A stretch of DNA of 64,000 bases from Paraspadella gotoi (Eukaryota > Animalia > Chaetognatha). Of this stretch, positions 1-64,000 are shown piece by piece. The notes beneath the pieces are model-generated. The model worked only from the letters and a program-made list of their open reading frames with translations, had not been told where the DNA came from and made no database searches. The stretch lies in the NCBI GenBank assembly GCA_051294375.1, contig CM119264.1, positions 15,338,196-15,402,195 of the forward strand, written 5' to 3'. Numbering within the stretch: the first letter of the stretch is position 1; each line of letters starts with the position of its first letter. Both the position numbers and the translations under genes were made by a program.

Positions 1-800
1 CAATTCCGGTCGCTTCCAAGACCCCTCCGCCTCCCGTTTTCGGTGCATACCTTACTTTTTTAGCCCGGATCGCTTTCGGTTTCGAGTGCACATCGCTTCC
101 TTCTTTTAAAAATTTTACATTTGTTATTATTTATAAATACTCTCTTTAGACATGTAATTCATTGGTAGAATAATTTTAAACAATCTTTTTTGTTAACAAA
201 TAACAAGCAAAATTTTTACTATGAAAAATTGTAAGATTTGTAAGATTGTAAGAATCGTTCGAGTGGAAATGAGTTTAAATGAAAAAAAACAAAAACCTTT
301 TTTCCCTATTTGCTTTTTTCTTTTTTATTAAATATAAATACAAGCTGCATTAATTATTCAATTAATCAATTAATTAATCATCAATCAATTAACTAAACAA
401 CTAATCAATCAAAATCACTTAAAAAAATAATGAATCAATTTTTTTTTATCAATCAATCAATTAAATAATCAATTAATTTATCAATCAACTAAATAATAAA
501 TTTATTTATCAATAAATTATTAAAAGAACCAATTAATAATTAATCAATTAATTAATCAATCAATTAAACAATGTCAGTGTTTATCATTGTCATCTCCAAT
601 GTCGTTGTTGCTTTTGTCCTGGTCAGTGACCTGACAAAAAAACCTAAAAATTAACAGCCTGATATGAATTTATTTTTATTAATCAATCAATCATTCAATT
701 AATCATGATGGTGCTTTCCTCGTTGTCATCATAATCATCCATCAGCGGTAGTCATTTCTTTTGTCATAATGAAAAGACAAAAAAACAAATAAGTTTGAGC

Positions 801-1040
801 TGTGGAAGACGATGCCGCGGAGCAGTTTACCGTCCGTTGCACACAAGGTCCCGAACTTCGGATCGGGCTGTAGTCCGACACTACAGGTGGGTTAGACGCC
901 CCGTCCCGCTTTTACTTGTGTGAATCAGCAGGGCGCGAACCTGAGTCCTTTGGGTTGGGAGGAGCTCGTGCTACCTCCGGCGCTATAGGTGCTGCTGATT
1001 CTCGGACGAGTAGTGGGGTATGAAATACTACCACTCAGAG
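801..1040 (-). mobile_element. tRNA-derived SINE-like insertion carrying a twister ribozyme
   Basis: 240-bp insertion relative to the paralogous empty site at about 55224-55243 (aagtttgagc|taacaatgcc). Box A-like TAGCGCCGGAGG and box B-like GGTTCGCGCCC. Confidence 0.75.
840..922 (-). ncRNA. Type-P5 twister ribozyme behind a tRNA-like head
   Basis: Minus strand: cacacaag taaaa GCGG GA CGG GGCGTC TAA CCC AC ctgtagt-gtcgg-actacag CCCGA TCCGAAGT TCGGG A c cttgtgtg. T1 CCG/CGG, T2 AC/GT. Predicted cut 894/893. Confidence 0.85.
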
Positions 1041-1432
1041 TAACAATGCCAGAACTGATCAGTTAATAAATTATTCAATCAATTAATCAAATATTCAATC
1101 AATCAATCAAAAAAATTAAGCAATCAATCAATTTGTCATCGTCGGGTATTATCATTGTCGTAGTTGCCATCATTAATTATTTAATTAATTAAACTCCTTT
1201 ATCTTTGTTGTACATTGCAAAAATGTATCTTTATTATTTATCCCTGTTGTTTTGTTTCTCTCTTCTCTCTCTCACTCTCTCTCTCTTCTCTTTAACAAGT
1301 TTCACTTCTTTTCATAGGTTTAAAAATTTTTCTCATAAAGATTTAATGATTTAAGGACAATAAAAAAATGAAAAAAATTATATATATAAATTAAAGATTG
1401 AAGAAAAATAATGATATTACAGTTAGTTTTTC

Positions 1433-2658
1433 AGTTTGAGCAAACAATGTCGGATCTGCCTACGAAAATTAATTAATTAATTTTAATATTTAATAATTAA
1501 TTATAAATTTATATACAGCTTATCATCTTCGATGTCCTTAAAATAAAGTAAATGTGACTTATATTTTTTCCATTTAAACTCATTTCCACTGGCCCAATTC
1601 TGTCAAAACTTCTTCACCAACTTTTTTCCTTCCCGCTCACATCTCACATCTCAATCTATTATGGGTTAAAATAAGTAAAAAGAGTCAAGTAAATGTGACT
1701 CATATTTTTTTCATTTAAACTCCTTTCCACTCGTACCGAAACTTTAAGCTTCATCACACATTTTCCTACCCACACACAAAATTTGAACTAAATCTATCCA
1801 TCCAATTATGATTAATTAGAGTATTAATTGGTTAAAAAAAATAAAAAGATTTTAGTAAATGCGACTTATGTTTTTTCCATTTAAACTCATATCCACTCAC
1901 ACGATTCCGTCGAAACTTTATATCCAGCTTTATCACACATGTTTCCTACCCATACACAAAATTTCATTCCGATCCAACCAGCCAATCACGAGTTATTGGG
2001 GCTTTTTGCTAAGGTGGGATGGATGACAGATTGACTGATTAATTAATTAGTGATTGATTAATTGACTAATTGATTAATTAACTGATTAATTATTTTATTT
2101 ATTAATACATCCTGCATATACATTTAATATAAAAGGAAAAAAAATCAATCAATTAGTGAAACAGGTTTTTTTGTTTTTTTCCATTTAAACTCATTTCCAC
2201 TCAAACGATTCCATCGAAACTTGGTTTCCTGTTCAATCACACACTTTTCTACTCGCATACAAAATTCCAGGTCAATCGCCCCATCCACTCATGAGCAATT
2301 GGTATTCAAATAGTGAAATTTATTTTTTTATTTTTTCCATTTAAACTCATTTCCACTCGGACGATTCCATCGAAACTTCATATACAGCTCATTCACACAC
2401 TTCCCTACCCACACACAAAATTTCATTCCAATTCTCATCCATCCAATCACGAGTAATTGGTGTTTTTGCTAAGGTGGGATTGACGGACGGACAGATGGAC
2501 AGACGGATGGATGGACATTTTTTTTGCATAATTTATCATAATTCGATGTTCTGACATGATATAAGTTAGTGCCCGACAATATTGAGGGGGCAGACCGACG
2601 GACCGACAAAGTGAATTATAGAGTCGGGATCTGCTTATAAGCATATCCGACTAAAAAG
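1433..2658 (-). mobile_element. HINE family 1 copy
   Basis: 3' end at about 1433 and 5' palindrome at 2622-2653. Confidence 0.7.
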
Positions 2659-3587
2659 GCGATCTATAATTTGGAACGCCGACGACGACGACAACGCCGA
2701 CGCCCCTTATGCGCAAAAGTGTTACAATATCGTCGCAAACGCTTAGCGATTGCGACAATAAAAATTATACTTTCATATAATAACTTTTTGCAAGGAATCC
2801 AAATCCAATCTTAAAATTCAAAAATTTGTATTTTGATATTTTAGCTATTATATACTTATTACTATATATAAATTTAGCTCACTGGTGCCCACTAATGTAT
2901 GAAATTAAAAAATTAATTTACTAAAGTATTTTTAATGGTTTTTATTTTCACGTTTTATATGCTAAATTTTAATTTTCTAGAATTTTCACATCATTCTAAT
3001 GCTTATAGGCGGGGTGAACCTAGGCAATGCCCGACTACCAACTTGTATAATTTGGTCAACTGACATAATTTGATAAATCAATCAATCAATCAGAGAGAGA
3101 TAAAGAGAAACTTTTAAAAATTGACCACGATTCCATCGAAACTTCATATCCAGCTCAATCACACACTTCCCTACCCACACAAAAAATTTCATTCCAATCC
3201 ATCCATCCAATCACGAGTAATTGGAGTTTTTTGCTAAGGTGGGACAGACAGACAGTCATCTTTTTTTTTGCATAATCTATCATAATTCGATATTCTGACA
3301 TGATATATGTGAATGCTCGACAAGATTGAGGGGGTGGACCGACGGACCGATAGTGAATTATAGAGTCGGGATCTGCTTATAAGCATATCCGACTAAAAAG
3401 TGACTTACCGACCAAACTATGGGGATGGACCAACAAAGTGGATTATAGAGCCGGAATCTGAGATAGGCAGATCTGGCTAAAAACCTGTAACTATTCATCA
3501 ACCCCCTTACTTCATAAGGCACATAACCACCGTTTTGGGTATCACAAAATTTGTCATATGAAATTGGTTAATTATATAATTACTCAC

Positions 3588-3790
3588 CGTAATTCTTTGA
3601 TGTCTCTATTCCTTTGACGGGTTCCATGCTGGTTTTTTACATTAAAAATCAAATCGATCTCGTCTCTCACGTCTTTAGCCAAAAGTCCATCATCGCTATT
3701 GGACACCAATGCATCAAGGCTTATATCATGGAGACGAGAGTTGGTTAGTCGAGCTGGATGTCCAAGTCGCAAAAGTCGAGGATGTTGAGA
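3588..3790 (-). CDS. IGHMBP2: IGHMBP2 exon 7 (gene continues beyond left edge)
   Basis: SQHPRLLRLGHPARLTNSRLHDISLDALVSNSDDGLLAKDVRDEID...IKELR with conserved RLGHPAR; atcag| acceptor, |gtgagt donor. Confidence 0.93.
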
Positions 3791-3869
3791 CTGATATTTG
3801 ATAAAATTATAAACAAGTTTGAGCAAACAATGTCGGATCTGCCCACGATAATTAAGCAGTAGTCAAATA

Positions 3870-3975
3870 ACTCGCATCATTCTTTCTTTCAACTCGCATC
3901 ATTCTTTCTTTCAACTCGCATCATTCTTTCTTTCAACTCGCATCATTCTTTCTTTCAACTCGCATCATTCTTTCA
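3870..3975 (+). repeat. 22-bp tandem repeat, about 5 copies
   Basis: (caactcgcatcattctttcttt)n. Confidence 0.9.
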
Positions 3976-3985
3976 ATATTCATAA

Positions 3986-5238
3986 TTTTTAGTTGGATCT
4001 GCTTATAAGTAGATCCCGACTCTATATTTCACTTTGTCGGTCCGTCGGTCAGCCCCTCAATATTGTCGGGCATTCACATATATATCAGAACATCGAATTA
4101 TGATAAATTATGCAAAAAAAAAAGTGTCCTTCCGTCCATCCCATCTTAGCAGAAAAATCCAATTACTCGTGATTGGATGGATGGATTGGAATGAAATTTT
4201 GTGTGTGGGTAGGGAATTGTGTGATTGAGCTAGATATGAAGTTTCAATGAAATTGTTCGAGTGGAAGAAAGTTTAAATAGAAAAAACAAAAAACCTGTTT
4301 CACTAATTGATTATGATTTTTTTCTTTTTATAATAAATGTAAATGCAAGATGTATTAATTAATCAAATAATCAGCTAATTAAATAAATTAATTATTTTTC
4401 TACTAATTAATTATTCAATTAATTATTCAATTAATTTATAAAATAATTATTTAATCAATCAATCAAGTCAATTGTTATTGACATTATTGTCATCGATGCC
4501 ATCATCGTCGTCGTTCCTTTGGTTGAGGTAAGTGACCAAAAGACCTAAAAATAAACATTTTGGATCAAATTAAATAATTTATTAACTACCGCTAATGATC
4601 GTGCAAGTGGAAATGAGTAAATGGAAAAAACAAAAGTCATATTTACTTTAAGCATTTTTTCTTATATTTACTAATAATTATTATATTTATTAAAAATTGG
4701 TTATATAAATTAAAATGAAATTTTGTGTATGGGTAGTAAACTATGAGATTAAGCTGGTTATAAGTTTTTGATGGAATCGTAGGAGAGGAAAAGAGTTTAA
4801 AACAGAAAACCAAAAGACACATTTATGTCAATTTTAAAAAGTTTCTCTCTATCTCGCTTTGATTGATTGATAGATTGACCAAATTATGTTAGTTGACCAA
4901 ATTTTGCAGTTGTGCAAATTATGTCAGTTGAGCAAATTATGCGAGTTGACCAAATTATGTCAATTGACCAAACTTTGTCAGTTGATTTAATTATGCAAGT
5001 TGATTAAATTATGAAAGTTGACCCAAATTATGCAAGTTGGTATTAGCACAGCTACTGGTAATGATTGATAGATCAATTGATTTATAGATTTTTTCATAGA
5101 TTTATAAAAGAAGTCTGTTATGATTTGTTATAATTACAAATTGATAGTCAGAAAAATTACTATGATTTATCATCGGATTAGCTTATTACCGCTTAATTAT
5201 CGTAGGCAGATCCGACATTGTTTGCCCCAACTTGTTTT
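3986..5238 (+). mobile_element. Helentron-derived non-autonomous element (HINE/DINE-1-like) family 1
   Basis: 5' subTIR plus inverted copy (gt.ggatctgc...g.agatcccgac), GTCC-type microsatellite, 3' subTIR gcagatccgac plus short hairpin ending cttgttt, T-rich flanks. Many more copies in the window. Confidence 0.75.
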
Positions 5239-5485
5239 AGCTTGCATCATTTTTTTCAAATTGCATAAATAATAAAAATTTAAGTCAACTTGACTTTGGT
5301 TTTTCAAACTCATTTCCACTCCTAGATTCCATCCAGACGGACGGACATCGGTTTTTTTGCATAATTTATCATAATTCGATGTTCTGACATGATATAAGAG
5401 AATGCCCAACAAGATTTAGGGGGGACCGAAAAAGTGAATTATAGAGTCGGAATCTGCTTATAAGCAGATCCGACTAAAAACCTAC

Positions 5486-5646
5486 AGATTGAGCATTGCC
5501 ATTACAAGTAACCTGCTTCGATGCAAACATAAGCTTTTCAGCAAGGTTGTCAACCGCGACGTTGGATGGGGCGCAACATAGAATTTTTTGCTTCTGTCGA
5601 ACAAGTTGAAGAATAACCTCGGTAATTGTAGTTGTTTTTCCAGTTC
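5486..5646 (-). CDS. IGHMBP2: IGHMBP2 exon 6
   Basis: [39 protein letters not shown] (Walker A end plus motif Ia). Two in-phase donors are possible (exon end 5513 or 5486). Confidence 0.95.
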
Positions 5647-6994
5647 CTGTAAGTATATTTTAAAAAAAATCTAAAAAGTAATAATCATGTTTCTTTTACT
5701 ATTGTTGCATTTTAACAAAACAAGAATGAAAATTCCAAGGTGTGTTGCGCCGCAGTATTTTTTTTTATCCCGTGTATCTTGTATCTTCGATACGCTGCAT
5801 TGGAATCTCGCCTTTATTCGTTCGTTTTATTCGCTTAGATTTCAGGTTCTATTCCTGCCTTAAGGCCTGGGATCACTCGCCAAAAGTTATAAATCGTCCG
5901 AGTGGAAATAAGTTTAAATGGAAAAAACAAAAAAATATATTTCACTATTTGAACACCAATTGCTCATGAGTGGATGGGGCGATTGACTTGAAATTTTGTA
6001 TCTGGGTGGAAAAGTGTGTGATTAAACTGGAAATCAAGTTTCGATGGAATCGTTTGAGTGGAAAGGAGTTTAAATGGAAAAAACAAAGAACCTGTTTCAC
6101 TAATTGATTATGCTTCTTTTTCTTTTTATTTTAAATGTAAATGCAAGATGTATTAATTAATCAAATAATTAATTAGTTAATTAATCAAATAATTAATTAG
6201 TTAATTAATCAATTAGTCAATCAATAATTAATCAGTTAATCAATCAAAACAAACATTTTGGATCAAATTAATTGCATAATTAATTAAATAATTAACTTGA
6301 ATAAATTAATTATTAATTAATTAAATAATTAATTAATTACCGATAATGATCGTGGGCAGATCCGACATTGTTTGCTCTCTTACTTTCTCTCTTACTTTCT
6401 CTACAATGAGCGTTTTCCCTTTACTTTTTAAAGAAATTTGCACCCACTAGACCTTCACTTGCATTGCTTTACACAAAATAGCAAATTTTTATATGTTTCA
6501 GTCATAATAATTTAGTCATAAAGCTGTACAAAGGAGCATTTTTAAAAACAAAATAGCAATAATACATCCACCACAGGTTTTAAGATTTTCTTCTGAAACA
6601 AAAGAAAGTCCCATTAAAATTTTGACATTTTCGAAAATTGAAAAATAAAAATTACATTTTTTTATTTAAAAATGTTTGTGATCTACTATTCGAATTTTGT
6701 TTCTACCTGATTTTAATATTTTTGCTACGCCTTACTACACATACAAAATTTCATTTCAATCCAAACATCCAATCACGAGTAATTTGAGATTTTTCTAAGG
6801 GGGACGGACGGATGGACAGACACAGACGGACATCATTTTTTTTGCTTAATTTATCAGAATTCGATTTTCTGACATAATTTTAGTAAATGCCCAACAAGAT
6901 TTAGGGGGCGGACCAAAATAAAATCAGAGGGATTAGTAGATTCTATCGGATTCCCCATTTCTCGTCTCCATTAACGATCGCGTAACCCTTTCTT

Positions 6995-7163
6995 GGGTTA
7001 CTTTTACTTTCGCCGACCGGGGTTAGGGAGGGGTTAGGGTTAAGAGGGTTTAGGGTTAGGGTAATTAAGTAATATTTTTTTAAATTTTTTTTAAACAATA
7101 AGTATTTTTAAGTAGTTTCTCCAAATTCGCCAAAACCGCGGTCGGCGAAAGTAAAATTTAGCC
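6995..7163. mobile_element. 169-bp GG-ended MITE with TTAGGG motifs
   Basis: TIR core ttttactttcgccgacc/ggtcggcgaaagtaaaa, 8-bp TSD cctttctt, several ggttaggg motifs inside. Confidence 0.78.
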
Positions 7164-7681
7164 CCTTTCTTCCTCTTCCGCCTCTTTTCCTCCCTTCGCC
7201 TTCATTCTCATCGAGCGACGACAGAAGGAGCAAAGGGAGAGTTTTAGTTGTTTTGGGGTCTACTTCAGCTCACAATATAACTTTTTTGCCGATTTTTTGG
7301 ACTAAAATTAACTAAAATTAATCAAAATTTGTTCAAACTTGCTTTTTTCACCTAATAAAAACATATTGCATTTTAACCAGCAGATAAATTTCATTTCCTG
7401 GAAAAAAATTATTTGGACATTTTCAGTCCCCCAGGGGTACAGCCATACAGCTGAGAAGTGGAATATCAAAACTAGCCCCGATAGTTTTTTTTGTATCGCC
7501 AAAAAAAATAAAAAATCCGCCAAAATCGTTCAGTAGTTTTGTGCTCGAAAAATCGAAAGCATATTATTAATATGAAGCCGCCTGAATAGAGAGATACAGC
7601 CTACCGCCCATCAAACGTTCAATAAATTTTAAGTTTTTCAATTTTTCACATAAACAAAATATGTTTCACTATCCTTTTAAC

Positions 7682-7893
7682 CTGGAGGTCCATGTATGAC
7701 AGCTACATCCGGTCGACAGAGGGCGAAAGCCACGGCATCTTTTTGACTGGCATCTAAACTTGGGTTGAACCAAACAATGGAATTATTTTCATTATCAGAT
7801 AATTCCGAGGTAAAAAGAGCAGGCAAATCCCGAAGTGGAGCTGGATTGGATTGTTTAAAAAGGACCCTAATCAGTTCTTCCGCTGGACCACGC
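7682..7893 (-). CDS. IGHMBP2: IGHMBP2 exon 5
   Basis: RGPAEELIRVLF...FNPSLDASQKDAVAFALCRPDVAVIHGPPG, the first half of the Walker A motif; tgcag| acceptor, |gttaaa donor. Confidence 0.95.
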
Positions 7894-7898
7894 CTGCA

Positions 7899-7953
<55 letters not shown>

Positions 7954-7998
7954 TTAATTACGAAGGCGGAACAGGTTACAAACTAACAGAAGTCCGGT

Positions 7999-8575
7999 AT
8001 AAATATTGTTAATGTGTTTATTAAAGATCGTGAAAATCAAAGATTTATTTTATAGTTGGAACGCATGAAAGCTATTTTATATTATTCAAATACTATATAA
8101 TGTCAAAAAATTGTCTTAATAAATTTTAATTTTTTTAAACGGATTCAGATAGAGCTTAAAAAGTTAGATGAAGGTTACTAATACAATTTTTTAAATTTTT
8201 TATGATTTATCTATAAAAATTAACAAAAACTATAATATGTAATGCATGTTGAGGATGATGATAATTTATTTAAGGTTTTTTTCAAATTTTAGCCCATTTA
8301 CCATTAAAAGTTATCATCATTCATTAAATTTTATAGTTTTTGTTAATTTTCATATATCAATTTTAAAATTTTAAAAAGTTGTAATAATAACCTTCATCTA
8401 ACTTTTCAAGCTCTATCAGAATCCGTTAAAAAAAATAAAAAATTTTTAAAATATTTTTTTGATATTATATAATATTTGGATACTATAAAATAGTTTCTAT
8501 GCGTTTAACAATAAGCTAAATCTTAATTTTTTTTTAATTTTCACGATCTTTCATAAACATATTAACAATATTTAT
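7999..8575. mobile_element. AT-rich palindromic MITE
   Basis: Long imperfect IR ataaatattgttaat.tgttta..aaagatcgtgaaaat at both ends, extending inward. Confidence 0.65.
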
Positions 8576-8850
8576 GGGGTAGTGCAGGGTAATTCGGAAC
8601 GGGGGTAACACTGACATATAAAAAAAAAATTTATACAATATTTTTTATATGACTCTCCCAAATTATAATTACAGCAATCCATTGCTGCAGCAGCAGCTGC
8701 AGCATCAATTTTAAAACAGTTTGTCAAATTTCGTCTTGGAGTAATCGTCTTCAAGCCTCTGCCATTTGTAATTATATAAAGTTAGGATTATGAAATTGTA
8801 ATACATGATAGAAGAAACACCCAAATATTAAGTAATGTCAAGATTATTTT

Positions 8851-9793
8851 TAAACAAGTTTGAGCAAACTATGTCGGATCTGCCTACGATAATTAAGTGG
8901 TAATAAGCTAACTTGGTCAACTTGCATAATTTGGTCAACCGACATAATTTGGTCAACCGACATAATTTGGTCAACTGGCATAATTTGGTCAACTTTCAGA
9001 ATTCGGTCAACTTTCAGAATTCGGTCAACTGGCATATTTTTGTCAATTGGCATAATTTGGTCAATCAATCAATCAGAGAGAGAGAAACTTTAAAAAATTC
9101 AAATGTGTCTTTTGGTTTTCTAATTTGAACTTTTTTCCACTCCTACGATTCCATCAAAAAATGTATATCCAGCTTTATCACATACTTTCCTACCCACACA
9201 AAATTCAATTTCAATTTATCTATCCAATTTTTAATAAACATAATAATTATGAGTAAATTTAAGTAAAAATACTTCAAGTAAATATGACTTTTGTTTTTTT
9301 CCATTTTAACTCATTTCCACTCGCACGATTCCATCGAAACTTTATATCCAGCTCAATCACACACTTTCCTACCATCATACAAAATTTAAAGTCAATTGCC
9401 TTATCCACTCGTGAGCAATTGGCGTTTAAATAGTGAAATAGATTTTTTTGTTTTTTCCATTTAAACCAATTTCCTTTCGCACGATTCCATCGAAACTTCA
9501 TATCCAGCTCAATCACACACTTCCCTAATCACACACAAAATTTCATTCCAATCCATCCATCCAATCACGAGTAATTAGTCTTTTATGCTAAGGTGGGACA
9601 GACGGATAATTTTTTTTGGATAATTTATCATTGTGATTAAACTTTCTTTCGTTGTGTTTGGGTTATTTGAAATTAAAGACGAAATCTTTTACATCAACGA
9701 TTTATCATAATTAGATATTCTGACAAGATTGAGGCGGACCGACGGACCGACAAAGTAAGTCGGGATCTGCTGATAAGAAAATCCGACTAAAAA
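8851..9793 (-). mobile_element. HINE family 1 copy with 18-bp minisatellite
   Basis: Both ends present; (gttgaccaaattatgcca)n-like array at 8912-9065. Confidence 0.75.
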
Positions 9794-10142
9794 TAAATTG
9801 TAAGAGAGGTTTTGTATAAGTTTATGATACAAAAGACATCAGGCCCTTTCACACTTGGTGGTTACCTTACACTATTGTTGCCTCGAAGTCAAGTCTGATA
9901 TTCTTTTTTTCTTCCATTTTATTGAGTTTGAGATAAGAACAGACAGGTTTATTTTTAATATTTATCGTTTTTAAATGTTAAAAACTGTTTTATTATTTTT
10001 TTAAAATTTATACAAAAAAAACAAAAGCATGAAACAAAACATTTTTAAAGCAAGACAGAGTGATGAAAACTAAAACTGAGATCAACCAATTAAAAATATA
10101 TATTAATTGAATAATATTATATACATGAATTCTTTTAACTAC

Positions 10143-10254
10143 CTGAAATTTTTCAGACAATGCAAGGCATGCTTTAATCTTCGGTAAGTGACATCGTTTG
10201 CGAGCTTCACAATCCTATAATGTGCTTGGCCATCCAGAGCAAAAAGGTTTTTTT
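10143..10254 (-). CDS. IGHMBP2: IGHMBP2 exon 4
   Basis: EKNLFALDGQAHYRIVKLANDVTYRRLKHALHCLKNF contains the conserved KLANDVTYRRLK; AG/GT borders in phase. Confidence 0.93.
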
Positions 10255-10496
10255 CTATTAAGTTAAAAATAATTTTTAGATTAATACATAAGAAAATACC
10301 GCCACATTGTAGAAATTTAATTTCAAACTTTTCTAATTAGAAAACAATGAAACGAAAGGAATATATTACAATTCTTTTTAAAAAATTATTTCATTTAGTC
10401 AAAAATATAAAAAACTATTTAAAATAACGATTTTTAATTTCCAGTTTAATTTTAACCTACTTAATAATTTGGTGGACTAAAATCCACCAACCGTTT

Positions 10497-10558
10497 ATCA
10501 GCGGCCATTGGTGCCGGAGGTAAGTCATTCACCTCCCAACCCAAAGGTCCAGGTTTCT
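10497..10558 (+). mobile_element. Truncated tRNA-like SINE head related to the 801-1040 element
   Basis: atcagcggcc...gccggaggta...cctcccaacccaaagg.ccaggtt aligns with the minus strand of about 935-999. Confidence 0.6.
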
Positions 10559-10659
10559 GTCACTAACACAACAATAATTACTGTCTCTTCAATAACAATT
10601 TTTAAAAAAGATTTATATTTTTTTATTAACTGTTTAGGGGGAATCTGAATCAGAATTAA

Positions 10660-11534
10660 GGGGACCAAGTGACCAGGGGGGGGTAAAAAGCTGAAAGCAT
10701 AACATTGACCCTTTAACTTAAGCTGGTTCTGACCATATAACTTTTTCTTCTATAATCATTTAGGAAAGTAGTTAAAAAATTCGATATAATCAGCGAGCTT
10801 AATTTTCTTTTAAAAATCGGTAAGAAGAAAATCTTTTTCAAGTTTTTAATTTTTTTTCCAAAAAAGGGTAAGATCTAATTTTAAAAAGATCTTCAGCTTT
10901 TATCATAAAAATTTATAACAAAAAAAACTAGGAAAGAATCAAAATTTAGGGTATCGACTGATTTTATTTAAACTTTCTTTTCAAATGATTCTGTTAATTG
11001 GATAAAAATAAAACTCTTTGAAGTAATATAAATATAAAAAAAAGAGAAGATTCTGTACTTTTGCTAAATTTTAATTGTTAAAATTAGGAATCAATATAGT
11101 TTAATAATATATTTAAGGATGAATATGAATATTAATTAATAGTTATTACAGTTTTGTTTCTGTAAGAATAGAATTTAGGTTTGATTTTTCTGCTTTTAAG
11201 TAAATATAAAAAGAAAAAAATATTAGTCTTGTAAAGCCTTTGTTCAATGAGGCTTAAACCTAAAATAATAGCTTTGTACAGTAAAAAAGAAAAATTTGGA
11301 ATTTAGTAAAAAGTACTTTCTAATGCAAAAATAAAATAATGGATTATATAAATATTTAGGTAGGGTCAACTAAATTTTTTTAAATAATTTTTAAATTTTT
11401 GTTTCCGCTACAATAAGAGATAGGAATTTTTTCGCCACTTTCCCGTGCAAAGAAAAATTAATGACTATCACCATTCAAATTCCTTTGATGATAGACCCTT
11501 AAGCTTATGATATCATTTTTATCACTGGGTCCCC
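10660..11534 (+). mobile_element. TTAA-targeting MITE (Kolobok-like)
   Basis: TIR ggggacc(a/c)agtga flanked by TTAA on both sides. Confidence 0.82.
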
Positions 11535-11580
11535 TTAAAAAAAATTGAAATTTTGATATTATTTAAGGGTAGTACTATAG

Positions 11581-12977
11581 TAGGAAGCCGTTATAGAAAA
11601 AGAAGCCAGTGACTTTTTTCTTATATTTTTATATCGATAGAAGTGGAATGACGGGAATATTGTAAATCTCAAGTTTCGCTTTAATCGGACCTCACATTGT
11701 GGAGAAATCTTAGGAAACCAATCAAAATTCCAACCCTTTTTTCCAACATTCTCGCCTTTTAAGATTTTCGCCGATTCTGATTTCCTCTTACAAACTTATA
11801 ATTCCGCTAGTTAATTTTTTTTTCTTAAACGAGTGAAGGGAATCCACAACTTTCTGTTATTTTATGATTTCTGGGTAAAAAATATAATAAATTACATTAA
11901 CATTGGGATATTATGAAAGTATAATGTCTTGTGAAGCCTGTGAGAGTTAAATAATTAAAAAATTCGCCTATTTTATTATTGAAAAAATAACAGTAAAGTA
12001 AAGAAGTTGAATGTCTTCCGGCTCATTTCAGTAAACATCCCTGTTCTCTAGCATAAAATAATGTTTACTTTTTGCTGGTGGAAAAGAAAGATAAATACTT
12101 AGGCTGTGATGGGGTGAATAATATTTTGTAGAATTTTGTAAGCATGCTTGTAAAATCAGACAAGCAAATATTTAAGTGACAAAAAATTCACATTTTCTTT
12201 ATGCAAAAAACTTTAAAGTTTTACTAGAGTACAATTTAGCCTTTTTTCTTTAAGAATCATTAAAAAGAATTAAATTTTCATTTATTCTTATGGGGTATCA
12301 TTAGTTTTAAAAATTCATTATAATTTTGACTTAGTTTGACACTCACCCTGTAAGGAGGTTTCAGCATAAGTAATTCTAAAATTGTATCTTGTATGTACCC
12401 TATGATTATGGCTTCATTTTGGTACTATTACCATCCCTTTATCTTTATTCCTTCAAAAGATATTAGGAAAAATCAGTTTTTTTCTCAACCTTCCTTTTAA
12501 TTTATTTTTAAATAAAAATTTCGCGATTCAAACCGGACTATTTCATTTAAACCTGATCATTTTATGTCAAAATCATTATAAAATGAAAAAAGAAAAATAG
12601 GACAAGCTCTTCAGACACAAAGCTATCAGAATCGCGAAATTCGAAGTCGCTCATGTAACAGGAACATATAGCAATCCCGTTTGCAATTTTAAGTTTGTAA
12701 ACTTTCCCTTTCATTTCTATAGCAAAAATGAGGTTTGAAAATTCTCCGGAGATAAGTAGTGCATTTCCCCTGGCTTGTTTGATATTAAATCCTTTATCAA
12801 ATGCCATAAAACGAATAGGACAAGCTCTTCAGATGCAACGCTCTCGGAATCGTGCGTTTTTACAAGTTTTTTTAACCGAATTTCTGGCAAACGCGTTTGC
12901 AATTTGGGTAGTCAGATTTGAACGGAATTCTCTATTAGAAAAATGTTGAATTTTTTTTAAGCGAGATTCTTCGTCTA
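11581..12977 (+). mobile_element. 1.4-kb non-autonomous DNA transposon with 7-bp TSD (hATw-like)
   Basis: TAG...CTA ends, TSD actatag; near-identical copies at 43968-45361 and 60890-61893. Confidence 0.85.
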
Positions 12978-13182
12978 ACTATAGACAAATTAAGCTGCTT
13001 GTTTACTATATTCATATAAAAATAATTATAGATAAGTATTCACTAATATAAATATGATAGTTTTTAAGATATAACTGCTAAGTTTTGATTCCAAACTGTC
13101 CTAAGTCGGGGGAAAGTAAGCTTATTAAATGAATGGATAATTTTTTATATTGGTTGTACCAATTTCATACACTCAAACTCAC

Positions 13183-13271
13183 CATCTCCCTCTCGATCGA
13201 ACGCGACGGTTAGAGAAGAACAAGTTAGATTCGAAACAACCCCTGAAGCGATTCCATTTGATCCTCCGATG
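13183..13271 (-). CDS. IGHMBP2: IGHMBP2 exon 3
   Basis: Follows a 76-nt intron; IGGSNGIASGVVSNLTCSSLTVAFDREGD; |gtgagt donor. Confidence 0.88.
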
Positions 13272-13347
13272 CTAATAATAGTGAATGTTTTATAAAACCA
13301 AACCAATTTTCTACTTTATAGCGACTTTTCTTTTAAACAACACGTAC

Positions 13348-13462
13348 GTGAGAGATTGAGAAAGTTCCAATCCAACGATATCTCCCTGAGACAAGCTGTG
13401 CGAGGGCAAAATATTTTCCTTCCAACGCCTTTCCAAGGTTATTAAGATGCGACCGTTTAATC
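13348..13462 (-). CDS. IGHMBP2: IGHMBP2 exon 2
   Basis: tttag| acceptor; GLNGRILITLERRWKENILPSHSLSQGDIVGL; |gtacgt donor; phases join exons 1 and 3. Confidence 0.9.
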
Positions 13463-13658
13463 CTAAAGTAAAAACAAAAAACAGTAATTACGTGATACGC
13501 CGCATTGACTTAGTATTTTTGATCATTGATTAATGTGGCATTTTAAAACAATTGAACTACCTAACAACCCTAGCACAGGGTTATCCATTAAGGTGTGATA
13601 TATGTAGTCGGGCATTGCCTAGGTTCACCCCGCCTATAAGCATGACACCTTCAGTCCT

Positions 13659-13830
13659 GACCCGGTGGCTCATTGAGTAAAGCCATCAGCTCATGACCAC
13701 GAGGTACCGGGTTCAATCCCAACCTGGTACCTACCCTGCGGGAAGCGTGAGGACGGCCGTAAGCCGCCTTGGGGGCGTGGCAACCCCTCAAGCCTGGTTC
13801 CAATCCCAGGACCCGTTCCATGGCTACTAA
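13659..13830 (+). mobile_element. tRNA-derived SINE-like element carrying a twister ribozyme
   Basis: Box A-like TGGCTCATTGAG and box B GGTTCAATCCC, anticodon-like loop ctCATga, followed by the twister. Confidence 0.75.
13738..13816 (+). ncRNA. Type-P5 twister ribozyme behind a tRNA-like head (one T2 mutation)
   Basis: gcggg aa GCGT GA GGA CGGCCG TAA GCC GC [P3] CCTGG TTCCAATC CCAGG A cccgt. T1 TCC/GGA pairs; the L4 G is T in this copy. Confidence 0.8.
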
Positions 13831-14319
13831 AGGGGGTTATAGAAGTTACGGATAGTCATCTTCAGCCCACTTAGCGCCTTATCCACATATACAAAACTTA
13901 ACCCTAGTTTAGTGTTAAGCCAAGCATTAATACCCTGTCTTAAGGGTTAGGGTTGAGGGGAGATGACCTCTCACTTCTTTAACTCCCTCTAGCAACCATG
14001 GAATAGGTCCTGGGCTTGGAGGTCCTATCATATTAACATGTGATTTTATAAATACAGGGAGATCAAGCTCTAATGGGACTAACTAATTGTTTACAGCACT
14101 GATGGAAAAAAAAAACCTTTTTGGAAACTAAGCTAATTTTTCTTTCGATCGATATCAAAAACGTCTGGAAAATCCAACAGCAACTACTGTAATAAAAGCT
14201 TTTTGTATAACATCAACATGTCTTATTTTTTCACGCCGTTCCCTTAAAAAATTTAGCAAAAATCAAAATGAAAGATGATGACTCCTGACATTTGACCACG
14301 CAGTTTTTGTGACTGAAAT

Positions 14320-15347
14320 CTGGGTTGGCAAAAATCTGGGTTGGCAAAAACCTGGGTTTTTTTGGTTTTTTTTTGGGTTTTATTGGGTTTTTTTAAATTA
14401 TAGATAGCAGACTGTCATATTAATTCAAAATATTTATACTTCTTAAGTGATTACTGATAAAAATATATAAAAATATACTGAATATATTTAATAATAGTAT
14501 TAATTAATATTTTTTATGGTAAACAGAAATGTAATAAATATAAATAATATATTTTCTGAATAAAACCTGTTATGAAAAAAGTGTATAAACTTAATTTTAT
14601 TAGAAAATAATAATTAAATACTCAAAATAATTTGATATAAATATGCATCATAAACATTTATATAAATTACTAATACATTGAAAATTGAAGTACATCTTTA
14701 GTACATGTTTTTGCCGAATTAACTTGTCTTTTGGGCTAAAAATAAATTTTGATGTTTGGATAAAATATTTGAGTTAATTTAATAAAATATTAAGGTGTTT
14801 AATTAGGCTAAGATTTTTTCCTGACGTCAATATATTATTTTCCCGCATTCTCGTTACTTTACTCCTGGTTAGGATACCTTTTCAGAGAATTCTTTAATGT
14901 GTGACAAATAGTCAAATATATAATTATATTGAAGTTTAATTTTTTCTGATAAATAGCTTTAAAAAAACCCTAACCTTGTGTTAAATAATAACGAGAGAAT
15001 AGCAATCATTTTTAATGTGTCGCTTTTTACATAATTTGCGATTCATGATTAGGATTACTTAATATAAGGAAAATGGTACAGAAGCCAGCAACGAAAGTGA
15101 TACTGATATTAAACATGTAAAACTTAGGTTTAAGATAATTTTTTATCATTAAATCATATATTAAGCTTTGTAAAAATTATATATCTTATATGATTTAAAT
15201 TTTTGCTTTAACAATTTAATGTTTCATATTAAAAAATTAATTAATTTTAAAAAAACCCAAAAAAAACCACTTTTTAGTAGGTTTTTTTGGTTTTTTTTAA
15301 CTGGGGTTTTTTGTTTTTTTTGGGTGGGTTTTTTAATGCCAACCCTG
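14320..15347. mobile_element. hAT-like MITE
   Basis: TIR c(t/a)gggttggca, 8-bp TSD actgaaat, subterminal gggtttttt motifs. Confidence 0.85.
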
Positions 15348-15515
15348 ACTGAAATACCCTTGAAATACCCTTGATTAATTAATCTTTTCATACAATTGAA
15401 ACATTCTTTGAAATATTATACCACTTCATTGATAGGGAAGCCAGGTTCACTGGGAGTGAATAAACAAGTCTGTGAGAGAGGCTTGATTAAAAGCTTGCAG
15501 AAACCTGTTATGTTA

Positions 15516-15580
15516 TTATCTTGCAAGTGTGATGGAGGCCTTAAACCACCAAAGCCTGTCCAAAGTCAGGGACAAGATAG
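15516..15580 (+). ncRNA. Type-P5 twister ribozyme, intact-looking
   Basis: P5 ttatcttg/caagatag; P2' GTGT; GA; T1' TGG; AGGCCT; UAA; P2 ACC; T2 AC; P3 cAAAg; P4 CCTG/CAGG; L4 TCCAAAGT. Both pseudoknots pair. Predicted cut 15542/15543. Confidence 0.85.
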
Positions 15581-15990
15581 CTTATTTATTAAATGGATGG
15601 ATAATTTTTATATTGGTTGTACCAATTTCATTGTAAGATAGAGAAGCAGAATGTATCACGCATCCTTTCCATAACTGTGAACTTCCTGACAGCGCCAAAA
15701 GTGGCTGGAATGGCAGCATTCCTAACGGGCGCGGTCGCAAAAGCATATGCTGACTTCTCTGAACATTTTGAGAAGGTTACCGAAGGTCAATTATTTTAAT
15801 AGATTATATTCTCTTAACATTTTTTTACATATATACTAATTTTCATATCATTTTTGTTATATTTACCCATCAAACATTTTTTTAAATTTAGTCCCAAAAA
15901 AGCTGGACCTCCCTGTATAAAATAATAAGCTTATTTAGTGAAAACAAAAGTTTATTTTGTTATTTTTACAACAATTTTTTAATGATAATA

Positions 15991-16040
15991 AAGACGGCCA
16001 TGTTTCGACTCTTAGGGGTTTGAGTCTTTATCAGCGTTAT
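15991..16040 (-). ncRNA. Degenerate copy of the minimal hammerhead
   Basis: ataacg CTGATAA a GACTC aaacccctaa GAGTC GAAAC ATGGC cgtc; core G>A and GUC>GGC; flank homologous to 47805-47850. Confidence 0.7.
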
Positions 16041-17692
16041 AGGCTCCACGTACGATCGATGTCTTTTAGACAACGAAATCTGAACTTCAATAATTACCAT
16101 CTTTCTTGATCTCATTAGTTAGTATGAAGCTTACTTCATTTAAAAAAACGGTAGTCTCAAGTTATCTCCTTATCACTTAGAACTTCCCAGGTAAATTTCT
16201 ATGAATTAAAAACACGGTAAGACATGGTTTCTTCAATGATTGTTTATCTAATCTCATTTTAGATATAAGTATGTTCAAATTTTTATGGTATAGATAATTT
16301 TTAAAGATCGAATTCCTCATAAGAATCTTCACGTCTTTTACTTACATAAGTTTTTAGGTAAGATGCCACATTATCTGATACAATTTTTTTTTCTTAATTC
16401 GCTTTCCCTGATTCTTTTTCTTCACTTCTTTTCTTCTCTTTCTTTATATTTTCCACTTCCTCTTTCCTCGCTTACTTCTCACTCTGTCACTTACCATTTT
16501 TCGGCCCCTACTTTTTCTTGCCACTCATGCACTTTCCTTACCTTTTTTCTCTCCTTCTCTCTTTCTCTTTCTTTTCCCCTCTTTTTCTTTCCAATTTTCC
16601 CTCATTTCCTACCTTTTATTTGTCTCACTATTTTTCCCCCCATTTGCCTATTTTTTTTTGCCTTTGGCCCCCTCTTTCATTTTCTTCCCTTCTCTTTTTC
16701 TTGTTTTCTCTTTCCTCTTCCCTCTCACAACGTTTACATTGAGCCATATCAAAGAAAATCTTTAATATGCATTATAAGAAAGAAAATGAACGGTAGCGCA
16801 GATTTTTCTGTTTCAAATTTTGGTTGCCTAGCAAATTTAGTAAATTGACAGATTTTCCGCAAAATCTGTCGATTCTGAGAAAAAAAGTCCTGACGCTTTC
16901 CATTGGCTTAAAAGGATGCGGTTTTTTTTGTTTTATCAACGTCAGTAAGTACCCCATCTTTTAAAACTAATAAAAGAGTTGAAAATATTTTCTTTAGCAT
17001 AAATAATTGCAAGTCACAAAAAGTCACAAATTAAAAGTTGTCTTTAAAAATTATTTGTGGCTAAACGAAAAGAGTTTTTTTGATAATTTTGTAGGTGTTA
17101 AAAGCTTATTCTGTGGACTATATTTTCTGTTAATTTAAGCCAATTTAAACTATTTTTGTTTAATAAATTATAATAAAAACTAAAACTGCGACTTTTTGAC
17201 TTGTCAACTTTAAAATTAATTCATAAGTGAACTATGAATGATATAAGGAAAATATTTTACTCAAGGGTGAAGAAGATAAGGAAGAAAAGAATTCCAAAAT
17301 AAAAAAATTTTCTCAACTTTCCTTGGCATTCAAATTTGAAGACGAAAGTGAAAATGGACAAAAATGGACATGATTTTTTTCCCTAAAAGTTGCAAAAATG
17401 TTACTCTTATATGATTAGAAATAGCTGGAGATGGTTTTAACCAATCCGTATTTTGGCCTAATTTATATTATGGTGCAAATTAAATTAATTTTGTTAATAG
17501 TAACTGAACAATACTGGAAAAAGTAGTTTTTTCTCTGAATGCGAGGATCGTAAGCAGAGGCTATAACAACGAAGAGAGAGAAACTTACACAAAATAATAA
17601 TCATAAAATATCTGGTATGCGTAAAAAAAAATAAAATGAATTAGATCAAGACCCCGACGTTTCTTCCAAATTATCCATTCGCTTATTATTAC

Positions 17693-17873
17693 CAGTTCTG
17701 CGAGACGAGATACATAAGCCAATAAGCGCCACGCCCTTTCTTTCTAAATCCTTGGGCGACCCGCGGGAGAGTAGACGGCGGGACTGTTCAACTTCCGCCT
17801 CTTGCTCTAATTTTAGTAACGACAAATGTTTGGCTACGAAATCTTCAACAAAGTTCATTGTAAATTGTTGCAT
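17693..17873 (-). CDS. IGHMBP2: IGHMBP2/SMUBP-2 (Upf1-like SF1 helicase) exon 1
   Basis: MQQFTMNFVEDFVAKHLSLLKLEQEAEVEQSRRLL...GVALIGLCISSRRTG resembles the IGHMBP2 N-terminus (recalled as [22 protein letters not shown]...VSSQRTG). GT donor at 17692-17691, phase 1. The second ATG at 17858 is a plausible true start. Confidence 0.9.
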
Positions 17874-17883
17874 ATAAATAAGG

Positions 17884-18710
17884 GGCGATCCCGGAGTTGA
17901 ATTCGCTCTGGAGGCTTATGAAAAAACGAAGAAAAAGAAGAGGAAAAAATAAAGTTTGTTTACAGAAAAGAAAATTTAAGACCGTTACAATAAGGCGTAG
18001 TGAAAGTTACATACGAAAATTCTAAAAGTCAATTATGAACAACATACCATCAGTAAACATTAATTTGTAAAAAAAAATAATTTTATGTTTTTTAATTTTC
18101 GCAGTAGGCTATATTTATATATAGTACTATCCTTATAAAATCGAAAAATTTCAAAATAGACTTTTCTTAATTTTTATTACAGATTTGAATTTCTCGTCAA
18201 AAGTTGATAAAAGAAAATATAAATCATTTTAAAATTCTTTCATTAAATTGGTTAAAAATAAAAAAACTATATTTAATATATAAAAAGTTAATTTTCAGCT
18301 TAAAATATTGCTTTTTTTCATTTTTGTGACCCACTTAATGAAGAAATTTTTCAAAAGAGTTATATTTCTTTTTATCAACTTTTTATGACGAATCCAAATT
18401 TGCAAAAAAATCTTAGAAAAAACTGTTTTGAAATTTTAACATTTATTGATTTAGTACTAGTATAAATATAGCCTACTGCATAAATTGTAAATTTATTATA
18501 ATTTTTTTTACATAAATGTTCATTAATATAATGTTGTTCGTTCCTCACTTTTAGAATTTTTATTAAAGTTAAATTTAGATATTTTACTACGCCTTACCGT
18601 TACAACAATGATATTAAAAACGTTTTTAAGCTTCACGAACTAAGGATTTCTTTTTAATTCTTTAAAAAAATTAATTATAATATTTTTTTTTCATTGATAG
18701 ATATTTACAC
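17884..18710. mobile_element. Partial copy of the same MITE, interrupted by a hAT-like MITE
   Basis: TIR ggcgatcccggagttgaattcgc at 17884; sequence resumes at 18597 after the insertion. Confidence 0.75.
17991..18596 (+). mobile_element. hAT-like MITE family C
   Basis: TIR taaggcgtagt; 9-bp TSD ccgttacaa. Confidence 0.85.
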
Positions 18711-18806
18711 CGTTTATTATCCACTTGGCGTCTTGTGGTAGACCGAGTTGTAGATATTTAATTGAGTACCTTAATAAAATAATCACAGCATATACAAATT
18801 ATATAT

Positions 18807-20103
18807 GGCGATCCCGGAGTTGAATTCCCTCTGGAGGCTTATGGGAAAACAAAGAGAAAGAAGAGGAAAAAATAAAGTTTGTTTCTTTATGGAAAAAAAA
18901 ATTTAAGACAATAACAACAATGATATTAAAAACGTTTTTAAGCTTTATTACCTTTGATAGATATTTATAAAATAACAGTTTTTNNNNNNNNNNNNNNNNN
19001 NNNNNNNNNNNNNNNNNNNNNNNNNNNNNNNNNNNNNNNNNNNNNNNNNNNNNNNNNNNNNNNNNNNNNNNNNNNNNNNNNNNNNNNNNNNNNNNNNNNN
19101 NNNNNNNNNNNNNNNNNNNNNNNNNNNNNNNNNNNNNNNNNNNNNNNNNNNNNNNNNNNNNNNNNNNNNNNNNNNNNNNNNNNNNNNNNNNNNNNNNNNN
19201 NNNNNNNNGTTTTAATAAATATTTGGATACTAACTTTGAGAGAGAAAGGCAATTTTAACCTTGATATCTTTCTCTCTCTCTCCAAATTATTAAATAATCA
19301 TTGTAATCATAAATAAAAACTGTTACTTTGTAAATATTATTATTATATTTTTTTATAAATTTATTAATATTTAAATATTATTTTTTAAAAAGTTAAATTA
19401 TTATATGGTTAAGCCGAAACTTAATTTTAAATTTAACTCTAATTTACCCCTAACCCAACTTACCTTACTTACCCTTAACCCAAACTTACCTCTACCTTAC
19501 CCTACCCAAACTTACCTCTACCTTACCCTAACCCAAACTTACCTCTACCTTACCCCTAACCCAAACTTACCTCTACCTTACCCCTAACCAAACTTACTCT
19601 ACCTTACCCCTAACCCAATTACCTTCTGACCTTACCCCTAACCCAAACTTACCTCTACCTTACCCCTAACCCAACTTACTTCACACTTACCCCTAACCCA
19701 AACTTACCTACCTTACCCCTAACCCAAACTTACCTCTACCTTACCCTAACCCAACTTACCTCTACCTTACCCTAACCAAACTTACCTCAAACTTACCCCT
19801 AACCAAACTTACCCCTAACCCAAACTTACCCTAACCCAAACTTACCCCTAACCCAACTATACCCCTACCCAAAACTTACCCCTAACCCAAACTTTACCCC
19901 TAAACCCAACATTACCCCTAACCCAAACTTACCCCTAACCCAAACTTACCCCTACCTCTAACTTACCTCTACCTCTAACTTACCTCTACCTCTAACTTAC
20001 CTCTACCCCTAACTTAGCTCTACCCCTAACTTACCCTTAACCCTAACTCACCCTTAACCCTAACTCACTCTTAACCCTAACTCACCCTTAACCCTAACTT
20101 ACT
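18807..20103. mobile_element. Inverted truncated copy of the same MITE with an expanded CCCTAA-type array
   Basis: Starts ggcgatcccggagttgaattcc; about 650 bp of cttacccctaacccaaa/cttacctctac variants at 19445-20102. Confidence 0.8.
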
Positions 20104-21112
20104 GGCATTCCTGGAGATCAATGCCCTCTGGAGGCCTATGGGAAAACGAAGAACAAGGTTTTTCTTAAAGAATTAATGGAAAAAAAAAGAGGAATGAAAT
20201 GGAAAGGAAGAGGATAACGTTTTGGGAAAAAAAATAAAGGAATTCAGATAAATTTTTTTTAATATTTTTTATTTTTGTTATATAAAAATTGGTATAACCA
20301 ATATATATTTGGGTAAAAATTAAAGTTACAATAAATTATAGTTAAGAATAAATTAAGAATAAGTATAAGTTAACAAGAAAAATTAAGGTTAAAAATAAGT
20401 TAGGGGTAAGTTAGGGTTAGAGGTAAGTTAGGGTTAGAGGTAAGTTAGGGTTAGGGGTAAGTTAGGGTTAGGGGTAAGTAAGGGTTAGGGGTAAGAGTAA
20501 GTTAGGGGTAGAGGTAAGTTTAGGTTAAGGGTAAGTTTGGGTTAGGGGTAAGTTATGGGTAAATTAGAGTTAAATTTAAAATTAAGTTTTGGTTTAAGTA
20601 TACAATAATTTAACATTTCAAAAAATATTATTTAAATATTAATAAATTTATAAAAAATATAATAATTAATAATATTTACAAAATAAAGTTTTTATTTATG
20701 ATTACAATGGTTATTTAATAATTCGGAAAGAGTGGGAGATATCAAGGTTAAAATTACCTCTCTATCTTTCAAAGTTAGTATCCAAATATTTATTAAAACT
20801 ATTAAAACTGGTTGATGAAGGTTCAAAAAATAAGAACCAAAACATATCCAAATTATTAAATGATCGTGGTTATCACAAATAAAAACTTATTTTGTAAATA
20901 TCTATCAAAAACAATGAAAAAAAATATTATAATTAATTTTTTTAAAAAATTAATAAAAAATCCTTAGCTCGTGAAGCTTAAAAACATTTTGAATATTATT
21001 GTTGTTACGGTCTTAACTTTTCTTTTCCGTAAAGAAACAAACTTTATTTTTTCTTCTTCTTTCTTTTCGTTTTCCCATAAGCCTCTAGAGGGAATTCAAC
21101 TCCGGGATCGCC
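20104..21112. mobile_element. Merlin-like MITE, same family
   Basis: Collinear with 38331-39405 including both TIRs; no TSD. Confidence 0.8.
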
Positions 21113-21374
21113 AATATCATAAAACATTTTACAAAAGTTTTTCAGTTTTTTCCGGCGAATCCAAAACAGTTCTTAAAATTAAAAAAAAAAGATTTTAAAA
21201 TTTTATGATTTTATAAGGAAATTACTATAAAGAAAATTCAATTAATGATACTGTTATGCAAAATTTATTTGAAAAAGCGCTGAATTATTTTTTATTATAT
21301 ATACACAAGCAGCAAAAAACCATTGTTCCATCGCTCAATCTTTTCATCACTCTACCCTACTATACACTGTATAG

Positions 21375-21968
21375 AAGGGTGAAGTGAAAGTTTGGAATCA
21401 AAATTTAGCAGTTATATCTTGAAAACTATTATATTAGTGAATATTAATCTGTAATTATTTTTTTTTTATAAATATAATAGCCCAGTCAGCTTATTTTATA
21501 TATATATCCAAATTTCAAAATAGTTTTTTTTTTAATTCTGAGAACAGATTCAGATTCCTCGTTAAAATTTAATAAAGGAAAGTATAAATTTTTTTCAAAA
21601 ATTTTATCATTAAGTAGGTTAAAATTATAAAAAACTATATTTTAAGCTAGAAATTTAAAATCGGCGTTTTAAATATAGTTTTTTATATTTTTGATTAACT
21701 TAATGAAATAATTTTTAAAAAAGAATTATACTTTTTTATAATAACTTTTTGCAAGGAATCCAAATCCGATCTTAAAATTTAAAAATTTGTATTTTGAAAT
21801 TTTAGCCTATTATATACTTATTACTATATATAAATATAGCTCACTGGTGCCCACTAATGTATGAAATTAAAAAATAAATTTACCAAAATATTTTTATTGG
21901 TTTTTATATTCATGTTTTATTTGCTAAATTTTAATTTTCTAAAATTTTATCATTTTCACATCACTCTA
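21375..21968 (-). mobile_element. hAT-like MITE family B
   Basis: Ends tagagtgatgtgaaa/ttcacttcaccct; 8-bp TSD ctgtatag. Confidence 0.85.
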
Positions 21969-22076
21969 CTGTATAGTATGTTAGATCCAAAGACTCGGTC
22001 CTAACAAGTATACAGTCTCTTTTGAGAGCAACTGATAATTGGTTTGGTTTTTTTTTTTCTGAAAAAGAAAATAAAA

Positions 22077-23098
22077 TGAAAGAACCCCCTCCTCGACCTA
22101 GCGGAGAGGGAGAAGACGTCGGGAGAGAAACTGGCCTGAAGACCAGGACCGCTGGCGCCGTAAAGTTTTTAAGTTTCTTATCCACTTGGAGTCTTGATAT
22201 TTAATGGTACCTTAATAAAATAATCAAAGCATATAGATATTCATACAATACAATTAATGAAATACTAACTAATTAATCATAGAAGCAATATTAAACAAAT
22301 AAACAAATCCACAAAGAATCGGCCTCGACCGAGGACTACCTATATCCTAATCCCCTTCTATACTAACCAAATCTTTATCCTCAAAACTAATATACTCTAC
22401 AGAATTAATATTCGACTTCACATTAACTCATATTTGTTTCACTCCAGACTCACCTTAATTTTCGCTAAATTTCACTCTTTATCCATCGATCTCCTCAAAT
22501 ACCATATCTCACCTTCTACTAACCCTTGTATAGTTACGCCAGTACGAATTGATTGCCACAAAATCCAACTTTATCTCGAAGCATGATGGAACAACTGCTA
22601 GGGCTTGCCACTCCTTCTACANNNNNNNNNNNNNNNNNNNNNNNNNNNNNNNNNNNNNNNNNNNNNNNNNNNNNNNNNNNNNNNNNNNNNNNNNNNNNNN
22701 NNNNNNNNNNNNNNNNNNNNNNNNNNNNNNNNNNNNNNNNNNNNNNNNNNNNNNNNNNNNNNNNNNNNNNNNNNNNNNNNNNNNNNNNNNNNNNNNNNNN
22801 NNNNNNNNNNNNNNNNNNNNNNNNNNNNNNNNNNNNNNNNNNNNNNNNNNNNNNNNNNNNNNNNNNNNNNNNNNNNNNNNNNNNNNNNNNNNNNNNNNNN
22901 NNNNNNNNNNNNNNNNNNNNNNNNNNNNNNNNNNNNNNNNNNNNNNNNNNNNNNNNNNNNNNNNNTATTATTTTAGAGAAGAGTCCCGTTTCAGAGCAGA
23001 ATTACAAATAATTGCGAGAGACAGATTATGAGACGAAATTTGACATCTCAAAAGAGCAAAAGAGCATCTGAGTCGCAAATATTCGTCTGGACTTTACA
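22077..23098 (-). mobile_element. Solo LTR of the same family with internal insertion and assembly gap
   Basis: Both LTR termini present (tgaaagaacccc... and ...ggactttaca), flanked by AAAA on both sides. Confidence 0.7.
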
Positions 23099-23627
23099 AA
23101 AACGAAATATATGACCATGAGGTAGTACGGTCATCCAAAAGGAGCATCAACAATCAAAATAAAAAAAAAAAGATAAGAAGAATCACAGAATTGATCACAG
23201 AACTGATAAACGTTGGAAATAAATGGACTATAATTTTATGTTTTCGCGAGAATAAAAGGTATAACGATTATGATTAAAAGGTGTTATGAGGAACAAAGTC
23301 AAGTCTAAGCTTGAGACTTTTTTTTCTCGAGACCATTGCCAAAAAGTCGTCTGGTTGCCCTGTGCGCCCCCTGGCCAAATCGCGTCCAAACAAAAACATG
23401 GCGACGTGAAAATGACCCGCTATTATTTTCGCAAACCTTCTTATTTGTCCATCTTCTCTATAATGGCATCTTTCCCTGAATAAAAAGAAATAAAAAAAAT
23501 ATTGATTCAAAAACAAAACTTTATATACGTCGTGGCTCTTTGCTCTTGCGCCGAGGCCATCATCCACGCAGTCAATGGCATCGTCAACGACAACGACATT
23601 CCCTAGGCAGAGAAATGGGTCCTCCAA

Positions 23628-25331
23628 ACCGACTTTGCTAATGCTTTAAACTGCATCAACCGCGAAAAGATACTTGAAGAAGTTCGGCGACACTGCCCAG
23701 GCGCCGCAGCACTCGCCGAGCTTTGCTACGCAACACCAAGCAATCTATTCTTTGGCGACCAACGCATCTCCAGCGAATCTGGTACCCAACAGCGCGACCC
23801 CCTTGGCAGTCTCCTTTTCGCCCTCCTCCTTCAGCCCCTCTCCCGTCTCAAAACGGATTTTTCTCTGCTCCTCCTCGTTTTCTTCCTCGATGACGGCATA
23901 CTCTTAGGCCGCCGCGAAGATCTCATTTGTAAAGTCGAGGAGGGGGTTCTTTCACATTCGCGCTTTCGACCTGCTGCAAACTTCAGGGGCTGAGCTCGGC
24001 CTAAAATTAAATGCCTTCAAATCTCTTATCTGGTGCGGCGACGAGGCCCTCCCCGATCCTCTCAGTCGAGGCGTTCCTCCCGCAGCCCCTGACGGATTCA
24101 CCCTCCTCGGCTCCCCAGTTGGCAACATCCCCTACTCTCGGTCGGTCGTCTCCACACGATCCGAGAAAATCACCTCAATCTTCGATCTACTCCCCTCCCT
24201 CAATGACGCCCAGATTAAATACAATATCCTCCGCCACTGTTTCTCTCTCCCCAAATTCTCTTACTGCCTTAGAACCTGCGATCCTCTCCACCTTCAACCC
24301 ACTTACTCTCACTTTGGTTCCTTCCAATTGGCCTCTTTTTCACGCATCCTCGGACGCCCTCTCAACGAATCCGCGCGCATCCAAGCCTTTCTCCCCGTCA
24401 AACTAGGGGGCGCCGGCCTTCGCTCCGCCACTCGACATAGCGCCGCCGCCTTCATCTCATCCATCAGCCAAACCCGCCACATCATCGACTCCCTCCTCCC
24501 CGACAATCCTTCGCGCCGCCCACTACAAAACGCCTTCCCTCTCCTTCAGGATGCCACTGGCAACCCCGCGTACTACTCCCTCGAACTTTTACCTCCCGAC
24601 TTCACGCAGCACTCCCTCTCATCCGAAATCGACTCCTCCTCTCACAACTCTGCTCATCAGCATCAAATCGCGACACCGCCAGACTTCACTCTCTCTCCCT
24701 CCCTCACGCCGGTGACTGGTGCGATGCGGTGCCCTCTCCTAGCCTCAACCTCAACCTGGATTCTCGCTCCTTCAGCGCGGCGATGGGATATCGCCTCGGA
24801 ATCCCGCTCTTACAGGCGGGACCCTGCCGCTCTGAAATATGCGACCTCGAGGAGGATGACCTGGGGGACTACGCCCTGCACTGCCACGACGACCACGGGG
24901 TCAAGGGGGACCGACACGACCGGATTCGGGACAAAATCCACTCAGAGGCACAACTCGCCTGCCTCAACCCGAAGAAGGAAGCTCATGGTCTCGTCTCTGG
25001 ATCCCTATCTCGTCCCGCCGACATCTACATCCCTAATTGGATAGACGGCCGGAAAATAGCCTTTGATGTATCCGTCGTCTCCCCAGTCCAGGAGGCCATA
25101 ATCTTCCAAGCCGCCATTGAGATGCGGAAATCCGCCAAAATGCGCGGCAATTTCGCCAACTGCCAGGCCCAAGGAATACACTTTCAGCCTCTCATAGTGG
25201 AAACCTTTGGCGGCTGGGACAAGGAAGCCCTGACTTTTCTTAAAGCCCTTGCCCACGCTCGACGATGGGGAAAAAACAATTCCCTGGAATGTAAATACTT
25301 TTTCCAGTGCCTGTTCGTTGCCCTTCTTTGA
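23628..25331 (+). pseudogene. CRE-clade (RLE-type) non-LTR retrotransposon remnant, RT plus CCHC plus restriction-like endonuclease
   Basis: DFANALN, GTQQRDPL, FFLDDG, LPVKLGGAGLRS, C..C..H.LHC, RHDRIRD, RPADI, AFDVSV and ETFGGW motifs; several frameshifts. Confidence 0.88.
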
Positions 25332-25399
25332 TTTTACTTTGATATTTATTTCCATATTTTTATTTTTAAATGTTGACCAATTACCATACAATTACCATA

Positions 25400-27609
25400 C
25401 AATTCTTCTGCTTGAAGACCCCTATGCAGAATTTTCTCTCCTCCGCTCCTGCCTCTCTTCCTAAACTCTCCTACGCCCTGCGCGCCACACCACCTTCCTT
25501 TATAAAGCCTTCTCTACAACGCTTTGATGGGATCATGCGCGAGGCCCTAGTGGGATCTCGCCTGGACGACCTCCAATGGCGCCAAGTTTTCTCTTCCCGT
25601 TTCGATGGGAGGGATGGGCGTCAGAGGAGCCTCAGCCCATGCCCCCGGAGCCTTCCTCGTCTCCACTCGTTCTACTCGTGCTCTTGTTGAGTCTATTATC
25701 CCTCTCCTGTGATCCTTGACTCTGCCAGAGCCCTTCAGACTTTGAATTCCCTCGTTACCTCCCCCTTTGATGAAGACCTCGGCGATGCAACTCAAAAGAT
25801 TTTTTTTTCTGAAATAAAAGAGACAATTTGACAGTTAAGACGATAAAAAGATAAAACGATTTTAAACAATTTGACATTCAAACAATAAAAGAGTATTGAG
25901 CAAGACTAATTGCACTGATGGCACTAAAAATAAAAAGATAATTTTATAAAAAATTGTCAGACACGCGATCGACCTACATCTTCAGCAACATTTGGTGGTC
26001 GACCTCTCTTCTGAAAGAGACATTGCGCGTCTTAAATCTTTGGCTTGGCCACATGCTGGAGATTGGCTCAACCCGGCCCCTTCTCGCCCCCTGGGACTTC
26101 ATCTACACTAGAGTGATGTGAAAATGATAAATTTTTAGAAAATTAAAGTTTAGCATATAAAACATGAACATAAAATCCAATAAAAATATTTTGGTAAATT
26201 TATTTTTTAATTTTATACATTAGTGGGTACCAGTGAGCTATATTTATAATAATAATTATTATTATTATTATTATAATAGTAATAAGTATATAATAGGCTA
26301 AAATTTCAAAATACAAATTTTTAAATTTTAAGATCGGATTTGGATTCCTTGCAAAAAGTTATTATAAGAAAGTACAATTCCTTTTTTAAAAATTATTTCA
26401 TTAAGTTAGTCAAAAATGTAAAAAACTATATTTAAGACGCCGATTTTAAATTTCCAGCTAAAAATATAGTTTTTTGTAGTTTTAACCTACTTAATGACAT
26501 AATTTTTGAAAAAGATTTATACTTTCTTTTATTAACTTTTAACGAGGAATCTGAATCTGTTCTCAGAATTAAAAAAAAACCATTTTGAAATTTTGACATT
26601 ATATAAGGGTAGTACTATATACAAAATAAGCTGACTGGGCTACTATATTTATTAAAAAAAAAAAATAATTACAGATTAGTATTCACTAATTCTAATATGA
26701 TAGTTTTCAAGATATAACTGCTAAATTTTGATTCCAAACTTTCACTTCACCCTAATCTACACCCACTAGAATTTCCAGTGGCAGCCCAATACCGTCTCGG
26801 CCTCCGTTTTCAGCATGGCTGGACCCTGCCCTGCTTGTGGTGCCGATAGCGATACCCTCGGTGATCATGCTGTATCTTGCGCAAACGATGGAGAAAGGAT
26901 CTCGTGTCACAACAAACTTCGGGATGCCCTTCACAAGGACGCAGCACGCGCCGCTCTTGCTCCCACTAAGGAAGCTCAAGCCCTCCTGCCTAGCAGGACT
27001 GCACGCCCCGCTGATATTTACATCCAAAACTGGATAGAAGGGAAGGACGCCGCCTTGGATGTGACCGTTGCAAACTCCCTCCTCTCATCCATCATCCACA
27101 GGGCTGCGGAATATCCAGGTTCGGCGTTGGAAACCGCCCGTGGGAAGGAAAATGGCTGTCCTTCGAAGCTTGCCGCGCCGAGGGGATCATTTTCGTCCCC
27201 CTTCCAGCCGAGACACTCGGAGCTTGGGACGCCGATGCAGCCCTCCACATTTCGTAAAATTTGTCTGGCACTGGCAAGGCAAACCGGACGCGAAGGGGGT
27301 GAAACAATCCGTCATCTCTTCCAGCGCCTCGGAATTGTATTGATGAAGGGAAACGCCGCCCTCCTTCTCAACCGCAATCCCTCTCACCCGACTCCAGATG
27401 TTGATGCATCGATGGCGACGTCGATCACGAATGACTCCTGAAATGACTCATTAATTCTCCATCTCAACATCTGTTAGAATCTTTCTGTGATAGTCCATTC
27501 CTGTGATTCCTGTGATTCTTCGTATTTTGTTTTATATTTTGATGCCCTTTTGGATGACCAGTCTACCTCATTTATTTTGTTGTCTCTTTTTCTTTCCAGG
27601 AAAAAAAAA
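25400..27609 (+). pseudogene. Second, divergent CRE-like retrotransposon remnant, interrupted
   Basis: LPKLSYALR, GDWL, CPAC..D.LGDHAVSC, RPADIYI, ALDVTV, LFQRLGIVLMKGNA. Split by a hAT MITE at 26109-26754; A-tail near 27601-27609. Confidence 0.85.
26109..26754 (+). mobile_element. hAT-like MITE family B inside the CRE ORF
   Basis: 8-bp TSD atctacac. Confidence 0.9.
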
Positions 27610-27644
27610 TACAATCGCTTAACTTTCAATTCGCCGAATGTATA

Positions 27645-29123
27645 CGGTACGCGAAGCGTAGAGTGTCCTTTTTCCAGGGATCAAATAATTCTTCTATTTT
27701 TGCGTCTAATGAGCTGATATCTTAACATAAAATAGTCTCAACGTTGGTCTATTGCCCATTGGGTTAAAATTTAAATTGGACAATTCTAAAACACTTAAAA
27801 ATAGGCCCAAATTACATAGTATAAGCTTTAACTTAAGCTTGTTTTGGAGAATTTTTAACTTTATTTTCAAATTGATATTATTTTTAAGATATTACTTTAA
27901 AAAAGGTATTTATTAATACTTTATCAAATTTCAATTTTTTTAATTATTATAAAAAGATATTAAGACAAGGATTCTAAATATATAAATATTTTGTAAATTA
28001 GATCACCCAAGGCCGAGATATGGCATTTTGAAATTGTCAAAAAGAGAAAAAAATACCTTTTTTCAAACCCAAATAAAAAACTGTACAATCAACATATCTC
28101 TTTAATATTTTAAAGAGAGGTAATATTTTCTTTCAAATTAATAGTCTTCAAGTTTCAGATCAATCGGAAAACTTTTACTATTAAATCTTTAAGGAGAAAG
28201 TTAATTTTTGAAAAAAAATCGATTTTTAAAAAATAAGTTGGAGCAAACAATGTCGGATCTGCCCACGATCATCATCGGTAATTAATTAATTAATTAATTA
28301 ATAACTAATTAATTAATAATTAATTAATAAATATTTAATTCAAGTTAATTATTTAATTAATAATTAATTTATTTAAGTTAATTATTTAACAGCAATCGGC
28401 AATTTGATCAGAAATGTTTGTTTTGATTGATTAATTGACTGATTAATTAATTATTGATTAATTAATTGACTAATTGATTAATTAACTGATTAATTATTTG
28501 ATTAATTAATACATCTTGCATTTACATTTAATATAAAAGGAAAAGGAGGAATAATCAATTAGTAAAACTTGTTTTTTCCATTTAAACTCATTTCCACTCA
28601 AACGATTGCCATCGAAACTTGATTTCCAGTTTAATCACGCACTTTTCTACCCAAATACAAATTTCAAGTCAATCGCCACATCCACTCATGAGTAATTGGT
28701 GTTCAAATAGTTAAATATAATTTTTGGTTTTTTCTATTTAAACTCATTTCCACTCGGACGATTCTATCGAAACTTCTTATCCAGCTCAATCATACACTTC
28801 CCTACCTACACACAAAATGTCATTCCAATCCATCCATCGGTTCCAGCTATCAATAAATCAATCCATCAATCAATCAATAAATCAATCTATCATCCAATCC
28901 ATCAGTCAATCCATCAATTAATCAATAAACAGTTGCATCAACATTTGCATGATTAAATTCAGCGCAATTCATAGAACAAGGATAAAAGAAAATTATTGTT
29001 CTTTTCCTATCACTCATAAATTTACAACTTTATTGATTTTTCAGACAAAGAATTACAGATAATTGACTAAGAGACGTGATATAATTACGTACTTAAGAAT
29101 TAACAGTTATCAGTATATTTCTT

Positions 29124-29158
<35 letters not shown>

Positions 29159-31634
29159 AGACTTCTTGATGTTCATGCTTTGCGGCCCAAGGCGTTCAAT
29201 GTGTCACTCGTCGAGAAAGGGTTCTGACAAGTCTTGAGTAATATATTACGTATATTGGTCGTAAAAAATTGTGGCAATAATTGTGACAAAAACAGTAGCG
29301 AAAACGCTTAAAAACATTTTCCAACAAGAGACGTTCAAAAGGTTCATTAACGACTGAAAAGCAAGTGACAAAAATTTGGAAAAGTAGATTTAATAATTGC
29401 CCGTCGTCAAAAACTGGCCGAGATAGAGAAGAAAAAAATATGACCAACGACAATTCTCTTTCACACTCTCTCTCTCTCTCTACATCTTAGACTTATTTTT
29501 TCAGCCCTGATTTTCTATTGTCATTTATGATTCATGAATATTAAGGAATAAATGAGTGTTTGATTAATTACATACATGATTTTTGGACTATTGATTTAGT
29601 GATTGATTTATCTATCAATAGATTGATTGGTTGATTGAGTGATTGATCCATCTATCAATTGATCAAATGATTGACTTATTGGTTCTTTTACTGATTGATT
29701 GATAGTTTATACAAATGATGTTTTGCGTTTTTTATTTTTTTCCTTCATTATTTTTTTTTCTTCATTCATTTTCATTTGAAAGAGAGAGAGAGAGAAGAGA
29801 GGAGGTGGAGAGAAAAGAGAACATGAAAGAGTAAAATGAGATACTCTGGTTAATCCTAAAACTTGTCTCCGAGATAGTCTGGTTAAACTCATTATTAGCT
29901 TGGACAGGGAAATACTTGGTCGTGACATGGGGTAGTACACTGTAGGTACTTTATCCATATGTTCTAATTACATACAACCAGTTCGCCGGAGAGGCCCAAT
30001 ATAAAATATAGCATTCATACTTCATACTTCATCTAAATGTTCTAATTACTTTTTTTTTCTGAAAAGAAAACAGCAAACAAATAATTGCGGGAATGGTTGC
30101 AAAAATATCTTATGTCAACAATAAACATAAACAAAAAAGATAAAAAAGAAAAAGAGATCAGGGGACAAAGTCAAGCAACTCCGTCCACATGAGACGGCAA
30201 CTCAATCACGGGACTTCGGGAAGCAAGCAGGTTCCCATTCTCGCACTGAAGGCAGACAGAAAGTCTCTCAAAAAAGTTCTTAGACGTTTTGCCGATATCT
30301 AAGCCTGCATTCGTTGCTTGAAGTTTGGCAAAGTCTTTTAGGTTTAAGAAAGCATCCAGGTCCCATGCCCCAAAGGTAGTGACAACCAAAGGATATGAAG
30401 CCAAGTCGGCCGGCAGTTTGCCTTCATACTTAGCATGTTTGGCCTGACGAGCTCGTTCCAGGGCATATGTGGGGTTGACTAACTTACAACCAGTTGGCCC
30501 ATTTTAAAATATAGCGTTCATCAAGGATGTCTTCTGCCCTCGCTCTCTCAACACATCGTAACTTTAACCTTTTTACATTATTCATCTATTTTTTTAAAAA
30601 AAATCGATTTTTTCAAAAATTTACTTTCTCCTTAAAGATTTAATAGTAAAAGTTTTCCGATTGATCTGAAACTTAAAGAGCTTTAATTTGAATGAAAATA
30701 TTACCTATCTTTAAAATATTAATGAGATATGATTGTACAGTTTTTTATTGGGTTTAAAAAGGTGTATTTTTTTCTCTTTTTGACAATTTCAAAATGCCAT
30801 ATCTCGGCCTTGGATGATCTAATTTACAAAATATTTATATATTTAGAATCCTTGTCTTAATCTCTTTTTATAATAATAAAAAAATTTGAAACTTTGATAA
30901 AGTATTAATAAAAACCTTTTTTAAAGTAATATCTTAAAAATAATATCAATTTGAAAATAAAGTTAAAAAATTCTCCAAAACAAGCTTAAGTTAAAGCTTA
31001 TACTATGTAATTGTTAAGCACTTAAAACAATAAAAAAATACTTACGTAGTAAGGATAAATTTAGTAAAGTAGAAAATCTTATAATATGTAAATGAGATTT
31101 AGGCTTATTTTAATTTAAATTTTTTAGACCACCAGCAGATAAAGTAATGCTTTGGCTATTTTATGGTTAAAAAATCAATCCAGTTCTCTGTATATTTTAG
31201 GTATAAATGACAATTGAATTTTGTTTCTAAAATTTTTGACCAAAAAATGACCCGAAACTCATATATGTTGTAGAGCTACCAAAGCTCATCTAAGACTATA
31301 ATATAAAATCATAATATTCACTAATATAATAGTATACTGATTTAAAAAAATGACACATCTTAAAATATTTCCCCTAGTAAATGCTAAAACTTTTCAAATT
31401 TTATTCTATATCTGACAAACATCTCACAAACCCTTTTAGATGTATATGTAAAATTTTAAAATTGTACTACATAAAATGTCCAAGTTATGCCAACAAATTT
31501 TTGGTGTAAGTGGTTTAGATATGCGATTTAAATTTTAACCCAATGGGCGATTCATAATCATATGTAAAAACAGACGCAAAAATATAAGAATTATTTGATC
31601 CCAGGAAAAAGGACACTCTACGCTTCGGGTACTA
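27645..31634. mobile_element. Long-TIR foldback DNA element (Tc1/mariner-like, TA-flanked) with nested insertions
   Basis: Outer IR gtac.cgaagcgtagagtgtcctttt; inner ~400-bp IR 27812-28230 vs 30590-31010. Confidence 0.75.
30049..30480 (-). pseudogene. 5'-truncated CRE-like retrotransposon 3' end
   Basis: KHAKY...YPLVVTTFGAW...FFERLSVCLQCENG...HVDG*, then a T-rich 3'UTR ending TTTTCAG(A)n. Confidence 0.82.
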
Positions 31635-32820
31635 TAATATTGTTTCTCGTTTTTATTTCAGAAAAAAAAAAATTGTCCTTCTTTGCCTCCGTCTTTGAAT
31701 TTAATTTTTTTTATTTCATTTTTATTTTATATTTTATTTTTGATATTCAAATTCATCAGAATGTTAAATTGTTGTCTATCTTTTTCCTTTCAGAAAAAAA
31801 AGGGAAAAAAACCTGCTCATATTCATACAATCGTTCAACATTCAAATTAATTACTAACTAATAATAACTAACTAATAACTAATTAATTACTTACTAACTA
31901 ATAATTAGACTGTATAAAATTGTTGTCTGTATTTTTCCTTCAGTGTAAAGTGTTAGTTCCAAAGACTCGCGAATCGTCACAAGGATTTATCGTTTTGATC
32001 ATTTCATCATTCGTGCTTTAGTTTATTCATTGGTTTCTGAATTTATTCTGATTTTTGTAATTCTTATGAGTGTTTTAGAGGAAGGGTCATTCAGCATAAC
32101 AATGCGTAATCATTGATGTATACGTAAAGAATTACATTATAGCCATCGGCCCATCAGTAATCACAAAAAAATAGGTTTTTATTTATATATATACATTCTG
32201 TTTTCAATAATTTTTTTTAAATGGGTAAATAACAAAATTGTTAAGTTAAATGGGTAAGCAAATTTTTTAAAGATTTGTTTTTCAATCTGGTTGTTAAAAA
32301 ATTCTAGGTAAGAAGTTAAAACATTATGAGTATGCAATCTTTTGGAAAAATTCATCAGGTTTTCTAAAATGTTAATATATTGTCCTTTGAGGTCATCATA
32401 ACTGATTGGATCTTTAAAGTTTATTGCTGCCATTTTCTTGGAGAGTATATTCTATATTCCACATTGAGGGACTTGCTATTTCCGTTTCTTTAAGATGTTA
32501 GTCCAATCTTAACTTTCGCCATTTTCAGTTGCCGAGAGAGAGAGTTGAAGCGATCTTGTTTTTAGTCGCCAGGTTCAAAGTTCAATGTTTAGTTTTTGAA
32601 ACTTCCAAGTTTCGGTTGTCAAAGAGTGAAGATAAAGGAGAAAATTATCTTGTAATAAATATCAAGTAGGGTTTTGTTTCTAAAATTGCTGCTTCTTTGT
32701 AATGGTTTAGTCAAAATTGTTTTTTTTTTGGGAGGAAGATTTGTCCAATTTAGTTGATTTCCGAGTTTCTGTTTTTGGTTGTTAGTGCAGAAAGATAGTT
32801 TCTTTTGGTAATTTCCACAG

Positions 32821-33608
32821 TTTTTTATCGTCGCAATCGCTGAGCGTTTGCGACGATATTGTAACGCTTTTGTGCATAAGTGGCGTCGTCGTTGTCAGCG
32901 TTCCAAATTATAGATCGCCTTTTTTATGATTAAATTTGAATGTATGAAGCTGAAAATTTATATACAGCTTCTCATCATCGATGTGCTTACAATTGAGTCT
33001 GGATAGTTATTAAATGTTTTGTTTACGTTTTATCAAAACAAACAAATTTTCTCTCTTTTATTTTTATGTTTCCTTCTCTCTCTCTCTTTTCTCTTTTAAA
33101 TATATGTATTATGTAGCTCTCTCTCTCTCTTTTGCCCAGTGCTGATTCATTGGGAAAATAAAAACAAATCCGCAGCTGGCTCTGCAGGGGCTTTCTCTTT
33201 TCTTCTGCTGCTGCCTTTTAATTTCTTTCTTTTTCTCTCTCTCTTTTTCTCTATGCTTTTTTATTTAAAAAAATTGAATTAGGATTGAACTCGTAAAATT
33301 AAGCATCGCATTCGTGCATATTATCATTTTGCTATTGCAACATCTGGTTTTTGTTTCATTTTTTTTTCTCAGAGACTGCGTTTGCTGATCAGTTTATTTT
33401 TTGACAATGATTTTTTTTTTTTATTATAACTTTATTTTCCTCAGTACTTTATTACTTTTTTTAATTGACATTCGCAAAAAAAAATTTTTCTTTCTGTTTA
33501 TAAATTAATTTTATTTTCTCAAATTTTATTTTATTTAGTATCAAAATTTGTCGTCAATCCAGATTTTCTTATGCGATTGCGACGATCCTTATGCTTTAAG
33601 ATTTTTTT
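32821..33608 (+). mobile_element. HINE family 2
   Basis: 5' atcgtcgcaa...ttgcgacgat palindrome and 3' subTIR ttgcgacgat plus ctta..taag hairpin; further copies at 39957-40819 and 41278-42792. Confidence 0.72.
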
Positions 33609-33648
33609 AGCTGGGTTTTTTGTTTTTTGAGTGGGTTTTTTGGGTGAG

Positions 33649-36259
33649 TTTTTAGTCGGATCTGCTTATCAGCAGATCCCGACTCTATAACTCACTTTTT
33701 CGGTCCGTCGGTCCGCCCCCTCAATATTGTCGGGCACAACACTTATATCATGTCAGAACATCGAATTATGATAAATTATGCAAAAAAACTGAGTTGTCCT
33801 CCCTTGTCGTCGTGTCTCGCGTCGTCGCGTCCGTCCGTCCGTCTGTCCGTCCGTCCGTCCGTCGTCTGTCTGTGTCCGTCCGTCGTCGTCCCACCTTAGC
33901 AAAAAACTCCAATTACCCGTGATTGGATGGATGGATTGGTATGAAATTTTGTGTGTGGGTAGGAAACTGTGTGATTGAGATGGATATGAAGTTTCGAGGG
34001 AATCGTGCGAGTGGAAATTGGTTTAAATGGAAAAAACAAAAAAATATATTTCACTATTTGAACGCCAATTGCTCATGAGTGGATGTGCAATTGACTTGAA
34101 ATTTTGTATGATGGTAGGAAAGTGTGTGATGAGCCGGATATAAAGTTTCGATGGAATCGTGCGAGTGGAAATGAGTTAAAATGAAAAAACAAAAGTCATA
34201 TTTACTTGAAGTATTTTTACTTAAATTTACTCATAATTATTTTGTTTATTAAAAATTGGATAGATAAATCGAAATTGAATTTTGTGTGTGGGTAGGAAAG
34301 TATGTGATAAAGCTGGATAAAAATTTTTTGATGAATCGTAGGAGTGGAAAAGAGTTCAAATTAGAAAACCAAAAGACACATTTATTTGAATTTTTTAAAG
34401 TTTCTCTCTCTCTCTGATTGATTGATTGATTGATTGATTGACCAAATTATATGCTAATTGACCAAATTATGCCAGTTGACCCAAATTCTGCAAGTTAATC
34501 AAGTTTTGAAAGTTGACCAAATTATGCCTGTTGACCAAATTAGGCTAGTTGATAAAATTATGCCAGTTAACCAAATTATGCCGGTTGACCAAATTATCTT
34601 AATTTTTCAAATTATGTCAGTTGACCAAATTATGTCAGTTGACCAAATTTATGTCAGTTAACCAAATTATGCAAGTTGATTAAATTATGCAAGTTGACCA
34701 AGATAGCTTATTACCCACTTAATTATCGATTGACCTGGAATTTTGTATGTGAGTAGAAAAAGTGTGTGATTGAACAGGAAACCAAGTTTCGATGGAATCT
34801 TTTGAGTGGAAATGAGTTTAAATGGAAAAAAACAAAAAACCTGTTTCCTAATTGATTATGCTTCTTTTTCCTTTATATTAAATGTATATGCAGGATGTAT
34901 TAATAAGTCAAATAATTAATCAGTAATTAATCAATTAGTCAATTAATTAATCAATAATTAATTAATCAGTCATCATCGTCATCGTCCCACCTTAGCAAAA
35001 AGCTCCAATAACCGTGATTGGTGTTGGATTGAAATGAAATGAATTTTGTGTGTGGTAGGACAGTGTAGTAAAGCTGGATATAAAGTTTCGACGGAATCGT
35101 GTGAGTGGAAATGAGTTTAAGTGGAAAAAACATAAGTCGCATTTACTAAAATCTTTTTACTTATTTTAACCAATAAGTACTCTACATCACGCATAAAACG
35201 GGGTAAACCGAAAAAGAATAGTTTTATCGTTTACCGGAGTTGGAATTCGCGAATTAAGTTATCTTTTTCTTCGTTTTATTAATTTTCCCTAAACAATTTT
35301 TTGTTCGCATACGGCGAATTCAAGAGGATGAAAAGACCTTTCAACTCGTTACTGAAATTCATGGATATGTCTCACGGTATGGCCCGCACGAAATGAGAAA
35401 CAGTCTTCTTGAAAGAATTCTTGACAGAATTTAACTGTTTTACTTTTCTTTTTTGATTTATCTGTCTTTTTACCATAAATTTTAGATTCTCCGAATATTC
35501 TGATGACTCTGGTTTGACCGCGCCAACTATACCTGCAAAGATTGCTAACTCTTGTGGCAGCATCAACACGCGACCTCTCTCTTCTTTTCTCTCTCTCTCT
35601 CTCTGATTTTCACCCTACTCATCTGCTTCATCCTCCTCCTTATTCTTTTTTTCTTACCATAGCAATGACTTGAATTTTGAATGAAAGGTTTAAAGAAATA
35701 AACCATTCTCGATATTTTGTATAGATTATTTAATAAAAGCCTTAGTAATTAGTAATTAATTCTTTTAAAAAAAATTACAGGAAAAAAATATAGAAAAAAG
35801 AATCCTGAAAAAAATCTGAAATTTAAAAAAACGGTAAAGAAGATTTTGAAATCTTTTTGTTTACTCGATTGCGAAAAGATTTACCCCGTTTTATGCGTGA
35901 TGAATTAATCATAATTGGATGGATAGATTGAGTTCAAATTTTTTGTGGTGGTAGAAAAATGTGTATCGATGCTTGATATAAAGTTTCGGTGGAAACGTAC
36001 GAGTGGAAATGAGTTTAAATGAAAAAAAATATGAGTCACATTTAGTTGAATCTTTTTACTTATTTTAACCCATAATAGATTGAGATGAAATTTTGTGAGC
36101 GGGGTAGGAAAGTGTGTGAAAAAGTTAGATATAAAGTTTTGACGGAATTGTGCCAGTGGAAATGAGTTTAAATGAAAAAAAAAAAAAAGTCACATTTACT
36201 TGAAGCAGAAAAATGATACAAGTTAAAAAAATCCTAAAAGCATAAGGATCGTCGCAATT

Positions 36260-36294
<35 letters not shown>

Positions 36295-36872
36295 AGTAAA
36301 ATGAGCATAAGGATCGTCGCAATTTCAAGAGAGAGAAGAGAGAGAAAGATAGAAAGAGAGAGAGTCCGAGATAAAAATTAGCGAATAAAAAAGTTGTTAT
36401 TTTACTCACTGAATAAAAATACTTAAAATACTTACAAAATACATAAAATTGATAAATTATTATTCCGATAACATTGTTTAATTCACATGCAATATATCTA
36501 GTAAGGCCTAATATCTAGTAAGGCGGGCCAAAATTGAACACTTTTTATAACTTCTAGTTCTCTTTAAATTTTTTTTTTCTTTTACTACTAAATCGATTTT
36601 CAATATAACTTTTTGAATTAGTTCATTGGGTTGTTGCACTGAAGCTTTTAAATATTTATTAATATATAATAATATATAAAGTATTGACGGAATTGTGCCA
36701 GGGGAAATGAGTTTAGATGGAAAAAAACATAAGTCACATTTACTTGAATCTTTAATATTAATGATTACTAATAAATGTTTTAATTAATTAATGAATTAAT
36801 TAATTAATTAATGTGAAAAAATGATGCAAGTTAAAAAAAATCTGAAAAGCATAAAGATCGTCGCAATTGCAG

Positions 36873-36903
<31 letters not shown>

Positions 36904-37139
36904 GAGGTAGAGAGAGAGAAGAGAGAAGGAGACATAAAATAAAAATAGAGGATATTTGTTTGTTTTGATAAAATGTAAACAAAACATATTTAATAACTGT
37001 CCTAACCCAATTTTAAGGACATCGATGATGATAAGTTGAATATAAATTTAAAATTAATTATTATATAATTAATTAATCGATTAATTAATTAATTAATTAA
37101 TCGTAGGCAGATCCGACATTGTTTGCTCAAACTTGTTTT
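33649..37139 (+). mobile_element. Composite HINE family 1 copy
   Basis: 5' end tttttagtcggatctgc, (GTCC)n at 33829-33890, 3' end gcagatccgacattgtttgctcaaacttgtttt. It splits a hAT right end. Confidence 0.7.
35185..35902. mobile_element. TIR element nested in a HINE
   Basis: 23-bp perfect TIR catcacgcataaaacggggtaaa. Confidence 0.75.
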
Positions 37140-37527
37140 AATGCCAACCCTGTGTGTGGGTAGGAAAGTGTGTGATTGAGTAGGAATTGTTGGAATCAAG
37201 GAGTGGAAATGAGTTTGCATGGAAAAAATGATGCGAGTTGGAAAAAAAATGATGCGAGTTGGAAAACAAATGATGCGAGTTGAAAAAAAAATTATGCGTA
37301 CTTTTTTTGTAACTATTTCTACTATAGAATTTATTTATTTAGCTGTTTACCGCTTAATTATCGTGGGCAGATCCGACATTATTTGCTCAAACTTGTTTAT
37401 TTGTACCTTTGCTTTTAAATTTCCTCGTCAAACTGATTAGGACATGCGAATGAAACTTAGAATTAAATAATGTGCTCTTTCCATCCTGTGATTCAAATTG
37501 GTGCCTTTAAATTTAACCTCGTCTACT

Positions 37528-37742
37528 ATGATGCCAATCAACGAGCGTCAATCGTTTCCATCAGTGCCTTGCTCTAACGGGTTTGGTTGTGCTACGTCCC
37601 AAACTTTTAAGTTACCCCCACCAGAACCAAGGCGAAAGTCCACCGAAAAATTATTCGACAAGCGGGTCAATCGTAGTGACCAAGGTGGTGTCGGGTACTT
37701 CGTTCGCCTCGCAAATTCTTCCCCAATGATAAAAAACAACAG
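37528..37742 (+). CDS. RASGEF1: RASGEF1-family gene, probable first coding exon (non-conserved N-terminus)
   Basis: ATG at 37528, open frame, ag|gtaggc donor. An 81-nt intron joins it in frame to the next exon. No recognisable homology, so the start is uncertain. Confidence 0.65.
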
Positions 37743-37823
37743 GTAGGCTGTGAGCCTCTAAAATCTCTGAATACCATATAATCAATCTAAATTATCAGAA
37801 ATTTTTTTTTTTTATTTTTAAAG

Positions 37824-38309
37824 TTCGCCGTCAATGGCGTCCACCCCACAAGAGCCTCGACAATACTGGACATTGCCCTGTACGGCCTATGCAGTTAAAA
37901 AAACGTTGAAAAACTTTATGCCCCGATCTCTACCTCAAACGCCACTGAATCGCCGGTTCGGATCTTCTTTCCGCACCATTACTTCCTCTCTGCGGGTTAT
38001 TCAGCCTACCTGTTCATCCAATATAGCGGATCTTCCTATCAATACTACGTCAGAAAATTGTTTTCATAGAACTGTAAAAAATTCCGCTAAAAAATCGTAC
38101 TTGGCTGCAACGCCGTTAACAAAAAACTCCCATTCAATTTGCGATGGCAACGTTGAACCAAATTGCAACGAATCGTGTCTGACGACGATTTTAGCACAGT
38201 TTTCTTTAACAGAAGCATTGCTTTATCAGGACGGAATATTACTTTCTGGTTCTTTAAAGGCGCTCATTCAGCATCTCGTTCCCACAGAAGTCTACTTTCC
38301 CGAAAAAAC
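37824..38309 (+). CDS. RASGEF1: RASGEF1-family exon, start of REM domain
   Basis: Ends LLYQDGILLSGSLKALIQHLVPTEVYFPEK, matching recalled RASGEF1B LLSGSLEALIQHLVP; donor ac|gtaaaa. Confidence 0.9.
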
Positions 38310-38330
38310 GTAAAAGTTTAAACATTTTAA

Positions 38331-39405
38331 GGCATTCCTGGAGATCAATGCCCTCTGGAGGCCTATGGGAAAACAAAGAGCAAGGTTTTTCTTAAAGAAT
38401 TAACGGGAAAAAAGAAGAACGAAATAGAAATAGAAATAGAACGTTAGAGGATAACGTTTCGGGGAAAAAAATAAAGGAATTCAGATATAATTTTTTTTAA
38501 TATTTTTTATTTTTGTTATATGAAATTGGTACAACCAATATATATTTGGGTAAAAATTAAGGTTAAAATAAATTATGGTTAAGAATAAATTAAGAATAAG
38601 TGTAAGTTAACTAGAAAAATAAATTAAGGTTAAAAATAAGTTAGGGGTAAGTTAGGGTTAGAGGTAAGTTAGGGTTAGAGGTAAGTTAGGGTTAGGGGTA
38701 AGTTAGGGTTAGGGGTAAGTTAGGGTTAGGGGTAAGTTAGGGTTAGGGGTAAGTTAGGGTTAGGGGTAAGTTAGGGTTAGGGGTAAGTTAGGGTTAGGGG
38801 TAAGTTAGGGTTAGGGGTAAATTAGGGGTAGAGGAAAGTTTGGATTAAGGGTTAATTATGGGTAAATTAAAGTTAAATTTAAGTTTTGGCTTAAGTATAC
38901 AATAATTTAATATTTTAAAAAAAAATATTTAAATATTAATATAAATTTAATAAAAATAAATATATTATATAATATTTACATTTTTATTTATGATTACAAT
39001 GGTCATTTAATAATTCAGAGAGAGAGAGAGATATCAAGGTTAAAATTGCCTATCTCTCTATCTCTCAAAGTTAGTATCCAAATATTTATTAAAAATATTA
39101 AAACTGGTTGATGAAGGTTCAAAAAACAAGAACCAAAACATATCCTAATTATTAAATGATCGTGGTTATCACAAATAAAAACTGTTATTTTGTAAATATC
39201 TATCAAAGGCAATTAAAAAAATATTATAATTAATTTTTTGAAAGAAAAAGAAATCCTTAGCTCGTGAAGCTTAAAAACGTGTTTAATATCATTGTTGTTA
39301 CGGTCTTAAATTTTTTTTTCCGTAAAGAAACGAACTTCATTTTTTCCTCTTCTTTCTCTTCCTTTTCCCATAAGCCTCCAGAGCGAATTCAACTCCGGGA
39401 TCGCC
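38331..39405. mobile_element. Merlin-like MITE with internal telomere-like array
   Basis: GG...CC ends, ~44-bp imperfect TIRs, 8-bp TSD cattttaa, internal (TTAGGGTTAGGGGTAAG)n at about 38641-38830. Confidence 0.8.
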
Positions 39406-40851
39406 CATTTTAAAAATGTTATTCAATTCATGGTAAAATTGTCAATAACTGTTTACGATATTCCCGGTCGGTGATTTAGGGGTAGTTTAGGGTTAGGGAA
39501 ATTAAGTAATTTTTTTTTATTTATTTTTTTTTAAATAAGAATTTTTAAGTGGTTAAGCTTTCAATCAAGTTTCTCACACAGTCTAATTTTTCTACTTCCT
39601 GAGTACCATGCTTTCTTATCAATGAAGTGATATAATACTTTAAAAAATGTTTCAATTGTATGAGATCGCGAAATATTTTATTGTACTCTGCACTAGTATC
39701 AAAATATATATATCTTGAAATTAGTTCATTAGTATTATTTATTTATTTTATTTATTTGCTAATTTGTACCATTTTGATTGTATGCAAATTTAGAAGTTTC
39801 TTTATTCTTTATACATATAAAATATAAGTGGGAAGGAGGCCTTAACCCGCCGTAGCTATCAAAACAACTAAAAAGGTAAAGATAGTAAAATATGAGATTT
39901 GGGAATTAAGGGAATCAGTGTTAGGTGACGGTGTATACTAAATTTTTCTAGTAAATCTTTTTATCGTCGCAATCGCTTAGCGTTTGCGACGATATTGTAT
40001 CGCTTTTGCCCATAAGTAGGGGGAGACTAACTCAGTAAGGTGGTTAAGAAATTGCATTAAGCACCTGCTCAAACGAAAATTTAGACATTTTTAAAAAAAT
40101 CTTTTTTTACCTAAAAGTAGACTTCAAGAATAAAGTTTTGAACCCCCGCCCCTATTGAATTTAATTTCATAGTAGATTTCTACCATAAGTGGCGTCGTCG
40201 TTGTCGTCGGCGTTCTAAATTATAGATCGCCTTTTTTATGATTAAATTTAGGTGTATGAAGCTGAAAATTTATATACAGCTTCTCATCATCGATGTGCTT
40301 AAAATTGGGTCAGGACAGTTATTAAATATGTTTTGTTTACATTTTATTAAAACAAACAAATTTTCTCTTTTATTTTTATATTTCTTTCTCTCTCTCTCTT
40401 CTCTTTTAATTACATGTCTCTGTCCCTCTCTTTTTTCCCTAGTCACTGATTCATAGGGGAAAAAACGAGTCTGCAGCTGGCTCTGCAGGGGATTATTCTT
40501 TTTCTCTCTTTTCTGCTGCTGCCTTTTGATTTCTTTTTTTTCTGGGTGCTTCTTCTGCTGCCGCTGCTGATTCGTCTGAAAACGATTTGGCTTCTCTCTC
40601 TCTTTTTTTCTCTGGGGCTGTGTCTGCTGATCAGTTTATTTTTTTCCTTTCTATTCTTTCTTTCCTTTCTATTCTTTCTTTATATTTATTCTTTTCTTCT
40701 TTTTCTTTCTGTTTATAAATTTTTTTTTCTCAAATTTGATTTTTTTAGTATCAAAATTTGTCATCAATCCAGATTTTTCTTATGCGATTTTGACGATCCT
40801 TATGCTTTTGAGATTTTTTAACAATTCATCGATTCATTTTTTTCCTTCTAG

Positions 40852-40942
40852 GTACGTCTTTGCGTTTCTTCTGACATCTCGTCTTCATATTCCGCCCAAT
40901 GAACTTTTAGAAAAAGTGGCGTCGATTTGCGCTAATCAGCAG
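40852..40942 (+). CDS. RASGEF1: RASGEF1-family exon (REM)
   Basis: YVFAFLLTSRLHIPPNELLEKVASICANQQ; tctag| acceptor, |gtacaa donor. Confidence 0.92.
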
Positions 40943-41039
40943 GTACAAAAGATCCTACTGTGGCGGTATATTCATTTCAGTCAATCCAATGGCTCCCAAC
41001 CCAACCGTGCATTTTAACCTCAGTCCTAACGAGTTTCCT

Positions 41040-41117
41040 CTGTTGGCAAAGTGAGACCGTTCTAGGGTAACTGCGCCAGTGGCGCTACTGAGGGTTGGAA
41101 GCCCCTAAAGCCAACAG
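41040..41117 (+). ncRNA. Type-P5 twister ribozyme (weak P2)
   Basis: ctgttggc aaa GTGA GA CCG TTCTAGGG TAA CTGC GC cagtggcgctactg AGGG TTGGAAGC CCCT aaa gccaacag. T1 TGG/CCG, T2 GC/GC. Confidence 0.75.
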
Positions 41118-41734
41118 TGAAATACCCCATCCCAATGGGCATGACAGGCAAACCGGTTGTTGCTATACTAGTTTCTTTTTAAGCCTTACTTTTACTAATA
41201 CTTTCACTAATTCACTGCCTTGAATGTCTACACCGGCTTAATTTTCATTGGTATAAGGATGTTAGGAGTGGTTAGGGGTTTTTTATCGTCACAATCGCTT
41301 AGCGTTTGCGACGATGTTGTAACGCTTTTGCACATTAGTGGCGTCGTTGTCGTCGGCATTCCAAATTATAGACCGCCTTTTTTATGATTAAATTTGGGTG
41401 TATGAAGCTGAAAATTTATATACAGCTTCCCATCATCGATGTGCTTAAAATTGAGTCTGGACAGTTATTAAATATGTTTTGTTTACGTTTTATCAAAACG
41501 AACAAATTTTTTTTTTTATATTTCTTTCTCTCTCTCTTCTCTTTTAATTACATGTCTCTCTCCCTCTCTTTTTTCCCTTCGTCACTGATTTATAGGAAAA
41601 AAACCGAGTCTGCAGTGGCTTATTCTTTTTCTCTCTTTTCTCCTGCTGCTTCTGCTGCTGCCTTTTGATTTCTTTCTTTTTTCCTGGGTGCCTCTGCTGC
41701 TGCCGCTGCTAATTCGTCCGAAAACGATTTAGCT

Positions 41735-41765
<31 letters not shown>

Positions 41766-41806
41766 CTCTCTCTCTTTTTTTTTCAGGGGCTGCGTCTGCT
41801 GATCAG

Positions 41807-42421
41807 TAGAGTGATGTGAAAATGATAAAGTTTTAGAAAATTAAAATTTAGCATATAAAACGTGAAAATAAAAACCATTAAAAATATTTTAGTAAATTTA
41901 TTTTTTATTATATACATTAGTGGGCACCAGTGAGCTACATTTATATATAATAATAAGTTTATAATGGCTAAAATTTCAAAATACAAATTTTTGAATTTTA
42001 AGATTGGATTTGGATTCCTTGCAAAAAGTTAATATATAAAAATATAATTCTTTTTTAAAAATTCTTTCATTAAGACTTAATGAAATAATTTAAGTTGGTC
42101 AAAAATTTAAAACTATATTTAAGATGCCGATTTTTAGTTTCGAGTTTAAAAATGTAGATTTTTATAATTTTAACTTACTTAAAGACATAATTTTTAAAAA
42201 AGATTTATATTTTTTTTAAACAACTTTTAATAAGGAATCTGAATCAGTTCTCAGAATTTAAAAAAAACATTTTGAAATTTTGACATTATATAAGGGTAAT
42301 ACTATATACAAAAATTTATATATATTTATAAAAAAAAATAATTATAGATTAGTATTCATTAATATAATAGTTTTCAAGATATAACTGCTAAATTTTGATT
42401 CCAAACTTTCACTTCACCCTA
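41807..42421 (+). mobile_element. hAT-like MITE family B
   Basis: 8-bp TSD ctgatcag; the empty site is visible in the paralogous repeat at about 40627. Confidence 0.9.
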
Positions 42422-42439
42422 CTGATCAGTTTATTTTTT

Positions 42440-42650
42440 TCCTTTCTATTCTTTCTTTCCTTTCTATTCTTTCTTTCCATTTTTTCTTTCCTTTCTATTC
42501 TTTCTTTCCTTTCTATTCTTTCTTTCCTTTCTATTCTTTCTTTCCTTTCTATTCTTTCTTTCCTTTCTATTCTTTCTTTCCTTTCTATTCTTTCTTTCCT
42601 TTCTATTCTTTCTTTCCTTTCTATTCTTTCTTTCCTTTCTATTCTTTCTT
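42440..42650 (+). repeat. 18-bp tandem repeat (ttctttcctttctattct)n
   Basis: Directly visible; also at about 57975-58110. Confidence 0.9.
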
Positions 42651-43967
42651 TATATTTATTCTTTTTTTCTTTTTCTTTCTGTTTATAAATTAATTTTCTT
42701 TTTTCAAATTTGATTTTTTTTAGTATAAAAATTTGTTATCAATCCAGATTTTTCTTATGCGATTGCGACGATCCTTATGCTTTTGAGATTTTTACCGTCT
42801 TTTTGTGTAGTAAAATTTCAATACATTGTTTTACCAACTCGGCAATGAGACCCTTAGACAAAGTTAATCATCAGTTGATAAATAGTTTTGTCGCGACTGC
42901 TGAATTTGACATAATCCTGACACATGATTCATTTTTATAATTGTTATTTATATTGTGATTGATTCATAATATATAGTATATATATATTAGAGTGATGTGA
43001 ATATGATAAAATTTTAGAAAATAAAAATTTAGCAGATAAAATAAAAACCAATTAAAATACTTAGATAAATTTATTTTTCAATTTTATATATTAGTGGGCA
43101 CCAGTGAGTTATATTTATATATAGTAGTAAGTATATAATAAGTTAAAATTTCCTTACAAAAAGTTGATATAAGAAAGTATAATTCTTTTTTAAAAATACA
43201 GCGGTCATGCACTGATTCCGATTCTGTTTGGTTTAGCCTCTCTTTCAAGCAAATAGCGAAAAAAATAAATTGACGTCATAGTAAGAAATAATAGCAATTA
43301 ATCCAAATTTTTTTCTCAAAATTTATCATCATTTTTGTTTCTTACTGCTTTTGCCAAACATGCCCTTTAAAATTATAAAAATAAAGATTAACTAATGAAA
43401 CTAGTCTTAGGTACATTTCGTTGATGGTACAAAGAAAATTCATTGATATCATAGTCTCAATTCGGAGCCTTGAAATACCTCATTTTCTTCGTAATTTACC
43501 CCTTTATTGATAAAGGCCTTGTATTATAATAAAAAATGAAAACAACAACTTAATCATACAGCTACATGCATTAGCGTGTTATTCAAAGATTAGTGGTTTT
43601 TTTAATAGAAATAGTTTATATTAATATAGCTAATGGGCAATATCCAAAGGTTTTAATTTGCACCTGAAGATGACCACAATTTAAAAATCTGATAATACAG
43701 TCTTTTAGCCCTATCTATGTCAGTAGTTTTTAAAACACGGGGAACAAAGTTTGAAGACCTAAATTTTCATATTTAAATCAATGTTTTTTAAGGTTGCTCC
43801 ATGATTTTTTACTTATTTTTTTTTTTTTAACAAAATGATAATTTATTATCCTGAGTAATTATATAAACGTTTCAGGTATAGAAAATCTTTGTTTACATAA
43901 GAAACATAATTCAATCTTTTCTCTTTCAGAATCTATAATTTTTTATTTTTTTTAATACGGCCAAGTA

Positions 43968-45361
43968 TAGGAAGCCGCTTAAGAAAAAGAAGCCAGTGAC
44001 TTTTTTCTTATATTTTTATATCGATAGATGTGGAATGACGGGAATATTGTAAATCTCAAGTTTCGCTTTAATCGGACCTCACATTGTGGAGAAATCTTAG
44101 GAAACCCATCAAAATTCCACCCCTTTTTTTCAACATTCTCGCCTTTTAAGATTTTTGCCGATTCTGACTTCCTCTTACAAACTTATAATTCCGCTAGTTA
44201 ATTTTTTTTTCTTAAACGAGCGAAGGGAATCCACAACTTTCTGTTATTTTATGATTTCTGGGTAAAAAATATAATAAATTACATTAACATTGGGATATTA
44301 TGAAAGTATAATGTCTTGTGAAGCCTGTGAGAGTTAAATAATTAAAAAATTCGCCTATTTTATTATTGAAAAATAACAGTAAAGTAAAGAAGTTGAATGT
44401 CTTCCGGCTCATTTCAGTAAACATCCCTGTTCTCTAGCATAAAATAATGTTTACTTTTTGCTGGTGGAAAAGAAAGATAAATACTTAGGCTGTGATGGGG
44501 TGAATAATATTTTGTAGAATTTTGTAAGCATGCTTGTAAAATCAGACAAGCAAATATTTAAGTGACAAAAAATTCACATTTTCTTTATCCAAAAAACTTT
44601 AAAGTTTTACTAGAGTACAATTTAGCCTTTTTTCTTTCAGAATCATTAAAAAGAATTAAATTTTCATTTATTCTTATGGGGTGTCATTAGTTTTAAAATT
44701 CATTATAATTTTGACTTAGTTTGACACTCACCCTGTAAGGAGGTTCAGCATAAGTAATTCTAAAATTGTATCTTGTATGTGCCCTATGATTATGGCTTCA
44801 TTTTGGTACTATTACCATCCCTTTATCTTTATTCCTTCAAAAGATATTAGGAAAAATCAGTTTTTTTCTCAACCTTCCTTTTAATTTCTTTTTAAATAAA
44901 AATTTCGCGATTCAAACCGGACATATTCATTTAAACCTGATCATTTTATGTCAAAATCATTATAAAATGAAAAAAGAAAAATAGGACAAGCTCTTAAGAC
45001 ACAAAGCTATCAGAATCGCGAAATTCGAAGTCGCTCATGTAACAGGAACATATAGCAATCCCGTTTGCAATTTTAAGTTTGTAAACTTTCCCTTTCATTT
45101 CTATAGTAAAAATGAGGTTTGAAAATTCTCCGGAGATGAGTAGTGCATTTCCCCTGGCTTGTTTGATATTAAATCCTTTATCAAATGCCATAAAATGAAT
45201 AGGACAAGCTCTTCAGATGTAACGCTCTCGGAATCGTGTGTTTTACAAGTGTTTTTTAACCGAATTTCTGGCAAACGCGTTTGCAATTTGGGTAGTCAGA
45301 TTTGAACGGAATTCTCTATTAGAAAAATGTTGAATTTTTTTTTAAGCGAGATTCTCGTCTA
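43968..45361 (+). mobile_element. Same 1.4-kb element
   Basis: 7-bp TSD ccaagta. Confidence 0.85.
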
Positions 45362-45571
45362 CCAAGTATGTTTAATTTCAAAAGTTGTGTATACTTTTGA
45401 CTAAGATTCCGATACAGAATAAAGAAAAAATTATATGGAAAAGATGCCCCATAATTATGGCTGTAATATGATACCAGTCTCATCGTTCTATCATTTTTGG
45501 TTCAAAAAATATCAAAGAAAATCAATTTTTTTATTACCAATTAAGTCACTCGGCCGAAGCTAAAAATTTAA

Positions 45572-46449
45572 GGGGACCAAGTGAACGGGGGGGGTAAAAA
45601 GCTGAAAACGTAACGTTTGACCCTTTAACTTAAGCTGGTTCTGATCATATAATTTTTTCTTCTATAATCATTTGGGAAAGTAGTTAAAAAATTCGATAAA
45701 ATCAGCAAGCTTAATTTTCTTTAAAAAATCGGTAAGAAGAAAATCTTTTTCAAGTTTAAAATTTTTTTTTTCAAAAAAGGGTAAGATCTAATTTTAAAAA
45801 GATTTTCAGCTTTTATCATAAAAATTTATAAGAAAAAAAACTAGGAATGAATCAAAATTTAAGGTATCGACTGATTTTATTTAAACTCTTTTCAAATGAT
45901 TCCGTTAATTGGATGAAAATAAAACTCTTTGAAGTAATATAAATATATAAAGAAGAGAAAGATTCTGTACTTTTGCTAAATTTTTAATTGTTATAATTAG
46001 GAATCAATATAGTTTAATTATACATTTAAGGGATGAATATGAATATTAATTAATAATTATTACAGTTTTGTTTCTGTAAGAATAGAATTTAGGTTTGATT
46101 TGTCTGCTTTTAAGTAAATATAAAAATAAAAAAATATTAGTCTTGTAAAGCCTTTGTTCAATGAGGCTTAAACCTAAAATTATAGCTTTGTACAGTAAAA
46201 AATAAAAAATTGGAATTTAGTAAAAAATACTTTCTAATGCAAAAATAAAATAATGGATTATATAAATATTTAGGTAGGGTTAACTAAATTTTTTTTTCAT
46301 AATTATTAAATTTTTGTTTCCGCTAGAATAAGAGATAGGAATTTTTTTGCCACTTTCCCGTGCAAAGAAAAATTAATGACTATCACCATTCAAATTCCTT
46401 TGATGATAGACCCTTAAGCTTATGATATCATTTTTATCACTGGGTCCCC
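45572..46449 (+). mobile_element. TTAA-targeting MITE (Kolobok-like), second copy
   Basis: TTAA TSD; the empty site is visible at about 53463. Confidence 0.82.
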
Positions 46450-46910
46450 TTAAGTAGAACCAAAAATAAAATTTAACGAACGCAGATTTGTTTTAAAAAT
46501 TGGGCGTGAAAAATGACCATTTTTTGTGAATTATTTTTCAATGCGTGAATAAATTGATTTAAAATGTTGCATCAACAATATTGACATCATTTCCTATCAG
46601 TAAATGTAAAAATATTTAAAATAACATTATAAACGACCAGGTAACTTGCCTATCTAAACTACTGGGAGTTAGAAAATAAAAAAGTCAGCGATTTTTTTAC
46701 CAGAATGCAAAATCTGAAGTTGCTATAACAAATAGTTTAGCCACAGTATTTGATCCTTTCATTTCACTCCCATTTGAAATCCGTGTAAAATTTAAATGGA
46801 AAAAACAAGTTTGAGCAAACAATGTCGGATCTGCCTACGATAAATTAGTGGTAATCAGCTATTCGGATGATGAATAGCGATAATTCTTTTTCTTTTTTCT
46901 TCCAAAACAG

Positions 46911-47109
46911 AAGTTTTATCTGCCGAAAGAATTGAATGCTTCAGATTTTGAAGTCGAAGTTATTGCCAAAAGTTCATTCAAGGATTTTGCCGTATACATC
47001 GTCAAACTCCTTAACCAGTGGACAACCACCTTCCCGCAGGATTTTCGAAATGAGACTACAATGAGAAATTTGATGGCATTCACCAAGGCTCTTGAGCAAC
47101 ATGATAAAC
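46911..47109 (+). CDS. RASGEF1: RASGEF1-family exon (REM)
   Basis: IVKLLNQWTTTFPQDFRNETTMRNL. A phase-1 donor c|gtgcgt is required to join the next exon across a 77-nt intron. Confidence 0.88.
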
Positions 47110-47186
47110 GTGCGTTTATTAAGGTACCCTATTATGCTTGGCCTCCGGAATAATAAATTAATAACCCCAACCCATTGAAAAAGCAG

Positions 47187-47438
47187 GTTTATGTTCAGAG
47201 CTTAGCCAAATTCGCGCAAACCTTCTTGCCCGACTTTCAATATGGGATTGTCAATCTTCTCGCCTATCAACCTTCGCTTCTGTGCCGCCACGACGAACAG
47301 CCCCTGCGCTACATGTGACCAATCACCTTTTCGAAATTTCTAAGGATCCTAAGGAAGTGGCCCATCAACTCACTCACCTTGAGTTAGACAGAATCAAATC
47401 TATTGGACCTGAAGAGTTTGTCACTACTTTAGCTAAAG
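47187..47438 (+). CDS. RASGEF1: RASGEF1-family exon, start of CDC25 GEF domain
   Basis: KDPKEVAHQLTHLELDRIKSIGPEEFVTTLAK; |gtgagc donor. Confidence 0.92.
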
Positions 47439-47849
47439 GTGAGCATTAAAATGAAACAAGTTTGAGCAAACAATGTCGGATCTGCCCACGATGATTTAGC
47501 AGTAAACCGCTAACACGGTTCTTTTTAGGAGGAAAAAGAAAATCGACATAAACCATTTCTGGAAAGATGAAAACCTGAAAGGTTGCTGTCAGGGGAAAAG
47601 CTTAGGCTAAGTAGAACAATTTTTTCAAACTCATTTTTTTTATTGCAGTTGAAGTTGGTAAGTTAATTTTAGAGAAAAATTGATAACTTTTGTAATAATT
47701 TTGCAAAATATAGTCTCAATTCAAACATCTATATGTCAAACGATATCAGTAAACCGAAAGGTTCAATTTAAGAACACTCCCAACTTTTTTCGACTATTTG
47801 TTTAGAGAAAACAAAGTGTTTTTGTATTTATTACAACGATTTATTTGAA

Positions 47850-47899
47850 TAGATGGACATGTTTCGACTCTTTGGGTTCGAGTCTTCATCAGCATTTAA
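47850..47899 (-). ncRNA. Minimal type-I hammerhead ribozyme (Penelope/retrozyme style)
   Basis: Minus strand: taaatg CTGATGA a GACTC gaacccaaa GAGTC GAAAC AT GTC catcta. Intact core, palindromic stem III ACAUGU, predicted cut 47856/47855. Confidence 0.88.
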
Positions 47900-48973
47900 A
47901 ATTCACAAACTTTTCAGTTGTTTACATTGACTTTGGAGAGAAAAAAGGTGAGAGAGAGACAGACAGAGAGAGAGAGAGAGCTTCCAACAAAGAATTGAGT
48001 AAAGGTCAGTGGTCAGATGTGAGGACAGGTGAAAGTGAGGGAAGGGAAGGAGAGTAAGTAAATGTGAAATTTGGTGAAAAGAGAGAAAGAGAGACAAAAA
48101 TTAATACATTTGGTAATGTACAACAGCGAAAAAGAAATAAACTAAAAGTAAATAACAAAGATTAATAAATAATTGTTTGTGAAAATTAGAGATTTTGAAT
48201 TAATGAAAAATTGAAGAATTGAAATTTGAAATGGAAGAATAAGTTATGAGGGATAGATAAAATAAAGGTAAGGGAAAAAATAAGGTGAGAAAGAGCTCAA
48301 AATGAGCTGGCCCCCCCTGGCAGGGCAAATGAAGGGCGTTAACAATGAGCTCGGGTCATTGGCTTGTAATGGGTTGAGAGGATATTGTGGTGGAGTGGGA
48401 GAGGTTGGGATCTGGCAAGGATCCTGCTGGAAATATGCCAAGCGCCACTCGAATATCTCTGACCTGATAAGCCTGCCGAGAGCCCTCCTCTCACCTGACC
48501 GTGAGGCGGGCGGTTGTCTGTTCTGGCCTGTTTAGAAAAAGGAGATACAGACTCCCCTCCCTCCTCCTGCAGCTGTCGCTTTGGGCGGCGCTCAGTACGA
48601 GGAGAGTCGTACCAAGTTCACCTTACTAAACATTCACAACATACCATAATTCTAAGTACTATTACAGATATAACTATATAACTATATATATAACTACTAT
48701 ATGATATCTATTTACACTATATTATACCTATGTTAACAACCAATGATAACCATATTGACCACAACAATTATAATGACCAAAATAAATTATTCCCACACGC
48801 AAAAACCCCTACTACCACGACTACTACTACAAGCACTATAATAATCAATTAATCATAAAAGACTAACTGTAATATCATTATTTTTTTCAATCTTTAATTT
48901 ATATATATAATTTTTTTTATTGTCATTATATTATTAAATCTCTATGAGAAAATTTTTTAAACCGATATGATAA

Positions 48974-51308
48974 GGTTCTAGTTGGTTGGCGACTTCGCCA
49001 TGGCGATATCGCCACGGCTTTGGCGATGTCGCCAGTCCCCCACTGCGCGACCTCGCCAGTGATAAAAGTAGCGAATATAATGAAAGCGCAGCTAACACGG
49101 GGATGAGCCATCACCTTCAGGCTCCTCTCCCAACCCTAACCCTAAACCAAACCTCCCGTTCAACTCTGTGCCTCTCCCTAACCCTAACCCGGGCCTGGGC
49201 CTCCCGTACATCTCCATGCTAAACCCTAACCCTAACCGCCTTTGATGCATCAACCAACGGGCCCCCCCCCAACCCTAACCCTAAACCAAGCCTTCCCGTT
49301 CAAGACTCTGTGCCTCTCCCCTAACCCTAACCAGGCTCAGCCTCCCGTACATCTCCGTGCCTCAACCCTAACCCTAACCGCCTTTCGATGCATCAACCAT
49401 GGGCCCCTCCCCCAACCCTAACCCTAAACTAAGCCCGCCGTTCAACCTCCATGCCTCTCCCACTAACCCTAAACCCAGGCCCAGCCTCCCGTACATCTCC
49501 GTGCCTCAACCCTAACCCTAACCGCCTTCGATGAATCAACCATGGTCCCCTCCCGCAACCCTAACCTAACCAAGCCTCCCGTTCAACCTCCATGCCTCTC
49601 CCCTAACCCTAAACCAGGCCCGGCCTCCGTACATCTCCGTACCTCAACCCTAACCCTAATTGCCTTCGATATATAACCCACGGGCCTCTCTCCCAACCCT
49701 AACCCTAAACCGGGCCCAGGCCTCCCGTAACATCTCCGTACCTCAACCCTAACCCTAATTGCCTTCGATATATAACCAACGGGCCTCTCTCCAACCCTAA
49801 CCCTAAACCGGCCCAGGCCCCCGTACATCTCCGTGCCTCAACCCTAAACCCTAACGGCGGGCCTCTTGGTCATCAACAACACCCTCCCTACCCCTATCCC
49901 TAAAATTGACATTAATAATAAGCCTAAATAAACTTAACTTAACTCAACCCTAACCCTAACCCTAAACACTCAACCCTAACCCTAAACTACTCAACCCTAA
50001 CCCTAACTACTACCTACTCAACCCTAACCCCTAAACCAACTCACCCTAACCCTAACCCTAATCTGAGTTTTATTTTTAGGCGAAATCGCCATAACTAGAA
50101 CGCTAGATGTAGTTCAGTGCGAAATCGCCAAATCGCGACTTAGCCATGAATGCCCTCGCCATTTGGCGGTTTAGCTGTGAACTACATCTAGCGTTCTAGT
50201 TATGGCGATTTCGCCTAAAATAAACTCAGGTTAGGGTTAGGGTTAGGGTTGAGTTGGTTTAGGGTTAGGGTTGAGTAGGTAGTAGTTAGGGTTAGGGTTG
50301 AGTAGTTTAGGGTTAGGGTTGAGATAGTTAGGGTTAGGGTTAGGGTTGAGTTAAGTTAAAGTTTATTTTAGGCTTATTATTAATGTCAATTTAAGGGATA
50401 GGGGTAGGGAGGGTGTTGTTGATGACCAAGAGGCCCGCGTTAGGGTTAGGGTTGAGGCACGGAGATGTACGGGAGGCCTGGGCCCGGTTTAGGGTTAGGG
50501 TTGGGAGAGGCCGTGGGTTATATATCGAAGGCAATTAGGGTTAGGGTTGAGGTACGGAGATGTACGGGAGGCCTGGGCCCGGTTTAGGGTTAGGGTTGGG
50601 AGAGAGGCCCGTGGGTTATATATCGAAGGCAATTAGGGTTAGGGTTGAGGTACGGAGATGTACGGGAGGCCGGGCCTGGTTTAGGGTTAGGGGAGAGGCA
50701 TGGAGTTGAACGGGAGGCTTGGTTTAGGGTTAGGGTTGCGGGAGGGACCCATGGTTGATTCATCGAAGGCGGTTAGGGTTAGGGTTGAGGCACGGAGATG
50801 TACGGGAGGCTGGGCCTGGGTTAGGGTTAGGGAGAGGCATGGAGTTGAACGGGAGGCTTAGTTTAGGGTAGGTTGGGGGAGGGGCCCATGGTTGATGCAT
50901 CAAAGGCGGTTAGGGTTAGGGTTGAGGCACGGAGATGTACGGGAGGCTGAGCCTGGTTAGGGTTAGGGGAGAGGCACAAGAGTTGAACGGAAGGCTTGGT
51001 TTAGGGTTAGGGTTGGGGGAGGGCCCGTGGTTGATGCATCAAAGGCGTTAGGGTTAGGGTTGAGGCATGGAGATGTACGGGAGGCCCAGGCCCGGGTTAG
51101 GGTTAGGGGAGAGGCACAGAGTTGAACGGGAGGTTTGGTTAGGGTTAGGGTTGGGAGAGGAGCCTGAAGGTGATGCTCATCCGTGTTAGCTGCGCTTTTC
51201 ATTATATTCGCTACTTTTATCACTGGCGAGGTCGCCAGTGGGGGGACTGGCGACATCGCCAAAGCCCTGGCGATATCGCCATGGCGAAGTCGCCAACCAA
51301 CTAGAACC
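48974..51308. repeat. 2.3-kb foldback palindrome made of TTAGGG-containing ~120-bp subunits
   Basis: Arms 48974-50116 and 50178-51308 are near reverse complements around a 61-nt spacer; ends GGTTCTAGTTGG...CCAACTAGAACC. Confidence 0.9.
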
Positions 51309-52348
51309 ACACCTGCAACTCGTTGCGTGAATCGCCGGCGACATCGCTATTTGAATGAACTACAACTTAGGTTTTTATAAAGATTTTTGGGGCTTTTTTG
51401 CTAGTATCTTAATAAATAATTATCGTAAAGAGTTGGCAATAGACTCAAAATAAAGGTCACATACTATAGTTTCTAGTCCATAATATTATAATAAGTAAAA
51501 TTATATCATATCATTTAAAACTTTAATTAATATTTTTTCAAATTTTGGGGGGGGATGATGTACCTATTATGAATTAATTGAAAGAAGACTGTCTTATAGA
51601 ACTCGTTGGTACCCTCAATTTTTTAGATTAAAATCTTTTATATTCTCAATATTACCCACCATTTTTTTAAAAAAATTATATATTTTTTGATTAATAATTC
51701 TTTAACCAAAAGTCGGAAAAAATTGGGAGTGGTCTTAAAATTAAAGCTCTCGTTTACTAATATCGTTTGACATATAGATGTTTGAATTGAGTCTATATAT
51801 TTTCCAAAATTTAGTACAAAATTTTCCTCTAAAAATTAACTTATCAACTTCAACTGCAATTAAAAAAAATGAGTTTGAAAAATTTTTTTGACTTGGCCTA
51901 AGCTCTCGTCCTGAACCTTCAGAAAATGGTATATTTCGATTTTTCTTTTTCCCCATAAAAAGAACCGTCCTAATCAGATGATTAATTATAACAAATCTTT
52001 CAATATTTATATTTTATTGTTCTTTTCTAACTTTTGTTCTTTTTATTTAAGTATTATGTTGTTGTTGTTTAGATATTATTGTCACTTCACCTTTTATTTT
52101 TTCCTTTCCTTATGTCATTTTTTTTCCTTTTTTTAAATTTTAAGTTTTTTCTCTTTTTTAGTCGGATCTGCTTACAGCAGATCCCCGACTCTATAATCCA
52201 CTTTGATGGATCAAAAGATTTATCTTTGGAAGCATAATTTAATTTCAACCCTATTTAAAAAACCCTAAGTCCCTCTGAAAAGCTAGACTCCCTTGTGCAC
52301 TTCTCTGTGACTTCCTCTTTCTCTGTGGGTCTTTCTCTGGCTCTCAAG

Positions 52349-52921
52349 TAAGGCGTAGTGAAAGTTACACGCAAAAATTTTAAATGTCAATTATGAACAA
52401 CATACCATCAGTAAACATTAATTTATTAAAAAAATTAATTTTATGTTCTTCAATTTTCGCAGTAGGCTATATTTATATATAGTACTATCTTATAAAATCG
52501 AAAAATTTCAAAAATAGGCTTTTCTTAATTTTGATTGCAGATTTGAATTCCTCGTCAAAAGTTGATAAAAGAAAATATAAATCATTTTTAAAAATTCTTT
52601 CACTAAGTGGGTTAAAAATTAAAAAAAACTATATTTTAATATATAAAAAGTTTATTTTCAACTTAAAATATAGCTTTTTCTAATTTTTGACCCACTTAAT
52701 GAAGGAATTTTTCAAAAACTGCAAAAAAAAATCTTTAAAAAAAACTGTTTTGAAATTTTAACATTTATTGATTTAGACTAGTAAAAATATGGCCTACTGC
52801 GTAAATTGTAAAATTTATTATAAATTTTTTTTAAAATAAATGTTTATTTGTATAATGTTGTTCGTTCCTCACTTTTAGAATTTTAAATTAAAGTTAAATA
52901 TAGAAATTTTACTACGCCTTA
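52349..52921 (+). mobile_element. hAT-like MITE family C
   Basis: TIR taaggcgtagt; 8-bp TSD ctctcaag. Confidence 0.85.
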
Positions 52922-55900
52922 CTCTCAAGGCCTCAGTCCCGTGCTTTTTCGTAGGTCTTACTCTGGCCTTGGACCCTTTACTCTTCTGACTACTGTCAGT
53001 TTAACTCTTCTGACTACTGTCAAATTTTTACCTTTCTGGCTATGGCCAGGAGTCATGCTTTCAAGGAGGGACGTTTTGAGACTCCCTTGATGCTCTGCTC
53101 TCTTTCAAAGCTAAATCAATTTTGGTTTCTCCAATTTTGGTTTCTCCAAAAGCTAACGTGTATTTAAAATAATAAAAAAAGGAAATGTTTTGATTTCCCC
53201 TAAAGTAGGGTAGTCTGGTGTTTTTTTATTTTTATTAAGAAAAATTTTTTTCATGTGCTGTCAAGTAGCGGACATCGTTAGCTTTCCGATCAAGATTTTT
53301 AAAAAATCCTTTGAAACATTTTTAAAAAATTATATGGAAAAGATGCCCCATAATTATGGCTTTAATATGCTACCAGTCTCATCGTTCTATCATTTTTGGT
53401 TCAAAAGATATCAAAGAAAATCAATTTTTTTATTACCAATTGACTCGGCCGAAGCTAAAAATTTAAGTGGAACCAAACCAAATAACTTGCTTTCAAGGCA
53501 TATCGCGTCTATGCGCGTCTACGTAGGTCAATTTTAAAAACCCTCAAACGCTTATTTACTAGTAACCTGACGACATCAAGTGAAGGAAGTTCGGTTCTCT
53601 TATTATATCAAAAAGAAAAATTAATTCTAATATTTTAGCTAATATCTATCGATTTCAATGAAAAAAAAGGCACTAGATATATTGCATGTGCATGTGAAAA
53701 GTAGCAAAAATGATATTGATTCTTGATTAGAAAATGCAGCAGATGATTAGGACTAAGCTCTGACGAAAAAAGTCAGAGGTTTTTTTAATTTATTCTTTTA
53801 CCGGCCAATGTAGAATGATGGCAATATTGCTATTGTTAAGTTTCAAAAAAATCCGATGATAAATATAGAAAATATTAACTAAAATCTTCGGAAAATCCAC
53901 TCCTTCTTTGGAAGATTTTCGCCATAGAAGATTTTTCCCGAATCTGACTCCCAGTTGAAAACTCTTAGAATTCCGATCGTTAGCTCCTCTTTTACTTTTA
54001 CTTTAAATAAAAATTTCACCAAAATGGACTAATTCACTTTACCATGATCATATCATATTAAAATAACCAAATAAAATGTAAAGAAAAATTTTAAGAGCCC
54101 TTCAGACATATGGCTATCGGATTCCTGAATTCAAAGTTTATTGTAAAATGACAACATACTGTAAATGCGTTGACATTGTATTAAAGTTGAGAAATCCCTT
54201 TATTTTATATATAAAAATTGCATCGAAAATATTTTCCCGAGCGGACAGGTCCATTTAAATCTGATAGTTTTATGTCAAAATGCAACAGGATCAGAATCTC
54301 GAGTTTTTACATCTATTTTTACCTGAATTTTTTTAGGAGCGTTTATATTGTTTGGTAGTCAGATTTTAACAAAAATCTCCATTGAAAAAATCTTCCTCAA
54401 TCTCTCAGAACGTCAGCTCCTAGTTTACTGCGTTTTTTTGCCGAATTCCTTGATAGAAATCACAGCCCTGCGTTTTTATTAAAACCAGAGATGTGGAAGC
54501 GATCAATTTTTCGCCGCTGCCAATCCGGCGCTTCCCAAGACCCCTCCCGCTCCCGTTTTCGGGTGCAATCCTTACTTTTTCATCCCGGATCGCTTTCGGT
54601 TTCGAGTGCACATCGCTTCCTTCCTTTAGAAATTTTACATTTATTATTATTATTTATAAAAATATTCTCTTTAGACATGTAATTCATTGGTAGAATAATT
54701 TTAAACAATCTTTTTTGTTAACAAATAACAAGTAAAATTTTTACTATAAAAAATTGTAAGATTTATAAGATTGTAAGAATTGTTTGAGTGCAAATAAGTT
54801 TAAATGAAAAAAACAAAAAACCTGTTTCCCTATTTGCTTTTTTCTTTTTTATTAAATGTAAATACAAGCTGCATTAATTATTCAATTAATCAATTAATTA
54901 ATCAATCAACTAATCAACTAATCAATTTTTTTATCAATCAACTAATTAATAAATTTCTTAATCGATAAATTATTAAAAGAACCAATTAATTAATCAATCA
55001 ATTAAACAATGTCAGTGTTATCATTGTCGTTATCTCCAACGTTGTTGTTGCTTTTGTCCTGGTCAGTGACCTGACAAAAAGACCTAAAAACTAACAGGCC
55101 TGATATGAATTTCATTTAATTGATCAATCAATCATTCAATTAATCATGACGGTGTTATCCTCGTCGTCATCATCATCATGGTCCTCATTTCTTTTGTCAT
55201 AATGAAAAGACTAAAAAACAAACAAGTTTGAGCTAACAATGCCAGAACTGATCAGTTAATTAATTATTCAATCAATCATCGTCGGTGTTATCATTGTCGT
55301 GGTCGCCATCATTAATTAATTAATTAATTAAAATTTATTTATAATGTTTGCGGTGACTTAAAATAAGAATTTATAAAAAAAATTGATTCATGTTTTTTGT
55401 GATAATGAAAAACTGGTATTATCAAAAACAGTAAAAAACAACAACTAGTATTTAGATTGGCTGAGAAAAAGGTCAGCCATAACAAGATCGGGTAAGAACA
55501 GGTCATTCTTATTGACCACTACTATACTACGGGTCACAAAGTACAAAGACTTCGTCGTCGTCTTTGTCATTGTATTCGTCGTCGTTGTTGCCTTTGTTCA
55601 AATCATTTGAGCTCCCAAATGTTCGATGTTATTCTTTTAATTAATCAATATGTAATTAATTAAATAATTTATTATTTTTCAACTAATTAATTAATTACTG
55701 CTAATGATCATGGGCAGATCCGGCATTGTTTGCTCAAACTTGTTTATTAATAATTTTGATTTATTTATTTTATATATATTTTTTTATTTGCTTTTTTGTT
55801 CAGTGCGAGAGGGGAAAAAAAGAAAAGATAGTGTATGTTAGAGATATAAGTATGTATAAGCACAATATTATGTAATATTGCCAATAAAGCAGATCAATCC

Positions 55901-58588
55901 TTTTGGTTCAAAGTTGTTTGTAACATGAAAAACCTTTTGGATTTAAAAAAAAGATTTGAATTTAAAGAAAAACAACAAAAATATAAGAAATAAAATTTTT
56001 AGTTTTATAGAATTAAAAAAGTTTAATTTATATTTTAATTTAACTTATAATTACAGTTTTTTCAGATAGAAAAAACATTTTGTTCAGCTCAAATTTTATT
56101 TCAATCTATTCAAGAGAATAATTAAAAAAACAAGTTTGAGCAAACAATGTCGGATCTGCCTACGATAATTAATTAATATTAATATTAATAATATGTAATA
56201 ATTAATTTTAAATTTATATTCAACTTAATCATAGCCATCGGGGATGTCCTTAAATTCGGGTTGAGGACAGTATTAAATATTGTTATGGTTTGGTTTACAT
56301 TTTATACGAAACAAACAAATATCTCTATTTATTTTATGTCTCCTTCTCTCTCACTCTCTCTCTCTCTCTCTTTATGCAATTGCGACGATCTTTATGCTTT
56401 TAAGATTTTTTTAACTTGCATTCATTTTTTCACATTAATTAATTAATACATTTATTAGTAATCATTAATATTAAAGATTCAAGTAAATGTGACTTATGTT
56501 TTTTCATCTAAACTCATTTCCACTGGCACAATTCCGTCAAAACTTTATATAATTATATATATTAATAAATATTTTAAAGCTTCAGTGCAACAACCAATGA
56601 ACTAATTCAAAAAGTTACATTGAAAATCGATTTAGTAGAAGAAGGGAAAAAAAATTTTTTGAGAACTAGAAGTTATAAAAAGTGTTCAATTTATGCCCGC
56701 CTTTCTAGATATATTGCATGTGATTAAACAATGTTATCAGAATAAAAATTTTATGTATTTTGTAAGTATTTCAAGTATTTTTATTCAGTGAGTAAAATAA
56801 CAACTTTTTTATTCGCTAATTTTTATCTCGGACTCTCTCTCCTCTCTCTCTCTCTCTTCTCTCTTTTGCAATTGCGACGATCCTTATGCTCATTTTCTGC
56901 TCTCTTCTCGTCTCCTCTCGTCTCTCTTTGCAATGCGACGATCCTTATGCTTTTAGGATTTTTTTAACATTGCATCATTTTTCTGCTTGCATCATTTTTT
57001 AAACTTGCATAATTTTTTTAAGTTGCAATCATTTTTTAACATTAATTAATTAATTAATTAAAACATTTATTAGTAATCATAAATTAATAATCATAAATAA
57101 TAAAGATTCAAGTAAATGTGACTTATGTTTTTTTCATTTAAACTCATTTCCACTGGCACAATTCCGTCAAACTTTATATCTAGCTTCTTCACACACTTTC
57201 CTACCCGCTCACAAAATTTCATGGGTTTTAATAAGTAAAAAGATTCAAGTAAATGTGACTCATTTTTTTTTTCATTTAAACTCATTTCCACTCGTACGTT
57301 TCGGCATCGTTTCACATTTTTCTACCCACACAAAAAATTTGAACTTCCATCCAATTATGATTAATTAGAATTTTTATTGGTTAAAATAAGTAAAAATATT
57401 TTAGTAAATGGGACTTATGTTTTTTCCATTTAAACTAATTTCCACTCACACGATTCCGTCGAAACTTTATATCCACCTTTATCACACACTTTCCTACCCA
57501 CACACAAAATTTCATTCCAATCCAACCAGCCAATCACGAGTTATTGGAGCTTTTTGCTAAGGTGGGACGGATGGACGGATTGATTGACTGTTTAAATAAT
57601 TATTGATTAATTAATTGACTAATTGATTAATTATTTAATTTATTAATACATCCTGCATATACATTTAATATAAAAAGAAAAAGAAGCATAATCAATTAGT
57701 GAAACAGGTTTTTTGTTTTTTTCCATTTAAACTCATTTCCACTCGGACGATTCCATCGAAACTTTATATACAGCTCAATCACACACTTCCCTACCCACAC
57801 ACAAAATTTCATTTTCCGGGTTCAATCCTTTGTCAATTTTTCTATCGCTCCCGGTTTCGGGTTCTTCAAAAATCGGCCGCTTCCACAATCCAGTGTTCGC
57901 TTACGCTTTCCGGATGCGTCCACATCTCTGATTAAAACTTTCTTCTCGTCACTCTTTTTATTTTTCTTTCTTTTCTTTCTATTCTATTCTTTCTTTCCTT
58001 TCTATTCTTTTTTTCCTTTCTATTCTTTTTTCCTTTCTATTCTTTTTTTCCTTTCTATTCTTTCTTTCCTTTCTATTCTTTCTTTCCTTTCTATTCTTTC
58101 TTTCTATTTATTCTTTTCTTTTTTTTCTTTTTGTTTATTAATTAATTTTCTTCTTTCAAATTTGATTTTTTTTAGTATCAAAATTTGTCGTCAATCCAGA
58201 TTTTTCTTATGCTTTAAGAATTTTTTTACATCGTTTTTTACTTAGTTTTCACGTTTATCTTTGTCTTCAGTATCTTCAGATTTTGAATGGTTTGGTACTT
58301 TAAATTGTGCCATGAATAATTCACCTGCTAAATGTAATTCTTCTTCATTTTATTCAATTCATTTTATTTTATTTTAATTTATCCATTCATTTCATTTATT
58401 TATATTTATACATTTATTTATCTTTTGTATATTAAGCCAAGTTTGTTATGTATAAAACTTAGTTTTCCTGTATCAAATATAATTTTTTGTTTGAGTATCA
58501 AAATTTGTCATGGGTCCAGAATTTTTTTAGTAAGTTGGTTTGAAAATAGTTTTACTTTATAGTATTTTAAATTTTTTAACAAATTTAG

Positions 58589-58730
58589 GTTCCAAAGAAA
58601 ATGTCTCGGGAACCGGAGATTGCTCCACATTGACATCGAGATTACAGTCCCCTGAAGGAAACCTGGATTATTACATCGATTGGTTCAACAGGATATCTTT
58701 TCTTACTGCGACTGAGATCTGCATGCACAG
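58589..58730 (+). CDS. RASGEF1: RASGEF1-family exon (CDC25 domain; gene continues beyond right edge)
   Basis: GNLDYYIDWFNRISFLTATEICMH; tttag| acceptor phase 1, ag|gttggc donor. Confidence 0.92.
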
Positions 58731-60889
58731 GTTGGCTTACGTTAATTTATAGTTTGCTGCAGAAAAATCTTAGTCAATTTAAAACTTACTTAATATAGCC
58801 CATATTAGTAACTCCCTCGCATCTTTCCTCTAAATAATTCAAAAAAAAATTAATAGCTTTTTGTTTAACATAAATTAGATTCCTCCACAGATTTTTAGTC
58901 TGCTTATCAGCAGATTCCGACTCTATAATTCACTTTGTCGTTCCCACCCTAAATCTTGTTGAAAAATATTTTTTATCATATCAAAACATTAAATTTTGTG
59001 TGTGGGTTGGAAAGTGTGTGATTGAGCTGGATATAGTTTTGATGGAATCGTACGAATGGAAATGAGTTTAAATGGTAAAAACAAATCATATTTACTTATA
59101 TTTACTCATAATAATTATATTTTTTAAAAGTTGGATAAAAAAATTTTTTAAAAATTTTGTGTGTTTAGAAAATTAGTGATTAAGCTGGATATTAATTTTT
59201 GATGGAATCGTAGGAGTGGAAGTTTAAAATAGAAACCAAAAAACACATTTTTGGAATTTTAGTCGGATTTGCTTATCAGCAGATCCGACTCTTTTATTCA
59301 CTTTGTAGGTCCTCCCCTCAATCTTGTCGGGCATTCACATATCATGTCAGAACATCGAACTATGATAAATTATGCAAAAAAACCGATGTCCGTCTGTCCG
59401 CCCGTCCCTCCTTAGCAAAAAACTCCAATTGTTCGTGATTGGATGGATGGATCAGAATTAAATTTCGTGTGTGCGTAGAGAAGTGTGTGATTGAGCTGGA
59501 TATGAAGTTTCGATGGAATCGTGCGAGTGGAAATTAGTTTAAATGAAAAAAAATTTTCACTATTTGAACGCCAATTACTCATGAGTGGATGGGAATATTG
59601 ACTTAAAATTTTGTATGTGGGTAGGAAAGTGTGGATGGATAAGGCAGAGGGCTTCAAATGTTAATCCCCATAAAAAATAGTGGCGGGGATTCCCCAAAAC
59701 AGAGGAAAAGAAGACAGTTTTCATGAACAGAAAGAGGGCGCAGTTGAAACTGTCCCCTTATAGCCAGTTCAAACTGCGCCTTTTTGGATGGCAGAATACT
59801 TGAAAATGTGTGATTAAGCAAGAAAATTAAGTTTCGATGGAATCGTCTAAGTGGAAATGAGTTTAAATGGAAAAACAAAAAACCTGTTTCACTATTTTAT
59901 TAAGCTTCTTTTTTTTATATTAAGTGTAAATGCAAGATGTATTAATTAATCAAATAATTAATCAGTTAATTAATTAATTAATCGGTCAATTTATTTAGTT
60001 CATCTATTATTAAATATTCAATCAATCAATTTATTTAGTTCATCTATTATTAAATATTCAATCAATCAATTTATTTAGTTATCTATTAATTAATTATTCA
60101 ATCAATGAATTTATTTATAAATTAGGCAGTGATTTCTATCGAGGAATTTAGCAAAAAAACCACTGTTTTCAATATTGTTAGAATATTACCAACAAAAATG
60201 ATTAAATTTTAACTCTAAGACAAAGTTGGCTAGACTAATTGAAATCATCTGCCGCATTTTCTAATCAAGAATCAATATCATTTTTGCTACTTTTAATAAA
60301 AAAAATCATGTCCATTTTTGTCCATTTTGACTATTGTCTTGAGATTTGAATGCCAAGATCATTGAAGAAAAATTTTTTACTCCGGCTTTCGGGACCTTAT
60401 CTTCTTTACCTCTGAGTTGGTTCATTTGCCGTTAGTCATTATTGTTTGCCTATGAATTAATTTTTAAATTGACTAGTCAAAAACTTATGTTTTTACATTT
60501 TATTACAATTTCTTAAACCAAAATACTTCAAAATGTTGACAATTCTAATAAAATATTCCCTATTGCTGGTGCTACTAGTACCTAAAAAATTAGGGCAAAA
60601 TATTTAATACTTAAGCTGCAAAAAAAATTTTTAAGCCTACTTTTAAGTTGTGAGGTGCGTTTTATTTGAACTAAAACTTGGTATTTGACTTATTTTATAA
60701 TTTTAATAGATGAGAAACATACTAAAATTGACGAATTAAAAAAAACCGCCTTCTTTTATTGAAAGTGGAAGCGTCAGCAAAATAATTTCTCCTAATCGAC
60801 AGGTTTTTGCGGAAAAAATTTCCGCAAAAATCTGTCGATTTTTTCAATCTGCTTGGCAACCAAACTTCCGCTAAAATCATACACTACCC

Positions 60890-61893
60890 TAGACGAGAAT
60901 CTCGCTTTAAAAAAAATTCAACATTTTTCTAATAGAGAATTCCGTTCAAATCTGACTATCCAAATTGCAAACGCGTTTGCCAGAAATTCGGTTTAAAAAC
61001 ACTTGTTAAAACGCTCGATTCCGAGAGCGTTACATCTGAAGAGCTTGTCCTATTCGTTTTATGGCATTTGATAAAGGATTTAATATCAAAAAGCCAGGGG
61101 AAATGCACTACTTCATTCCGCGGAGAATTTTCAAACCTCATTTTTACTATAGAAATGAAAGGGAAAGTTTACAAAAACTTAAAAATTGCAAACGGGATTG
61201 CTATTATGTTCCTGTTACATGAGCGGACTTCGAATTTCGCGATTTTGATAGCTTTGTTCTGAAGAGCTTGGTCCTATTTTTTTTTTTTTCATTTTATAAT
61301 GATTTTGACCATAAAATGATCAGGTTTAAATGAAATAGTCCGGTTTGAATCGCGAAATTTTATTTAAAAAGAAATTAAAAGAAAGGTTGAGAAAAAAACT
61401 GATTTTTCCTAATACTCTTTTGAAGGAATAAAGATAAAGGGATGGCAATAGTACCAAAATGAAGCCATAATCATAGGGCACATACAAGATACAATTTTAG
61501 AATTACTTAGTTTGACACTCACCCTGTAGGAGGTTTCAGCATAAGTCAAAATTATAATGAATTTTAAAAACTAATGACACCCCATCAGAATAAATGAAAT
61601 TTATTCTTTTTATGATTCTGAAAAGAAAAAGGCTAAAAATTTTTTGGATAAAGAAAATTGAAATTTTTGTCACTTAAATATTTGCTTGTCTGATTTAACA
61701 AGGCATGCTTACAAAATTCTACAAAATATTATTCACCCATCACAGCCTAAGTATTTATCTTTCTATTCCACCAGCAAAAGTAAACATTATCTTATTGAAG
61801 AGAACAGGGATGTTTACTGAAAGGAGCCGAAAGCCATTCAACTTCTCACTTGATGTTATTTTTTAATAATAAAATAAGCAAATTTTTTTATTA
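60890..61893 (-). mobile_element. Same 1.4-kb element, interrupted by the LTR element
   Basis: Reverse complement of about 11950-12977. Confidence 0.8.
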
Positions 61894-64000
61894 TGAAAGA
61901 ACCCCCCTCCCGACGCTAGCGGAGAGGGAGAGACGTCGGGAGAGAAACTGGACTAAAGACCGGGACGCGCTGGCGCCGTAAAGTTTATAAATTTCTTATC
62001 CACTTGAGTCTTGATATTTAATGGTACCTTAATAAATAATAATCAAAGCATATAGATATTCATACAATAATCAATGAAATACTAACTAATTAATCAAAGA
62101 AGCAATAGTAAATAAAAAATAAATCCACAAGAATCCACTAAGCGTCCATTAAGGTCACAAATGTTTATTATTTTAGAGAAGAGTCCCGTTTCAGAGGCAA
62201 ATCTGGAATGACCGCAAAAAGAGAGAAAGAGACGAATGTCGATATCTCCTATATTAAAAGAGCATCTGAGTTAGGTCGTCTGGACTTTACAGCTCCTCCC
62301 TTATCCACCAAGATCCTGTCCTCAGGATACGCTCCGGACTCTGCTGAACCTTCCATGAAACTCTCATCTGGATCTTTCATTCACTGATCGGATTCATCTT
62401 GTAGAAATGCTCTGTGCCACGCGGGACTTAAAATATTTATGTATATTATTCTGTTAAATTGATGGCTAGGATAACATATAGGACTCTCACAAAATCCGCT
62501 CTTGTCCGCGCAAACCCTGAATGTATCAAAAATCTTGGAGAAAGATATTATTCAAACAGCCATCCCAGGAATGGGCGCTGGCTTCCAACGTGTTTAATAA
62601 AACATCCAAAAGTACATTTAGCATCGAAATGAAAAAGTAGGATCTCCGGAGAAAGAAAATAGTAAATTCAATACACTTTGAGTCACCATAGACATTGTGA
62701 ATTTGTAACAGATCTGATATCTTTTTATCGCTTTTGTTTAATTATTTTAATTACGCTAGAATTCATTTTTCCAACTGCATGAGGCCATGAGGCAATCGTC
62801 GAGGGCATATACTGTGCCGTTACAGCACGGACTCTCACCATGACAGTGAGGTGAATACGGACCTCTTCGACCCCCTTGCTGGCCTTTTTTTTTTCTATGG
62901 ATCTGTGGTTTCATGAGCATGAATTTGTAAACATTCAAGAATTAAAAAACGATAAGAATAACTTGTGATATTTTTGTCTAATTTTTGTTTGGTTTTTTCT
63001 TTTGTTGTTTATTTTGAGTGCACTCTTTGTTTACAATAAAATTATATTACCTAGGAGTAGGTAAGGAATNNNNNNNNNNNNNNNNNNNNNNNNNGAATCA
63101 TCTTTTCTCTAACTTTTAAAATAAACTTCCAAGACATCCAAATGGTTGTAAAAACAGATTTAACATCTAAGTTTTTTATCTAGTTTTTCCGCGAATTCCG
63201 GTTTGAGAAAATGAAAATTATCTTTTCGATAGAACTTGAAATAAAAGTGCCAATTCGGGCGAACTTCCCACTTGAATTCGTTCATTAGGAGCTACTCTTA
63301 GCTTGTGAGTGGCAAGAAACGGCATTAACTGGTCTGGGGTGAGCAGGGCACGACAACAGAAGATGGGCCCTTCCCTCTGCTGCTCTTGGGTTGCCTCTCC
63401 GATGTTTGTAAGGAAGTGGAGGAAAGACGGTAGAAGGCATTAGAGAAATTAGTGCGCTATCCCCGCGTGACATCGCTCTTTTACCTAAAATCCGCAGATC
63501 CCGACGATTCCAGTGTCGAGTTTTTCTGACTTTTAAAAGTTTCTTTCCCGCGTGATTTCCGAATTCTTCCGCGCCGTTTGAAGACGTGTTCCAGGCCGTA
63601 GATGCACCAGATGAAAGAACCCCCCTCCTCGACCTAGCGGAGAGGGAGAAGACGTCGGAGAGAAAACTGGACTGAAACCGGGACCGCTGGCGCCGTAAAG
63701 TTTATAATAAGTTTCTTATCCACTTGGAGTCTTGATATTTAATGGTACCTTAATAAATAATCAAAGCATATAGATATCATACAGACAATAAATCAATGAA
63801 TACTAACTAATAATAAAAGAAGCAATAGTAAATAAACAAATCCACAAAGAATCCACTAAGCCGTCCACAAATGTTTATTATTTTAGAGAAGAGTCCCGTT
63901 TCAGAGCAAATCTGGAATGACCGCAAAAGAGAGAAAGAGACGAAGTCGATATCTCCTTATATAAAAGAGGCATCTGAGTTGAGATCGTCTGGACTTTACA
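61894..64000 (-). mobile_element. Complete non-autonomous LTR retrotransposon (TRIM/LARD-like)
   Basis: Two ~390-400 bp LTRs (63612-64000 and 61894-62291), TGTAAAG...CTTTCA on the minus strand. PBS TGGTGCAT 2 nt after the 5' LTR; PPT AAGGGAGGAGC before the 3' LTR; no gag/pol ORF seen. It interrupts the hAT-like copy starting at 60890. Confidence 0.88.

What the first reader, a model, noticed from the sequence alone, without database searches (positions are those of the whole stretch)
840..41117. Dispersed type-P5 twister ribozymes whose P1 is a loop-less palindrome (candidate dimer-dependent twister retroelement system)
Seen: four full motifs (840-922 minus; 13738-13816, 15516-15580 and 41040-41117 plus) and partial ones (39828-39850, 13096-13110, 13989-14020 minus). 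All share the order P5-A-rich linker-P2'-GA-T1'-X-UAA-P2-T2-P3-P4-U(T1)AAG(C/U)-P4'-P5. Stems differ in sequence but keep pairing: T1 CCG/CGG, TCC/GGA, CCA/TGG, TGG/CCG; T2 AC/GT or GC/GC; P4 CCCGA/TCGGG, CCTGG/CCAGG, CCTG/CAGG, AGGG/CCCT. Four copies have a 3-bp P2 with the same bulged pyrimidine. X, where P1 belongs, is always self-complementary with no loop: GGCGTC, CGGCCG, AGGCCT (twice), TTCTAGGG. Established: this matches the twister consensus (U-A cleavage site, catalytic G of GA, two pseudoknots), and minimal hammerheads with palindromic stem III cleave as dimers. Inference: P1 forms between two molecules or tandem copies, and the density here implies a very large genome-wide family. 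I know of no description of this architecture but cannot check the literature.
Basis: partly seen in the sequence, partly recalled or inferred. Interest (0 to 1): 0.95.

Follow-up and report, generated by a model that had tools for sequence, protein, structure and literature searches.

The report
Palindrome-armed twister ribozymes in jumping repeats
Several families of short, very abundant repeats in this animal genome carry the fold of the self-cutting twister RNA with its first helix replaced by a loop-less palindrome, so two copies likely pair to cut out an RNA that Naiad-type jumping genes would then copy; cutting is untested.

Summary
Observation confirmed with two corrections. Four complete type-P5 twister-like motifs and one half motif are present. 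Both pseudoknots and P4 differ in sequence but keep pairing. In all five the P1 slot is a 6-8 nt self-complementary word that cannot fold as a stable hairpin. Two copies are damaged (13804; P2 of the 41 kb copy). The motifs lie in non-coding elements of about 240-285 bp. Two families stand about 10^4-fold above flank depth, with sharp ends and many different flanks. Two have tRNA-like heads. The same fold, again with loop-less palindromes in the P1 slot, lies unremarked in 5 of 14 published Naiad retroelement 3' ends that I read (PMC8557442, File S5); that paper reports Naiads lack hammerheads. Best reading: non-autonomous, retrozyme-like elements mobilised by Naiad-type Penelope-like elements, with P1 formed between two copies. 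Main doubt: P1 is dispensable in tested twisters, so monomers may cut. No tandem copy or Naiad ORF lies in the window, and no RNA evidence was obtained. This scan already noted the Naiad-twister-palindrome link on other DNA; my nine paper searches did not find it in print.

The parts
802..1040 (-). Element C, about 239 bp: 5' hairpin (1040-1001), tRNA-like head (1001-922), twister-like motif, 3' end TCCAC(A)
   Evidence: An empty-site paralogue at 55253-55194 minus gives both ends; 0-1 nt target duplication at TA. Folds.
840..922 (-). Twister-like motif C; X=GGCGTC 900-895; predicted cut between U894 and A893
13603..13887 (+). Element A, 285 bp: 40-nt 5' hairpin (13604-13643), tRNA-like head with box A-like 13666-13677 and box B 13710-13720, twister-like motif, 3' end TCCACA; flanks read as a short TA run
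   Evidence: Sharp ends with unrelated flanks in 107/90/89 contigs (5' end) and 62/73 contigs (3' end); depth about 10^4 times flank. Boxes by pattern and by eye; box consensus recalled.
13738..13816 (+). Twister-like motif A; X=CGGCCG 13754-13759; predicted cut 13760/13761; T2 broken in this copy at 13804
15383..15631 (+). Element B, 249 bp of a unit of about 280 bp; AT-rich, no tRNA-like head seen; 3' hairpin 15609-15631
   Evidence: Depth 2.7e5-1.25e6 in X1 against about 50 in the lowest nearby bins; 3' end in 292/148/190/50 contigs; one head-to-tail joint 15635 to 15386 with 30 letters between
15516..15580 (+). Twister-like motif B; X=AGGCCT 15536-15541; predicted cut 15542/15543
   Evidence: Rfam Twister-P5 25.6 bits, below gathering, aligned with a zero-length P1 loop
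41040..41117 (+). Twister-like motif D; X=TTCTAGGG 41060-41067; predicted cut 41068/41069; C.A mismatch in P2; element ends not defined
39826..39850 (+). Half motif E (P2', GA, T1', X=AGGCCT, UAA, P2, T2); no P4/L4 follows
13091..13169 (+). 5'-truncated B-like copy (L4 to 3' hairpin)
   Evidence: 83% identical to B over 84 columns
13958..14020 (-). A-like 3' fragment (L4, P4', P5 arm and tail), no cleavage site
   Evidence: 79% identical to A over 63 columns
39555..39665 (-). B-like 5' fragment that stops before the ribozyme
   Evidence: 80% identical over 109 columns
2996..3038 (-). Solo copy of A's 40-nt terminal hairpin
   Evidence: 40 of 40 identical
38520..38542 (-). Solo copy of B's 23-nt terminal hairpin in a TA-rich flank
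   Evidence: 23 of 23 identical
10491..10558 (+). C-like tRNA-like head fragment without ribozyme
   Evidence: nhmmer E 2.4e-4

Best explanation
These are short non-coding repeats, at least two families of them very abundant, each carrying a type-P5 twister fold whose P1 slot is a loop-less palindrome, and they are likely non-autonomous retroelements whose ribozymes pair two at a time through that palindrome and that would be copied by Naiad-type Penelope-like elements. SHOWN: the fold, covariation of T1, T2 and P4, self-complementary X in 5 of 5 motifs, sharp element ends, high copy number of A and B, a 5'-truncated copy, one empty site without target duplication, and the same fold with loop-less palindromes in five published Naiad 3' ends. 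INFERRED mechanism: a source locus with two or more units is transcribed (Pol III-like boxes in A and C, no T4 run in either). X of one unit pairs with X of the next, giving a shared 6-8 bp P1 with an active site at each end. Both U/A bonds are cut and a unit-length RNA with 5'-OH and cyclic-phosphate ends is released. P5, P2 and T1 hold the ends together, so it can be closed to a circle and used as template by a Naiad RT/GIY-YIG protein, which inserts at TA sites. Lone copies and single-ribozyme circles would cut slowly, sparing host pre-mRNA and keeping circles closed. My odds for the steps: active twister in intact family members 0.9; intermolecular P1 forms and is selected 0.75; pairing needed for efficient cutting 0.45; Naiad-type mobilisation 0.7.
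For: Fold and covariation. Family base at 13804 restores T2. X as a cis hairpin costs +4.1 to +5.6 kcal/mol, while X:X duplexes give -5.4 to -10.7. The inner four letters of X, which a cis tetraloop would leave free, are self-complementary in 4 of 4 families: p about 4e-4 (uniform) to 2e-3 (X's own composition); letter-permutation product 0.0036; all assume independent families. No second cis partner for X within 300 nt for A or C. Published Naiad consensi read by eye (PMC8557442 File S5): Mgal, Bpla and Mphi have the same bulged 3-bp P2 and T2 AC/GT; Scon and Mmer have a 4-bp P2. All five have a palindrome directly after T1' with a different centre each (TAGCTA, GGCGCC, ATGCAT, AGCGCT, TGCGCA) and a second (near-)palindrome before YAA, with a compensatory change in Bpla. 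[quoted passage not shown] Element A sits in a TA run, C inserted at TA without duplication, and the 23-40 nt terminal hairpins of A and B also occur alone. Precedent: the axolotl hammerhead with 1 bp plus a palindromic tetraloop cuts 6% as monomer and much better in dimeric constructs (PMC7229834).
Against: P1 is dispensable: mini-twisters cut at almost wild-type rate (PMC5408937) and P1 length or defects did not affect cleavage in a screen of 1948 type-P1 twisters (PMC11662667), so monomers may cut. All copies in the window are solitary; tandem arrangement rests on one contig joint for B among the rows shown. No Naiad or other Penelope-like ORF was recognised among the 141 frames scanned with Pfam, and no genome was held to look for a partner. 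The Naiad motifs have two palindromes, the window's motifs one. 9 of the 14 Naiad ends read show no such motif in the stretch seen. B has one alternative cis partner for X (AGGCTT at 15479, 5 Watson-Crick pairs plus 1 G-U). C's and D's duplexes are weak and G-U rich. Rfam scores are below gathering. No Rfam tRNA hit supports the heads.
Confidence: 0.5

Rival explanations
1. Same elements and an active twister, but it cuts as a monomer with X as a flexible 6-8 nt linker or a 1-2 bp stem. The palindrome is kept for another RNA-RNA pairing (template pairing or switching during reverse transcription, packaging), or only speeds cutting.
For: P1 is dispensable and its defects are tolerated. Natural P1-poor twisters are active in Schistosoma (PMC8501958, abstract and part 3). 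Copies in the window are solitary. Bivalve Naiads have two palindromes, more than one P1 needs.
Against: The palindrome sits exactly in the P1 slot in 5 of 5 window motifs. In a P5 permutation the two P1 strands are tethered, unlike the open-ended mini-twister. The hammerhead precedent with the same 6-nt geometry is dimer-stimulated.
Confidence: 0.3
2. The motifs are 5'-truncated 3' ends or solo pseudo-LTRs of autonomous Naiad elements rather than non-autonomous families with a cycle of their own.
For: The motif lies near the 3' end of autonomous Naiads. 5' truncation is seen (13091-13169). The ends of D and E are undefined.
Against: A has a fixed 5' end with unrelated flanks in 107/90/89 contigs. 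B's upstream loose ends match the letters that follow its own 3' end, which gives a unit of about 280 bp. C is delimited by an empty site. A and C have tRNA-like heads.
Confidence: 0.12
3. tRNA-headed SINE-like elements that took a Naiad 3' end only as a recognition signal; the ribozyme is an inactive passenger.
For: Copies A and D are damaged. No RNA evidence was obtained. Scores are below Rfam gathering.
Against: T1, T2, P4 and X differ between families yet keep pairing. The family base repairs T2. None of the 40 best-supported differences shown falls in GA, T1, X or UAA of A or B (290 further rows were not shown).
Confidence: 0.08

Closest known systems
Type-P5 twister ribozyme (Rfam RF02684, clan CL00120; reviewed in PMC5408937, passages read; Roth et al. 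2014 not read)
   Same: Strand order, GA and UAA of L1, L4 U-NNN-AA-GY, T1, T2, P2, P4 and ends in P5. The P3 arms of C and D resemble the Rfam P1-type consensus.
   Different: No P1 hairpin: a 6-8 nt palindrome without loop. P2 is 3 bp with a bulged pyrimidine in 4 of 5 motifs. Below the gathering score. Cleavage untested.
Metazoan non-LTR retrozymes, especially axolotl HHR_Amex1 repeats (PMC7229834, passages and Discussion; bioRxiv 10.64898/2026.07.22.740005, parts 1-2 of 5 and passages)
   Same: Non-coding units of 170-400 nt with a self-cleaving motif, very high copy number, presumed Penelope-like mobiliser, and a 1-bp stem plus palindromic tetraloop that works better as a dimer.
   Different: Twister instead of type I hammerhead. 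Mostly solitary copies here; tandem evidence is one joint. tRNA-like heads in two families. RNA circles not shown.
Naiad Penelope-like elements (Craig et al. 2021, PMC8557442; passages, File S1 and parts of File S5 read)
   Same: A P5 twister-like fold with loop-less palindromes lies in 5 of 14 consensus 3' ends read, 3 with the same P2 bulge. TA-rich targets and short terminal extensions.
   Different: No GIY-YIG/RT ORF, 240-285 bp against 3.4-4.4 kb, one palindrome against two. The paper names no twister (0 hits in the supplement text held; no paper with both 'Naiad' and 'twister').
Twister variants at the 5' end of Schistosoma Perere-3 (PMC8501958; abstract, parts 1 and 3 of 9)
   Same: Twister in an animal retroelement with weak or absent P1.
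   Different: P1-type, at the 5' end of an autonomous RTE element, with P1 partly from the target duplication; no palindrome or dimer in the parts read.
Schistosoma SM-alpha SINE-like repeats (recalled, not read)
   Same: tRNA-type promoter boxes followed by a self-cleaving ribozyme in a short repeat.
   Different: Hammerhead, not twister.

Membership tests
Type-P5 twister ribozyme (RF02684) | Order P5-P2'-GA-T1'-P1-UAA-P2-T2-(P3)-P4-L4-P4'-P5 | tested here: met
   4 of 4 full motifs
Type-P5 twister ribozyme (RF02684) | Two pseudoknots T1 and T2 | tested here: met
   T1 3 of 3 pairs in 4 of 4 copies; T2 2 of 2 in B, C, D; 1 of 2 in copy A, 2 of 2 with the family base
Type-P5 twister ribozyme (RF02684) | Conserved catalytic G of GA, U-A of UAA and L4 U..AA | tested here: met
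   Present in 4 of 4 full motifs
Type-P5 twister ribozyme (RF02684) | P1 as an intramolecular stem closed by a loop | tested here: not met
   At most 1-2 bp plus tetraloop, +4.1 to +5.6 kcal/mol; Rfam aligns B with a zero-length loop
Type-P5 twister ribozyme (RF02684) | Rfam gathering score 37.6 bits | tested here: not met
   25.6 (B), 13.4 (A), none for C; D hits only twister-P1 at 15.4
Type-P5 twister ribozyme (RF02684) | Self-cleavage at U/A | not testable with these tools
   Needs an in vitro assay
Metazoan non-LTR retrozyme | Type I hammerhead in each unit | tested here: not met
   No hammerhead hit at E up to 10 in the window or in local scans
Metazoan non-LTR retrozyme | Short non-coding unit, high copy number | tested here: met
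   239-285 bp; frames over A, B and C gave no Pfam hit; depth about 10^4 times flank for A and B
Metazoan non-LTR retrozyme | Head-to-tail tandem copies | tested here: inconclusive
   None in the window; one joint 15635 to 15386 for B in run X1 among the rows shown
Metazoan non-LTR retrozyme | Expressed as linear and circular monomer RNA | not testable with these tools
   No run on record as RNA was listed
Naiad Penelope-like element (autonomous) | ORF with N-terminal GIY-YIG, CxC linker and RT | tested here: not met
   The elements are too short; no such Pfam hit among 141 frames of the window
Naiad-dependent non-autonomous element | TA-rich targets, no clear target duplication, 30-40 bp terminal extension | tested here: inconclusive
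   A in a TA run; C at TA with 0-1 nt duplication; solo 40-nt and 23-nt terminal hairpins; the 3038 copy and B's 3' flank are not in TA runs
Naiad-dependent non-autonomous element | 3' similarity to an autonomous Naiad of the same genome | not testable with these tools
   No genome held; only the cross-species motif likeness
tRNA-derived SINE | tRNA-derived head with boxes A and B | tested here: inconclusive
   Box B pattern 15-30 nt before the ribozyme in A and C (6 pattern hits on both strands of the window); C has a 10-bp acceptor-like stem and T-arm; no ARAGORN or Rfam tRNA hit; not seen in B
tRNA-derived SINE | A-rich or simple-repeat tail and target-site duplication | tested here: not met
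   A and C end in TCCAC(A); C has a 0-1 nt duplication

The most novel reading that the evidence does not exclude
An obligate-dimer twister ribozyme: two motifs share one palindromic P1 and cut in concert, so only tandem source transcripts are processed, while lone genomic copies and RNA circles stay uncut. It is the ribozyme that a part of the Naiad clade uses in place of the hammerhead, and it drives an undescribed class of twister retrozymes, some with tRNA-derived promoters, at about 10^4 copies per family.
Probability: 0.35. Interest if true: 0.85.

Novelty: new variant of a known kind. Interest (0 to 1): 0.7.

Why it matters
It would be a natural dimeric twister, the counterpart of the dimeric minimal hammerheads, reached by an unrelated ribozyme in the same group of retroelements. 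That convergence would argue that Penelope-like elements need paired, tandem-dependent cleavage rather than carry ribozymes as passengers. It answers a stated gap (Naiads 'lack canonical hammerheads', PMC8557442) with a cheap test. It also suggests that Rfam thresholds and descriptors requiring a P1 hairpin miss very many eukaryotic twisters. A ribozyme that cuts only when paired would be useful for making stable circular RNA.

Tried and rejected
No genome was held, so there is no genome-wide census or covariation test. Searches for homologues in public collections found none: viral contigs gave 110 loci from 18 of 64 parts, 0 of 110 passing the descriptor, and 0 matches for two tighter patterns; metagenomes gave 6 loci, 0 of 6 passing; prokaryotic genomes gave 23 loci, with one AT-rich descriptor hit away from the pattern judged chance, 22 pattern matches re-read and none with a P4 and P5 to go with its T1. 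These patterns were narrow (AAGT or AAGC start, bulged P2). No RNA holder was listed; run X9 is only guessed to be RNA, so it is not used for expression. Summed contig depth is not a copy number; it is used only as an order of magnitude, beside counts of distinct junction contigs. X1 may be the source of the window. The family consensus of D and the low-frequency variation inside X remain unknown. My first descriptor had a bug and missed the motifs; the loose version did not beat shuffles. MAFFT did not align the copies in register, so no covariance model was built. Single-strand folding recovers P3, P4 and P5 for A and C but gives other folds for B and part of D, as expected without pseudoknots. 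The animal's phylum was not established. The RT fragments at 23.6-27.4 kb and 30.2-30.5 kb look like another non-LTR type (CRE-like by recalled motifs) and were not taken as the partner. Papers: searches found no description of a palindromic or dimeric twister, or of a twister in Naiads; the library holds only open-licence PMC and bioRxiv text. Lunse et al. 2017 was not held, Roth et al. 2014 was not read, and bioRxiv supplements were closed, so a mention there cannot be excluded. In the Craig supplement (held text marked as cut) I searched short exact words, which miss variants and line breaks, and read only 14 of 54 Naiad 3' ends, 11 of them over the last 600-700 letters only.


Full report
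1. Observation. The window is AT-rich animal-like DNA (most 2-kb bins 25-36% GC) with many repeats. It holds exons of a SMUBP-2/IGHMBP2 helicase gene on the minus strand: 17649-17915 (Pfam PF21138, E 2e-10), 7680-7889 (weak AAA_11), and about 5640-5500 and 3770 (recalled motifs). Pairings: T1 TCC/GGA (A), CCA/TGG (B), CCG/CGG (C), TGG/CCG (D); T2 AC/GT (B, C), GC/GC (D), GC/TC (this copy of A); P4 4-5 bp; P5 5-8 bp; P3 8, 1, 7 and 6 bp. P2 is three pairs with a bulged pyrimidine in A, B, C and the half motif E. D has four positions with a C.A mismatch. X, in the P1 slot, is CGGCCG, AGGCCT (B and E), GGCGTC and TTCTAGGG.

2. Chance. A 25-letter pattern with X free matched 4 times against 0.03 expected. 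A descriptor blind to X's letters found exactly the four full motifs; 1405 dinucleotide shuffles gave a mean of 0.009 and a maximum of 1, and none of the 12 chance hits had a self-complementary X. Both were tuned after seeing the copies. The loose descriptor gave 8 hits against 2-10 in 20 shuffles. Rfam sees the class only below threshold: Twister-P5 25.6 bits for B (aligned with a P1 loop of length zero) and 13.4 for A, twister-P1 15.4 for D, nothing for C.

3. The palindrome. As a cis hairpin X gives 1-2 bp plus a tetraloop at +4.1 to +5.6 kcal/mol; as an X:X duplex it gives -10.7 (A), -9.1 (B), -6.3 (C) and -5.4 (D). A cis hairpin would leave the inner four letters free, yet they are self-complementary in 4 of 4 families. 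The probability is about 4e-4 to 2e-3 by composition, and 0.0036 by permuting each X's own letters, assuming independent families, which is only partly true. No other partner for X lies within 300 nt for A or C. B has one inside the element (15479) and four G-U-rich words outside it; D has one AT-rich word 155 nt upstream.

4. The elements. Logan contigs of four runs from three studies were laid on 12800-16200. Over A, summed depth is 4.4-4.7e5 in X1 against 47-61 in the three bins before it, about 3.0e5 against 9-12 in X5, and 2.8e5 against 14-19 in X6. Over B it is 2.7e5-1.25e6 in X1. The tool warns that this is not a copy number, and X1 may be the window's source, so I take it as an order of 10^4. 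Junction counts are firmer: 107, 90 and 89 contigs begin at 13603 and 62 and 73 end at 13887, with flank agreement of only 0.38-0.40; 292, 148, 190 and 50 contigs end at 15631. So A is a discrete 285-bp element. At 13804 G is read in over 99% of depth in 4 of 4 runs, which restores T2. None of the 40 differences shown falls in GA, T1, X or UAA; 290 further rows were not shown. One joint leads from 15635 back to 15386 through 30 letters that match B's upstream loose ends, giving a head-to-tail unit of about 280 bp. C is bounded by an empty-site paralogue at 55253-55194 and inserted at TA with 0-1 nt duplication. A and C both end in TCCAC(A), begin with a hairpin of about 40 nt, carry a box B-like word shortly before the ribozyme and have no T4 run. 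C's head folds with a 10-bp acceptor-like stem and a T-arm. ARAGORN and Rfam do not call these heads tRNA. The terminal hairpins of A and B also occur alone (2996-3038; 38520-38542), and a 5'-truncated B copy lies at 13091-13169. A and B are antisense in a helicase intron. C is on the sense strand downstream of the last exon found; whether it is still intronic was not shown.

5. The Naiad link. Earlier notes of this scan (AI notes, used as leads) pointed to twister-like folds in Naiad elements on other DNA. I checked this against the published consensi of Craig et al. 2021 (PMC8557442; text passages, File S1, File S5 part 22 whole, passages). [quoted passage not shown] Of 14 3' ends read by eye (54 are listed), five hold a P5 twister-like fold: Mgal, Bpla and Mphi with the same AAG-Y-GN-GA...YAA-NCC-AC bulged P2 as here, and Scon and Mmer with a 4-bp P2. 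T1 has 3 pairs in two of them and 2 pairs plus U.U in three; Mgal and Bpla have C in place of U before the cut. In all five the P1 slot starts with an 8-12 nt palindrome with a different centre each time and ends with a second 8-9 nt (near-)palindrome, with a compensatory change in Bpla. The 10-12 nt palindromes could also close in cis, but their would-be loops are self-complementary in every case. The other nine ends (Olur, Tgra, Pmar, Mcor, three Darwinula, Ppla, EuTe; names from file order) showed no such motif in the stretch seen. No Naiad ORF was recognised in the window (141 frames), and no genome was held, so the partner in this genome is inferred.

6. Mechanism. Shown: fold, covariation, palindrome, element limits, abundance and the cross-species Naiad motif. 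Inferred: transcription of tandem source loci, a P1 shared between two ribozymes, paired cleavage, release and circularisation of a unit RNA, and copying by a Naiad protein. This follows the cycle proposed for hammerhead retrozymes (PMC7229834, passages and Discussion; bioRxiv 10.64898/2026.07.22.740005, parts 1-2 of 5 and passages). There the axolotl hammerhead with one base pair and a palindromic tetraloop cuts 6% as a monomer and much better in dimeric constructs. Dimer dependence would also keep single-ribozyme circles closed, a problem that paper leaves open; this rationale is mine. Against it: twisters without P1 cut at almost wild-type rate (PMC5408937, passages), P1 and P2 defects were tolerated across 1948 natural type-P1 twisters (PMC11662667, passages), and P1-poor natural variants are active in Schistosoma (PMC8501958, abstract and parts 1 and 3 of 9). 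Those data support activity despite the P2 bulge but weaken 'dimer-dependent'. All window copies are solitary.

7. Known and new. It works like a type-P5 twister but fails two membership features (cis P1, gathering score), so I call it a twister-like variant. It behaves like a non-LTR retrozyme but has no hammerhead. It is not an autonomous Naiad. Nine searches found no paper on a palindromic or dimeric twister or on twisters in Naiads. A 2019 review (PMC6765202, passages) gives the palindrome-dimer case only for hammerheads, and a 2023 permutation search (PMC10085705, passages) found no further twister forms. Subscription papers and closed supplements were not seen. Within this scan the Naiad-twister-palindrome idea was already noted on other genomes. 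What this window adds is short non-coding families with a single 6-8 nt palindrome, sharp ends and tRNA-like heads.

8. Verdict. Real feature; new variant of known kinds; interest 0.7. One in vitro experiment with monomer, tandem and trans-complemented constructs would decide the dimer question.

Noticed in passing
PMC8557442 File S5, 3' ends of the records before Naiad_Tgra, Naiad_Pmar and Naiad_Mcor: These three bivalve Naiad ends share a different conserved motif (GGGTG, then a 9-10 nt loop-less palindrome that differs in each, then CAG...GATGCTTAC...GCACC). A second palindrome-bearing RNA fold may sit at the same place in other Naiads.
   Followed up: no
window 17649-17915, 7680-7889, about 5640-5500 and about 3770, minus strand: Exons of a SMUBP-2/IGHMBP2 helicase gene. 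Elements A and B lie antisense in one intron; C is on the sense strand downstream of the last exon found.
   Followed up: partly
window 23607-25690 (+), 26770-27441 (+), 30171-30503 (-): Broken fragments of non-LTR retroelements (weak RVT_1 hit; CRE-like C-terminal motifs by recall); the nearest Atlas clusters are unnamed.
   Followed up: partly
window 49.2-51.2 kb and 19.4-19.9 kb: Satellite-like arrays built on TTAGGG/CCCTAA words. A 23-26 nt word of the 49-51 kb unit also follows the A-like fragment at about 13943-13965.
   Followed up: no
window 13574-13667: The 5' flank and the start of element A form an imperfect inverted repeat of 94 nt (62%).
   Followed up: no
window 13603-14020: Element A and a 79%-identical 3' fragment of a relative lie tail to tail about 70 nt apart.
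   Followed up: partly
window 40944-41020 and 10491-10558: The words AATCAGCAG and CTCCCAACCCAA of C's tRNA-like head recur upstream of motif D, and a C-like head fragment lies at 10.5 kb, so D may have a decayed head of the same origin.
   Followed up: partly
window 8834-8917 and six other places (family D16): A dispersed repeat with a conserved core of about 35 nt in otherwise divergent flanks; not examined.
   Followed up: no

Follow-up and report, generated by a model that had tools for sequence, protein, structure and literature searches.

The locus

The window analysed here is a 64,000-nt stretch of a Paraspadella gotoi contig, and its left part carries the exons of an IGHMBP2/SMUBP-2-like helicase gene on the minus strand, at approximately 17.8, 13.4, 13.2, 7.8, 5.6 and 3.7 kb (at least six exons). 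The frame with the exon at 3.7 kb (3587-3862, minus strand), the last one upstream of the element described below, is one that we take to be IGHMBP2-like by its motif match only. Matches to Pfam AAA_11 and SMUBP-2_HCS1_1B and to PDB 4b3f identify the neighbours of that exon, and a homolog search with one IGHMBP2 exon gave no match. Together, the exons account for no more of the helicase than its N-terminal part (3587-17915, minus strand, 14 kb with repeat-rich introns), and the gene continues beyond the window start. Because only this part of the helicase is encoded upstream of it, the element probably lies within an intron of the gene, in sense orientation. The sequence-only reading had placed it there provided that the gene runs leftwards, and the shared strand and the partial helicase upstream now make this placement probable. 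Elsewhere, the window holds broken non-LTR retrotransposon fragments (23607-25391, 26770-27441 and 30171-30503) with a weak RVT_1 match and with CCHC and restriction-like endonuclease (RLE) motifs, which we presume to resemble the CRE clade.

Positions 801-1040 are absent from a paralogous copy of the surrounding repeat (55131-55330, plus strand). Alignment of 561-1200 with 54991-55330 leaves one clean gap, and the empty site has a single GAGC (55230-55233) followed directly by TAAC (to 55237). The same empty junction is present in contigs of all four sequencing runs that we analysed from this organism (X1, X2, X3 and X9, out of nine from three studies; X9 is only guessed to be RNA). That the block is an insertion, as had been proposed, is thus borne out by both the alignment and the empty site.

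The element itself spans 801-1037 (237 bp, functional on the minus strand) and has TG at 801 and CA at 1036-1037. At the filled site, GAGC (797-800, plus strand) precedes the TG, and GAG (1038-1040, plus strand) follows the CA and is itself followed by TAAC. Three leading matches between such flanks arise in 2.5% of random site pairs, a value for a boundary that was picked post hoc. The pair GAGC/GAG is probably a degenerate 4-bp target-site duplication (TSD) with one base missing on one side, although in a single copy it is suggestive only; the simplest parse, again no stronger than suggestive, is a 237-bp TG...CA element together with a 4-bp duplication whose last base is missing from one of the two copies. 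The TG...CA ends therefore shorten the 240 bp given previously, and the earlier statement that there is no TSD is probably wrong, whereas the lack of a poly(A) tail stands. In one X3 contig an extra C follows position 1040, which would complete the duplication, but the contig could equally derive from an empty site. The right junction at 1040 is uncovered by contigs of X1, X2 and X9, which has no bearing on polymorphism.

Absence from the paralog, and the fixed ends and unrelated flanks of other copies, make it likely that the whole element is a solo LTR left by a non-autonomous LTR retrotransposon. Its U3-like part has a predicted 5'-terminal hairpin upstream of the promoter (1008-1036, minus strand, from MFE folds), and its U5-like 3' part after the ribozyme (801-839, minus strand) ends in CACA. 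The ends have a 5-bp inverted match, and the terminal inverted repeat (TIR) stops at about five bases. No T4 run occurs on the minus strand of the whole element.

A tRNA-like segment joined to a predicted twister ribozyme

Within the element, 45 nt precede a tRNA-like head enclosed by a 9-bp stem (5' arm 992-1000, 3' arm 923-931, both minus strand). In the fold ensemble the pairs of this stem have probabilities of 0.98-1.0, and its 3' arm adjoins the 5' strand of twister P5 (915-922), so a perfect 9-bp stem leading directly into the twister, as first described, is upheld. The minus strand of the element folds better than its shuffles (z -2.26, with 2 of 200 as good). We interpret the enclosed segment (932-992, minus strand) as a predicted Pol III promoter and not as a tRNA gene. 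In the tRNA numbering that we presume for it, T8 (985) and T54 (939) lie 46 nt apart, the canonical tRNA spacing, with box A at 974-985 and box B, which contains GGTTC, at 932-940 (both minus strand). A tRNA-like domain with boxes A and B had been claimed before; its register supports that claim, but C stands in for A58 in box B, neither the acceptor nor the anticodon stem pairs, ARAGORN reports no tRNA gene in the element and the Rfam tRNA model has no match to it even at E<=10. We infer that Pol III would start at about 992, position 1 of the tRNA register. With such a start, eight of the nine bases of the 5' stem arm and the hairpin at 1008-1036 would lie upstream of it, and they could fold only in RNA begun further upstream, for example in the 3' repeat of a two-LTR transcript.

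The twister prediction covers 840-922 (minus strand) and is opened at P5, with P3 present. In order along the minus strand, the parts are P5 (915-922/840-847), L2 (910-914), P2 (906-909/889-891), the conserved L1 G (905), T1 (901-903/859-861), a P1 of one pair (900/895), the cut (894/893), T2 (887-888/855-856), P3 (880-886/868-874) and P4 (863-867/850-854), where T1 and T2 are what we take to be the two pseudoknots. A descriptor for a P5-opened twister, written post hoc after the sequence had been seen, gave a single match in 128 kb (both strands), at 850-914 on the minus strand, and no match among 20,000 dinucleotide shuffles of the 240-mer. The descriptor puts the predicted U/A cut at 894/893, in agreement with the cut proposed at first.

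Compared with Table 1 of PMC8501958, the twister parts are complete and in the P5-opened order: UAAAA, the 3' strand of P2, GACGG, the one-pair P1, U/AA, the 5' strand of P2, AC, a 7-bp P3 starting CUGUAG, P4 and L4 (UCCGAAGU). Thus the UAA in L1, the conserved L1 G, an imperfect P2, P4, L4 and both pseudoknots are all present. P3 begins with CUGUAG in the element as it does in Schistosoma twisters. Relative to those of S. mansoni, T1 is CCG/CGG for CCC/GGG, T2 is AC/GU for GC/GC and P4 is CCGA/UCGG for CCGG/CCGG, with pairing kept in each case. Both pseudoknots and P4 therefore appear to have been maintained through compensatory changes.

Several features depart from a standard twister. P1 is one pair closing four bases, where a typical twister P1 has two or more pairs, and P2 has a bulge or mismatch. 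Ensemble probabilities, which are pseudoknot-free, are approximately 0.4-0.85 for P3, P4 and P5 (one terminal P5 pair, 0.01) and approximately 0.01 for P1 and P2. The Rfam twister-P1, twister-P3 and twister-P5 models had no match in three stretches scanned, either at the gathering threshold or with E<=10, the latter also for 96 nt by themselves. Cleavage without P1 has been described as inefficient in the available text of PMC8501958. We consider the predicted twister likely to be active, at whatever rate the near-absent P1 allows. No Rfam hammerhead match was found in the element, and neither the twister descriptor nor Rfam gave a second ribozyme on the plus strand. Exact patterns of the ribozyme core had no matches in viral, metagenome or prokaryote collections, and a degenerate pattern matched none, one and one, respectively; we dismiss the two matches as chance, since both fail T1, P4 and L2.

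A dispersed family with fixed ends

The element is a member of a dispersed family of roughly 1,000 copies, in order of magnitude, with fixed ends and unrelated flanks. Its depth exceeds that of long, uniquely flanked contigs by three orders of magnitude (ratios of approximately 1,900, 1,500 and 1,200), figures that give an order of magnitude only, as summed contig depth is not copy number. Each copy in a long contig is single and has 240-1,360 nt of flanking sequence. On the right, 26 contigs of X1 and 9 of X2 depart from the window copy at 1032, have six common bases ending in CA and then diverge (among the 24 of 491 loose ends listed), with flank agreement past that end of 0.51 (X1) and 0.56 (X2); one X1 record (record 1) appears to end exactly six bases past 1032. 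At the left end, two groups of 11 and 14 contigs in X1 and one of 10 in X2 have the end TGTGG in common and diverge before it, again among the loose ends listed. Head-to-tail joints are absent from the 15 of 19 joints listed, a count from which collapsed arrays could be missed. Hence an inspection of copy ends, arrays and permutation points, suggested earlier as a check, returns fixed TG...CA ends away from the cut and no head-to-tail joint within that sample.

Head and twister travel together: of 2,527 pieces, the 32 longest were listed, and 26 of these reach across box B as well as the cut site, with loci recurring between runs. An internally deleted copy in X1, X2 and X3 joins position 859 to the hairpin motif of the far end, keeps the same CA end and has lost the head together with the greater part of the ribozyme. 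Other internal deletions span 889-943, 897-944 and 949-987. Most of the depth disagrees with the window copy at 819, 942 and 984 and in the last five bases of that copy.

Among the 40 of 47 variant rows listed (27 rows mapped), none falls at G905, A904, U894, A892 or the T2 bases, and the commonest change in the ribozyme core is in the P3 loop (878). A1 (893) varies in approximately 1% of depth in X1-X3, and X9 has changes at 9-12% at A1 and T1 (A1, 11%). Several listed variants are of the type expected from CpG decay. This pattern argues against a uniformly dead ribozyme and does not by itself prove selection; low core variation could instead reflect a young family. Neither a separation of head from twister nor a normal TSD and tail with a uniformly dead ribozyme, the outcomes that the sequence-only reading had named as counting against it, is therefore what the copies exhibit: 26 of 32 are linked, and G905, the cut U and T2 are unvaried in the rows listed.

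Relatives without the ribozyme

In X9, the tRNA-like segment (928-982) is approximately tenfold deeper than the rest of the element, with one contig at each loose end. Read on the sense strand, the deep contig has the tRNA-like segment, then a T4 run, then a CACA end some 30 nt later. This is how an ordinary Helenus LTR is laid out, and the one contig suggests a ribozyme-less sister family in the same organism, probably an abundant ordinary Helenus family. The tail motif of this sister was not found within the window. A second insertion, at about 10467-10597 (plus strand), is absent from at least five in-window copies of its flanking repeat. In common with the main element it has the tRNA-like segment and what is left of a stem around it; it contains no twister, opens with a 7-bp hairpin and has an ambiguous target duplication.

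Comparison with known elements

The LTRs of animal Helenus elements contain a tRNA-like segment and have 4-bp TSDs (PMC10886601, Kojima 2024, in the portions available), and as far as its supplement goes most of them start with TGT and end with ACA, with many internal parts ending in AG. The element resembles Helenus (TRIMp3) in being short and non-coding, in its TG...CA ends, in having boxes A and B inside the repeat and in a length within the reported LTR range. In Helenus, TSDs in animals are 4 bp and solo LTRs are common; the corresponding observation here is GAGC/GAG in one copy. Two Helenus LTRs enclose a primer-binding site (PBS) along with a polypurine tract (PPT) in a total of less than approximately 1.3 kb, whereas here we see single copies with weak TGG and AAG hints of such sites. 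A structural difference is that the tRNA-like segment leads into a predicted twister; in most Helenus LTRs, according to the sections of that article at hand, a T-run with a short tail occupies this place. The available text of PMC10886601 makes no mention of a ribozyme, and the Helenus sequence file gave 10 matches to four L4-like motifs, none in a twister context by eye, although its line breaks can hide matches.

Plant LTR retrozymes also leave solo LTRs and 4-bp TSDs, and circularization with more than one round of reverse transcription replaces their missing terminal repeat, according to the accessible text of PMC4918200 (Cervera et al. 2016). Shared features are a self-cleaving ribozyme (predicted here) in an LTR-like unit and no coding capacity; GAGC/GAG would correspond to the 4-bp TSD of the plant elements, and the element itself would be such a solo LTR. 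Our element differs in its predicted twister, which takes the place of a type III hammerhead, in its animal host and in its tRNA-like internal promoter. Its repeat is also shorter, at 237 bp versus the 300-400 bp reported in what we have of the plant literature, and circles have been shown in plants, whereas here they are proposed from sequence. The original definition of LTR retrozymes includes a hammerhead, and the motif here is a twister. We thus file the element, which comes closest to plant LTR retrozymes in its proposed working and to Helenus LTRs in its build, neither as Helenus nor as an LTR retrozyme, but as a variant at their intersection.

Schistosoma Sm-alpha and Sj-alpha and the metazoan non-LTR retrozymes are likewise found in animals and have a unit of 150-400 nt (available text of PMC6765202 and PMC7229834), and in Sm-alpha in particular a ribozyme immediately follows a Pol III-type promoter, which its cleavage would remove. 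As described there, however, these elements carry type I hammerheads in tandem copies and have no LTR, PBS or PPT, whereas the copies here are dispersed and have TG...CA ends. RtcB circularizes the RNA of animal retrozymes in vitro (from the part of PMC7229834 available). Twisters at the 5' ends of RTE/Perere-3 LINEs are the nearest match for the ribozyme, being located in a retroelement and having a very similar core, including the start of P3, and a weak or variable P1 (PMC8501958, available text). Those twisters are open at P1, and their cut sets where the autonomous LINE begins at its 5' end, beside the TSD; elements of this kind inserted by target-primed reverse transcription (TPRT) have both 5' end and TSD at the cut site (same source, same limits). 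In our element it is P5 that is open, and the cut falls inside the element. Cassandra, in the account available in PMC10886601, likewise has a Pol III promoter within its LTR, but this promoter is 5S-derived, the host is a plant, no ribozyme is reported and the RNA ends are set by the Pol III start and stop. The only retroelement role that we found described for twisters, in the available parts of PMC8501958 and PMC7761336, is the trimming of RTE-type LINE 5' ends. A literature search by title and beginning of abstract, with subscription papers and Repbase entries outside its scope, found no twister in an LTR or TRIM.

A proposed retrozyme-like replication route and its alternatives

Taken together, these observations lead us to favour a model in which the element is the solo LTR of a Helenus-like TRIM, with a tRNA-like predicted Pol III promoter and a predicted twister, that works like a plant LTR retrozyme. 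We give this reading a probability of approximately 0.5. In a two-LTR parent, Pol III would start near 992 in the 5' LTR, which offers no T-run terminator, and the twister would cut at 894/893 in both LTRs and so release a unit RNA. That RNA would consist, in order, of the 3' half of the ribozyme, U5, the PBS, the internal part, the PPT, U3, the tRNA-like head and the 5' half of the ribozyme, with its promoter coming from the 3' LTR. Being without a terminal repeat, it would be circularized by a host ligase of the RtcB type; a Gypsy-type reverse transcriptase primed at the PBS could then pass more than one round of the circle and rebuild the LTRs, and an integrase would insert the rebuilt element with a 4-bp duplication. 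Solo LTRs would arise by recombination or by short reverse transcription and would be dead ends.

The route speaks to a puzzle in the original interpretation, that a Pol III transcript would cut off its own promoter, which was taken to hint at multimeric or circular intermediates. Such intermediates fit the data, but since the promoter would be retained through the 3' LTR, a two-LTR parent dissolves the paradox. The position of the ends is equally informative: TG and CA lie approximately 92 and 143 nt from the cut, and this distance, the dispersion of copies and the probable 4-bp TSD point to an integrase-inserted LTR and not to a target-primed cut RNA. It follows that the partner to be sought is an LTR retrotransposon with the same PBS and PPT and not, as first suggested, a LINE reverse transcriptase with the same 3' end. 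A scan of 118 + 69 + 8 frames of the window, covering 69 of the 135 candidates on the plus strand and 118 of the 155 on the minus strand, gave no Gypsy-type domain. In the contigs, we found no two-LTR copy, PBS or PPT, which is expected either way, as short-read contigs cannot cross two near-identical LTRs. After the 3' end, the plurality flank in one X1 group reads CA-A-TGGT (0.9% by chance), a weak hint of an LTR-internal junction; the TGG is absent in X2 and in the other left-end group of X1. AAG precedes the 5' end in the plurality flanks of X1 and X2, which contain no G-rich PPT.

The same LTR evidence (insertion, TG...CA ends and copies) would also suit a Helenus-type solo LTR in which the twister is slow or a passenger, so that the element replicates through a linear RNA that keeps a terminal repeat, as an ordinary TRIM does, or in which transcripts are no more than trimmed or limited by a ribozyme standing in for the T-run terminator, and no circle forms. 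The one-pair P1 and imperfect P2 fit this view, as does the position of the ribozyme, which stands where the sister contig and, in the available Helenus account, most Helenus LTRs have their T-run. Set against it are the compensatory changes that keep both pseudoknots and P4 and the argument, taken from the accessible part of PMC4918200, that efficient cuts in both LTRs leave no terminal repeat for strand transfer; we regard this alternative as unlikely but deserving of serious weight. It is doubtful, to a greater degree, that we are dealing with a non-LTR SINE retrozyme like Sm-alpha, with a Pol III promoter and a ribozyme, spread as tandem arrays by a LINE enzyme such as that of the RLE-type elements in the window. 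The order of promoter and ribozyme is that of Sm-alpha (available text of PMC6765202 and PMC2770079), non-LTR reverse transcriptase fragments do occur in the window and no internal region was seen in the contigs. Nonetheless, the TG...CA ends are fixed and away from the cut, there is no tail, none of the 15 of 19 joints listed is head-to-tail, and the probable TSD is 4 bp, as opposed to the larger TSDs and tandem copies of animal non-LTR retrozymes in the literature at hand. For these reasons, the Sm-alpha/SINE framing of the sequence-only reading fits the dispersed copies poorly.

Two further explanations seem improbable to us, and to the same extent. The tRNA-like segment and twister might be cargo of a non-autonomous DNA transposon with very short TIRs and TG...CA ends like those that we assume for the Ginger family; the 5-bp inverted match between the fixed ends, the short TSD, the occurrence of copies singly and dispersed and the absence of a PBS or PPT from what was seen are all compatible with this, but no TIR extends beyond about five bases, a strand-specific RNA signal runs throughout the element body and a sister with a Helenus-like layout exists. 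Alternatively, the element could be an ordinary tRNA-derived repeat that looks like a twister by chance, in keeping with its being missed by the Rfam models and with a post hoc descriptor. The empty shuffle control (0 of 20,000), the agreement in order and sequence with the published table, including three compensated helices, and the failure of the two database pattern matches in pairing tests that the window copy passes all speak against chance. A classical tRNA SINE, which has its head at the 5' end and long TSDs of variable length, was rejected on account of the 45 nt before the head, the fixed CA end and the absence of an A-rich or simple-repeat tail. Helitrons end in CTRR; no such end was seen by eye, and a Helitron end was rejected as well.

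Implications

The LTR retrozymes described are from plants and use hammerheads, whereas the TRIMs described with a tRNA-like part have no ribozyme. Twister ribozymes are widespread in eukaryotic genomes. If the retrozyme-like model is correct, replication by way of a ribozyme in the LTR would have originated repeatedly, each time with another catalyst. Put in full, no LTR retrozyme would have been known from an animal before this element, and no retrozyme with a twister as its catalyst: it would be a Pol III-driven Helenus TRIM whose terminator was swapped for a circularly permuted twister, with a Gypsy partner, a circular RNA and a ribozyme-less sister in the same genome, and an independent, convergent origin of the plant design. 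For this extended claim the odds seem to us about even. The ribozyme-less sister would then form a natural before-and-after pair, in which one can ask whether gain of a ribozyme switches replication to circular RNA, and the pair bears on the proposed link between retrozymes and viroids. The element also exemplifies a class of repeat missed by both Rfam and tRNA scanners, and many sense intronic copies could, if the ribozyme is active, affect host pre-mRNAs.

Two other repeats in the window are recorded here in their own right. At 49109-51176, a GC-rich inverted repeat pair with CCCTAA-like units resembles a degenerate telomeric repeat inside another repeat. A repeat of approximately 1.4 kb is present in three copies (11581-12977, 43968-45361 and 60890-61894) with 90-98% identity and is likely a recent mobile element.

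Follow-up and report, generated by a model that had tools for sequence, protein, structure and literature searches.

A type-P5 twister variant with a palindrome in place of P1, predicted to act as a dimer, in an IGHMBP2 intron of Paraspadella gotoi

We analyzed a window of 64,000 nt of the chaetognath Paraspadella gotoi (assembly GCA_051294375.1, contig CM119264.1, forward-strand positions 15,338,196–15,402,195; coordinates below are those of the window). The 65 bases at 15516–15580 on the plus strand are supported as a twister; the feature is real, represents a variant of a ribozyme class already known, and is predicted to self-cleave. From sequence, folding models, and analogy with other ribozymes, we lean towards a reading in which a palindrome replaces helix P1 of a type-P5 twister, cleavage between 15542 and 15543 would occur mainly in a strand-swapped dimer, and the carrier is likely the truncated 3' end of a Naiad-type element. 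By its sequence, the window has the character of an AT-rich, repeat-rich eukaryote, probably an invertebrate.

Anatomy of the twister core

Compared with the anatomy given in PMC5408937, the segment forms a complete twister core in type-P5 strand order, with the following parts.

15516–15580 (+): type-P5 twister ribozyme fold, closed by P5 (15516–23/15573–80); from sequence, Rfam, descriptor, folding, and covariation
15531–15535 (+): general-base G, conserved A, and T1 strand (partner 15560–62); from sequence, PMC5408937 anatomy, and T1 covariation
15536–15541 (+): self-complementary hexamer replacing P1, predicted intermolecular duplex; from repeats, scans, covariation, and cofolding
15542–15544 (+): U^AA with predicted cleavage at 15542/15543; from alignment to Rfam Twister-P5
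15545–15570 (+): 5' strand of P2 (imperfect P2 with 15527–30), T2, one-pair P3, P4, and L4; from sequence, folding, and covariation

The first-pass annotation had described all core positions as intact, and the sequence bears this out: the catalytic G and A, U^AA, T1, T2, and P4 are all found. The general-base position is G15531 with A15532 next to it (15531–32), and the cleavage site reads U15542^A15543 with a further A, A15544 (15542–44); a type-P5 twister requires these bases at both places. The cut previously placed between 15542 and 15543 is supported by the alignment to Rfam Twister-P5. Both pseudoknots are Watson-Crick throughout, as had been stated: T1 (3 bp, 15533–35/15560–62) comprises T15533-A15562, G15534-C15561, and G15535-C15560, and T2 (2 bp, AC/GT, 15548–49 with 15565–66) comprises A15548-T15566 and C15549-G15565, its partner being the second GT, after AA. 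Each pseudoknot shows double-sided changes over six copies. P3 is indeed reduced to a single pair (C15550-G15554) enclosing AAA, and P4 (15555–57/15568–70, 3 bp) is extended by G15558-C15567 and U15559·A15564, the G-C and U·A extension required of type-P5 twisters (15555–59/15564–70). P5 (15516–23/15573–80, 8 bp) closes the fold. The claim that this is the smallest copy holds within the window; beyond it, the core of a metagenome twister described below (L011) is just as short.

Strand order, U^AA, catalytic G, T1, T2, the open P5, and P4 with its G-C and U·A extension are shared with type-P5 twisters (RF02684, PMC5408937). The differences lie in P1, which is a hairpin of at least 5 pairs in type-P5 twisters and a 6-nt palindrome here (AGGCCT at 15536–15541, as annotated), in a P2 with a bulge or mismatch, and in a score 12 bits below the Rfam gathering cut-off. 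An ordinary P1 hairpin is impossible in this sequence, which has six bases alone between T1 and the cleavage site; because P1 is reported to be dispensable (PMC5408937), we take its absence to mark the copy as a variant. In P2, A15545-T15530 and C15546-G15529 are followed by C15547, which faces T15528 or joins G15527 over a bulge. We dropped the 3-nt 5' strand of P2 as a possible defect, since six phage type-P5 twisters used as controls (L001–L006; L001–L005 were retrieved with a pattern requiring GGCC) have the same short strand together with ordinary P1 hairpins. From these controls, the short P2 strand is therefore normal, and the bulge and the hexamer are abnormal.

The whole-window Rfam scan matched Twister-P5 (RF02684) at 15528–15570 with 25.6 bits (E 0.35); at gathering level (cut-off 37.6 bits), Rfam gave no match in the window. 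A descriptor found one match in the window, where 100 shuffles gave 0.08 on average, and none of the 100 contained a match to its strict form; the descriptor was composed after viewing the sequence, with T2 set to the other GT, and serves only as a chance estimate. That E-value and the after-the-fact descriptor leave room for a chance twister-like match within AT-rich intron DNA, which we regard as very improbable: the strict descriptor was absent from all shuffles, and compensatory changes are seen in three more window copies and two metagenome copies. Sequence covariation among these copies largely refutes the chance reading.

The palindromic hexamer and predicted dimer folding

Three further twisters in the window are related to the 15516 copy.

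39824–39885 (+): sister twister whose 5' half is intact (hexamer again AGGCCT) and whose P4/L4 are decayed; from repeat comparison
13734–13818 (+): related twister with hexamer CGGCCG, long P3, and one T2 mismatch, after a tRNA-like head
839–922 (−): related twister with hexamer GGCGTC, after a tRNA-like head

In the 839–922 copy, an A-U pair substitutes for the G-C pair closing L4. Half copies lie at 13091 (+) and 14020 (−). From six copies we built a covariance model, which recovered only half copies (13064–13123 and 14035–13998, E 2) and no additional full copy in the window.

The hexamers (AGGCCT twice, CGGCCG, GGCGTC) are self-complementary in 4/4 window copies, with compensatory changes (GGCGTC with G-U), and their duplex energies are −9.1 (AGGCCT), −10.7 (CGGCCG), and −6.3 (GGCGTC) kcal/mol. 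In the six-copy alignment, 89% of cells were paired, compared with 69% in shuffles and at most 53% in slid controls, and 8 of 12 pairs were changed on both sides, a result reached by 0/500 shuffles; the sample is small (six sequences), and the window copies at 39826 and 13744 were found via queries that included the hexamer. The three hexamer pairs were paired in 100% of cases and kept in 6/6 copies with double changes. The central pair, which cannot form inside a single strand, was also kept in 6/6, with one swap.

A scan unbiased with respect to the palindrome used one pattern, with P1 given as six Ns, on metagenomes, prokaryote genomes, and viral contigs. It returned 38 matches (27 in metagenomes, 11 in prokaryote genomes) and none in the viral contigs; another viral scan for short P1 gave one match, an ordinary long-P1 twister. 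Perfect T1 and P4 were found in 3 of the 38, namely the metagenome twisters L011 and L023, which both carry the palindrome CAGCTG, and the bacterial L037, whose six-nt P1 region is non-palindromic. Watson-Crick palindromes occurred in 2/3 of these structured matches and in 0/35 of the others (Fisher p 0.004); with G-U allowed, three of the 35 others count as palindromic (p 0.04). L037 (101–163, +, in a Nitrospirales genome) has perfect T1, P2, and P4, and is either a real short-P1 twister or a chance match.

Taken as sequence evidence and by analogy, the conserved self-complementarity of the hexamer points to a strand-swapped dimer like that of the dimeric hammerheads of Penelope-like elements. 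Two copies, either as tandem pseudo-LTRs in one transcript or as two RNAs, would pair via the palindrome and form one shared P1 of 6–8 bp. At each composite active site, one copy would supply the catalytic G together with the T1 strand, and its partner would supply the scissile U^A, P4, and L4; the dimer would contain two such sites, an arrangement described for hammerheads whose stem III is palindromic (PMC6765202, PMC7229834). Tandem transcripts would be cut to unit length, and lone copies such as the one at 15516 would be cut little.

Folding predictions agree with this arrangement to a degree. In the predicted ensemble of the 15516 monomer, AGGC pairs with GCCU (p ~0.8) and P4 is nearly lost (p 0.07); cofolding two copies gave the palindrome duplex with p 1.0 and raised P4 from 0.07 to 0.95. 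The same strand-swapped dimer was predicted for the three complete window copies (palindrome duplex p 0.95–1.0), with the 13734 and 922 copies cofolding like the 15516 copy. The palindrome duplex was minor in cofolds of L011 (0.19) and L023 (0.04), the P2 register was shifted in the predicted dimer, and 17 of 156 non-palindromic permutations dimerized as strongly as the native sequence. Because the folding programs used ignore pseudoknots, we consider the support from cofolding modest.

The chief rival, an active monomeric mini-twister, appears rather unlikely to us; in it, the hexamer would remain open or be capped in cis by one or two pairs, and a tiny hairpin, not a dimer interface, would account for the palindrome. 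Every catalytic position is present, P1-less twisters cleave at a near wild-type rate (PMC5408937), and P1 and P2 flaws left cleavage undiminished among 1948 type-P1 twisters screened (PMC11662667); since P1 is dispensable and such flaws are tolerated in type-P1 twisters, the monomer may cut. However, a cis hairpin needs no complementarity of the central bases, the very pair that is kept in all six copies, a one-bp P1 costs ~3.6 kcal/mol, and P4 is lost from the predicted monomer ensemble.

Still less probable is a decayed, inactive relic of a formerly active twister, with the AGGC/GCCU helix or a weak P2 blocking folding. The sub-threshold Rfam score, the misfolded minimum-energy monomer (z −0.65), and the truncated or degenerate state of the ~20% diverged sister copies agree with a relic, but the core positions carry no mutation and the folding programs disregard pseudoknots. 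Furthermore, the imperfect P2 (two pairs plus a third via the bulge) is common to 4/4 window copies and three Naiad consensus sequences, and the bulge is therefore a family trait and not damage. The earlier ranking of the 15516 copy as the best candidate for biochemistry is fair with respect to its core residues, but as a monomer it is predicted to misfold. Under the preferred dimeric reading, the 15516 copy itself most likely has no function in vivo and is a remnant, because it is single and antisense to IGHMBP2.

The carrier repeat and its surroundings

The repeat that carries the twister, its relatives, and an adjacent insertion are as follows.

15388–15496 (+): 5' flank of the carrier repeat, possibly the C-terminus of a decayed Penelope-like RT ORF (by eye); from repeat comparison
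15581–15635 (+): 3' tail of the carrier repeat; from repeat comparison
13091–13168 (+): 5'-truncated sister, ribozyme 3' half and tail; from repeat comparison and covariance model
39555–39663 (−): inverted sister of the 5' flank; from repeat comparison
14320–15348 (strand not assigned): hAT-like MITE with terminal inverted repeats and an 8-bp target duplication, in IGHMBP2 intron 1

Both flank recurrences noted in the first-pass annotation were recovered. The 3' flank match is longer than claimed (15549–15631 vs 13091–13168, 83% identity) and includes the 3' half of the ribozyme, and the 5' flank recurs inverted (15388–15496 vs 39663–39555, 80% identity). A tail-like stretch near 39764–39782 precedes the sister twister at 39824. 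In this one window, two features fit insertion patterns described for Penelope-like elements (PMC8557442): the 5' truncation of the 13091 copy and, at 39555–39885, an inverted flank that adjoins tail and twister remnants.

We consider a Penelope-like origin of the carrier probable on sequence grounds, and the 15516 copy is likely, with moderate confidence, the truncated 3' end of an element of the Naiad type. Naiad-type elements have an RT ORF at their end, with an N-terminal GIY-YIG nuclease and a CxC motif. The frame of the 5' flank is open in both copies (~40 codons) and by eye resembles the ends of mytilid Naiad ORFs, with no codon-position bias. Searches with the flank peptides (Pfam, Atlas, and two protein searches) returned no relevant match and did not tie the flank to Penelope-like RTs; their sole match, to a leucine-rich-repeat Roc protein, was rejected as spurious. 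Because the protein searches failed, the Naiad assignment of the 15516 copy depends on resemblance.

Further context comes from the metagenome contig L011, where the minimal palindromic twister (150–192, −) lies in the 3' untranslated part, ~290 nt past the stop of a YMDD ORF (482–1090, −) that has no C-terminal or downstream nuclease. This ORF had no Pfam or homolog match and no tblastn match under E 6 in the window; its Atlas neighbours score 0.95–0.97, one cluster having PF26215 HTH_animal in 10% of members. The context suggests Penelope-like elements with a C-terminal RT. By eye, L023 has no evident RT frame.

Type-P5 twisters with palindromes occur in the 3' end of at least 4 of 54 published Naiad consensus sequences (PMC8557442 File S5). 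In supplement part 22, all three Naiad 3' ends (Naiad_Bpla, Naiad_Mphi, and Naiad_Mgal by table order) have a type-P5 twister with the P5-AA linker, bulged P2, AC/GT T2, and L4 pattern of the window copy, and a fourth, near supplement part 8, has a perfect P2. These published twisters carry two palindromes and a longer P1 region; string searches of the accessible supplement found none with a single hexamer. According to the same paper, canonical hammerheads are missing from Naiad and most Chlamys elements, and what hammerheads do in Penelope-like elements is unclear; the word 'twister' is absent from its main text.

Two other carrier types were set aside for the 15516 copy. The reported absence of a tRNA head stands: ARAGORN called no tRNA in the window, and the A/B boxes that a tRNA-derived SINE would have upstream were not seen by eye. 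Non-LTR retrozymes are head-to-tail repeats of 150–400 nt bordered by ribozymes, with tandem monomers that give rise to circular RNA; the covariance model found no second twister adjoining the 15516 copy in the window. Upstream of the 13734 and 922 copies, tRNA-like motifs resembling A/B boxes were seen by eye, without a call by ARAGORN or Rfam. These two copies lie in two distinct tRNA-headed SINE-like elements (13660–13900, +, and 990–800, −), in which the palindromic-P1 twister directly follows the B-box-like motif. At 14020–13973 the 13660–13900 element recurs inverted and 5'-truncated, with canonical T2.

The host gene was identified from two stop-free minus-strand frames (17915–17649 and 13487–13314) that match residues 4–59 and 55–89 of human SMUBP-2 (E 8e-8 and 0.008). 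The twister is antisense in the first coding intron of IGHMBP2, as previously proposed, because it is located between these two minus-strand exons. Past about query residue 221, no IGHMBP2 exons were found in the window. The 922–839 (−) twister has the same sense as IGHMBP2 and would be part of its pre-mRNA if the gene runs beyond the left end of the window. The MITE was inserted just upstream of the 5' flank and is separate from the ribozyme; the DNA to its left shows no convincing RT frame.

The window contains other self-cleaving and mobile sequences. A minimal type I hammerhead of the Penelope kind, with a full core and palindromic stem III, lies at 47892–47856 (−), and a degenerate one at 16034–15993 (−), ~400 nt from the 15516 twister on the other strand. 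Broken ORFs at 23600–25400 (+), 26770–27441 (+), and 30171–30503 (−) resemble restriction-enzyme-like non-LTR retrotransposons and are presumably CRE-like; Pfam gave no relevant match for three frames from the first two regions. Tandem arrays of telomere-like TTAGGG-related units occur at 49100–51200 and 38640–38830, distant from any visible end.

Comparison with known ribozymes and implications

When stem III is palindromic, the hammerheads of Penelope and of amphibians are reported to cleave as dimers (PMC6765202, PMC7229834). Minimal type I hammerheads, as found in Penelope-like elements and in amphibian retrozymes (PMC6765202, PMC7229834, PMC7761336), resemble the 15516 twister in that a helix has shrunk to a palindrome and the motif sits within a retroelement repeat. 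They differ in having an unrelated fold, and dimer cleavage is shown for the hammerheads and predicted for the twister. The Naiad-tail twisters (PMC8557442) share with it the bulged P2 (G-Y-G-N / N-C-C), P5-AA linker, AC/GT T2, L4 layout, and a position near the 3' end of the element, but their P1 region and P3 are longer and they contain two palindromes, whereas the 15516 copy has one hexamer and a one-pair P3. The T-variant twisters of the Schistosoma non-LTR retrotransposon Perere-3 (PMC8501958) are likewise retrotransposon-linked and altered in or missing P1; unlike the 15516 copy, they are of the type-P1 permutation, lie at the 5' end of the element, and lost P1 through cleavage and insertion, and the accessible text notes no palindrome. 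We found no description of palindromic-P1 twisters, natural dimeric twisters, or Naiad twisters in the literature covered; most subscription papers lie outside that coverage, and the Roth type-P5 alignment could contain such variants. What the window adds is a minimal form with a single hexamer, a test of the palindrome that was unbiased, and carriers with tRNA-like heads.

Tentatively, and as a possibility that we hold a little short of even, these twisters may be obligate strand-swapped dimers via a single 6-nt palindrome, the smallest form of a twister lineage that takes the place of hammerheads in Naiad/Chlamys-type Penelope-like elements and has spread to tRNA-headed SINEs. As an individual insertion, the 15516 copy is probably a remnant without importance for the host. 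At 65 nt, the copy is small enough for direct testing and could act as a concentration- or tandem-gated cutter. A twister in the place of the hammerhead with the same palindrome trick suggests that Penelope-like elements need an RNA that cleaves itself, whatever its class, and that selection acts on the dependence on two copies itself. If the obligate-dimer reading is true, two unrelated ribozyme folds would have converged on one palindrome-dimer switch that restricts cutting to tandem retroelement RNA.
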